Program-made: the position numbers and the translations under genes
Assembly: GCA_964016885.1 (NCBI GenBank)
Contig: OZ024745.1
Span: forward strand, 29,574,001 to 29,638,000
Direction of reading: 5' to 3'
Source of the DNA: Eledone cirrhosa
Lineage: Eukaryota
Length of the DNA: 64,000 nucleotides
In this document: positions 1 to 64,000 of the stretch, one piece after another
Numbering within the stretch: the first letter of the stretch is position 1
How the letters are laid out: each line of letters opens with the position of its first letter
The notes under the pieces: model-generated
Told to the model about the DNA's origin: nothing
Database searches by the model: none
What the model saw: only the letters and a program-made list of their open reading frames with translations

Positions 1-1315
1 TGCACCAGAGCACCGGCCGCATATAAAATCTATATTCTTAGTTACCTTACCTTTGATCCCACTACATCTTTTATGCACCCATACTTTGCATTTGGGACAT
101 AAAATGGAGTTTCTGCCTACTCCTTTCCTACACACTGAGCATGGCCATTTCCAAGATGGGACCGGTGCCCTATTTTCCTTCCTACAAACTAGAACTTTAG
201 TCTTAGACAAGTTAACTTTAAGGCCTTTTGATTCTAGGCCATGCTTCCATGTTTAGAATTTCTTCTCTAGTTCAGCCATTGATTCAGCTATGAGCGTTAG
301 ATCATCTGCATATAGGAGTTCCCATGGGCAGCCAGTCTTGAACTCCTCTGTTATAGCCTGAAGGGCAATAATAAATAGTAGGGGGCTAAGAACAGAGCCC
401 TGATGAACACCAACTTTTATGCTAAACTCTTCACTATATTCGTTGTTAATTCTAACCTTGCTGACTGTTTCTTTATACATGGCTTGTATAGCTCTCACAA
501 GCCATTCATCAACACCTAGTTTTCTAAGAGCCCACCAAATAATGGAGCGGGGGACTCTGTCAAAGGCTTTCTCCAAGTCAACAAAAGCTAAGTATAGGGG
601 TTTACTTTTAGCTAGGTACTTCTCCTGTAGTTGTCGTACAATGAAGAGAGCATCTGTGGTACTTTTACCTGACACAAACCCGAACTGCATTTCATCTAGA
701 TCAATTCGCTCACTGATTAGTTAGTTGCACTATTACTTTTTCTGTGACCTTCATGACCTGGTCGATTAATTTAATGCCTCTATAGTTACCCCTATCTAGG
801 GCATCTCCTTTACCCTTGAAGTAGTTAATGATGATGCTGCTACGCCAGTCCTTCGAAACGACCCCAGGTTAGCTTTCAGGAATTCCCACTGTTCCTCTAT
901 ATTGTACGATTCTAATTGCTCTTCCTTACTGTCAAAAGCATCAAGTAATATGCTTTGAAATTTATTACTGGCAGGGGGGTCCTTTAGCTTCCATATTTTT
1001 CTCCTGAGGATAGTCCTCCTCTGTTGTCGAGTACGTTTTGTCCTGACTACGAGGTCGCTGACTATGAGTCTATGTTGGGAGGTGTATTCTTCATGAGGGA
1101 GGGATTTAGTGTTTACGACAGACACTCTATCACGTCTTCTGGTAAGGATATAATCTATCTGACTGGCGTGTTCCCCTGATCAAGTGATTGTTTCGTTTTT
1201 TGAAGTTAGTGTTACAGACAGTTAGGTTATTTGCGTCACAGAATTCCAGGATTCTGGAGCCTTCCTCATTTCTAGTACCAAACCCATAGCCTCCATGGTT
1301 TCTGTCATAGCTTCC
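1..1315 (-). mobile_element. RTE-clade LINE fragment (endonuclease piece joined by internal deletion to RT domain), decayed
   Basis: ORF 253-690 reads QFGF...STTDALF...AFVDLEKAFDRVPR...GVHQGSVLSPLLF...LLYADD (RT core). 1130-1330 reads GGYGFGTRNEEGSRILEFCDANNLTVCNTNFKK (RTE APE endonuclease C-part). Stops and frameshifts present. Runs off the window start. Confidence 0.9.
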
Positions 1316-1610
1316 ATCATGATTCATCATTGCTTAATGTCCATTTTCCATGCTTGCATGGTTTAGATGGGTTGTCACATTATGAGACAAGTCAGGTTCA
1401 GAGACCACGTCTTGCTCATATGGATCCATATTTTGGCTTGGTTTCTATGGCTGGAGACCTTTCCTAACACCAACCATGTTACAGTGTGGACTGGGGGCTT
1501 TTTTGACAGCATGATCACCCTACAGTGTGGACTTTGTGCTTTTTGTCATGACACAGCATTGCGGGAGGTCAGATGTTTAGCTTTCATGGGCTGGGCAGGT
1601 GAGATGTCTC

Positions 1611-1612
<2 letters not shown>
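1316..1612 (-). mobile_element. SINE or RTE 3'-tail fragment
   Basis: Ends in a (CAT)n tail on + and shares the motifs TTTTCCATGCTTGCATGG and CCTTCCTAACACCAACC with the RTE 3' UTR at 13830-14222 and with the SINE copies. Confidence 0.7.
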
Positions 1613-1613
<1 letters not shown>

Positions 1614-1665
<52 letters not shown>

Positions 1666-1666
1666 T
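1614..1666. repeat. (TG)n microsatellite
   Basis: Direct observation. Confidence 0.95.
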
Positions 1667-1814
1667 ATAACTTAAAGGTTTTTACATACAATAAAGATGG
1701 AACATTTCTAGGTAAAAAAAAAAAAAAATAAAAAATAAACGCAACCATGCCTCTCCTGGTCTTGATGGTGTTACGTACCTGCTTCTTAAACGTGGTGGGT
1801 ATTTCCTTTTGCAC

Positions 1815-3258
1815 CAGTTATCACGCTTCTTCCAATTCTGCCAGAACAGTGGAAAACTGCCAATGTCATTCCTCTGTTCAAAAAGGTTGATGGCACATCA
1901 CCTGTGAACTATCGTCCAGTCAGTCTTACTAGTTGCATTGCCAAACTGATGGAATCCTGTGTCAGAGAAACACTTTGGAACTTCTGGAACTCTCACAGTC
2001 TTATCTGGCCCTCGCAATTTGGATTTATCCCCAACTCCAGCTGCTGTGATCAACTTATCGAGTTTCTTGAAGACATCACCCGGATCACTGATGGCGGCTC
2101 ATGGGTGGATGTTGTTTACCTTGACTTTATGAAAGCCTTCAATTCTGTGCCACAAAACTCTCTGCAATGGGTGTGAAGGATGATCTTTTTAACTAGTTGA
2201 AGTCCTTCATTCTCAGTCGAAGAGAGGTAGTCACGGTTCTGGGACAGCATTCCTCACCATATGAGATGTCATCTGGTGTACCACAGGGATCTGTTCTTGG
2301 CCCCCTTCTGTTTGTGGCATATATTAATGACATAGATACCAATTTAAAGAATGCCACAGTACTAAAGTACGCAGATGACATCAAGCTGTACCTTGAGATA
2401 AAAAGGACAGATCCTGAACACTATAGATCTTGCTTGCAGTCTGACCTGGACACAATGCAACAATGGATCTCAGACTAGCAACTCAAGCTAGCTGTGGACA
2501 AGTGCACCACCATGCATTTTGGGAGTAAAAACCCAGCGTCCACATACTCCCTCCACAGCACTAATATCAAGAAGTCTTCTTGTGAATCTGACCTGGGCAT
2601 TACAGTCAGCAGCGATTTGTGTTGGACGAAGCACATCTCTAAAATTGTCAAGAGGGCCGAGGGTGTCTTAGCATCACTCAGCAAGACCTTTGTCAGCTGC
2701 TCTCCAGCTATCTATTTAAGGCTGTACATGGCTATGGTGCGGCCACACTTAGAATTTGCATCACCAGTTGTGGAACCCCTATCTTGCTCAGAACATTGAC
2801 TGCCTGGAAACTGTTCAGAGACGTGCAACCAAGCAAATACCCTCCATCAGGCATCTACCATACTCTGAGCGCCTTGCTTCCCTGGGCATGGATACATTGA
2901 AGTTCCGACGCCTGGCAACTGACTTGGTTAACACCCACAAAATTGTTAACCATCTTGCCAACAACAACCCTGAGTACCTTTTTGATTTCCATGTGTCTAA
3001 CACACATGGGCATGCCCACAAATTCAGAAAACAGTACAGTTCCCATGACTTTCGGAAACATTTTTTCACGCTCAGGAGTTGCTGAAGCATGGAACAAACT
3101 ACCTGCATCGGTTGTTAGCTGTCGAGACACTGCATCCTTTAAGGCCTCCATGCTTCCCGAGATTCGCCAACACTACACCTAATGTTCCCCTCCATACACA
3201 TTCACACATGTATACCATGAGCACTTTACACAATAATTTCATTATTATTATTATTATT
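1815..3258 (+). mobile_element. CR1/L2-type LINE, 5'-truncated RT plus 3' UTR, decayed
   Basis: NYRPVSLTSCIAKLME, QFGF, DVVYLDFMKAF, SGVPQGSVLGPLLF, KYADDIKL, RPHLEFASP, ETVQRRATK. Ends in an (ATT)n tail. Several frameshifts. Confidence 0.9.
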
Positions 3259-3524
3259 TAAACAGTTTTGTATTGTAGAATCACACCCAGAGATCATAGT
3301 TTCAGGTAGCTTGGTATCAAATGGGTTAAGTTAATACAAATCTTTGACCCACATATGAATGGATTATTCCTATAGTGTGAAACATGGATTTCTCCTATGG
3401 TTAAATAATTGTTTCCAGACCACTTGATATCGCATTCTTCCACATTGGTCAACTCCTTTGATCTTTCATTTTCTTTTGTTGCAAAGATACCATATAATTT
3501 CATTGTAGTAGTAGTATATTACAC

Positions 3525-4540
3525 TTGTTGTTGTTGTTGGTGGTGGTGGTGATGGTGGTGGTTGTGATGGTGTGTTGTTGTTGGTGGTGGTGGTGGTGAT
3601 GGTGTGTTGTTGTTGGTGGTGGTTGTGATGGTGTGTTGTTGTTGTTGGTGGTGGTGGTGGTGATGGTGTGTTGTTGGTGGTGGTGGTAATGGTGTGTTGT
3701 TCTTGGTGGTGGTGATAATGGTGTGTTATTGTTGTTGGTGGTGGTGATGGTGTGTTGTTGTTGTTGTTGTTGTTGTTGGTGGTGGTGGTGATGGCGTGTT
3801 GTTGTTGGTGGTGGTGATGGTGTGTTGTTGGTGGTGGTGATGGTGTGTTGTTGGTGTGTTGTTGTTGTTGGTGGTGGTGGTGTGATGGTGTGTTGTTGGT
3901 GGTGGTGATGGTGTGTTGTTGGTGTGTTGTTGATAGTGGTGGTGGTGGTGGTGATGGTGGTGATAGCATGTTGTTGTTGGTGGTGGTGGTGGTGATGGTG
4001 TGTTGTTGTTGGTGGTGGTTGTGATGGTGTGTTGTTATTGTTGTTGGTGGTGGTGGTGATGGTGTGTTGTTGTTGGTGGTGGTGGTGGTTGTGATGGTGT
4101 GTTGTTGTTTTTGGTGGTGGTGGTGGTGGTGGTGATGGTGTGTTGTTTGTTGGTGGTTGTGATGGTGTGTTGTTGGTGGTGGTGGTGGAGGTGAAGGTGT
4201 GTTGTTGGTGATGGTGGTGGAGGTGAAGGTGTGTTGTTGGTGGTGGTGGTTGTGATGGTGTGTTGTTGGTGGTGGTGGTGGAGGTGAAGGTGTGTTATTG
4301 GTGGTGGTGGTTGTGATGGTGTGTTGTTGGTGGTGGTGATGGTGTGTTGTTGTTGTTGGTGGTGGTGGTGGTAATGGTGTGTTGTTGTTGTTGGTGGTGG
4401 TGGTGATGGTGTGTTGTTGGTGGTGGTGGTGGTGGTGATTGTGTTGTTGGTGGTGGTGGTGGTGGTGGTTGTGATGGTGTGTTGTTGGTGGTGGTGGTGG
4501 TTGTGATGGTGCGTTGTTGTTGTTGGTGGTGGTGATGGTG

Positions 4541-4571
<31 letters not shown>

Positions 4572-5376
4572 AATGGTGTGTTGTTGTTGTTGGTGGTGGT
4601 GGTGATGGTGTGTTGTTGGTGGTGGTGGTTGTGATGGTGTGTTGTTATTGTTGGTGGTGGTGGTGATGGTGTGTTGTTGGTGGTGGTGGTTGTGATGGTG
4701 TGTTGTTGTTGGTGGTGGTGGTTGTGATGGTGTGTTGTTGTTGTTGGTGGTGGTGGTGATGGTGTGTTGTTGTTGGTGGTGGTGGTTGTGATGGTGTGTT
4801 GTTGTTGGTGGTGGTGGTTGTGATGGTGTGTTGTTGTTGGTGGTGGTGGTTGTGATGGTGTGTTGTTGTTCTTGGTGGTGGTGGTGATGGTGTGTTGTTG
4901 TTGTTGGTGGTGGTGGTGTGATGGTGTGTTGTTGGTGGTGGTGGTTGTGATGGTGTGTTGTTGTTGGTGGTGGTTGTGGTGATGGTGTGTTGTTGGTGGT
5001 GGTGGTGATGGTGTGTTGTTGGTGGTGGTGGTGATGGTGGTGGTGGTGGTTGTGATGGTGTGTTGTTGTTGTTGGTGGTGGTGGTGATGGTGTGTTGTTG
5101 GTGGTGGTGGTTGTGATGGTGTGTTGTTGTTGGTGGTGGTTGTGGTGATGGTGTGTTGTTGTTGTTGGTGGTGGTGGTGATGGTGTGTTGTTGGTGGTGG
5201 TGATGGTGTGTTGTTGTTGTTGTTGGTGGTGGTGGTGTGTTGTTGTTGTTGGTGGTGGTGGAAGTGATGGTGTGATGCTGTTGTTGGTGGTGGTGGTGAT
5301 GGTGCGTTGTTATTGTTGGTGGTGGAGGTGATGGTGTGTTGGTGTGTTGTTGTTGTTGGTGGTGGTGGTGATGGCG

Positions 5377-5409
<33 letters not shown>

Positions 5410-5449
5410 TGATGGTGTGTTGTTGTTGTTGGTGGTGGTGGTGATGGCG

Positions 5450-5482
<33 letters not shown>

Positions 5483-5587
5483 TGGTGATGGCGTGTTGTT
5501 GGTGGTGGTGGTTGTGATGGTGTGTTGTTGTTGTTGGTGGTGGTGGTGATGGTGGTGGTGGTGGTGATGGTGGTGGTGGTGATGGCG

Positions 5588-5618
<31 letters not shown>

Positions 5619-5955
5619 GATGGCGTGTTGTTGTTGGTGGTGGTGATGGCGTGTTGTTGGTGGTGGTGATGATGGTGTGTTGTTGTTGGTGGTGGTGGTG
5701 GCGATGTTGTGTTGTTGTTGTTGTTGGTGGTGGTGGTGATGGCGTGTTGTTGTTGGTGGTGGTGATGATGGTGTGTTGTTGTTGTTGGTGGTGGTGGTGA
5801 TGGCGTGTTGTTGTTGGTGGTGGTGATGATGGTGTGTTGTTGTTGGTGGTGGTGGTGGCGATGGTGTGGTGTTGTTGTTGTTGGTGATGATGGTGTGTTG
5901 TTGTTGGTGGTGGTGGTGGCGATGGTGTGTTGTTGTTGTTGTTGGTGGTGGTTGT
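3525..5955. repeat. Compound (GGT)n/(GTT)n low-complexity repeat with recurrent GATGGTGTGTT junction
   Basis: About 2.4 kb almost entirely G+T on +, built from (GTT)n(GGT)n GATGGTGT modules. Confidence 0.95.
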
Positions 5956-5993
5956 GGGTCTACATGGAGTAGGCTGTCTTTATCATACATAAG

Positions 5994-6065
<72 letters not shown>

Positions 6066-6180
6066 CATATACATACACACATATATATATACATACGTAC
6101 ATATTCACAAACATACATACATAAACATTATTATGGTTATTTGATGAGTGGAAGATAGCCGTTAGATGATGATGATGATG

Positions 6181-6234
6181 AGTCTTGTTAATCTGGCGTT
6201 TCACCTGTGTACTCACAGGTCTTCAGACAAGACT
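6181..6234 (-). ncRNA. Degenerate type I hammerhead-ribozyme-like motif (Penelope-type)
   Basis: Minus strand: AGTCTTGT-CTGAAGA-CCTGTG agta CACAGG-t-GAAA-CGCCAGATTA-ACAAGACT. It has an 8-bp stem I, a 6-bp stem II and the CUGANGA/GAAA core. Stem III is imperfect. Confidence 0.5.
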
Positions 6235-6759
6235 GAATATTCAGTGACAGAGAGACAGTATAAATAGGGATAGACCCAAGGGAGGGGTCTTTTTGAATGG
6301 GATGGGTATGTAGGGTGGGTGGCTTTTGGGAGGAAATGTTGAATGTAATAGAGAGAATATGAGGAAAGAGAGAAAGAAAAAAGGAAGATAAAGAGAAAGT
6401 CGGGGAAGGGGAGAAGGAATGGAAAAATCTAGAACAAAGAGTTGAGGGAGTGCTGATGAATGACAAAGAAGCACCACCAGAGATCATGTAAATAGAATGG
6501 TCAGCAGAGGAAGTTTCTAATGAATTGATGGTGTTTATGATGATGATGATGATAGGAAATAGAAGACAAAGTGAGTGAGTGTCAATTAATAGAAGAATAT
6601 TAAAGAAACTTCTAGTGAATTGATGGTGCTTATGATGATGATGATTAGAAACAGTACCAACATATAGATTGTCCTTATGGGTGATATCTCCCGAGACAAC
6701 ATGCAGCACGTGAAAAAAAGAAGACCACAAACTGAACTACAAAGTGAACCACTGGGGCC

Positions 6760-7514
6760 TGATCAACTGTTTCCTCTTTGCACAAGTCTCCGTTGAGTCC
6801 TCTGACATCCTTGGTCCCCGCACTGCTAATTTCCTCCATAAAGTTGGAAAGATGGCGTCCCGCTTAAAGAGGGAGCTGACTAGATCAATCTGATTAATTC
6901 TCAAGGTGTCGTCTTCTTTCCGCGAGCGCAAAGTTCTAAGTGGCCTACTCAGTCTGGAGGAGCTCTGCATTTCCATTGCACTCAGATTGGGTGCCAATAT
7001 CTGTGGGGGACTGAAGTGTCGCTATGGTAGGCCCCTCAACTCCATAGGTCTGCATGGCTTGTCGTGCTGCTTAAATGCTGGTCATTTTGCTCGCCATATT
7101 GAAGTAAACATTATTATTAAGTGGGCCTAGGCTCAAGTAAATAGGAGCCGACTGAATTGTTCAGAGTTGATGGGAAGAGACTAAATAGACTTAGCCTTTG
7201 TTCCTGGATAAGAGGTAGATATCTCATTTGTGATGCTACAATCAGTGACGTTTTCACTACTTCCCACATCCTGGTTGCTGCAGTAAATGTGAGGGTCACT
7301 GCTTCCGTAGCTGAATGGAATAAAATTTTAAATACCGGAAATTATAGACAAACTATTTTTCCAGTTTGTTGCATTCGAGACGTTTTGAAGAGCTGGGCCG
7401 CTAACAATGAAGATCTTGTCATCGTTGACGGCTAGTCTTACTGAGGTGTCGGATGATACCTTTCCAGCATCTTAGCCTCGCTATCACTCGCTATAATGCT
7501 GCCAGCATGTTGGC
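6760..7514 (+). mobile_element. CRE-like (RLE-type) non-LTR retrotransposon 3' fragment, decayed
   Basis: ISIALRLGANICGGLKCRYGRPLNSIGLHGLSC...GHFARH (zinc-knuckle region), FRVDGKRLN...WIRGRYLICDAT (degenerate RPDG / PD-(D/E)xK nuclease region), and LSLAITRYNAASML near the end. Confidence 0.7.
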
Positions 7515-9125
7515 TTGTGAACAGTGTATGAGTCATGATATACATGTGTGCGTGTGTATGGAGGAGGAATATCAGGTGTAATGTTGGCGAATCTCAGGAA
7601 ACATGGAGGTTTTAAAGGATACAGTGTCTTGGCAACTAACAACTGATGCAGGGAGTTTGTTCCATGCTTCAGCAACTCTGAGCATGAAAAAATGTTTCCA
7701 AAAGTCATGGGAGATGTGCTGTTTTCTGACTTTGTACGCATGCCCATGTGTGTTAGACACATGGAATTCAAAAAGGTGCTCAGGGTTGTTGTTGGCAAGA
7801 TGGTTAATAATTTTGTGGGTGTTTACCAACTCAGTTGCCAGACTTTGGAGATTCAATGTGTCCATGTCCAGGGAAGGAAGGCGTTCAGACTATGGTAGAT
7901 GCCTGATGGAGGGTATTCGCTTGGTTGCACATCCATGAACAGTTTCCAGGCAGTCAATAATCTGAGCAAGATAGGGGTCCCAGACTGGTGATGCAAATTC
8001 TAAGTGTGGCCACACCATAGCTATATACAGCTTTAAATAGATAGCTGGAAAGCAGCTGACAAAGGTCTTGCTGAGTGATGCCAAGACATCCTCAATCTTC
8101 TTGACAATTTTAGAGATGTGCTTTGTCCAACACAAATCGCTGCTGGCAGTAATGCCCAGGTCACATTCACAAGAAGACTTCTTGATATTATTGTTGTGGA
8201 AGGAGTATGTGGATGTTGAGTTTTTACTCCCAAAATGCATGGTGGTACACTTGTCCACAGCCAGCTTGAGTTGCCAGTCTGTGATCCAATGCTGCATTGT
8301 GTCCAGGTCTGATTGCAGTAAAGATCTATAGTGTTCAGGATCTATCCTTTTTATCTCAAGGTACAGCTTGATGTCATCTGCATATTTCAGTACTGTGGCA
8401 TTCTTTAAGTTGGCATCTATGTCATTAATATATGCAACAAACAAAAGGGGACCAAGAACAGATCCTTGTGGTACACCAGATGACATCTCATATGGTGAGG
8501 AATGCTGTCCTAGAACTGTGACTACCTCTCTTCGACTGAGAATGAAGAACTTCAACCAGTTAAAAAGATCATCCTTCACACCCATTGCCTACGTGGCACT
8601 TATGCTGCACATTCTGTTCATATTGAATTCAGCATGTTCTGAAGTATAGTGTTCACATCTCCAGAGTCATAAAATTCAGGCCAGTTTGGGCATTGCAGCT
8701 CAGTGCAGTAATAGTTTCAGTCTTCTTTATTCCAGTCAAAGTGAGCAGTTGTGGTTTTTGTTACTGTCCATAAGAGACAGATTGGCAATGATCATAGCAT
8801 GATCACCTAAATGTTCCTGAGTAATAACACGAATAACCGTTTCAGGAGAAGTGGTAAAGAGTAGATCCAAAGTGTTGTCACCTCTTGTTGGGGAGGTGAT
8901 TACTTGGGACCAGTTCGAGTCCAGCACTAGCTCAAGGAAATCATTTGCACTTTGTTGCCAGCGAAAAGTTTCCGAAACAATCTCAGGATGATTGAAGTCC
9001 CCTGCAATAAAAACATAAGTGGCTGTTTTCCTGGCAGCAGCTCTGAGGATATCACAAAGCTGTGTGTCCTAATGGTAATTTGGGGGGCAGTAAACAACTC
9101 CAAGTAGAAATTTCCTCTCTCGGTT
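7515..9125 (-). mobile_element. CR1/L2-type LINE, same family as 1815-3258, with internal deletion between endonuclease and RT
   Basis: ORF 7890-8585 is near-identical to the RT at 2197-2799. 8736-9120 encodes APE motifs (GVVYCPPN, AGDFNHP, PTRGDNTLDLLFT, LGDH). Confidence 0.88.
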
Positions 9126-9647
9126 TTAAGTATTCACTTTTTTAATGTAACATTGTAAAGTAAAATGATATACATACCAAAAAATATACATTAGCAAAAA
9201 TGGTAAATCGAATGAGTGAGACACACCAGCTTGGATCCATTAGATACAAGGTAAGTAACTCTTATTTACTCATTAAAGGGAAATAATTTACATATCAACT
9301 GACGTCGACAGAGTTAATAGTTTTCAAGTGTCATCTAGGCCCGCAAACTACTTTTCAATTTTTGTTTGTAATATTTTCCTAAAACTTGGTAATTTGTCCC
9401 TGTTTTAGTAATATTTATAGTACAATTTATTACAATGTACTCATGAAATACAATAAAATGGAAAAAACGGAATTAAGGAAAATCTGAAACGGAAAGTTTG
9501 TACTTATTATCCTACTTACTATCATATGTGTATTCATTTTGATGAAATAAGTGGTTAAATAAATAGATAAATAAACAGCAGCCTCTCTCACACACACACC
9601 ACACACATACATCATACATACATGATAGCTGCATCTTGATTTGCCTC

Positions 9648-10260
9648 TCACACATGGGTGGCACAAACATGACTTTTTAGTCCTGTCATGGATTTACATT
9701 ATTTTCTCCATATGCTGCAATGATGAACATTACTTCCACTTTGGTTCCCTGTTTTGTTTCAGTGAATTTTCAAATGATGTCTGGATCCACTGGCCAAGGC
9801 ACATTGTTTTCCCCACTTCCAACAGGAGGAAATGTCAAAGAGACCATAATCGGTAACATTTTAGACATGGCTTCTATGATGACTTCGAAGACCAACTTTA
9901 CTGAGGCTAATCCAGCTACACTCATTGCACATAAAGTCATTTTGAGCATCTGAATATCCAGGAAAATCAATATTATGTCGACCCTTATGCAGACCCCTCT
10001 TTAATTTTTCAAATTCCTGTTTTCCACTAAACACTATTTTCCTCCAAGATGATCGATCTAAAGCATTGTTTTACCAGTTATCTTTTGAGATTTTTGATTT
10101 TATCAAAGCTTATTTGATGCAGTCTTTATACCTGAGATTTGGTTTATTCCTTGGCCGTTTGCCTTTGACTAACTCCCTATACAGTAACTGCTAAGGAATA
10201 CAATGAGTGTGGCAAGCTGACACGCCTAGTTTTTGGCACTTCTTGCTCTGATCACACTAA
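9648..10260 (-). mobile_element. Old RTE-type LINE C-terminus ending in three degenerate C2H2 zinc fingers
   Basis: Manual minus-strand translation: IP*QLLYRELVKGKRPRNKPNLRYKDCIK...ALDRSSWRKIV, then FMCNECSWISLSKVGLRSHHRSH, SCWKWGKQCALASGSRHHLKIH and HCSIWRK*CKSMTGLKSHVCATH. Confidence 0.7.
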
Positions 10261-10885
10261 AAAAAACTAGTTCTATAATGTACAACTGGGTATTTAGCAC
10301 TCTAGGCTAAACCTACAATGTGCATCTCATTCTTCCAGTCATCCTTTAAGGTTCTATAAGGAGCCTCTCTGAAGTTAGAACCTTAGTTGTCCTTAATGGT
10401 AGTGCTAGACCTGCAAACACCACCACCATTACCACCGCCATCACCATCACCATCACCGTCACCACCAGCCACAGCCTACTTTGTTAATGCAACAATTCGG
10501 CTGCACTTAGGCCAGAGTTGAAGTCATAAATTAAACAGCCAAAAAATAAATGATTTGGATAGATCCATTCCCCTTTGATAACATGAGAAAATGAGAAATG
10601 GACATAGTGCATACCAACATCACTTCTTATATATGTGTGTATGTGCAACCTTCCACATTTCCAGAAAACTCTACCAAAACACCTCCTTTTGAAAAGCAGC
10701 ACAAACTTTCTATCCAACCCAGTATATATTTTCTAAGCATATTGCTTTCTAAAATCTATGCCTTTTTTTGCTCTTATGTGCTCTCTTTCTCTCCTTCTCA
10801 CTACCTATTTCTCTTTTTATTTTCCTTTTAATTTACCTACAAATCCTCTCTACCTGTTTCTCATAGGTGTTGCTGTTGTATTGAA

Positions 10886-10898
10886 AGAGAGAGAGAGT

Positions 10899-10953
<55 letters not shown>
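10886..10953. repeat. (GA)n microsatellite
   Basis: Direct observation. Confidence 0.95.
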
Positions 10954-10958
<5 letters not shown>

Positions 10959-11644
10959 GCATAATAGAATACGATATTCATGACCAGAGAAAGAGAGTGA
11001 CTAAAGCAGGAAGGAAAACAAATATTTTGACAGCACAAAAATTATTCACGTAATGTGTAATAGAATACAACAGAGGAAAAATAAGAGAAAAAAGTGAACA
11101 AAGAGATAGCGAAATTGAGACACATACATGAAGAGAGCAAGAGAAAGGGTGAGAAATAGAGAGAGAGATCAAAGAAGACCAAAGGAGGAAGAAAAATAGA
11201 AAGTTTGACTTTACAAATACTAATGGAAATTGAGAGATACAGAAAAAGGAACATACCTCAAGAGAAAAAAGAGAGAGAAAGAAAGAGAAGAGACGGAGTG
11301 AGAAAAAGATACAGGAAAAGAGTAGAAAGTAAATTATTTAAAATTTAAAACAGAATTACATCAACTAAATGTGTTGTTCAGACAATGGTCATATATCTTC
11401 TGTGTTAAGCTTTATACATTTACAGTAATATATGGAGACACCTTAATACAATATTGAACACTAATTTGCCAGTTATCCATTCATCAAGGAAAACTCTTCT
11501 CACTTTCACTTCAATTCATCCATTATAGAGGCTTTAAGACTGTAAACTTTTTCTCCCATTTCTTTTACATATGTCATGCAAATAAATCAATTTTAATAAA
11601 TAAGTAAAACACTGTCAATTTTGACAGTATGGGCCAACTAGTAT

Positions 11645-12055
11645 TAATAATTGTTTCTTCTTTTGGCACAATGCCAGCAATTTGAAGAAAAGGGAAAGTT
11701 GATTAACCCTTTAGCATTTCAGCCGGCCAGAATTCTCTCACCTCTTTCTGTTCAAATCATCTATAGCTGGCCACTTATACCAATGTTAAGATATTGTTCT
11801 CAAAATGAATAATATCAAAATCTCATAGATTCGATACTATATTTACCTTTACCACAAAAATGCTATAGTAAATATAGAGTAATATAAATGCTAAAGGGTT
11901 AAATCAACCCCAGTTCTTTATTGGTACTTTATTTTATGAACGTGTAAGGATGAAAGGCAAACCTAACCTCAGTGGGATTTTAACTCAAAAAGTAAAAAGC
12001 CAGAACAAATGCTGCTAAGCATGTCAGATGCTCTAGAGACTCTGTCTTTAATAAC
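11645..12055 (-). mobile_element. tRNA-derived SINE (family B), interrupted by a piggyBac-type MITE
   Basis: Shares GGTACTTTATTTTAT...GTAAGGATGAAAGGCAAA and TTTGGCACAA with the copies at 21405-21940 and 26046-26342. Confidence 0.7.
11707..11898. mobile_element. Non-autonomous piggyBac-type MITE
   Basis: 13-bp TIRs CCCTTTAGCATTT / AAATGCTAAAGGG flanked by TTAA on both sides. The empty site AAAGTTGATTAAATC is intact in the paralogous SINE at about 21884-21898. Confidence 0.85.
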
Positions 12056-12224
12056 AACAACAACAACAACAGCAGCAATAATAATAGTAATTTTGACAGT
12101 AATTTATTTATTGTAAATAAGAGAATAAATATAGATCAAATAAGGGTATATATAATGTTATATAAATGAGTAATAAAATGAGTATAGATTGTAATGTATG
12201 TGTGTGTGTATATATATATATATA

Positions 12225-12519
12225 TCATCATCATCATCATCATTTCATTTTACGTCCACTTTTCCCTGCTTGCAAGGGTGGGACGGAAACTGATTCTGGC
12301 TTGATTTCTACAGCTGGATGCCCTTCCTAACACCAACCTCATTTACAGTGAGTGCTGGGTGCTTTTTTGCCGTGGCACCTCCACAACCACTTTGCAGCTG
12401 AGTAAACTGGAGCAATGTGAAATAAAGTGTCTTGCTCAAGGAAACAACACATCACCCGGTTTGAGAATTGAACTCACAACCTTTCGATTGCAAGGCCAAT
12501 GCTCTAGCCACATGCCTCC
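12225..12519 (-). mobile_element. tRNA-derived SINE (family A) with RTE-like 3' tail, internally deleted
   Basis: Minus-strand head GGAGGCATGTGGC...GAGTTCAATTCTC (B box), core GTTTCCTTGAGCAAGACACT, tail GGACGTAAAATG(ATG)n. Confidence 0.8.
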
Positions 12520-14540
<2,021 letters not shown>

Positions 14541-14864
14541 TTTTTTTTTTTGTGGTGTAAAAACGTTGAGGGTAGGTGAAAAAAATCACGCATACTATTG
14601 GAATTGAATAATCAAAACCGCAGCGGTATGATGTCACATATCCAATCTGTTATATATTTTATCTGATGAAAACGTACTTAATCACTATTGTACCTTTGAA
14701 ATATGTTTAAAAAATATACATTTTGATTCTGAGAATATTTTTCATTTATTAATATTTTGAATAATATATATATATATAGTAATAATAATAAATTTGAAGA
14801 CTAAAATCCAAAGAGGGCTCAATAAGGATAAATATATATCAAATATATAAGAACCGTAGAGCAA

Positions 14865-15020
14865 ATATTTATTAAAATAACAGATTAAAGTTTAAGCAAA
14901 GAATCGCTGCTTTCACCCTTAATGAGATCTTCTGAAACTAATCTAAGTTTCAGAAGATCCCATTAAGGGTGAAAGCAGCGATTCTTTGCTTAAACTTTAA
15001 TCTGTTATTTTAATAAATAT
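14865..15020. repeat. Near-perfect inverted repeat (75-bp arms, 6-nt loop)
   Basis: 14865-14939 is the reverse complement of 14946-15020, with one mismatch seen. Confidence 0.9.
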
Positions 15021-15030
15021 ATATATATAT

Positions 15031-17811
15031 CATCATTATCATCATCATCACCGTTTTACGTCTGTTCTTCCATGCTAGCATGGGTTAGACGGGTTGTTCT
15101 GTTGTGGGCAGTGTCTGGTCGGCTGACCATGCCTTGCTCATACAGGAACTGATTTTGGCTTGGTTTCTACAGCTGGATGCCCTTCCTAACACCAACCTCA
15201 TTTACAGTGAGTGCTGGGTGCTTTTTTCCGTGGCACCTACACATCCACTTTACAGTGTGGGCTGGGTGCTTTTTTGCTGTGGCACCTCCACGACTACTTT
15301 GCAGTGGGAGGGTGTGGGGCATATTGTCTATATGCTTCAGCTTGTACCCATGGGAGGTCGGGTACTCTGTATTAGTGTGTGATGCTAGAGGTCACGGTCA
15401 TCGCCTTTGAGAGGTGTAATTGGGTAAGGTCGGCTTTTATCCCCTCATCCCAAGTCTTCTTGGGTCTCCCCACTCCGCGGTTTCCATTGACTTCTAGTGC
15501 TCTGCACCTTTTTATGTAGCTGTTATCCTTCATACGCATCACATGTCCATACCAACGCAACCGCCTCTCCTGCACACAGCATTTGATTCCTCTTATGCTC
15601 AGTCTCTCTCTCAATTCATTTATGCTTTGCCGATCGCGTATATTACTATTACACATCCATCGGAGTATGCAGTCTTCGTTTCTTTCTAATCTACGTAAGT
15701 CTTCCACCTTCAGTGCCCAGGTCTCACTACCATGTAACATTGCTGTTCGGATACACGCATCATACAGTCTTCCTTTCATTTTGAGGGAGAAGCCTTTTGC
15801 AGCTAGCAGTGGCAGTAGTTCCCTGAACTTCTTCCATCCCGTTCTTACCCTAGTTATTGTACTTTCTGAATACCCACCTCCGCTGCTAATTCGGTCAACT
15901 AGATAGCAGAAGCTGTCTACTGTTTCTACAGAGCCCTCCCAGAGATTGGTGGTACTTGTTTCCTGTGGCTGTTTGCTGCTTGCTGTCCCAGCACAGCTGC
16001 TACATGTGAAGCCTACATTCTTAATTAAGCTTCCTGAGATCCCGCTACATCTCTTGTGTACCCATTGTTTGCATTTGGGGCAGAGAATGGAGTTCCTACC
16101 TACACCTTTCCTACATACTGAGCAAGGCCATTTCCCTGAGGGGATCTGGGTTCTGTTTTCTCGTCCAATTACAAGGAGCTTAGTCTTTGCCATGTTGACT
16201 TTGAGACCCTTTCTTTCTAGTCCCTGCTTCCAAGTTTGGAATTTCTTCTCTAGTTCTTCCATAGATTCAGCTATAAGTGCGAGGTCATCTGCATACAGGA
16301 GTTCCCATGGGAATCCAGTCTTAAACTCATCTGTTATTGCCTGCAGGACTATGATGAACAGGAGAAGACTAAGAACAGAGCCCTGGTGGACACCAACCTG
16401 TACGCTAAATTCCTCGCTATACTCATTGCTAATCCTAACTTTGCTGACTGCTCCCCTATACATGGCTTATACAGCTTTCACAAGCCATTCATCTACTCCT
16501 AATTTTCTAAGAGCCCACCAGATTATAGCACGGGGGACTCTGTCAAAGGCTTTTTCCAGATCGACGAATGCCAGGTAGAGTGGCTTACTTTTAGCTAGGT
16601 ACTTTTCCTGTAACTGCCTCACAAACCCAAATTGCATCTCATCTAATTTCACCCGTCCCTAATCAACTGTGCTATAATTCTTTCTGTTACTTTCATGACC
16701 TGGTCTATCAGCTTTATACCTCTATAGTTTCCTCTATCTAGTGGATCACCTTTACCTTTGTAGCAGTTGACAATGATGCTACTGCACCTTCTAGTATTAC
16801 CTGGTTAACAATACGTGTGGTTATAGTGTGACCTACAGACCCAGATGCCTTCAGCATCTCGGCAGCTATACGCGATGGTCCGGTTGCCTTCCCCATCTTT
16901 GTATCTTTGATTGCCTTACTTACTACACTCCTGCTGACTTGTACTGCTGGCCCCTCTATAGGGTCTACTTGGGGTAGGGTCTCTTCTTCTCTTGCATTCT
17001 CCTCATTTAGTAATCTATTATAATGACTCTTCCATGCATCTTTCTTCCCAGCACTTGTGAGGACAAGCTCTCCTTTATCATTCCGGATACACTTCTCTCC
17101 AATGACATCACAATTCTCTCTGACACACTGCCTCGCAATCTTGAACACCTCCTGTTTCTGGTCCTCACGTTGCAAAACATGCTTGAATTTTCTATCCTCT
17201 GCTAAGTATACTTGTCGCCTAGCTTCCCTCTTGGTCTCTATGTAATGTACCCTGCTTCCCCCGTTCTTCCATTCTTTCCATGCCTGTCTCTTGGCCTTAA
17301 CTGCCTCATCTACCTTATTGTTCCACCACCAAGTCACTCTCCTCCTGCTTGTGGTCTTACTCAAGCCACAGATCTCATCCGTCGCCTCTAGTAAGTTATT
17401 TTTTAGGAACTCCCAGTGTTCTTCTACATTGAATTCTCTATCTGTTCTTCTTTACTGTCGTAGGCATTGAGTAAAATATCTTTAAATCTGTTACTGGCTG
17501 AGGGGTCTTTCAGCTTCCAGATCTTTCTTCTCCAGATTGGCCTCTATTTCCAGGTTCGTCTAGTTCTGACCGTGAGGTCGCTGACAATTAAGCTATGTTA
17601 GGAGGTACATTCCTCACTAGGGAAGGCATTTGTGTTTACGACAGTCCATCTGTCACGTCCTCTGATGAGGAAAAAATCTCTCTGAATAGAATGGTCCCCT
17701 GATCTATAGGGGATCAAGTTTGTGTTACATATCAACATGTCATTGGCGTTGCAGAATTCTAAAAGTCTGAATCCTTCTTCATTTCTTGTGCCAACCCCAT
17801 GGCCTCCATGG
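15031..17811 (-). mobile_element. RTE LINE, 5'-truncated, decayed, with (GAT)n tail at about 15031
   Basis: Endonuclease part at 17598-17811 ([18 protein letters not shown]), WWWNNKV linker, RT (AFVDLEKAFDRVP, GVHQGSVLS, LLYADD), PHD-like insert, RRLRWYGHV. Flanked by (TA)n. Confidence 0.92.
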
Positions 17812-17890
17812 ACTATATATATATATATATATAGTCCAGAAATAGCCGTCGAAATGGCTTGAGCTCTGCCGTCGGGGTCAAACATTTTCC

Positions 17891-17962
<72 letters not shown>

Positions 17963-18105
17963 TATATACATATATATTATATACATATATATATATATGT
18001 ATATATATGTATATATATATATGTATGTATGCATGTATATATGTATATATTTATATATATATATTATATACATATTATATATATATGTGTGTCTGTGTAT
18101 GTATA

Positions 18106-18152
<47 letters not shown>

Positions 18153-18390
18153 TCATATATATACATATATATATATACACATTCAAATCAAATTATTTAG
18201 AACTACAAGTGAAGTCATTCTTTTCCTTTTTTTCAAATATACCTAACTGTACCATTTTCCAATATACATTCATACATATAGATATATGTACATATATATA
18301 TACATATATATACATATACATATATACATATATATATATATAGATAGATAAATATATATATATGAATGTATGTATATATATATATATATA
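17812..18390. repeat. Interrupted (TA)n/(TACA)n microsatellite region
   Basis: Direct observation. Confidence 0.9.
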
Positions 18391-18621
18391 TCTATTTCAA
18401 TCATTTTTGTTTGACCCGTTTAGCTTGTTCGCTTTTTTGGCTAAGGTGGTTAATGGCTTCTTAACCATCGTCTCAGTTTGTATAACCATTTTAACTTATG
18501 TTTATAGCTCTGGTATCTTCATATCCATGGAGCGCTTGTCTGCACAATACAAAAGTTGTGTTTCACTAATTTCTACCCGCCGGAATGCGATTCTTGCTAA
18601 ATTTATATTTGTATATATATA

Positions 18622-18954
18622 TTCATTTCATTTTACGTCCGCTTTTTCCCTGCTTGCAAGGGTGGGACGGGAACTGATTCTGGCTTGATTTCTACAGCTG
18701 GATGCCCTTCCTAACATCAACCTCATTTACAGTGAGTGCTGGGTGCTTTTTTGCCGTGGCACCTCCACGACCACTTTGCAGTGGAATGATATGGACCCCA
18801 GTCCTTATCATCTCATTTCTACAGCTGAGTAAACTGGAGCAATGTGAAATAAAGTGTCTTGCTCAAGGAAACAACACATCACCCGGTCTGAGAATTGAAC
18901 TCACAACCTTTTGATTGCAAAGCCAATGCTCGAACCACTAAGCCATGTGCCTCC
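18622..18954 (-). mobile_element. tRNA-derived SINE (family A), near full length
   Basis: Minus strand GGAGGCACATGGCTTAGTGGTTCGAGC (A box) ... GAGTTCAATTCTC (B box) ... GTTTCCTTGAGCAAGACACT ... RTE-like tail GGACGTAAAATG. Confidence 0.85.
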
Positions 18955-19044
18955 ATATATATATATACATATATACATATACGTGTTTTGCAACGGGTCA
19001 CTTTGTGGCTCAATGAAAAGTTAATAAATTAAATAATCAGAGCT

Positions 19045-19344
19045 ATATATCATAAAACATGTCTATAGAATCACCAGATAAAATATATACCATTTCCTCT
19101 CCCAATTAGCATAATTAACCATATAAAAAATCGAATAGACCAACCTATAAGAATAAGGCTTCTATGAAGAAATCTCCAACAAATAACCGAAACCAGCCCT
19201 TCGCGCCGTCTGCGACGGAATATTTATCGAATATTTCGACACCGTAATCGCCCAGATATACAGTCAATTAAACAGAATTAGGTGTAAAATAAACTAGAAG
19301 AAAAGAGAATACATTTTATCTGGTGATTCTATAGACATGTTTTA

Positions 19345-19352
<8 letters not shown>
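19045..19352. mobile_element. Element bounded by ~40-bp perfect inverted repeats (MITE-like or fold-back)
   Basis: ATATATCATAAAACATGTCTATAGAATCACCAGATAAAAT at 19045-19084 and its reverse complement at 19313-19352. Confidence 0.6.
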
Positions 19353-19417
<65 letters not shown>

Positions 19418-19593
19418 TATATACATATATAGTAATAATAATAAATAGTAATAAGATTAAATTCCGTAGAGCAAAAATTTATTAAAATAACATATATATA
19501 CATATATATACATATATATACATATATATACATATATATACATATATATACATATATATACACATATACATATATATATAACATATATATACA

Positions 19594-20177
19594 TCATCAT
19601 CATCATCATCATCATCATCGTTTAACGTCCATCTTCCACGCTTGCATGGGTTTGGATGGGAGTTTACCCACTTGAGGCAAGAGTGGGTGTCTTGCTCGCA
19701 TAGGACTGTCTGGCGGGTTTTCTACGGCTGGATGTCCTTAACACCAACCACGTTTACAGTGTGGGTCTGGGAGGTTTTTACCGTGTTACCTACATGGCCA
19801 CATTACAGCGTGGACTGTGTGTTTTTTTGTCGTGACAACTACATGACCTCATTTGTTTCGGACTGGATGTTGTGGTCCCAACATAACTTTACATTGAAAG
19901 GGGTGGTGTGGATGGGGTGGGGTAGTGGGATGTAGGTGTCACGACAAAAAAACACACAGTCCATGCTGTAATGTGGCCATGTAGGTAACACGGTAAAAAC
20001 CTCCCAGTCCACACTGTAAACGTGGTTGGTGTTAAGAAGGGTATCCAGCCGTAGAAAACCCACCAGACAGTCCTTTGCGAGCAAGACAACCACTCTTGCC
20101 TTAAGTGGGAAAATTCCCGTCCAAACCCATGCAAGTGTGGAAAATGGACGTTAAACGATGATGATGATGATGATGAT
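19594..20177. mobile_element. Two RTE 3'-UTR copies in inverted (head-to-head) orientation
   Basis: 19594-~19925 (-) and ~19930-20177 (+) both match the RTE 3' UTR at 13900-14222. About 250 bp are mutually complementary, and both outer ends carry (GAT)n tails. Confidence 0.85.
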
Positions 20178-20190
20178 ATAAACACACACG

Positions 20191-20292
<102 letters not shown>

Positions 20293-20450
20293 CATACATT
20301 CATATATATACATATATATACACACATATATATATATATACCTATATATACATACATATATATGTAAAAGGTAAACAGAAATAACAACACAATCGGTACA
20401 GTATATGGAAGGTATATATTAGGTTAACGCTTGATATAACAGGAAGAGGG

Positions 20451-20486
20451 TCTTAACGTTTCGGAAGCTAGTCCTTCATCAGAAGA
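20451..20486 (-). ncRNA. Minimal hammerhead-ribozyme-like motif (Penelope-type)
   Basis: Minus strand TCTT-CTGATGA-aGGActagctTCC-GAAACGTT-AAGA. The core is intact, stems I and II are short, and a palindromic AACGTT stands in for stem III. Confidence 0.55.
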
Positions 20487-20716
20487 AAGAATGAGAAATA
20501 AAATAGATTAGGGGGACGGGCGGGATGGAATTGGAAAAAGTCTCTTTAGATAAAAATAATAGGTCCATTCATGTTGACATCTCTTGCAAAATATATATAT
20601 CATCATCATCATCATCCTCGTTTAACGTCCACTTTCCATGCTAGCATGGGTTATATATATATATATATATATACATATATATACATATATATATACATAT
20701 ATATACATATATATAC

Positions 20717-20747
<31 letters not shown>

Positions 20748-20976
20748 TCATAACCCATTTAGTTGCTTCTTACAACACATAGAGTTATAGTGTGTCAGTT
20801 TAGAATAGGTAGACCATATCCCTGTATGTCTAAAAGCAACTAAGTCTTAGTGTCATGAGGAACATCTAACTGTGTGACATTCCAACCCATGCCAGCATGG
20901 AAGAGTTGACCTAAATTGATGTTGATGATGATGATGATAACTTTGTGTGTGTGTGTGTGTGTATATGTTTATGTGT

Positions 20977-20982
20977 TTTATT
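20977..20982 (-). terminator. Candidate polyadenylation signal AATAAA (a second one at 21041-21046)
   Basis: AATAAA on the minus strand about 150 and 210 nt past the stop codon. Position is the only evidence. Confidence 0.3.
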
Positions 20983-21192
20983 AAGCAACCTCCTCATCAT
21001 CATTATCATCGTCACCATCATCATCATTTTCATTGTCATCTTTATTAACATCGTTATTATCATCACCATGATTATTATCACTCCCATCTTCATCATCGTC
21101 ACTGTCACCATTACAGTCACCATTACCATCATCATCATCACATGTTGATACTGTGTACATTGATTGATGTGTGTCTCCTTTGTTCCATAGCC

Positions 21193-21362
21193 TCAACAAC
21201 CTGGAACATTAGTTGGGTAGTCACAGTAGTTTTGCTGTGGATTAAAGGCCGTCCCCACTGGACAGTTAGTAATGTAGTTGTGACCCCCACTACAGTGGAA
21301 GAAATTATCACATTGCTCTGGGTTTTTGTAGATTCCATTGGTCTTGTCAACACAGAAATCAT
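21193..21362 (-). CDS. Terminal coding exon: CBM14 / peritrophin-A (chitin-binding type 2) domain, probable C-terminus of a GH18 chitinase-like protein
   Basis: (D)DFCVDKTNGIYKNPEQCDNFFHCSGGHNYITNCPVGTAFNPQQNYCDYPTNVPGC* has six Cys in CBM14 spacing and the CPxGTxFN motif. It is preceded by the acceptor cccttctgtatgcag, in phase 1 matching the upstream exon. Confidence 0.9.
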
Positions 21363-21404
21363 CTGCATACAGAAGGGATAATAATAATAACAACAACAAC
21401 AGCA

Positions 21405-21940
21405 ATAATTAAGGTTTCTAATTTAGACACAAGACTAACAATTTGGTGGGGAGGGGAAGTCAATTAAATTGACCCCAGTGCATTACTGGTATTTTATTTT
21501 ATTGACCCTGTAAGGATGAAAGGCAAAGCTAACCTTGGCAATATTTGAACTCAATGTAAAGGGCCGTAACTCTGTGCCACAAAGCATGTTGTCCAATACT
21601 CTAACAAGTCAGCCATCCATTCTAATAATAATAATAATAATTGTTTCTACTTTTGGCACAAGGCCAGCAATTAACCAGTGCATTACTGGTACTTTATTTT
21701 ATCGACCCCGTAAGGATGAAAGGCAAAGTTAATCTCGGTGGGATTTGAACTCAGATCATACAGGGAGGTAACTCTATGCTTCAAAGCATGGCGTCCGACC
21801 CTCTACCGATACTGCCAATCCACTGCCAAATAATAATAATGGTTTCTAATATAGGCACAAGGCCAACAATTTTGGGACAGGAGAAAGTTGATTAAATCGA
21901 CCCAGTGTATAACTGGTGCTTTATTTTAATGACCCCATAA
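21405..21940 (-). mobile_element. Cluster of three tandem tRNA-derived SINE copies or fragments (family B) in the last intron
   Basis: Repeated GGCACAAGGCCA...ACTGGTACTTTATTTTATCGACCCCGTAAGGATGAAAGGCAAAG...ATTTGAACTC, separated by (AAT)n tails. Confidence 0.8.
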
Positions 21941-22892
21941 GAGAGGGGTTTACATTAATAAAGGGAAGATAAGTAGGTATAACACTAATAGTAATAAATA
22001 GTAATGATGACAATACAAAATTATTTTAAAAAGAAAAAATTATTATAAAAGTTAACTAGAAAACGTTCCCCAATTGGATGGAATTAATATTTAGAGTAGT
22101 TTAACCCCCCCCCCCTCTTCCACAAACCCCCTGGATTACTGTCACATCAAATGATTTGAATGTGCTCTCTCCTAGTTTCTTTCCTCTTGCTTAGAAATAC
22201 ATAGTCAGAGTCAGCTTGTTCAACCTCATCAATATCAATGTTCTCACCCATCTTCCATAAAAAATAATAACAACAACAGTAACAACAACAACAATAATGA
22301 AAGTGATAATATCTTTCATTTGTCACAAGTACTGAAGACCTTAGGGGACAGTTCAAAGGTAAAATACAATAAAAAATAAATCAAACAGGAAACATTGTTG
22401 AGAGAGCTGTTTGGAAATGTATTTACAGGCATACATAGAATACCTCATATTATGTAATAGTGTGGTGAATTGTATATCAACAGCAACATCCACAAAATGG
22501 CCATATGCATTAAAGAATATATCCATATAAAATAGAAAATATCTATAGATATGTTTTAAATCAATCCACCATCAAATCCACAGAATGAAAATTTAAGGAT
22601 TAATAAGAGTATTCATATAACAGACAGGAAATTAGCTAATTCAATACTACCAATTTGTATTTACTGCAAGCCTCCTATCCATGCTTATTTGAGCTGGTCA
22701 AAGCTAAAGTTAGTCTGTTTTCTTTTGATAAGAGCTTTTTAAACCAAAATACTGAGTGTGATTTTGTTGGAAGTATGACATTCATAAAGTATAACAATAT
22801 TAAAATCTAAATAAATTATGTAAACCTTTGAATTTGTTTCCATCTTTTTTCAAATTGCATTTTAGCAGCTTAAAAATAACATTTAAGTAATA

Positions 22893-22940
<48 letters not shown>

Positions 22941-23177
22941 TGCGTGCACGTGTGTGTGTGTAGACAAGGTTGACAAGTTGAGAAATCAACTTATTAAGAT
23001 ATGACAAGTGGATTTAAAACACCATGTGATATATCCGATGTATAATCCATAGGGTAAAGTCTCTAACAAATTAAATGAAAGTACTTCACAGAGCATTAGC
23101 ATTTTAATATATTGATGAACCAAGGATAATTGTAGGATAAATGAATTTATTCATGATGAATTAATTTATTCCGCATT

Positions 23178-23966
23178 ATACTCCCTCCACAACACTAATA
23201 TCAAGAAGTCTTCTTGTGAACGTGACCTGGGCATTACTGTCAGCAGCGATTTGCGTTGGACAAAGCACGTCTCTAAAATTGTTAAGAAGGCCGAGGGTGT
23301 CTTAGTATCACTCAGCAAGACCTTTGTCAGCCACTCTCCAGCTATCTATTTAAAGCTGTATATAGCTATGGTGTGGCCACACTTAGAATTTGCATCACCA
23401 GTCTGGAACCCCTATCTTGCTCAGAACATTGACCTCCTGGAAACTGTTCAGAGACATGCAACCAAGCGAAAACTTTCCATCAGGCATCTACCATACTCTG
23501 AGCACCTTGCTTCCCTGGGCATGGACACATTGAAGCTCCGACGTCTGGCAACTGACTTGGTAAACACCCACAACATTATTAACCATCTTGCCAACAACAA
23601 CTCTGAGCACCTTTTTGATTTCCATTTGTATAACACACGTGGGCATGCCCACAAAGTTAGAAAACAGCACATTTTTTCATGCTCAGAGTTGCTGAAGCAT
23701 GGAACAAACTACCTGCATCAGTTGTTAGCTGTTGAGACTCTGCATCCTTTAAGGCCTTCATGCTTCCTGAGATTCACCAACACTACACATGATATTCCCC
23801 CTCCATACACATGCACACATGTATATCATGACCCATACACTATTCACTTCCCTGACATTTGTATATTATTCTATGTACTATACATACACCTTTGATGAGT
23901 TGTAGTGCACCTGAGCACTGTACACAATAATTTCATTATTATTAATATTATTATTATTATTATTAT
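23178..23966 (+). mobile_element. CR1/L2-type LINE 3' fragment (same family as 1815-3258)
   Basis: ORF 23251-23895 is similar to 2620-3180. It ends with ACACAATAATTTC(ATT)n, as does the first copy. Confidence 0.88.
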
Positions 23967-24429
23967 CATCTTTGGTTCAATATTATATAAAACTATATAT
24001 ATGTGTGTGTGTACACATATATACATGACAGCTGTAACTCGATTTCGAGTAATGCCATTGCTTGAAACTTAAGCATGAACATCTTAGACGTGGCTTTTTA
24101 GTCCTGCTAGGGACTTGCCTATGGCCAGCAATACCATGCATCCCAAAAAAATGTCACATATCAAGCGATGCCAGTGCTTGAAGCTTTTTTAAGTGAGGAA
24201 AGGCTTTATACAGATTCAATATCACTCTCTGAACATCGAATACATTTGCTGAAAACGAACTGGTCTCCATCATTGGATGCAAACGATGTCACAGGTTTTA
24301 TATCAGAGTGACCTTCTCCTGTCTTAATGAAGACTAGGAGTCTCTCGCTCCACAAAATAAAAACAAAAAAAAACATGTATACTTACATTCATATATAATG
24401 AGAGAATGGGAGTTAGAAATTTGTCTTAC

Positions 24430-24488
24430 CAGCTGACTTCTCTGTCGTAGTTGTCCATGTAATGATCGGTGGTTGGTTAGTTATGGGT
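24430..24488 (-). CDS. Internal coding exon: Pro/Thr-rich linker upstream of the CBM14 exon
   Basis: tttaatgttgttctccacag|A CCC ATA ... TCA GCT G|gtaaga. This 59-nt exon encodes PITNQPPIITWTTTTEKSA. Its final G joins AT of the next exon to give an in-frame Asp. Confidence 0.78.
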
Positions 24489-24807
24489 CTGTGGAGAACA
24501 ACATTAAATAAAGAAGCTATAAAGATTATGTGGACATTTAAGGTGAATATATAGATAAATATAGGATGATGGCTGCTGTGGCATGATAGGAGAACTACAC
24601 GCACATATACATACATACATGAGTTTAGATGTGTCTTTGCACATATAAACTCATATATCTGATGAGATGTCAAAAAAGAGTTGGGCCCCAACACCTTGAT
24701 TGTACCCTGAGCTGATTGATATTGAAACGATTGCAATATGCAAATAAAGTTTGTACATATGCTGCAACACTGACTTCAACTCTTTTAAATCTCTCTCTCA
24801 TATATAT

Positions 24808-25192
24808 ATCATCATCATCATCCTTTCATTTTACGTCCACTTTTCCTTGCTTGCAAGGGTGGGACGGGAACTGATTCTGGCTTGATTTCTACAGCTGGAT
24901 GCCCTTCCTAACACCAACCTCATTTACAGTGAGTACTGGATGCTTTTTTTCCGTGGCACCTCCATGACCCCTTTGCAGTGGGATGATAGGGACCCCAGTT
25001 CCTATCATCTCAGTTCTACAGCTGAGTAAACTGTAGCAATGTGAAATAAAGTGTCTTGCTCAAGGAAACAACACATCACCCAGTCTGAGAGGGTGATGTA
25101 TTGTTTCCTTGAGCAAGACACTTTATTTCACATTGCTCCAGTTTACTCAGCTGGAGCAATGTGAAATAAAGTGTCTTGCTCAAGGAAACAAC
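24808..25192 (-). mobile_element. SINE (family A) lacking its head, with fold-back duplication of the core
   Basis: Matches 18622-18890. 25019-25081 is then repeated inverted at 25091-25153 and again forward at about 25151-25192. Confidence 0.8.
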
Positions 25193-25960
25193 ATATATAT
25201 AATGTTTTTGCGTGTGTGTATGTGTAGTATGTGTGTGTACTTTTGTGTGTGTAAACCATTATTAAAGCAAGAAAGACAAGGTATTAATGTTTTAACGTTT
25301 GAAATTCTAACTAAAGATGAAAGCCTTTGATTCACATTGCTATTGATACTTACATTATTGGGGGCACTCCATTGAGTGCCTGAATAATTGATTTCATTAA
25401 AGGGTAAGGTTCGTGACCAGAACAGATTCCAGAAAAGTCATCTAAATCTAGAGACCAAACAAAGATGCCACCAAGATTGTAATGCTTTGCCCAGCTCGCC
25501 TACAATATATGGAAGATGGAAACAGATTTACATATTAAATTGTGTATTAAACAATTGAAATAAATAATGTGCACCTGGTGCATTTTATCATTGTATTATC
25601 CTCCCTAGATCTGTTGACAATAACATGCATCAGGTGCACTCTTTATAGTGTAGGAATGTATGTAAGTGAGATTCCCCCCCTTCCCCAGCCTCTATGTGAA
25701 GTTAGTAGCTCCTATTAGATACTCATCTAACTCTTGTTAGCTGAAAAAAATCAGATATTAAATGATGATGACAATGACGATGGCGATGATGATGATGATG
25801 ATGATGAAGATGATGATGATGATGATGATGATGGAGGTGGTGAAGATTAGGATAATGATGAGGAGGAAGAGGTGGATATGCACATAGTATGTACATGACA
25901 CTTTTGATACCATATTTCAAATGAAATACACCACCTACATTTTACACCAGCTACATTTTA

Positions 25961-26724
25961 CTGTATATACTCATATACAAAATGAGAAAAAAATCAATTG
26001 TAAAATGGGTGGGGGCAACATATATTCATGAACATTATTTTACTGAGGGCGGTGGATTGGCAGTATCGGTAGAGGGTCGGACGCCATGCTTTGATGCATA
26101 GAGTTACGGTCCTTGCCATTCTGAGTTCAAATCCCGCCGAGGTTAACTTTGCCTTTCATCCTTATGGGGTCGATAAAATAAAGTACCAGTAATGCACTGG
26201 GAAATTGCTGGCCTTGTGCCAAAAGTAGAAACAATTATTTTACCGAGGTTAACTTTGCCTTTCATCCTTACGGGGTCGATAAAATAAAGTACCAGTAATG
26301 CACTGGGTTATTGCTGGCCTTGTGCCAATAGTAGAAACAATTATTTTTCCGATTTTCAACAACTTTAAAATTCTACGTAAATGAAGTGAATATTACACTG
26401 GCTTTACTTTCGACATGAAATTCGTTTTTTTTTTGTTTTGTTTTGAATGAATATGGACTTAAAAACGGTCGGAAATAGGAAAAAGAAAAATCATTATGTA
26501 ATGAAGTTGTGAAACAAACGACACTTAAAACATTTTAAATATCAAAATATTAAAACTTCATAAATATATTCTTCATTTATGAGAATTTCAAAACTGCACC
26601 ACTTAAACATAATACGTTAATTACCTGACTTGGCTTATAAATGGGGTTTCGATTTTATCCTATTTATCAGACATAAAACAGAAGGTTGACTTATATTCAG
26701 ATCAGCTTATAATCGAGTATACAG
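25961..26724. mobile_element. Degenerate pogo/Tigger-like (Tc1/mariner superfamily) MITE carrying a SINE insertion
   Basis: Left end TA|CTGTATATACTCATATA. Reverse complement of the right end is CTGTATACTCGATTATAAGCTGA. Subterminal GACTTATA/GCTTATA motifs present. TIRs are imperfect. Confidence 0.5.
26046..26342 (+). mobile_element. tRNA-derived SINE (family B) with tandem duplication of its 3' half
   Basis: GGGCGGTGGATTGGCAGTATCGGTAGAG head and GAGTTCAAATCCC B box. CCGAGGTTAACTTTGCC...GTAGAAACAATTATT occurs twice. Confidence 0.85.
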
Positions 26725-26998
26725 TTATTTTGTAAATAATCAATAATTTTAGAAATTTAGTGAAATAAAAAACCATATTAATAAGTAGATGTTTAGAACA
26801 TAAAAATATTCTCCCATAACAACATTTGAGAGTTAACTATTAACATCCTCTAATGATTTAGTAGAAAATATCTAAAAATATAAAATTTTGCAGTAAAGAT
26901 TATAATTTTCAATATGAGGCAGTCAAAATGTTTTCTACTTTTGAAGAATGTCTTGCGAATGAGGTTTAATGTAGTACAGATGATGAAGAGTTAAATGT

Positions 26999-29900
26999 TC
27001 TGGACACAGACACAGTACAGCGCCTTGGACACAGAGACAGTACAGTGTCTTGGACACAGAGACAGTACAGTGTCTTGGACACAGAGACAGTACAGTGTCT
27101 TGAACACAGACACAATACAGTGCCTTGGACACAGACACAGTACAGTGTCTTGGACACAGAGACAGTACAGTTTCTTGGACACAGAGACAGTACAGTGTCT
27201 TGGACACAGAGACAGTACAGTGTCTTGAACACAGACACAGTAGAGTGCCTTGGACACAGAGACAGTACAGTGTCTTGGACACAGAGACAGAACAGTGTCT
27301 TGGACACAGAGACAGTACAGTGTCTTGGAAACAGAGACAGTACAGTGTCTTGGACACAGAGATAGTACAGTGTCTTGGACACAGACACAGTAGAGTGCCT
27401 TGGACACAGAGACAGTACAGTGTCTTGGACACAGAGATAGTACAGTGTCTTGAACACAGACACAGTAGAGTGCCTTGGACACAGAGACAGTACAGTGTCT
27501 TGGACACAGAGACAGAACAGTGTCTTGGACACAGAGACAGTACAGTGTCTTGGAAACAGAGACAGTACAGTGTCTTGGACACAGAGACAGTACAGTGTCT
27601 TGGAAACAGAGACAGTACAGTGTCTTGGACACAGAGAGAGTACAGTGTCTTGGACACTGAGATGGTACAGTGTCTTGGACACAGAGATAGTACAGTGTCT
27701 TGGACACAGAGACAGTACAGTGTCTTGGACACAGACATAGTACAGTGTCTTGGACACAGACACAGTACAGTGTCTTGGACACAGACATAGTACAGTGTCT
27801 TGGACACAGACACAGTACAGTGTCATGGACACAGAGATAGTACAGTGTCTTGGACACAGAGACAGTACAGTGTCTTGGATACAGACACAGTACAGTGTCT
27901 TGGACACAGAGATAGTACGGTGTCTTGGACACAGACACAGTACAGTGTCTTGGACACAGACACAGTACAGTGTCTTGGACACAGACACAGTACAGTGTCT
28001 TGGATACAGACACAGTATAGTGTCTTGGACACAGAGACAGTACAGTGCCTTGGACACAGAGACAGTACAGTGTCTTGGACACAGAGACAGTAGAGTGTCT
28101 TGGACACAGAGATAGTACAGTGTCTTGGACACAGAGACAGTACAGTGTCTTGGACACAGAGACAGTACAGTGTCTTGGACACAGAGATAGTACAGTGTCT
28201 TGGATACAGACACAGTACAGTGTCTTGGACACAGACATAGTACAGTGTCTTGGACACAGACACAGTACAGTGTCATGGACACAGAGATAGTACAGTGTCT
28301 TGGACACAGAGACAGTACAGTGTCTTGGATACAGACACAGTACAGTGTCTTGGACACAGAGATAGTACGGTGTCTTGGACACAGACACAGTACAGTGTCT
28401 TGGACACAGACACAGTACAGTGTCTTGGACACAGACACAGTACAGTGTCTTGGATACAGACACAGTATAGTGTCTTGGACACAGAGACAGTACAGTGCCT
28501 TGGACACAGAGACAGTACAGTGTCTTGGACACAGAGATAGTACAGTGTCTTGGATACAGACACAGTACAGTGTCTTGGACATCGACACAGTACAGTGTCT
28601 TGGATACAGACACAGTACAGTGTCTTGGACACAGACACGGTACAGTGTCTTGGATACAGACACAGTATAGTGTCTTGGACACAGATAGTACAGTGTTTTG
28701 GATACAGACACAGTACAGTGTCTTGGATACAGACACAGTATAGTGTCTTGGACATCGACACAGTACAGTGTCTTGGACACAGACACAGTACAGTGTCTTG
28801 GACACAGAGATAGTACAGTGTCTTGGATACAGACACAATACTGTGTCTTGGATACAGACACAGTACAGTGTCTTGGACACAGAGATAGTACAGTGTCTTG
28901 GATACAGACACAGTACAGTGTCTTGGACACAGAGACAGTACAGTGTCTTGGATACAGACACAGTAGTGTCTTGGACACAGAGATAGTACAGTGTCTTGGA
29001 TACAGATACAGTACAGTTTCTTGGACACAGAGATAGTACAGTGTCTTGGATACAGACACAGTACAGTGTCTTGGACACAGACACAGTACAGTGTCTTGGA
29101 CACAGACATGTACAGTGTCTTGGACACAGACAGTGTACAGTGTCTTGGACACAGAGATAGTACAGTGTCTTGGAAACAGCGACAGTACAGAGACTAGGAC
29201 ACAGAGACAGTACAGTGTCTTGGACACAGACACAGTACAGTGTCTTGGACACAGAGACAGTACAGTGTCTTGGACACAGAGACAGTACATTGCCTTGGAC
29301 ACAGAGACAGTACAGTGTCTTGGATACAGACACAGTACAGTGTCTTGGACATCGACACAGTACAGTGTCTTGGATACAGACACAGTACAGTGTCTTGGAC
29401 ACGGACACAGTACAGTGTCTTGGATACAGACACACTACAGTGTCTTGGACACAGATAGTACAGTGTTTTGGATACAGAGACAGTACAGTGTCTTGGACAC
29501 AGAGACAGTACATTGCCTTGGACACAGAGACAGTACAGTGTCTTGGACACAGAGATAGTACAGTGTCTTGGATACAGACACAGTACAGTGTCTTGGACAT
29601 CGACACAGTACAGTGTCTTGGATACAGACACAGTACAGTGTCTTGGACACAGACACAGTACAGTGTCTTGGATACAGACACAGTACAGTGTCTTGGACAC
29701 AGACACAGTACAGTGTCTTGGGTACAGACACAGTACAGTGTCTTGGGTACAGACACAGTACAGTGTCTTGAACACAGACAGAGTACAGTGTCTTGGACAC
29801 AGAGATAGTACAGTGTCTTGGATAGAGACACAGTACAGTGTCATGGACATCGACACAGTACAGTGTCTTGGAACAGAGATAGTACAGTGTCTTGGATACA

Positions 29901-32900
29901 GATACAGTACAGTGTCTTGGACACAGAGATAGTACAGTGTCTTGGACACAGAGACAGTACAGTGTCTTGGACACAGAGACAGTACATTGCCTTGGACACA
30001 GAGACAGTACAGTGTCTTGGACACAGAGATAGTACAGTGTCTTGGATACAGACACAGTACAGTGTCTTGGATAGAGACACAGTACAGTGTCATGGACATC
30101 GACACAGTACAGTGTCTTGGACACAGAGATAGTACAGTGTCTTGGATACAGATACAGTACAGTGTCTTGGACACAGAGATAGTACAGTGTCTTGGATACA
30201 GACACAGTACAGTGTCTTGGACACAGACACAGTACAGTGTCTTGGACACAGACACAGTACAGTGTCTTGGACACAGAGATAGTACAGTGTCTTGGATACA
30301 GATACAGTACAGTGTCTTGGACACAGAGATAGTACAGTGTCTTGGATACAGACACAGTACAGTGTCTTGGACACAGATACAGTACAGTGTCTTGGACACA
30401 GAAACAGTACAGTGGCTTCGACACAGTCACAGTACAGTGTCTTGGACACAGACACAGTACAGTGTCTTGGATACAGACACAGTACAGTGTCTTGGACACA
30501 GAGACAGTACAGTGTCTTGGAAACAGAGATAGTACAGTGTCTTGGATACAGACACAGTACAGTGTCTTGGACACAGACACAGTACAGTGTCTTGGATACA
30601 GACACAGAACAGTGTCTTGAACACGGACACAGTACAGTGTCTTGGACACAGAGACAGTACAGTGCCTTGGACACAGAGATAGTACAGTCTCTTGGACACG
30701 GAGACAGTACAGTGTCTTGGATAGAGACACAGTACAGTGTCTTGGACACAAACACAGTACAGTGTCTTGGATACAGACACAGTACAGTGTCTTGGACACA
30801 GACACAGTACAGTGCCTTGGACACAGAGAGAGTACAGTGTCTTGGACACAGAGATAGTATAGTGTCTTGCACACAGAGACAGTACAGTGTCTTGCACACA
30901 GACACAGTACAGTGTCTTGGACACAGACACAGTACAGTGTCTTGGACACAGACACAGTACAGTGTCTTGGACACAGACACAGTACAGTGTCTTGGACACA
31001 GACACAGTAAAGTGTCTTGGACACAGACACAGAACAGTGTCTTGGATACAGACACAGTACAGTGTCTTGGACACAGAGATAGTGCAGTGTCTTGGATACA
31101 GACACAGTACAGTGTCTTGGACACAGACACAGTACAGTGTCTTGGATACAGACACAGTACAGTGTCTTGGACACAGAGACAGTACAGTGGCTTGGACACA
31201 GAGACAGTACAGTGTCTTGGACACAGAGATAGTACAGTGTCTTGGATACAGACACAGTACAGTGTCTTGGACATCGACACAGTACAGTGTCTTGGATACA
31301 GACACAGTACAGTGTCTTGGACACAGACACAGTACAGTGTCTTGGATACAGACACGGTATAGTGTCTTGGACACATATAGTACAGTGTTTTGGATAGGGA
31401 CACAGTACAGTGTCTTGGATACAGACACAGTATAGTGTCTTGGACACAGAGATAGTACAGTGTCTTGGACACAGCGACAGTACAGAGACCAGGACACAGA
31501 GACAGTACAGTGTCTTGGACACAGACACAGTACAGTGTCTTGGACACAGAGACAGTACAGTGTCTTGGACACAGAGACAGTGCATTGCCTTGGACACAGA
31601 GACAGTACAGTGTCTTGGACACAGAGATAGTACAGTGTCTGGGATACAGACACAGTACAGTGTCTTGGACATCGACACAGTACAGTGTCTTGGATACAGA
31701 CACAGTACAGTGTCTTGGACACAGACACAGTACAGTGTGTTGGATACAGACACACTACAGTGTCTGGGACACAGATAGTACAATGTTTTGGATACAGACA
31801 CAGTACAGTGTCTTGGATACAGACACAGTACAGTGTCTTGGACACAGATACAGTACAGTGTCTTGAACACAGAAACAGTACAGTGGCTTCGACACAGTCA
31901 CAGTACAGTGTCTTGGATACAGAGACAGTACAGTGTCTTGGACACAGAGATAGTACAGTGTCTTGGATACAGACACAGTACAGTGTCTTGGACACAGAGA
32001 CAGTACAGTGTCTTGGACACAGATATAGTACAGTGTCTTGGATACAGACACAGTACAGTGTCTTGGACACAGATACAGTACAGTGTCTTGAACACAGAAA
32101 CAGTACAGTGGCTTCGACACAGTCACAGTACAGTGTCTTGGATACAGAGACAGTACAGTGTCTTGGACACAGAGATAGTACAGTGTCTTGGATACAGACA
32201 CAGTACAGTGTCTTGGACACAGAGACAGTACAGTGTCTTGGACACAGAGATAGTACAGTGTCTTGGATACAGACACAGTACAGTGTCTTGGACACAGACA
32301 CAGTACAGTGTCTTGGATACAGACACAGAACTGTGTCTTGAACACGGACACAGTACAGTGTCTTGGACACAGAGACAGAACAGTGCCTTGGACACAGAGA
32401 TAGTACAGTGTCTTGGACACAGAGACAGTACAGTGTCTTGGACACAGACACAGTACAGTACCTTGGACACAGAGACAGTACAGTGTCTTGGACACAGAGA
32501 CAGTACAGTGTCTTGGACACAGAGATAGTACAGTGTCTTGGACACAGAGACAGTACAGTGCCTTGGACACAGAGACAGTACAGTGTCTTGGACACAGACA
32601 CAGTACAGTGTCTTGGACACAGACACAGTACAGTGTCTTGGACACAGAGACAGTACAGTGTCTTGGACACAGAGATAGTACAGTGTCTTGGAAACAGAGA
32701 TAGTACAGTGTCTTGGACACAGACACAGTACAGTGTCTTGCATACAGACACAGTACAGTGTCTTGGATACAGACACAGTACAGTGTCTTGAACACAGACA
32801 GAGTACAGTGTCTTGGACACAGAGACAGTACAGTGTCTTGGATACAGATACAGTACAGTGTCTTGGACACAGATATAGTACAGTGTCTTGGATACAGACA

Positions 32901-35087
32901 CAGTACAGTGTCTTGGACACAGATACAGTACAGTGTCTTCAACACAGAAACAGTACAGTGGCTTCGACACAGTCACAGTACAGTGTCTTGGATACAGAGA
33001 CAGTACAGTGTCTTGGACACAGAGATAGTACAGTGTCTTGGATACAGACACAGTACAGTGTCTTGGACACAGAGACAGTACAGTGTCTTGGACACAGAGA
33101 TAGTACAGTGTCTTGGATACAGACACAGTACAGTGTCTTGGACACAGACACAGTACAGTGTCTTGGATACAGACACAGAACTGTGTCTTGAACACGGACA
33201 CAGTACAGTGTCTTGGACACAGAGACAGAACAGTGCCTTGGACACAGAGATAGTACAGTGTCTTGGACACAGAGACAGTACAGTGTCTTGGACACAGACA
33301 CAGTACAGTACCTTGGACACAGAGACAGTACAGTGTCTTGGACACAGAGACAGTACAGTGTCTTGGACACAGAGATAGTACAGTGTCTTGGACACAGAGA
33401 CAGTACAGTGCCTTGGACACAGAGACAGTACAGTGTCTTGGACACAGACACAGTACAGTGTCTTGGACACAGACACAGTACAGTGTCTTGGACACAGAGA
33501 CAGTACAGTGTCTTGGACACAGAGACAGTACAGTGTCTTGGATAGAGATACAGTACAGTGTCTTGGACACAAACACAGTACAGTGTCTTGGACACAGACA
33601 CAGTACAGTGTCTTGGACACAGAGACAGTACAGTGTCTTGGACACAGAGACAGTACAGTGCCTTGGACACAGAGACAGTACAGTGTCTTGGACACAGAGA
33701 TAGTACAGTGTCTTGGACACAGACACAGTACAGTGTCTTGGACACAGACACAGTACAGTGTCTTGGATACAGACACAGTACAGTGTCTTGGACATCGACA
33801 CAGTACAGTGTCTTGGACACAGACACAGTACAGTGTCTTGGACACAGAGATAGTACAGTGCCTTGGATACAGACACAGTACAGTGTCTTGGACACAGAGA
33901 CAATACAGTGTCTTGGACACAGAGATAGTACAGTGTCTTGGATACAGACACAGTACAGTGTCTTGGATACAGACACAGTACAGTGTCTTGGACACAGAGA
34001 TAGTACAGTGTCTTGGACACAGCAACAGTACAGAGACTTGGACACAGAGACAGCACAGTGTCTTGGACACAGACACAGTACAGTGTCTTGGACACAGAGA
34101 CAGTACAGAGTCTTTGACACAGAGACAGTATAGTGTCTTGGACACAGAGACAGTACAGTGTCTTGGATACAGACACAGTACAGTGCCTTGGACATCGACA
34201 CAGTACAGTATCTTGGACAAAGACACAGTATAGTGTGTTGGACACAGAGACAGTACAGTGGCTTGGACACAGACACAGTACAGTGTCTTGGTCACGGAGA
34301 CAGTACAGTGTCTTGGACACAGAGATAGTACAGTGTCTTGGAGACAGACACGGTACAGTGTCTTGGACACAGAGACAGTACAGTGGGTTGGACACAGACA
34401 CAGACACAGTACAGTGTCTTGGACACAGATACAGTACAGTGTCTTGGACACAGAAACAGTACAGTGGCTTCGACACAGTCACAGTACAGTGTCTTGGACA
34501 CAGAGACAGTACAGTGTCTTGGACACAGAGATAGTACAGTGTCTTGGATACAGACACAGTACAGTGTCTTGGACACAGAGACAGTACAGTGTCTTGGACA
34601 CAGAGATAGTACAGTGTCTTGGATACAGACACAGTACAGTGTCTTGGACACAGACACAGTACAGTGTCTTGGATACAGACACAGAACAGTGTCTTGAACA
34701 CGGACACAGTACAGTGTCTTGGACACAGAGACAGTACAGTGTCTTGGACACAGAGACAGTACGGTGTCTTGGATAGAGACACAGTACAGTGTCTTGGACA
34801 CAAACACAGTACAGTGCGTTGGACACAGACACAGTACAGTGTCTTGGACACAGAGACAGTACAGTGCCTTGGACACAGAGACAGTACAGTGTCTTGGACA
34901 CAGAGATAGTACAGTGTCTTGGATACAGACACAGTACAGTGTCTTGGACACAGACACAGTACAGTGTCTTGGATACAGACACACTACAGTGTCTTGCACA
35001 CAGATAGTACAGTGTTTTGGATACAGACACAGTACAGTGTCTTGGATACAGACACAGTACAGTGTCTTGGACACAGAGATAGTGCAG
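26999..35087. repeat. 25-bp minisatellite array 1 (about 324 units), consensus CAGTACAGTGTCTTGGACACAGA(C/G)A
   Basis: Direct observation. Main variants are ...ACAGACACAG, ...ACAGAGACAG, ...ACAGAGATAG and GGATAC for GGACAC. Confidence 0.97.
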
Positions 35088-35448
35088 TAAATGGGGTTTG
35101 GATTTTATCCTATTTATCAGACATAAAACAGAAGGTTGACTTATATTCAGATCAGCTTATAATCGAGTATACAGTTATTTTGTAAATAATCAATAATTTT
35201 AGAAATTTAGTGAAATAAATAACCATATTAATAAGTAGATGTTTAGAACATAAAAATATTCTCCCATAACAACATTTGAGAGTTAACTATTAACATCCTC
35301 TAATGATTTAGTATAAACTATCTAAAAATATAAAAATTTGCAGTAAAGATTATAATTTTCAATATGAGGCTGTCAAAATGTTTTCTACTTTTGAAGAATG
35401 TCTTGCGAATGAGGTTTAATGTAGTACAGATGATGAAGAGTTAAATGT

Positions 35449-38400
35449 TCTGGACACAGACACAGTACGGTGCTTTGGACACACAGACAGTACAGTGTCT
35501 TGGACACAGAGACGGTACAGTGTCTTGGACACAGAGACAGTACAGTGTCTTGAACACAGACACAGTACAGTGCCTTTGACACAGAGACAGTACAGAGTCT
35601 TGGACACAGAGACAGTACAGTGTCTTAGATACAGACACAGTACAGTGCCTTCGACATCGACACAGTACATTGTATTGGACACAGACATAGTACAGTGTCT
35701 TGGACACAGAGACAGTACAGTGGCTTGGACACAGACACAGTACAGTGTTTTGGACACAGAAACAGTACAGTGTCTTGGACACAGAGATAGTACCGTGTCT
35801 TGGACACAGACAAAGTACAGTGTCTTGGACACAGACACAGTACAGTGGCTTGGACACAGACACAGTACAGTGTCTTGGACATAGAGACAGTACAGTGTCT
35901 TGGACACAGAGACAGTACAGAGTCTTGGACACAGAGACAGTACAGAGTCTTGGACACAGAGATAGTACAGTGTCTTGGACACAGACACAGTACAGTGTCT
36001 TGGATACAGACACAGTACAGTGGCTTCGATACAGACACAGTACAGTGTCTTGGGCACAGAGACAGTAGAGAGTCTTGGACACAGAGATAGTACAGTGCCT
36101 TGGACACAGACACAGTACAGTATCTTGGACACAGAGACAGTACAGTGTCTTGGACACAGAGACAGTACAGTGCCTTGGACACAGAGACAGTACAGTGTCT
36201 TGGACACAGAGACAGTACAGTGTCTTGGATACAGACACAGTACAGTGCATTGGACATCGACACAGTATAGTGTCTTGGACACAGACACAGTACAGTGTCT
36301 TGGACACAGAGATAGTACAGTGTCTTGGACACAGAGACAGTACAGAGACTTGGACACAGAGACAGTACAGTTTCTTGGACACAGAGACAGTACAGTGTCT
36401 TGGATACAGACACAGTACAGTGACTGGAACATCGACACAGTACTATGTCTTGGACACAGAGACAGTACAGTTTCTTGGACACAGAGACAGTACAGTGGCT
36501 TGGACACAGACACAGTACAGTGTCTTGGACACAGAGACAGTACAGTGTCTTGGACACAGAGATAGTACAGTGTCTTGGACACAGACACAGTACAGTGTCT
36601 TGGACACAGAGACAGTGCGGTGGCTTGGACACAGAGACAGTACAGTGTCTTGGACACAGAGACAGTACAGTGTCTTGGACACAGACACAGTACAGTGTCT
36701 TCGACACAGAGACAGTACAGATTATTGGACACAGAGATAGTACAGTGTCTTGTACACAGACACAGTACAGTGTCTTGGACACAGACACAGTACAGTGTCT
36801 TGGACATAGAGACAGTGAAGTGTCTTGGACACAGAGACAGTACAGAGTCCTGGACACAGAGACAGTACAGATTCTTGGACGCAGAGATAGTACAGTGTCT
36901 TGGACACAGACACAGTACAGTGTCTTGGATAAAGACACAGTACAGTGGCTTAGACACTGACACAGTACATTTTCTTGGACACAGAGACAGTACAGAGTCG
37001 TGGACACAGAGATAGTACAGTGTCTTGGAGACAGACACAGTACAGTGTCTTGGACACAGACACAGTACAGTGTCTTGGACACAGAGACAGTACAGTGTCT
37101 TGGATACAGACACAGTACAGTGTCTTGGACACAGAGACAGTACAGTGTCTTGGACACAGACACAGTACAGTGCCTTGGACACAGACACAGTACAGTGTCT
37201 TGGACACAGAGATAGTACAGTGTCTTGGACACAGAGACAGTACAGAGACTTGGACACAGAGACAGTACAGTGTCTTGGACACAGCGACAGTACAGAGACT
37301 TGGACACAGAGACAGCACAGTGGCTTGGACAGAGACACAGTACAATGTCTTGAACACAGAGACAGTACAGTGTTTTGGACACAGAGATAGTACAGTGTCT
37401 TGGACACAGACACAGTACAGTGTCTTGGACACAGACACAGTACAGTGGCTTGGACACAGACACAGTACAGTGTCTTGGACACAGAGTCAGTACAGTGTCT
37501 TGGACACAGCGACAGTACAGAGACTTGGACACAGAGACAGTACAGTGTCATGGACACAGACACAGTACAGTGTCTTGGACACAGAGACAGTACAGTGTCT
37601 GGGACACAGAGACAGTACAGTGTCTTGGACACAGAGACAGTACAGTGTCTTGGACACAAACACAGTACAGTGTCTTGGACACAGAGATAGTACAGTGTCT
37701 TGGACACAGACACAGTACAGTGCCTTGGACACAGAGACAGTACAGTGTCTTGGACACAGAGGCAGTACAGTGCCTTGGACACAGAGACAGTACAGTGTCT
37801 TGGACACAGAGAGAGTACAGTGTCTTGGATACAGACACAGTACAGTGCATTGGACATCGACAGAGTATAGTGTCTTGGACACAGACACAGTACAGTGTCT
37901 TGGACACAGAGATAGTACAGTGTCTTGGACACAGAGACAGTACAGTGTCTTGGACACAGACACAGTACAGTGCCTTGGACATCGGCACAGTACAGTGTCT
38001 TGGACACAGACACAGTACAGTGTCTTGGACACAGACACAGTACAGTGTCTTGGACACAGACACAGTTCAGTGTCTTGGACACAGACACAGTACAGTGTCT
38101 TGGACACAGACACAGTAAAGAGTCTTGGACACAGACACAGTACAGTGTCTTGGACACAGACACAGTACAGTGGCTTGGAAACAGACACAGTACAGTGTCT
38201 TGGACAAAAAAACAGTACAATGTCTTGGACAAAGACAAAGTACAGTGCCTTGGACACAGACACAGTACAGTGTCTTGGACACAGACACAGTACAGTGTCT
38301 TGGACACAGAGACAGTACAGTGTCTTGGACACAGACACAGTACAGTGCCTTGGACACAGAGACAGTGCAGTAAATGGGGTTTGGATTTTATCCTATTTAT

Positions 38401-41400
38401 CAGACATAAAACAGAAGGTTGACTTATATTCAGATCAGCTTATAATCGAGTATACAGTTATTTTGTAAATAATCAATAATTTTAGAAATTTAGTGAAATA
38501 AATAACCATATTAATAAGTAGATGTTTAGAACATAAAAATATTCTCCCATAACAACATTTGAGAGTTAACTATTAACATCCTGTAATGATTTAGTATAAA
38601 CTATCTAAAAATATAAAAATTTGCAGTAAAGATTATAATTTTCAATATGAGGCTGTCAAAATGTTTTCTACTTTTGAAGAATGTCTTGCGAATGAGGTTT
38701 AATGTAGTACAGATGATGAAGAGTTAAATGTTCTGGACACAGACACAGTACAGTGCTTTGGACACAGAGACAGTACAGTGCTTTGGACACAGAGACAGTA
38801 CAGTGTCTTGGACACAGAGACAGTACAGTGTCTTGAACACAGACACAGTACAGTGCCTTGGACACAGAGACAGTACAGAGTCTTGGACACAGAGACAGTA
38901 CAGTGTCTTAGATACAGACACAGTACAGTACCTTCGACATCGACACAGTACATTGTATTGGACACAGACATAGTACAGTGTCTTGGACACAGAGACAGTA
39001 CAGTGGCTTGGACACAGACACAGTACAGTGTTTTGGACACAGAAACAGTACAGTGTCTTGGACACAGAGATAGTACCGTGTCTTGGACACAGACAAAGTA
39101 CAGTGTCTTGGACACAGACACAGTACAGTGGCTTGGACACAGACACAGTACAGTGTCTTGGACATAGAGACAGTACAGTGTCTTGGACACAGAGACAGTA
39201 CAGTGTCTTAGATACAGACACAGTACAGTGCCTTCGACATCGACACAGTACATTGTATTGGACACAGACATAGTACAGTGTCTTGGACACAGAGACAGTA
39301 CAGTGGCTTGGACACAGACACAGTACAGTGTTTTGGACACAGAAACAGTACAGTGTCTTGGACACAGAGATAGTACCGTGTCTTGGACACAGACAAAGTA
39401 CAGTGTCTTGGACACAGACACAGTACAGTGGCTTGGACACAGACACAGTACAGTGTCTTGGACATAGAGACAGTACAGTGTCTTGGACACAGAGACAGTA
39501 TAGAGTCTTGGACACAGAGACAGTACAGAGTCTTGGACACAGAGATAGTACAGTGTCTTGGACACAGACACAGTACAGTGTCTTGGATACAGACACAGTA
39601 CAGTGGCTTCGATACAGACACAGTACAGTGTCTTGGGCACAGAGACAGTAGAGAGTCTTGGACACAGAGATAGTACAGTGCCTTGGACACAGACACAGTA
39701 CAGTATCTTGGACACAGAGACAGTACAGTGTCTTGGACACAGAGACAGTACAGTGCCTTGGACACAGAGACAGTACAGTCTCTTGGACACAGAGACAGTA
39801 CAGTGTCTTGGATACAGACACAGTACAGTGCATTGGACATCGACACAGTATAGTGTCTTGGACACAGACACAGTACAGTGTCTTGGACACAGAGATAGTA
39901 CAGTGTCTTGGACACAGAGACAGTACAGAGACTTGGACACAGAGACAGTACAGTTTCTTGGACACAGAGAAAGTACAGTGTCTTGGATACAGACACAGTA
40001 CAGTGACTGGAACATCGACACAGTACAGTGTCTTGGACACAGAGACAGTACAGTTTCTTGGACACAGAGACAGTACAGTGGCTTGGACACAGACACAGTA
40101 CAGTGTCTTGGACACAGAGACAGTACAGTGTCTTGGACACAGAGATAGTACAGTGTCTTGGACACAGACACAGTACAGTGTCTTGGACACAGAGACAGTG
40201 CGGTGGCTTGGACACAGAGACAGTACAGTGTCTTGGACACAGAGACAGTACAGTGTCTTGGACGCAGACACAGTACAGTGTCTTCGACACAGAGACAGTA
40301 CAGATTATTGGACACAGAGATAGTACAGTGTCTTGTACACAGACACAGTACAGTGTCTTGGACACAGACACAGTACAGTGTCTTGGACATAGAGACAGTG
40401 AAGTGTCTTGGACACAGAGACAGTACAGAGTCCTGGACACAGAGACAGTACAGATTCTTGGACGCAGAGATAGTACAGTGTCTTGGACACAGACACAGTA
40501 CAGTGTCTTGGATAAAGACACAGTACAGTGGCTTCGACACTGACACAGTACATTTTCTTGGACACAGAGACAGTACAGAGTCGTGGACACAGAGATAGTA
40601 CAGTGTCTTGGAGACAGACACAGTACAGTGTCTTGGACACAGACACAGTACAGTGTCTTGGACACAGAGACAGTACAGTGTCTTGGATACAGACACAGTA
40701 CAGTGTCTTGGACACAGAGACAGTACAGTGTCTTGGACACAGACACAGTACAGTGCCTTGGACACAGACACAGTACAGTGTATTGGACACAGAGATAGTA
40801 CAGAGTCTTGGACACAGAGACAGTACAGAGTCTTGGACACAGAGATAGTACAGTGTCTTGGACACAGACACAGTACAGTGTCTTGGATACAGACACAGTA
40901 CAGTGGCTTCGATACAGACACAGTACAGTGTCTTGGGCACAGAGACAGTAGAGAGTCTTGGACACAGAGATAGTACAGTGCCTTGGACACAGACACAGTA
41001 CAGTATCTTGGACACAGAGACAGTACAGTGTCTTGGACACAGAGACAGTACAGTGCCTTGGACACAGAGACAGTACAGTGTCTTGGACACAGAGACAGTA
41101 CAGTGTCTTGGATACAGACACAGTACAGTGCATTGGACATCGACACAGTATAGTGTCTTGGACACAGACACAGTACAGTGTCTTGGACACAGAGATAGTA
41201 CAGTGTCTTGGACACAGAGACAGTACAGAGACTTGGACACAGAGACAGTACAGAGTCTTGGACACAGAGACAGTACAGAGACTTGGACACAGAGACAGTA
41301 CAGTGTCTTGGACACAGACACAGTACAGTGTCTTGGACACAGAGACAGTACAGAGACTTGGACACAGAGACAGTACAGTGTCTTGGACACAGACACAGTA

Positions 41401-44400
41401 CAGTGTCTTGGACACAGAGACAGTACAGTGTCTTGGACACAGAGACAGTACAGTGTCTTGGAAACAGACACAGTACAGTGCCTTGGACATCGGCACAGTA
41501 CAGTGTCTTGGACACAGACACAGTACAGTGTCTTGGACACAGACACAGTACAGTGTCTTGGACACAGACACAGTACAGTGTCTTGGGCACAGAGACAGTA
41601 CAGAGTTTTGGACACAGAGATAGCACAGAGTCTTGGACACAGACACAGTACAGTGCCTTGGACACAGACACAGTACAGTGTATTGGACACAGAGACAGTA
41701 CAGTGTCTTGGAAACAGACAGAGTAAAGTGCCTTGGACACAGAGACAGTACAGTATTTTGGACACAGAGATAGTAGTGTCTTGGACACAGACACAGTACA
41801 GTGGCTTGGACACAGACACAGTACAGTGTCTTGGACACAGAGTTAGTACAGTGTCTTGGACACAGCGACAGTACAGAGACTTTGACACAGAGACAGTACA
41901 GTGTCATGGACACAGACACAGTACATTGTCTTGGACACAGAGACAGTACAGTGTCTTGGACACAGAGACAGTACAGTGTCTTGGACACAAACACAGTACA
42001 GTGTCTTGGACACAAACACAGTACAGTGTCTTGGACACAGACACAGTACAGTGTCTTGGACACAGAGATAGTACAGTGTCTTGGACACAGACACAGTACA
42101 GTGCCTCGGACACAGAGACAGTGCAGTAAATGGGGTTTGGATTTTATCCTATTTATCAGACATAAAACAAAAGTTTGACTTATATTCAGATCAGCTTATT
42201 ATCGAGTATACAGTTATTTTGTAAATAATCAATAATTTTAGAAATTTAGTGAAATAAATAACCATATTAATAAGTAGATGTTTAGAACATAAAAATATTC
42301 TCCCATAACAACATTTGAGAGTTAACTATTAACATACTCTAATGATTTAGTATAAACTATCTAAAAATATAAAAATTTGCAGTAAAGATTATAATTTTCA
42401 ATATGAGGCAGTCAAAATGATTTCTACTTTTGAAGAATGTCTTGCGAATGAGGTTTAATGTAGTACAGATGATGAAGAGTTAAATGTTCTGGACACAGAC
42501 ACAGTACAGTGCCTTGGACACAGAGACAGTACAGTGTCTTGGACACAGAGACAGTACAGTGTCTTGGACACAGAGACAGTACAGTGTCTTGAACGCAGAC
42601 ACAGTACAGTGCCTTGGACACAGAGACAGTACAGAATCTTGGACACAGAGACAGTACCGTGTCCTAGATACAGACACAGTACAGTGCCTTCGACATCGAC
42701 ACAGTACATTGTATTGGACACAGACATAGTACAGTGTCTTGGACACAGAGACAGTACAGTGGCTTGGACACAGACACAGTACAGTGTCTTGGACATAGAG
42801 ACAGTACAGTGTCTTGGACAGAGAGACAGTACAGAGTCTTGGACACAGAGACAGTACAGAGTCTTGGACACAGAGATAGTACAGTGTCCTGGACACAGAC
42901 ACAGTACAGTGTCTTGGATACAGACACAGTACAGTGGCTTCGACACAGACACGGTACAGTGTCTTGGGCACAGAGACAGTAGAGAGTCTTGGACACAGAG
43001 ATAGTACAGTGTCTTGGACACAGACACAGTACAGTGCCTTGGACAGAGACACAGTACAGTATCTTGGACACAGAGACAGTACAGTGTCTTGGACACAGAG
43101 ACAGTACAGTGCCTTGGACACAGAGACAGTACAGTGTCTTGGACACAGAGACAGTACAGTGTCTTGGATACAGACACAGTACAGTGCATTGGACATCGAC
43201 ACAGTATAGTGTCTTGGACACAGACACAGTACAGTGTCTTGGACACAGAGATAGTACAGTGTCTTGGACACAGAGACAGTACAGAGACTTGGACACAGAG
43301 ACAGTACAGTGTATTGGACACAGACACAGTACAGTGTCTTGGACACAGAGACAGTACAGTGTCTTGGACACAGACACAGTACAGTGTCTTGGACACAGAC
43401 ACAGTTCAGTGTCTTGGACACAGACACGGTACAGTGTCTTGGACACAGACACAGTAGAGTGTCTTGGACACAGAGATAGTACAGTGTCTTGGACACAGAC
43501 ACAGTTCAGTGTCTTGGACACAGACACAGTACAGTGTCTTGGACACAGACACAGTACAGTGTCTTGGACACAGAGTTAGTACAGTGTCTTGGACACAGCG
43601 ACAGTACAGTGTCTTGGACACAAACACAGTACAGTGTCTTGGACACAGACACAGTACAGTGTCTTGGACACAGAGATAGTACAGTGTCTTGGACACAGAG
43701 ACAGTACAGTGTCTTGGACACAGCGACAGTACAGTGTCATGGACACAAACACAGTACAGTGTCTTGGACACAGACACAGTACAGTGTCTTGGACACAGCG
43801 ACAGTACAGTGTCTTGGACACAAACACAGTACAGTGTCTTGGACACAGACACAGTACAGTGTCTTGGACACAGAGATAGTACAGTGTCTTGGACACAAAC
43901 ACAGTACAGTGTCTTGGACACAAACACAGTACAGTGTCTTGGACACAGACACAGTACAGTGTCTTGGACACAGAGATAGTACAGTGTCTTGGACACAGAC
44001 ACAGTACAGTGCCTTGGACACAGACACAGTACAGTGTCTTGGACACAGACACAGTACAGTGTCTTGGACACAGACACAGTACAGTGGTTTGGACACAGAG
44101 ATAGTACAGTGTCTTGGACACATACACAGTACAGTGCCTTGGACACAGAGACAGTGCAGTAAATTGGGTTTGGATTTTATCCTATTTATCAGACATAAAA
44201 CAGAAGGTTGACTTATATTCAGATCAGCTTATAATCGAGTATACAGTTATTTTGTAAATAATCAATAATTTTAGAAATTTAGTGAAATAAATAACCATAT
44301 TAATAAGTAGATGTTTAGAACATAAAAATATTCTCCCATAACAACATTTGAGAGTTAACTATTAACATCCTCTAATGATTTAGTAGAAAATATCTAAAAA

Positions 44401-47400
44401 TATAAAAATTTGCAGTAAAGATTATAATTTTCAATATGAGGCTGTCAAAATGTTTTCTACTTTTGAAGAATGTCTTGCGAATGAGGTTTAATGTAGTACA
44501 GATGATGAAGCGTTAAATGTTCTGCACACAGACACAGTACAGTGCCTTGCACACAGAGACACTACAGTCTCTGGGACACAGAGACAGTACAGTGTCTTGA
44601 ACATAGACACAGTACAGTACCTTGGACACAGACACAGTACAGTGCCTTGGACACAGAGATAGTAGAGTATCTTGGACACAGAGACAGTACAGTGTCTTGG
44701 ACACCGAGACAGTACAGTGTCTTGGACACAGCGATAGTACAGTCTCTTGAACACAGACACAGTACAGTGCCTTGGACAAAAAAACAGTACAATGTCTTGG
44801 ACACAGACAAAGTTCAGTGCCTTGGACACAGACACAGTACAGTGTCTTGGACACAGAGACAGTACAGTGTCTTGGACACAGAGACAGTACAGTGTCTTGG
44901 ATACAGACACAGTACAGTGCATTGGACATCGACACAGTACAGTGTCTTGGACACAGACACAGTACAGTGTCTTGGACACTGAGATAGTACAGTGTCTTGG
45001 ACACAGAGACAGTACAGAGACTTGGACACAGAGACAGTACAGTATCTTGGACACAGACACAGTACAGTGTCTTGGACACAGAGACAGTACAGTGTCTTGG
45101 ACACAGAGACAGTACAGTGTCTTGGAAACAGACACAGTACAGTGCCTTGGACATCGGCACAGTACAGTGTCTTGGACACAGACACAGTACAGTGTCTTGG
45201 ACACAGACACAGTACAGTGTCTTGGACACAGACACAGTACAGTGTCTTGGGCACAGAGACAGTACAGAGTCTTGGACACAGAGATAGCACAGAGTCTTGG
45301 ACACAGACACAGTACAGTGCCTTGGACACAGACACAGTACAGTGTATTGGACACAGAGACAGTACAGTGTCTTGGACACAGACAGAGTAAAGTGCCTTGG
45401 ACACAGAGACAGTACAGTGTTTTGGACACAGAGATAGTAGTGTCTTGGACACAGACACAGTACAGTGGCTTGGACACAGACACAGTACAGTGTCTTGGAC
45501 ACAGAGTTAGTACAGTGTCTTGGACACAGCGACAGTACAGAGACTTTGACACAGAGACAGTACAGTGTCATGGACACAAACACAGTACAGTGTCTTGGAC
45601 ACAGACACAGTACAGTGTCTTGGACACAGAGATAGTACAGTGTCTTGGACACAGACACAGTACAGTGCCTCGGACACAGAGACAGTGCAGTAAATGGGGT
45701 TTGGATTTTATCCTATTTATCAGACATAAAACAAAAGTTTGACTTATATTCAGATCAGCTTATAATCGAGTATACAGTTATTTTGTAAATAATCAATAAT
45801 TTTAGAAATTTAGTGAAATAAATAACCATATTAATAAGTAGATGTTTAGAAGATAAAAATATTCTCCCATAACAACATTTGAGAGTTAACTATTAACATA
45901 CTCTAATGATTTAGTATAAACTATCTAAAAATATAAAAATTTGCAGTAAAGATTATAATTTTCAATATGAGGCAGTCAAAATGATTTCTACTTTTGAAGA
46001 ATGTCTTGCGAATGAGGTTTAATGTAGTACAGATGATGAAGAGTTAAATGTTCTGGACACAGACACAGTACAGTGCCTTGGACACAGAGACAGTACAGTG
46101 TCTTGGACACAGAGACAGTACAGTGTCTTGGACACAGAGACAGTACAGTGTCTTGAACGCAGACACAGTACAGTGCCTTGGACACAGAGACAGTACAGAA
46201 TCTTGGAAACAGAGACAGTACCGTGGCCTAGATACAGACACAGTACAGTGTCTTCGACATCGACACAGTACATTGTATTGGACACAGACATAGTACAGTG
46301 TCTTGGACACAGAGACAGTACAGTGGCTTGGACACAGACACAGTACAGTGTCTTGGACATAGAGACAGTACAGTGTCTTGGACACAGAGACAGTACAGAG
46401 TCTTGGACACAGAGACAGTACAGAGTCTTGGACACAGAGATAGTACAGTGTCCTGGACACAGACACAGTACAGTGTCTTGGATACAGACACAGTACAGTG
46501 GCTTCGACACAGACACGGTACAGTGTCTTGGGCACAGAGACAGTAGAGAGTCTTGGACACAGAGATAGTACAGTGTCTTGGACAGAGACACAGTACAGTA
46601 TCTTGGACACAGAGACAGTACAGTGTCTTGGACACAGAGACAGTACAGTGCCTTGGACACAGAGACAGTACAGTGTCTTGGACACAGAGACAGTACAGTG
46701 TCTTGGATACAGACACAGTACAGTGCATTGGACACAGACACAGTATAGTGTCTTGGACACAGACACAGTACAGTGTCTTGGACACAGAGATAGTACAGTG
46801 TCTTGGACACAGAGACAGTACAGAGACTTGGACACAGAGACAGTACAGTGTATTGGACACAGACACAGTACAGTGTCTTGGACACAGAGACAGTACAGTG
46901 TCTTGGACACAGACACAGTACAGTGTCTTGGACACAGACACAGTTCAGTGTCTTGGACACAGACACAGTACAGTGTCTTGGACACAGACACAGTACAGTG
47001 TCTTGGACACAGAGATAGTACAGTGTCTTGGACACAGACACAGTACAGTGCCTTGGACATCGGCACAGTACAGTGTCTTGGACACAGACACAGTACAGTG
47101 TCTTGGACACAGACACAGTACAGTGTCTTGGACACAGACACAGTTCAGTGTCTTGGACACAGACACAGTAGAGTGTCTTGGACACAGACACAGTACAGTG
47201 TCTTGGACACAGAGATAGTACAATGTCTTGGACACAGACACAGTTCAGTGTCTTGGACACAGACACAGTACAGTGTCTTGGACACAGACACAGTACAGTG
47301 TCTTGGACACAGAGTTAGTACAGTGTCTTGGACACAGCGACAGTACAGTGTCTTGGACACAAACACAGTACAGTGTCTTGGACACAGACACAGTACAGTG

Positions 47401-50400
47401 TCTTGGACACAGAGATAGTACAGTGTCTTGGACACAGAGACAGTACAGTGTCTTGGACACAGCGACAGTACAGTGTCTTGGACACAAACACAGTACAGTG
47501 TCTTGGACACAGACACAGTACAGTGTCTTGGACACAGCGACAGTACAGTGTCTTGGACACAAACACAGTACAGTGTCTTGGACACAGACACAGTACAGTG
47601 TCTTGGACACAGAGATAGTACAGTGTCTTGGACACAAACACAGTACAGTGTCTTGGACACAAACACAGTACAGTGTCTTGGACACAGACACAGTACAGTG
47701 TCTTGGACACAGAGATAGTACAGTGTCTTGGACACAGACACAGTACAGTTCCTTGGACACAGACACAGTACAGTGTCTTGGACACAGACACAGTACAGTG
47801 TCTTGGACACAGACACAGTACAGTGGCTTGGACACAGAGATAGTACAGTGTCTTGGACACATACACAGTACAGTGCCTTGGACACAGAGACAGTGCAGTA
47901 AATTGGGTTTGGATTTTATCCTATTTATCAGACATAAAACAGAAGGTTGACTTATATTCAGATCAGCTTATAATCGAGTATACAGTTATTTTGTAAATAA
48001 TCAATAATTTTAGAAATTTAGTGAAATAAATAACCATATTAATAAGTAGATGTTTAGAACATAAAAATATTCTCCCATAACAACATTTGAGAGTTACCTA
48101 CTAACATCCTCTAATGATTTAGTAGAAAATATCTAAAAATATAAAGATTTGCAGTAAAGATTATAATTTTCAATATGAGGCTGTCAAAATGTTTTCTACT
48201 TTTGAAGAATGTCTTGCGAATGAGGTTTAATGTCGTACAGATGATGAAGCGTTAAATGTTCTGCACACAGACACAGTACAGTGCCTTGCACACAGAGACA
48301 GTACAGTCTCTGGGACACAGAGACAGTACAGTGTCTTGAACATAGACACAGTACAGTACCTTGGACACAGACACAGTACAGTGCCTTGGACACAGAGATA
48401 GTAGAGTATCTTGGACACAGAGACAGTACAGTGTCTTGGACACCGAGACAGTACAGTGTCTTGGACACAGCGATAGTACAGTCTCTTGAACACAGACACA
48501 GTACAGTGCCTTGGACAAAAAAACAGTACAATGTCTTGGACACAGACAAAGTTCAGTGCCTTGGACACAGACACAGTACAGTGTCTTGGACACAGAGACA
48601 GTACAGTGTCTTGGACACAGAGACAGTACAGTGTCTTGGATACAGACACAGTACAGTGCATTGGACATCGACACAGTACAGTGTCTTGGACACAGACACA
48701 GTACAGTGTCTTGGACACTGAGATAGTACAGTGTCTTGGACACAGAGACAGTACAGAGACTTGGACACAGAGACAGTACAGTGTCTTGGACACAGACACA
48801 GTACAGCGTCTTGGACACAGAGACAGTACAGTGTCTTGGACACAGACACAGTACAGTGCCTTGGACATCGGCACAGTACAGTGTCTTGGACACAGACACA
48901 GTACAGTGTCTTGGACACAGGCACAGTACAGTGTCTTGGACACAGACACAGTACAGTGTCTTGGACACAGACACAGTACAATGTCTTGGACACAGACACA
49001 GTACAGTGTCTTGGACACAGCGATAGTACAGTCTCTTGGACACAGACACAGTACAGTGCCTTAGACAAAAAAACAGTACAATGTCTTGGACACAGACAAA
49101 GTTCAGTGCCTTGGACACAGACACAGTACAGTGTCTTGGACACAGAGACAGTACAGTGTCTTGGACACAGAGACAGTACAGTGTCTTGGATACAGACACA
49201 GTACAGTGCATTGGACATCGACACAGTACAGTGTCTTGGACACAGACACAGTACAGTGTCTTGAACACTGAGATAGTACAGTGTCTTGGACACAGAGACA
49301 GTACAGAGACTTGGACACAGAGACAGTACAGTGTCTTGGACACAGACACAGTACAGCGTCTTGGACACAGAGACAGTACAGTGTCTTGGACACAGACACA
49401 GTACAGTGCCTTGGACATCGGCACAGTACAGTGTCTTGGATACAGACACAGTACAGTGCCTTGGACACAGAGACAGTACAGTGTCTTGGACACAGAGACA
49501 GTACAGTGTCTTGGACACAGAGACAGTACAGTGTCTTGAACGCAGACACAGTACAGTGCCTTGGACACAGAGACAGTACAGAATCTTGGACACAGAGACA
49601 GTACCGTGGCCTAGATACAGACACAGTACAGTGCCTTCGACATCGACACAGTACATTGTATTGGACACAGACATAGTACAGTGTCTTGGACACAGAGACA
49701 GTACAGTGGCTTGGACACAGACACAGTACAGTGTCTTGGACATAGAGACAGTACAGTGTCTTGGACACAGAGACAGTACAGAGTCTTGGACACAGAGACA
49801 GTACAGAGTCTTGGACACAGAGATAGTACAGTGTCCTGGACACAGACACAGTACAGTGTCTTGGATACAGACACAGTACAGTGGCTTCGACACAGACACG
49901 GTACAGTGTCTTGGGCACAGAGACAGTAGAGAGTCTTGGACACAGAGATAGTACAGTGTCTTGGACAGAGACACAGTACAGTATCTTGGACACAGAGACA
50001 GTACAGTGTCTTGGACACAGAGACAGTACAGTGCCTTGGACACAGAGACAGTACAGTGTCTTGGACACAGAGACAGTACAGTGTCTTGGATACAGACACA
50101 GTACAGTGCATTGGACACAGACACAGTATAGTGTCTTGGACACAGACACAGTACAGTGTCTTGGACACAGAGATAGTACAGTGTCTTGGACACAGAGACA
50201 GTACAGAGACTTGGACACAGAGACAGTACAGTGTATTGGACACAGACACAGTACAGTGTCTTGGACACAGAGACAGTACAGTGTCTTGGACACAGACACA
50301 GTACAGTGTCTTGGACACAGACACAGTTCAGTGTCTTGGACACAGACACAGTACAGTGTCTTGGACACAGACACAGTACAGTGTCTTGGACACAGAGATA

Positions 50401-53400
50401 GTACAGTGTCTTGGACACAGACACAGTACAGTGCCTTGGACATCGGCACAGTACAGTGTCTTGGACACAGACACAGTACAGTGTCTTGGACACAGACACA
50501 GTACAGTGTCTTGGACACAGACACAGTTCAGTGTCTTGGACACAGACACAGTAGAGTGTCTTGGACACAGACACAGTACAGTGTCTTGGACACAGAGATA
50601 GTACAATGTCTTGGACACAGACACAGTTCAGTGTCTTGGACACAGACACAGTACAGTGTCTTGGACACAGACACAGTACAGTGTCTTGGACACAGAGTTA
50701 GTACAGTGTCTTGGACACAGCGACAGTACAGTGTCTTGGACACAAACACAGTACAGTGTCTTGGACACAGACACAGTACAGTGTCTTGGACACAGAGATA
50801 GTACAGTGTCTTGGACACAGACACAGTACAGTTCCTTGGACACAGACACAGTACAGTGTCTTGGACACAGACACAGTACAGTGTCTTGGACACAGACACA
50901 GTACAGTGGCTTGGACACAGAGATAGTACAGTGTCTTGGACACATACACAGTACAGTGCCTTGGACACAGAGACAGTGCAGTAAATTGGGTTTGGATTTT
51001 ATCCTATTTATCAGACATAAAACAGAAGGTTGACTTATATTCAGATCAGCTTATAATCGAGTATACAGTTATTTTGTAAATAATCAATAATTTTAGAAAT
51101 TTAGTGAAATAAATAACCATATTAATAAGTAGATGTTTAGAACATAAAAATATTCTCCCATAACAACATTTGAGAGTTACCTACTAACATCCTCTAATGA
51201 TTTAGTAGAAAATATCTAAAAATATAAAGATTTGCAGTAAAGATTATAATTTTCAATATGAGGCTGTCAAAATGTTTTCTACTTTTGAAGAATGTCTTGC
51301 GAATGAGGTTTAATGTCGTACAGATGATGAAGCGTTAAATGTTCTGCACACAGACACAGTACAGTGCCTTGCACACAGAGACAGTACAGTCTCTGGGACA
51401 CAGAGACAGTACAGTGTCTTGAACATAGACACAGTACAGTACCTTGGACACAGACACAGTACAGTGCCTTGGACACAGAGATAGTAGAGTATCTTGGACA
51501 CAGAGACAGTACAGTGTCTTGGACACCGAGACAGTACAGTGTCTTGGACACAGCGATAGTACAGTCTCTTGAACACAGACACAGTACAGTGCCTTGGACA
51601 AAAAAACAGTACAATGTCTTGGACACAGACAAAGTTCAGTGCCTTGGACACAGACACAGTACAGTGTCTTGGACACAGAGACAGTACAGTGTCTTGGACA
51701 CAGAGACAGTACAGTGTCTTGGATACAGACACAGTACAGTGCATTGGACATCGACACAGTACAGTGTCTTGGACACAGACACAGTACAGTGTCTTGGACA
51801 CTGAGATAGTACAGTGTCTTGGACACAGAGACAGTACAGAGACTTGGACACAGAGACAGTACAGTGTCTTGGACACAGACACAGTACAGCGTCTTGGACA
51901 CAGAGACAGTACAGTGTCTTGGACACAGACACAGTACAGTGCCTTGGACATCGGCACAGTACAGTGTCTTGGACACAGACACAGTACAGTGTCTTGGACA
52001 CAGGCACAGTACAGTGTCTTGGACACAGACACAGTACAGTGTCTTGGACACAGACACAGTACAATGTCTTGGACACAGACACAGTACAGTGTCTTGGACA
52101 CAGCGATAGTACAGTCTCTTGGACACAGACACAGTACAGTGCCTTAGACAAAAAAACAGTACAATGTCTTGGACACAGACAAAGTTCAGTGCCTTGGACA
52201 CAGACACAGTACAGTGTCTTGGACACAGAGACAGTACAGTGTCTTGGACACAGAGACAGTACAGTGTCTTGGATACAGACACAGTACAGTGCATTGGACA
52301 TCGACACAGTACAGTGTCTTGGACACAGACACAGTACAGTGTCTTGAACACTGAGATAGTACAGTGTCTTGGACACAGAGACAGTACAGAGACTTGGACA
52401 CAGAGACAGTACAGTGTCTTGGACACAGACACAGTACAGCGTCTTGGACACAGAGACAGTACAGTGTCTTGGACACAGACACAGTACAGTGCCTTGGACA
52501 TCGGCACAGTACAGTGTCTTGGATACAGACACAGTACAGTGTCTTGGACACAGGCACAGTACATTGTCTTGGACACAGACACAGTACAGTGTCTTGGACA
52601 CAGACACAGTACAATATCTTGGACACAGACACAGTACAGTGTCTTGGACACAGAGATAGTACAGTCCTTTGGACACAGACACAGTACAGTGCCTTGGACA
52701 AAAAAACAGTACAATGTCTTGGACACAGACAAAGTACAGTGCCTTAGACACAGACACAGTACACTGTCTCGGACACAGACACAGTACAGTGTCTTGGACA
52801 CAGAGATAGTGCAGTGTCTTGGACACAGAGATAGTACAGGGTCTTGGACACAGACACAGTTCAGTGTCTTGGACACAGACACAGTACAGTGTCTTGGACA
52901 CAGACACAGTACAGTGTCTTGGACACAGAGATAGTACAGTGTCTTGGACACAGACACATACAGTGCCTTGGACACAGAGACAGTGCAGTAAATTGGGTTT
53001 GCATTTTATCCTACTTATCAGACATAAAACAGAAGGTTGACTTATATTCAGATCAGCTTATAATCGAGTATACAGTTATTTTGTAAATAATCAATAATTT
53101 TAGAAATTTAGTGAAATAAATAACCATATTAATAAGTAGATGTTTAGAACATAAAAATATTCTCCCATAACAACATTTGAGAGTTAACTATTAACATCCT
53201 CTAATGATTTAGTAGAAAATATCTAAAAATATAAACATTTGCAGTAAAGATTATAATTTTCAATATGAGGCTGTCAAAATGTTTCTACTTTTGAAGAATG
53301 TCTTGCGAATGAGGTTTAATGTAGTACAGATGATGAAGAGTTAAATGTTCTGGACACAGACACAGTACAGTGTCTTGGATACAGACACAGTACAGTGTGT

Positions 53401-56400
53401 TGAACACAGACACAGTACAATATCTTGGACACAGACACAGTACAGTGTCTTGAACACTGACAGTACAGTGTCTTGGACACAGAGACAGTACAGTGTCTTG
53501 ACCACAGACACAGTACAGTATCTTGGACACAGACACAGTACAGTGCCTTGGACACAGAGATAGTACAGTGTCTTGGACACAGACACAGTACCGTGTCTTG
53601 GACACAGAGACAGTACAGTGGCTTGGACACAGACACAGTACAGTGTCTTGGACATAGAGACAGTACAGTGTCTTGGACACAGACACAGTACAGTGTCTTG
53701 GACACAACACAGTACAGTGTCTTGGACACAGAGACAGTACAGAATCTTGGACACAGAGATAGTACAGTGTCTTGGACACAAAGACAGTACAGAGACTTGG
53801 ACACAGAGACAGTACAGTGTCTTGGACACAGAGACAGTACAGAGACTTGGACACAGAGACAGTACAGTGTCTTGGACACAGACACAGTACAGTGTCTTGG
53901 ACACAGAGACAGTACAGTGCCTTGGACACAGAGACAGTACGGTGCCTTGGACATCGGCACAGTACAGTGTCTTGGACACAGACACAGGACAGTCTCTTGG
54001 ACACAGACACAGTACAGTGTCTTGGACACAGACACGGTACAGTGTCTTGGACACAGAGACAGTACAGTGGCTTGGACACAGACACAGTACAGTGTCTTGG
54101 ACACAGACACAGTACAGTGTCTTGGACACAGAGATAGTACAGTCTCTTGGACACAGACACAGTACAGTGCCTTGGACAAAAAAAACAGTACAATGTCTTG
54201 GACACACACAAAGTACAGTGCCTTGGACACAGACACAGTACAGTGTCTCGGACACAGAGACAGTACAGTGTCTTGGACACAGAGACAGTACAGTGCCTTG
54301 GATACAGACACAGTACAGTGCATTGGACATCGACACAGTACAGTGTCTTGGACACAGACACAGTACAGTGTCTTGGACACTGAGATAGTACAGTGTCTTG
54401 GACACAGAGACAGTACAGAGACTTGGAGACAGAGACAGTACAGTGTCTTGGACACAGACACAGTACAGTGTCTTGGACACAGAGGCAGTACATTGGCTTG
54501 GACACAGACACAGTACAGTGCCTTGGACATCGGCACAGTACAGTGTCTTGGACACAGACACAGTACAGTGTCTTGGATACAGACACAGTACAGTGTCTTG
54601 AACACAGACACAGTACAATGTCTTGGACACAGACACAGTACAGTGCCTTGGACACAGACACAGTACAGTGTCTTGGACACAGAGACAGTACAGTGTCTTG
54701 ACCACAGACACAGTACAGTACCTTGGACACAGACACAGTACAGTGCCTTGGACACAGAGATAGTACAGTGTCTTGGACACAGAGACAGTACAGTGTCTTG
54801 GACACAGAGACAGTATAGTGTCTTGGATACAGACACAGTACAGTGCCTTGGACACAGACACAGTACAGTGTCTTGGACACATAGATAGTACAGTGTCTTG
54901 GACACAGAGACAGTACAGAGACTTGAACACAGAGACAGTACAGAGTCTTGGACACAGAGACAGTACAGTGTCTTGGTCACAGAGACAGTACAGTGTCTTA
55001 GACACAGACACAGTACAGTGCCTTGGACATCGACACAGTACAGTGTTTTGCACACAGACACAGTACAGTGTCTTGGACACAGAGACAGTACAGTGGCTTG
55101 GACACAGAGACAGTACAGTGTCTTGGACATAGAGACAGTACAGTGTCTTGGACACAGACACAGTACAGTGTCTTGGACACAACACAGTACAGTGTCTTGG
55201 ACACAGAGACAGTACAGAGTCTTGGACACAGAGATAGTACAGTGTCTTGGACACAGAGACAGTACAGAGACTTGGACACAGAGACAGTACAGTGTCTTGG
55301 ACACAGAGACAGTACAGAGACTTGGACACAGAGACAGTACAGTGTCTTGGACACAGACACAGTACAGTGTCTTGGACACAGAGACAGTACAGTGTCTTGG
55401 ACACAGACACAGTACAGTGCCTTGGACATCGGCACAGTACAGTGCTTGGACACAGACACAGTACAGTCTCTTGGACACAGACACAGTACAGTGTCTTGGA
55501 CACAGACACAGTACAGTCTCTTGGACACAGAGACAGTACAGTGGCTTGGACACAGACACAGTACAGTGTCTTGGAGACAGACACAGTACAGTGTCTTGGA
55601 CACAGAGATAGTACAGTCTCTTGGACACAGTCACAGTACAGTGCCTTGGACAAAAAAAACAGTACAATGTCTTGGACACAGACAAAGTACAGTGCCTTGG
55701 ACACAGACACAGTACAGTGTCTTGGACACAGACACAGTACAGTGTCTTGGACACAAAGATAGTACAGTGTATTGGACACAGACACAGTACAGCGCCTTGG
55801 ACACAGAGACAGTGCAGTAAATGGGGTTTGGATTTTATCCTATTTATCAGACATAAAATAGAAGGTTGACTTATATTCAGATCAGCTTATAATCGAGTAT
55901 ACAGTTATTTTGTAAATAATCAATAATTTTAGAAATTTAGTGAAATAAATAACCATATTAATAAGTAGATGTTTAGAACATAAAAATATTCTCCCATAAC
56001 AACATTTGAGAGTTAACTATTAACATCCTCTAATGATTTAGTAGAAACTATCTAAAAATATAAAAATTTGCAGTAAAGATTATAATTTTCAATATGAGGC
56101 TGTCAAAATGTTTTCTACTTTTGAAGAATGTCTTGCGAATGAGGTTTAATGTAGTACAGATGATGAAGAGTTAAATGTTCTGGACACAGACACAGTACAG
56201 TGCCTTGCACACAGAGACAGTACAGTCTCTTGGACACAGAGACAGTACAGTGTCTTGAACATAGACACAGTACAGTACCTTGGACACAGACACAGTACAG
56301 TGTCTTGGACACAGAGACAGTACAGAGTCTTGGACACAGAGACAGTACAGTGTCTTGGTCACAGAGACAGTACAGTGTCTTGGACATCGACACAGTACAG

Positions 56401-59400
56401 TGTCTTGGACACAGACACAGTACAGTGTCTTTGACACAGAGACAGAACAGTGGCTTGGACACAGAGACAGTACAGTGTCTTGGACACAACACAGTACAGT
56501 TTCTTGGACACAGAGACAGTACAGAGTCTTGGACACAGAGATAGTACAGTGTCTTGGACACAGAGTCAGTACAGAGACTTGGACACAGAGACAGTACAGT
56601 GTCTTGGACACAGACACAGTACAGTGTCTTGGACACAGAGACAGTACAGTGTCTTGGACACAGACACAGTACAGTGCCTTGGACAACGGCACAGTACAGT
56701 GTCTTGGACACAGACACAGTACAGTCTCTTGGACACAGAGATAGTACAGTGTTCTTGGGCACAGACACAGTACAGTGTCTTGGACACAGAGACAGTACAG
56801 TGGCTTGGACACAGACACAGTACAGTGTCTAGGACACAGAGATAGTACAGTCTCTTGGACACAGACACAGTACAATGCCTTGGACAAGAAAACAGTACAA
56901 TGTCTTGGACACAGACAAAGTACAGTGCCTTGGACACAGACACAGTACAGTGTCTTGGACACAGAGACAGTACAGTGTCTTGGACACAGAGACAGTACAA
57001 TGTCTTGGATACAGACACAGTACAGTGCATTGGTCATCGACACAGTACAGTGTCTTGGACATAGACACAGTACAGTGTCTTGGACACTGAGATAGTACAG
57101 TGTCTTGGACACAGAGACAGTACAGAGACTTGGACACAGAGACAGTACAGTGTCTTGGACACAGACACAGTACAGTGTCTTGGACACAGAGACAGTACAG
57201 TGTCTTGGACACAGACACAGTACAGTGCCTTGGACATCGGCACAGTACAGTGCTTGGACACAGACACAGTACAGTCTCTTGGACACAGACACAGTACAGT
57301 GTCTTGGACACAGACACAGTACAGTGTCTTGGACACAGAGACAGTACAGAGACTTGGACACAGAGACAGTACATTGTCTTGGGAACAGACACTGTACAGT
57401 GTCTTGGACACGGAGACATTACAGTGTCTTGGATACAGACACAGAACAGTGCCTTGGACATCGGCACAGTACAGTGTCTTGGACACAGACACAGTACAGT
57501 GTCTTGGACACAGAGACAGTACAGTGTGTTGGACACAGACACAGTACAGTGCCTTGGACATCGGCACAGTACAGTGTCTTGGACACAGACACAGTACAGT
57601 GTCTTGGACACAGACAAAGTACAGTGCCTTGGACACAGACACAGTACAGTGTCTTGGACACAGACACAGTACAGTGTCTTGGACACAGAGATAGTACAGT
57701 CTCTTGGACACAGACACAGTACAGTGCCTTGGACACAGAGACAGTGCAGTAAATGGGGTTTGGATTTTATCCTATTTATCAGACATAAAACAGAAGGTTG
57801 ACTTATATTCAGATCAGCTTATAATCGAGTATACAGTTATTTTGTAAATAATCAATAATTTTAAAAATTTAGTGAAATAAATAACCATATTAATAAGTAG
57901 ATGTTTAGAACATAAAAATATTCTCCCATAACAACATTTGAGAGTTAACTATTAACATCCTCTAATGATTTAGTAGAAAATATCTAAAAATATAAAAATT
58001 TGCAGTAAAGATTATAATTTTCAATATGAGGCTGTCAAAATGTTTTCTACTTTTGAAGAATGTCTTGCGAATGAGGTTTAATGTAGTACAGATGATGAAG
58101 AGTTAAATGTTCTGCACACAGACACAGTACAGTGTCTTGCACACAGAGACAGTACAGTCTCTTGGACACAGAGACAGTACAGTGTCTTGAACATAGACAC
58201 AGTACAGTACCTTGGACACAGACACAGTACAGTGCCTTGAACACAGAGATAGTACAATATCTTGGACACAGAGACAGTACAGTGTCTTGGACACAGAGAC
58301 AGTACAGTGTGTTGAACACAGAGACAGTACAGTGCCTTGGACACAGAGACAGTACAGTGTCTTGGACACCGAGACAGTACAGTGTCTTGGACACAGAGAC
58401 AGTACAGTGTCTTTAACACAGACACAGTACAGTGCCTTGGACACAGAGACAGTACAGTGTCTTGGACACAGAGACAGTATAGTGTCTTGGACACAGAGAC
58501 AGTGCAGTGTCTTGGACACACAGATAGTACAGTGTCTTGGATACAGACACAGTACAGTGTCTTGGACACAGACACAGTACAGTGTCTTGGATACAGACAC
58601 AGTACAGTGTCTTGAACACAGACACAGTACAATGTCTTGGACACAGACACAGTACAGTGTCTTGAACACAGACACAGTACAGTGTCTTGGACACAGAGAC
58701 AGTACAGTGTCTTGACCACAGATACATTACAGTACCTTGGACACAGAGACAGTACAGTGCCTTGGACACAGAGATAGAACAGTGTCTCGGACACAGAGAC
58801 AGTACAGTGTCTTGGACACAGAGACAGTACAGTGTCTTGGATACAGACACAGTACAGTGCCTTGGACACAGACACAGTACAGTGTCTTGGACACAGATAT
58901 AGTACAGTGTCTTGGACACAGAGACAGTACAGAGACTTGGACACAGAGACAGTACAGTGTCTTGGACACAGACACAGTACAGTGTCTTGGACACAGACAC
59001 AGTACAGTGCCTTGGACAACGGCACAGTACAGTGTCTTGGACACAGACACAGTACAGTCTCTTGGACACAGACACAGTACAGTGTCTTGGACACAGACAC
59101 AGTACAGTGTCTTGGACACAGAGACAGTACAGTGTCTTGGACACAGAGACAGTACAGTGTCTTGGATACAGACACAGTACAGTGCATTGGACATCGACAC
59201 AGTACAGTGTCTTGGACACAGACACAGTACAGTGTCTTGGACACTGAGATAGTACAGTGTCTTGGACACAGAGACAGTACAGAGACTTGGACACAGAGAC
59301 AGTACAGTGTCTTGGACACAGAGACAGTACAGTGTCTTGGACACAGACACAGTACAGTGCCTTGGACATCGGCACAGTACAGTGTCTTGGACACAGACAC

Positions 59401-62400
59401 AGTACAGTGTCTTGGACACAGGCACAGTACAGTGTCTTGGACACAGACACAGTACAGTGTCTTGGACACAGAGACAGTACAGTGGCTTGGACACAGACAC
59501 AGTACAGTGTCTTGGACACAGACACAGTACAGTGTCTTGGACACAGAGATAGTACAGTCTCTTGGACACAGACACAGTACAGTGCCTTGGACAAAAAAAC
59601 AGTACAATGTCTTGGACACAGACAAAGTACAGTGCCTTGGACACAGACACAGTACAGTGTCTTGGACACAGACACAGTACAGTGTCTTGGACACAGAGAT
59701 AGTACAGTGTCTTGGACACAGACACAGTACAGTGTCTTGGACACAGAGATAGTACAGTGTCTTGGACACAGACACAGTACAGTGCCTCGGACACAGAGAC
59801 AGTGCAGTAAATGGGGTTTGGATTTTATCCTATTTATCAGACATAAAACAGAAGGTTGACTTATATTCAGATCAGATTATAATCGAGTATACAGTTATTT
59901 TGTAAATAATCAATAATTTTAGAAATTTAGTGAAATAAATAACCATATTAATAAGTAGATGTTTAGAACATAAAAATATTCTCCCATAACAACATTTGAG
60001 AGTTAACTATTAACATCCTCTAATGATTTAGTAGAAAATATCTAAAAATATAAAAATTTGCAGTAAAGATTATAATTTTCAATATGAGGCTGTCAAAATG
60101 TTTCCTACTTTTGAAGAATGTCTTGCGAATGAGGTTTAATGTAGTACAGATGATGAAGAGTTAAATGTTCTGCACACAGACACAGTACAGTGCCTTGCAC
60201 ACAGAGACAGTACAGTCTCTTGGACACAGAGACAGTACAGTGTCTTGAACATAGACACAGTACAGTACCTTGGACACAGACACAGTACAGTGCCTTGGAC
60301 ACAGAGATAGTACAGCATCTTGGACACAGAGACAGTACAGTGTCTTGGACACCGAGACAGTACAGTGTCTTGGACACAGAGACAGTACAGTGTCTTGAAC
60401 ACAGACACAGTACAGTGCCTTGGAAACCGAGACAGTACAGTGTCTTGGACACAGAGACAGTACAGTGTCTTTAACACAGACACAGTACAGTGCCTTGGAC
60501 ACAGAGACAGTACAGTGTCTTGGACACAGAGACAGTGCAGTGTCTTGGACACACAGATAGTACAGTGTCTTGGATACAGACACAGTACAGTGTCTTGGAC
60601 ACAGACACAGTACAGTGTCTTGGATACAGACACAGTACAGTGTCTTGAACACAGACACAGTACAATGTCTTGGACACAGACACAGTACAGTGTCTTGAAC
60701 ACAGACACAGTACAGTGTCTTGGACACAGAGACAGTACAGTGTCTTGACCACAGATACATTACAGTACCTTGGACACAGATACAGTACAGTGCCTTGGAC
60801 ACAGAGATAGTACAGTGTCTTGGACACAGAGACAGTACAGTGTCTTGGACACAGAGACAGTACAGTGTCTTGGATACAGACACAGTACAATGCCTTGGAC
60901 ACAGACACAGTACAGTGTCTTGAACACAGAGATAGTACAGTGTCTTGGACACAGAGACAGTACAGAGACTTGGACACAGAGACAGTACAGTGTCTTGGAC
61001 ACAGACACAGTACAGTGTCTTGGACACAGAGACAGTACAGAGTCTTGGACACAGACACAGTACAGTGTCTTGATCACAGAGACAGTACAGTGTCTTGGAC
61101 ATCGACACAGTACAGTGTCTTGGACACAGACACAGTACAGTGTCTTGGACAGAGAGACAGTACAGTGGCTTGGACACAGAGACAGTACAGTGTCTTGGAC
61201 ATAGAGACAGTACAGTGTCTTGGACACAGACACAGTACAGTGTCTTGGACACAACACAGTACAGTGTCTTGGACACAGAGACAGTACAGAGTCTTGGAGA
61301 CAGAGATAGTACAGTGTCTTGGACACAGAGACAGTACAGAGACTTGGACACAGAGACAGTACAGTGTCTTGGACACAGAGACAGTACAGAGACTTGGACA
61401 CAGAGACAGTACAGTGTCTTGGACACAGACACAGCACAGTGTCTTGGACACAGAGACAGTACAGTGTCTTGGACACAGACACAGTACAGTGCCTTGGACA
61501 ACGGCACAGTACAGTGTCTTGGACACAGACACAGTACAGTCTCTTGGACACAGACACAGTACAGTGTCTTGGACACAGACACAGTACAGTGTCTTGGACA
61601 CAGAGACAGTACAGTGTCTTGGACACAGACACAGTACAGTGTCTTGGACACAGACACAGTTATGTGTCTTGGACACAGAGATAGTACAGTCACTTGGACA
61701 CAAACACAGTACAGTGCCTTGGAAAAAAAACAGTACAATGTCTTGGACACAGACAAAGTACAGTGCCTTGGACACAGACACAGTACAGTGTCTTGGACAC
61801 AGAGACAGTACAGTGTCTTGGACACAGAGACAGTACAGTGTCTTGGATACAGACACAGTACAGTGCATTGGACATCGACACAGTACAGTGTCTTGGACAC
61901 AGACACAGTACAGTGTCTTGGACACTGAGATAGTACAGTGTCTTGGACACAGAGACAGTAGAGAGACTTGGACACAGAGACAGTACAGTGTCTTGGACAC
62001 AGACACAGTACAGTGTCTTGGACACAGAGACAGTACAGTGTCTTGGACACAAGACACAGTACAGTGCCTTGGACATCGGCACAGTACAGTGTCTTGGACA
62101 CAGACACAGTACAGTGTCTTGGACACAGGCACAGTACAGTGTCTTGGACACAGACACAGTACAGTGTCTTGGACACAGAGACAGTACAGTGGCTTGGACA
62201 CAGACACAGTACAGTGTCTTGGACACAGACACAGTACAGTGTCTTGGACACAGAGATAGTACAGTCTCTTGGACACAGACACAGTACAGTGCCTTGGACA
62301 AAAAAACAGTACAGTGTCTTGGACACAGGCACAGTACAGTGTCTTGGACACAGACACAGTACAGTGTCTTGGACACAGAGATAGTACAGTGTCTTGGACA

Positions 62401-64000
62401 CAGACACAGTACAGTGCCTTGGACACAGAGACAGTGCAGTAAATGGGGCTTGGATTTTATCCTTTTTATCAGACATAAAACAGAAGTTTGACTTATATTC
62501 AGATCAGCTTATAATCGAGTATACAGTTATTTTGTAAATAATCAATAATTTTAGAAATTTAGTGAAATAAATAACCATATTAATAAGTAGATGTTTAGAA
62601 CATAAAAATATTCTCCCATAACAACATTTGAGAGTTAACTATTAACATCCTCTAATGATTTAGTAGAAAATATCTAAAAATATAAAAATTTGCAGTAAAG
62701 ATTATAATTTTCAATATGAGGCTGTCAAAATGTTTTCTACTTTTGAAGAATGTCTTGCGAATGAGGTTTAATGTAGTACAGATGATGAAGAGTTAAATGT
62801 TCTGCACACAGACACAGTACAGTGCCTTGCACACAGAGACAGTACAGTCTCTTGGACACAGAGACAGTACAGTGTCTTGAACATAGACACAGTACAGTAC
62901 CTTGGACACAGACACAGTACAGTGCCTTGGACACAGAGATAGTACAGCATCTTGGACACAGAGACAGTACAGTGTCTTGGACACCGAGACAGTACAGTGT
63001 CTTGGACACAGAGACAGTACAGTGTCTTGAACACAGACACAGTACAGTGCCTTGGACACCGAGACAGTACAGTATCTTGGACACAGAGACAGTACAGTGT
63101 CTTTAACACAGACACAGTACAGTGCCTTGGACACAGAGACAGTACAGTGTCTTGGACACAGAGACAGTATAGTGTCTTGGACACAGTACAGTGCAGTGTC
63201 TTGGACACACAGATAGTACAGTGTCTTGGATACAGACACAGTAGAGTGTCTTTGACACAGACACAGTACAGTGTCTTGGATACAGACACAGTACAGTGTC
63301 TTGAACACAGACACAGTACAATGTCTTGGACACAGACACAGTACAGTGTCTTGAACACAGACACAGTACAGTGTCTTGGACACAGAGACAGTACAGTGTC
63401 TTGACCACAGATACATTACAGTACCTTGGACACAGAGACAGTACAGTGCCTTGGACACAGAGATAGTACAGTGTCTTGGACACAGAGACAGTACAGTGTC
63501 TTGGATACAGACACAGTACAGTGCCTTGGACACAGACACAGTACAGTGTCTTGGACACAGAGATAGTACAGTGTCTTGGACACAGAGACAGTACAGAGAC
63601 TTGGACACAGAGACAGTACAGTGTCTTGGACACAGACACAGTACAGTGTCTTGGACACAGAGACAGTACAGAGTCTTTGACACAGACACAGTACAGTGTC
63701 TTGATCACAGAGACAGTACAGTGTCTTGGACATCGACACAGTTCAGTGTCTTGGACACAGACACAGTACAGTGTCTTGGACACAGAGACAGTACAGTGGC
63801 TTGGACACAGAGACAGTACAGTGTCTTGGACATAGAGACAGTACAGTGTCTCTGACACAGACACAGTACAGTGTCTTGGACACAACACAGTACAGTGTCT
63901 TGGACACAGAGACAGTACAGAGACTTGGAGACAGAGATAGTACAGTGTATTGGACACAGAGACAGTACAGAGACTTGGACACAGAGACAATACAGTGTCT
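35449..64000. repeat. 25-bp minisatellite arrays 2-13 (about 117, 136, 67, 47, 74, 109, 66, 99, 63, 68, 91 and >48 units) separated by cassettes
   Basis: Unit counts were estimated as array length divided by 25. Same consensus as array 1. Confidence 0.95.

Follow-up and report, generated by a model that had tools for sequence, protein, structure and literature searches.

A nested minisatellite locus in Eledone cirrhosa whose repeated cassette is its own left flank

Introduction

The locus described here raises the question of how a 361-bp cassette came to be repeated again and again within a run of 25-bp units, and whether such an arrangement reflects a mobile element, a functional array, or the ordinary turnover of a minisatellite. 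To answer it, we consider in turn the layout of the locus, the source of the cassette, the footprints of duplication, and the explanations that could account for them.

Results

Layout of the locus

The window (the whole 64,000-nucleotide stretch of Eledone cirrhosa DNA that was analysed) had been described from its letters as containing an array of at least 37 kb, in which 13 nearly identical cassettes separate 25-bp arrays of about 1.2 to 8.1 kb. TRF calls a single 25-bp array over this part of the window (27001 to 64000, score 41,240), the 13 cassettes are 97.2-98.6% identical to the first copy (one has a 1-bp deletion), and the 12 complete arrays measure 1,170-8,089 bp (Table 1). The array runs beyond the window up to G000:C5:29666569, with further cassettes at G000:C5:29644017, 29660245 and 29662253. 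The whole locus thus comprises 65.9 kb without any N, in which 16 cassettes of 361 bp separate runs of 46-634 units, 2,394 25-mers in all; the largest array, counting those beyond the window, is 15,867 bp long. These cassettes and 25-mer arrays at one locus support the reading of a two-level composite macrosatellite. The word "hypervariable", which had been applied to the 25-bp blocks, is apt between arrays of one assembly, the only level at which variation is seen.

The 25-mers differ from their consensus at 1.63 positions on average, have a G+C content of about 45%, and show interspersed variants; 65 of the 2,394 depart from 25 bp, 16 of these being first units counted with an extra base. 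GTAC, noted earlier in almost every unit, is present in 2,219 of them. All 12 complete arrays in the window finish GTGCAG|TAAAT, as had been noticed, with ATAGTGCAG in array 1, whose junction unit carries a different variant from those of other arrays; array 14, beyond the window, ends GTGCTG. The native first unit recurs, in variant form, at the start of each array. The stereotyped order of variants reported for array starts extends over about three units in all arrays; beyond these the longer order is lineage-specific.

Long plain minisatellites are common in the E. cirrhosa genome: one 48-mer array, for instance, covers 19.9 kb, and a 71-mer array at least 20.5 kb. A repeated cassette was found in none of 10 other arrays examined, and cassette capture is therefore not a routine outcome.

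Table 1. Features of the locus within the window.
Feature	Position	Strand	Remarks
MITE1, decayed TA-flanked terminal-inverted-repeat MITE-like element	25961..26724	.	dispersed copies and inverted arms
SINE-like repeat inserted in MITE1, outside array	26046..26345	.	very abundant; 106-bp internal duplication
Cassette 1	26638..26998	+	native left flank, continuous with single-copy upstream sequence
Cassette middle, AT-rich fragment of another dispersed repeat	26725..26832	.	72-77% matches in L034, L037, L039
MITE2, whole 162-bp TTAA-flanked MITE-like element	26833..26994	.	within cassette
Array 1	26999..35087	+	323 units; own variant repertoire
Cassette 2	35088..35448	+	first capture junction GTGCAG|TAAAT, 1 bp microhomology
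Array 2	35449..38370	+	116 units
Cassette 3	38371..38731	+	1 difference from cassette 2
Array 3	38732..42126	+	135 units; sister of array 2
Cassette 4	42127..42487	+	
Array 4	42488..44159	+	66 units
Cassette 5	44160..44520	+	
Array 5	44521..45690	+	46 units
Cassette 6	45691..46051	+	2 differences from cassette 4
Array 6	46052..47898	+	73 units; sister of array 4
Cassette 7	47899..48259	+	identical to cassette 8
Array 7	48260..50981	+	108 units; array-8 head fused to array-6 body
Cassette 8	50982..51342	+	
Array 8	51343..52988	+	65 units
Cassette 9	52989..53348	+	1-bp deletion; three variants in common with cassette 16 (beyond window)
Array 9	53349..55817	+	98 units
Cassette 10	55818..56178	+	
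Array 10	56179..57749	+	62 units
Cassette 11	57750..58110	+	
Array 11	58111..59807	+	67 units
Cassette 12	59808..60168	+	
Array 12	60169..62439	+	90 units; unit 1 (60174) is left breakpoint of 7,577-bp tandem duplication
Cassette 13	62440..62800	+	identical to cassette 14 (beyond window)
Array 13, start only	62801..64000	+	288 units in full

Source of the cassette

The cassette is the left flank of the locus itself, made of MITE remnants, and not the conserved box of an element. It consists of the last 87 bp of MITE1, the fragment of another repeat, and the complete 162-bp MITE2, in that order; the remainder of MITE1 is single-copy and continues upstream of cassette 1. Dispersed MITE1 copies align across the cassette start (26638) at 69-80% identity, and loci that align straight through this position number five in one comparison (L031, L033-L036) and eight in another. 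The inverted arms of MITE1 are 25 nt long in a relative (L029) and form a 20-nt, 70% pair in the window, while its terminal 18-mer has 67 exact matches genome-wide; its 5' end (25961-26045) is assigned solely by eye and by the arm pair. The repeat inserted into MITE1 we take to be a SINE.

In an alignment of nine MITE2 relatives all similarity stops at TTAA, and the 25-mer follows none of the copies in two comparisons (0/9 and 0/12). The MITE2 terminal 18-mer has 253 exact matches; among 12 copies, 8 are paired with an inverted partner at 4 mismatches or fewer, the five best spanning 163-227 bp. The 25-mer array begins 4-6 bp outside the TTAA end of MITE2 and about 275 bp outside MITE1. A general link between MITE2 and minisatellites was considered and rejected: an array is present at 2 of 29 further loci, and arrays near MITE2 relatives sit 0.5-3 kb off, none of them adjacent.

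A single junction position with 1 bp of microhomology is common to all 15 internal cassettes, which points to a single capture event. Cassette 1 differs from the majority at four sites (13, 133, 249 and 284), its state being ancestral at 284, probably ancestral at 249, and derived at 13 and 133. The cassettes have a mean pairwise difference of 1.97% and lie on average 4.0 differences (about 1.1%) from their consensus.

Footprints of duplication and exchange

Near-exact tandem duplications range from 0.2 to 7.6 kb, with or without a cassette; copies that contain one include 7,596 bp with one mismatch and 1,819 bp with none. It had been proposed that the macro-unit and the 25-mer expand independently, and this is half right. 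Blocks of 25-mers duplicated without a cassette in 8 of the 9 head-to-tail duplications listed, but the cassettes multiplied jointly with adjoining 25-mers: cassette distance is correlated with the distance between downstream array heads (Mantel r = 0.33, p = 0.0014). Because cassettes and their 25-mers travelled jointly in later duplications, the levels cannot be called independent. No such correlation links cassette distance to the upstream tail (r = 0.07, p = 0.31), which counts against the origin proposed below.

Where duplications join, the junction unit is a clean chimera spanning 17-19 bp. Aligned bases of sister arrays 4 and 6 diverge by 0.67%, and 2 of 361 positions distinguish their cassettes. 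Most indels that separate sister arrays have lengths close to a multiple of 25, and array fusions skip cassettes. In the four-gamete test 6 of 105 pairs of cassette sites fail, implying exchange or recurrent mutation inside cassettes. Unit order is alike above shuffled controls in internal arrays 5, 9-12, 15 and 16. No unit order links the internal arrays to array 1 or to the 3' half of array 16, and for this reason neither the size nor the content of the first duplication can be reconstructed; this, like the different variant in the junction unit of array 1, weighs against the origin proposed below.

Folding and coding potential

The inner repeat had been called a hairpin minisatellite, but the fold is weak (monomer z = -0.96). 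Tandem controls made of shuffled monomers fold as well in 3.2% of cases for one main unit and 23% for the other, and the mean fold of 202 four-unit windows from the real array is reached by 11% of column-permuted controls (n = 274); the multimer z-scores of -2.7 to -4.1 are inflated because their shuffles are not tandem. The commonest variants weaken the fold (destabilisation against count, Spearman rho = +0.30, p = 0.009, with non-independent counts), and the predicted arms are more variable than the loop. On these two grounds we reject selection for a hairpin as well as a hairpin-driven array of the MSY1 kind. A coding array is likewise rejected, given that the long open frames are interrupted by variant stops and indels; such frames arise because the 25-mer is stop-free on both strands. 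Pfam matches of the longest frame (DUF2642, DUF6109) we take to be low-complexity noise, with no stretch passing on its own, and an Rfam search of window positions 20000-40000 gave no matches.

Discussion

Proposed origin

We consider it probable that this is a single-locus, likely neutral minisatellite that captured its 361-bp left flank, likely once and at one non-homologous junction, and then multiplied cassette and array together, likely by unequal exchange, under continuing turnover of the 25-mers. An ordinary minisatellite would have arisen 4-6 bp beside the TTAA MITE. Within one unit, a break or a switch of template may then have let synthesis restart 361 bp upstream of the array, the product being a tandem duplication or a templated insertion. 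Unequal exchange or gene conversion would, in a burst, have given rise to several lineages of cassettes, which today lie about 1.1% from consensus, and out-of-register exchanges between 25-mers, using 17-19 bp of identity, would have added, fused and resized arrays, some exchanges falling inside cassettes. A function is unnecessary to account for the locus.

The locus is valuable as an unusually legible record of how a plain minisatellite, with transposon debris next to it, gave rise to a composite macrosatellite. Its source flank, single capture junction and later exchange points are readable at base level, and the cassettes serve as an internal clock for measuring 25-mer turnover. If the locus varies between individuals, it would serve as a highly informative marker as well.

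Alternative explanations

The near-star tree of the cassettes does not favour stepwise exchange, as a rolling-circle burst fits it equally well. The same flank capture may have been followed by one rolling-circle event re-integrated at the locus, the circle consisting of a cassette and about 2 kb of array closed by a non-homologous junction; we regard this as unlikely. The single junction agrees with it, as do the core order common to internal arrays 5, 9-12, 15 and 16, the length of 1.9-2.2 kb seen in 6 of 15 macro-units, and the way the terminal arrays stand apart. However, rapid stepwise exchange likewise yields a star tree, and the later gains that can be dated are plain head-to-tail duplications with 25-mer breakpoints.

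Another reading accepts the locus as real and, compatibly with our preferred explanation, attributes the youngest near-exact duplications (7.6, 2.3 and 1.8 kb) to assembly errors, in which case the locus would really hold one or two cassettes fewer and be about 10 kb shorter. In arrays of this kind, noisy long reads may be overlapped wrongly. These duplications have 0-1 mismatches over 1.8-7.6 kb and are spanned by no read or contig; none among the contigs listed crosses an array-to-cassette junction. Against this, older sister arrays show the same type of event at graded divergence (0.44-6.9%), the junction units are clean chimeras, and the assembled locus contains no N. The 16 cassettes comprise 14 distinct haplotypes, which excludes a one-cassette assembly artefact. 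In short-read contigs of sample S1 the alleles at 26770, 26886, 26921 and 27003 are of the internal type, at a depth of 43.5-63.3, compared with 2.9-9.0 for the other listed contigs above 200 bp (runs X2, X3); this fits many copies, although contig depth is not equal to copy number. We find errors of this kind unlikely.

The footprints of unequal exchange are seen within one assembly. Two RAD-seq runs of other individuals (X5, X6) did not cover the locus and returned only short pieces of dispersed repeats, a blank that is uninformative because the array contains no PstI, SbfI or EcoRI site. In a second organism (run X4) cassette coverage is limited to shared repeats, and 25-mer-like contigs occur at 88% likeness, with none at 94%, a pattern that allows no interpretation.

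Random exchange does not predict where the two resolvable cassette gains broke: both did so inside 25-mers, in the first unit after a cassette, one of them in array 12 and the other at the exchange point of array 7 (49442-49458, within unit 1 of array 6). The chance of this is 1.5e-4 to 6e-4, calculated post hoc for n = 2, and none of the 8 listed cassette-free head-to-tail duplications begins at unit 1. It seems conceivable, though very unlikely, that the cassette edge is active, either starting exchanges, as a flanking recombination hotspot or fork-stalling site that now exists in 16 copies, or stopping branch migration, with the result that gains are resolved in unit 1. An assembly product could account for one of the two events, and a passive heterology barrier is in keeping with the origin proposed above. 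Polarity of turnover is rejected as well, array heads and tails being about equally conserved over 3-4 units each. The broader notion that the captured flank is a cis element or barrier where exchanges start or resolve, an instability signal multiplied sixteen-fold by its capture, we consider unlikely; if true, the locus would be a self-accelerating tandem repeat in which gains of cassettes break in the unit directly following a cassette, and its alleles would be tens of kilobases apart in length. Should the first-unit breakpoints be borne out in further alleles, the locus would test whether heterology edges fix the sites at which unequal exchange resolves.

The preliminary description had likened the locus to Helentron- or MITE-associated satellites. 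MITE sequence is indeed present in the cassette, and for oyster the text of PMC12628747 describes arrays built from element parts in tandem. The analogy fails at several points. A whole-assembly search places every exact 34-nt match of the 25-mer array (478/478) and every unit match with at most 2 mismatches (2,112/2,112) in this array, leaving no dispersed copies of flank, array and flank, and all 16 full-length cassettes among the 46 matches listed are at this locus. The array lies outside the inverted repeats of both MITEs, and the cassette starts inside MITE1. The TRF scan called no left-flank microsatellite between 26353 and 27000; short AT-rich inverted pairs exist and are not assignable to the subterminal inverted repeat of a HINE. 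A search for a 3' subterminal repeat or palindrome in the right flank found only array-internal arms (L023:8400-8800); the first 65 bp or so of this flank are unique (none of 40 scored candidates gave a second match), after which an unrelated repeat begins. The tandemisation, as in bivalves, of a Helentron (HINE) or MITE with an internal array is thus already contradicted, and we consider it extremely improbable.

Comparison with known systems

The preliminary description had not recognised the locus as a described family. Its sequence was indeed not found in print, but its layout has been described. Our literature search, which covered mainly open-access texts, found no account of this sequence or of nested minisatellites in cephalopods; an octopus repeat library in a public deposit could nevertheless include the MITEs or the 25-mer.

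Crassostrea gigas Cg_HINE Helentrons, as presented in the text of PMC7492417, are dispersed and have subterminal repeats, a microsatellite, a 3' palindrome and TT insertion sites. The likeness here consists of conserved non-repetitive sequence adjoining a variable tandem array, with TE-derived sequence involved; unlike Cg_HINE, the present array occupies a single locus and lacks the HINE features looked for. Minisatellites with interspersed variants, together with human MSY1, come close as well (PMC2599865, PMC2674676). MSY1 has a 25-bp unit with a predicted hairpin and base-substitution variants, and evolves by block duplication and conversion. Unit length, a predicted hairpin (weak in the present array), substitution variants and turnover by block duplication and conversion recur here. 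In those accounts, however, MSY1 is 75% A+T with block-organised variants, never off-length units and no cassette described, whereas our array is richer in G+C, interspersed, and includes off-length units.

A nested tandem repeat (NTR), as defined by Matroud, Hendy and Tuffley (PMC3273788), has a motif X interspersed among variable runs of a motif x, the copies of each forming on their own an approximate tandem repeat, and this is the arrangement found here (1.97% differences between cassettes and 1.63 per 25-mer). The NTRs tabulated there, from rDNA spacers and the human Y, have motifs of at most 107 bp, up to 72 inner copies and spans below 3 kb; here X is 361 bp and traceable to the native flank, x is 25 bp, the inner copies number 46-634, and the span is 65.9 kb. 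The T2T study (bioRxiv 10.1101/2021.07.12.451456) describes composites that contain TE pieces and attributes them to unequal crossing over. In its sense of a composite macrosatellite, the present locus combines the MITE1 end, the dispersed fragment, MITE2 and the 25-mer array in tandem units that have not transposed as a unit, all copies being at one locus. The teucer-ajax subunit array of human TELO_Comp is a minisatellite array (49 bp) of variable length bounded by a duplicated flank, itself tandemly arrayed, whose two parts evolve as one unit. The resemblance is one of layout, with no sequence relation claimed: TELO_Comp extends over 10 chromosomes, whereas the E. cirrhosa array is a single interstitial locus, with inner arrays reaching 15.9 kb and cassettes skipped at fusions. 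We conclude that the locus is a clean example of this known nested-repeat layout, and not a new mobile element or satellite system.

Extent of the array and its support in reads

The window (G000:C5:29574001-29638000 of the contig, in an assembly of 3.0 Gb) contains 13 full copies of the 361-bp cassette, 97.2-98.6% identical to the first in a BLAST search with 26638-26998, and the 25-bp arrays between them measure 1,170-8,089 bp. The preliminary description had reported the same from the sequence alone: 13 near-identical cassettes separated by arrays of about 1.2 to 8.1 kb. TRF, which it had proposed as a check, returns 27001-64000 as one 25-bp array. Neighboring stretches place the right end of the array beyond the window, giving a whole array, G000:C5:29600638-29666569, of 65.9 kb with 16 cassettes and no N. 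It contains 14 HpaI and 2,261 RsaI sites and is cut by neither EcoRI nor PstI; the RsaI digest proposed in the preliminary description would break it up, with pieces mainly of cassette size remaining. It splits into 2,394 units of 373 types (exactly 25 bp in 2,329), with runs of 46-634 units in each array (array n being the block that follows cassette n). The array is real and was well described. The repeat content resembles that of an octopus.

Short-read contigs from one sample, possibly the source of the assembly, cover the cassette at a depth of 43.5-63.3, and at 26770, 26886, 26921 and 27003 they carry the bases of the internal cassettes, unlike cassette 1, the native left flank. Other contigs above 200 bp among those listed for sequencing runs X2 and X3 have depths of 2.9-9.0. 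Of the 16 copies, a mean of 13.2 in one contig region and 11.6 in the other share a consensus 31-mer, so about 16 copies with a depth of 4-5 apiece would account for the cassette depth, contig depth not being copy number. Among the contigs listed, none crosses the capture junction. The concern that a single cassette had been multiplied during assembly is ruled out by 14 distinct cassette haplotypes. RAD-seq data from other individuals, in two runs, gave no coverage of the locus. In run X4, from a second organism, contigs with a depth of 480-800 match the 25-mer (window 27020-27070) at 88% likeness and none at 94%; these may represent a related minisatellite or chance.

Positions of features in and around the array, in window coordinates unless a contig is named (values above 64000 continue past the right end); the retrotransposon fragments carry RVT_1 and endonuclease domains
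Feature	Position	Strand	Remark
Non-LTR retrotransposon fragment	256-720	-	
Non-LTR retrotransposon fragment	1790-2173	+	
Degenerate (TGG)n array	3538-5957		2.4 kb; extreme strand asymmetry (GC skew of 0.96, 4001-6000)
Non-LTR retrotransposon fragment	7893-8588	-	
Non-LTR retrotransposon fragment	8739-9068	-	
Non-LTR retrotransposon fragment	15375-16466	-	RVT_1, then PHD finger
SINE-like repeat	26046-26345		inside MITE1; extremely abundant; 106-bp internal tandem duplication
Span aligned by dispersed MITE1 copies	~26342 to ~26721		69-80%
Cassette 1	26638-26998		
Match to another dispersed repeat	26725-26832		72-77%
MITE2	26833-26994		complete, TTAA to TTAA
Copied segment	47640-49458		copy at 50723-52541, 0 mismatches
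Cassette 9	52989-53348		
Head-to-tail duplication with cassette	60174-67769		one mismatch
Cassette 16	G000:C5:29662253-29662613		
Right end of array	92569 (C5:29666569)		
Uninterrupted 48-mer minisatellite	G000:C3:360689497-360709397		19.9 kb
Uninterrupted 71-mer minisatellite	C15:32216726-32237198		at least 20.5 kb
Insertion in a 29-mer array	L076+L101, joined positions 3717-4193		477 bp, single

A single locus and the origin of the cassette

The 25-mer is confined to one locus. All 478 genome matches to an exact 34-nt dimer pattern lie in the array, as do 2,112 of 2,112 matches to a 23-nt pattern allowing up to two mismatches (2,112 forward, 0 reverse). With 40 of 1,559 cassette candidates scored, the matches listed include 16 full-length copies, all at the array locus, and 30 partial ones elsewhere, at 70-93%, which fall on distinct cassette segments.

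These segments show what the cassette consists of. MITE1, a decayed TA-flanked element, has dispersed copies that align without interruption across position 26638, where the cassette begins; one relative carries terminal arms of 25 nt with TA at start and end, and a terminal 18-mer has 67 exact genome matches. The cassette thus starts 87 bp before the end of this old MITE-like element, whose remainder is single-copy upstream of cassette 1 and split by the SINE-like repeat. Next come the dispersed fragment and MITE2, nine relatives of which lose similarity at TTAA or shortly before it. The MITE2 terminal 18-mer has 253 exact genome matches, and an inverted partner is present in 8 of 12 copies. 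MITE1 may be of Tc1/mariner-type and MITE2 of piggyBac-type origin. None of the MITE2 relatives compared is followed by the 25-mer. Because it is built of the MITE1 end, a dispersed fragment and the whole of MITE2, the cassette is a slice of ordinary local flank rather than the box of an element. A scan of 14 open frames in the left flank returned retrotransposon fragments only, and no host gene.

The probable capture junction

All 15 internal cassettes begin at the same base, preceded by the same truncated unit (GTGCAG|TAAAT; GTGCTG in array 14), and in every array the opening unit is a version of the native one. Parental overlap at the junction is at most one base. In the simplest reading, we infer, flank and array start were taken jointly in a single non-homologous event, either a tandem duplication or a templated insertion. 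At site 284 (12/12) and probably at 249 (4/6), cassette 1 has the outgroup base where a derived one is common to most internal copies; at sites 13 and 133 it is cassette 1 that carries the derived base. The substitutions fit an early divergence of the native copy from a single captured ancestor.

Amplification and exchange

The cassettes differ by 1.97% in mean pairwise comparison and by 1.1% from their consensus, far below the divergence of the MITEs from their own relatives. In octopus, a Jukes-Cantor distance of 0.09 has been equated with 25 million years (PMC13282606); provided that the likeness to octopus and a neutral rate both hold, the amplification burst would date to about 3 million years ago. 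Substitutions among cassettes 1-16 are rich in transversions (12 transitions and 21 transversions, a small sample).

Internal arrays 5, 9-12, 15 and 16 have a common unit order (scores 14-72, against 6-10 in shuffled controls), arrays 2 and 4 make up another such group (50 against 9), and neither array 1 nor the 3' half of array 16 shares order with these internal arrays. In the assembly sequence, one segment is duplicated head to tail with its cassette and another is copied exactly (table); array 7 joins the head of array 8 to the body of array 6. The youngest duplications, of 7.6, 2.3 and 1.8 kb, could be assembly errors. Another eight duplications lie head to tail, span 9-91 units and are cassette-free, two of them being copies of one event. 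Cassette distance correlates with downstream-head distance (Mantel r = 0.33, p = 0.0014) and not with upstream-tail distance (r = 0.07, p = 0.31). The preliminary description held that macro-unit and 25-mer expand independently. Cassette-free duplications bear out its view of the 25-mer, but cassettes travel with 25-mers, both in duplications and in the downstream-head correlation. Because 25-mers resize alone while cassettes move together with them, the two levels are nested, not independent. Within the cassettes, the four-gamete test is violated by 6 of 105 informative site pairs. Three variants, two of them private, are common to cassettes 9 and 16, which lie 35 kb from each other; this suggests either exchange over a long range or a large duplication of older date.

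Both resolvable cassette-carrying duplications exchange within the first 25-mer after the cassette, over 17-19 bp of identity. A uniform model gives a chance of 1.5e-4 for this (6e-4 if either end is allowed), for a pattern recognized post hoc in two events, one possibly an assembly product. A passive account, in which the heterology edge stops branch migration, would explain it. So would an active flanking hotspot, which is not favored because array heads and tails are equally conserved, at 3-4 units each. We judge it improbable that exchanges are driven or fixed by the cassette edge itself, the bolder reading of the locus.

The predicted hairpin

The hairpin attributed to the minisatellite at the outset exists as a 6-bp stem in the unit, but the monomer is ordinary (z = -0.96), shuffled tandem controls fold equally well in 3.2% and 23% of cases for the two main units, and 11% of controls match the real array. 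The commonest variants destabilize the stem, and variation is greater in the arms than in the loop. The hairpin may contribute to slippage, but it is not conserved.

Genomic background

Long plain minisatellites are common in this genome, including the 48-mer and 71-mer in the table and a 54-mer of 6 kb. A similar 48-mer on another contig (C8) indicates that this unit is dispersed. A repeated cassette was found in none of 10 other arrays, a non-random sample met near repeat matches; the same test recovers 15 of 15 internal cassettes in the array studied. The single insertion in one of the 10 looks like a dispersed repeat and could be a one-copy starting stage of a nested array, reached by a different route.

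Comparison with known systems

We found no description of the array sequence in the literature searched, repeat libraries and supplements lying outside that search. The initial analogy with Helentron- or MITE-associated satellites falls away, the 25-mer being at one locus only and the cassette a flank slice. The array does not belong to the oyster HINE class, as characterized in PMC7492417, from which it differs in dispersal and flank structures, and likeness to MSY1, as presented in PMC2599865, is limited to unit length and a predicted hairpin. By its layout the array is a nested tandem repeat as defined in PMC3273788, on a scale far above the cases tabulated there. It also parallels the human teucer-ajax arrays (bioRxiv 10.1101/2021.07.12.451456), in which a variable array of 49-bp repeats is itself arrayed together with the sequence that bounds it, the two evolving as one. 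We regard the locus as a local accident, and of a kind already known: a minisatellite that likely captured its own flank.
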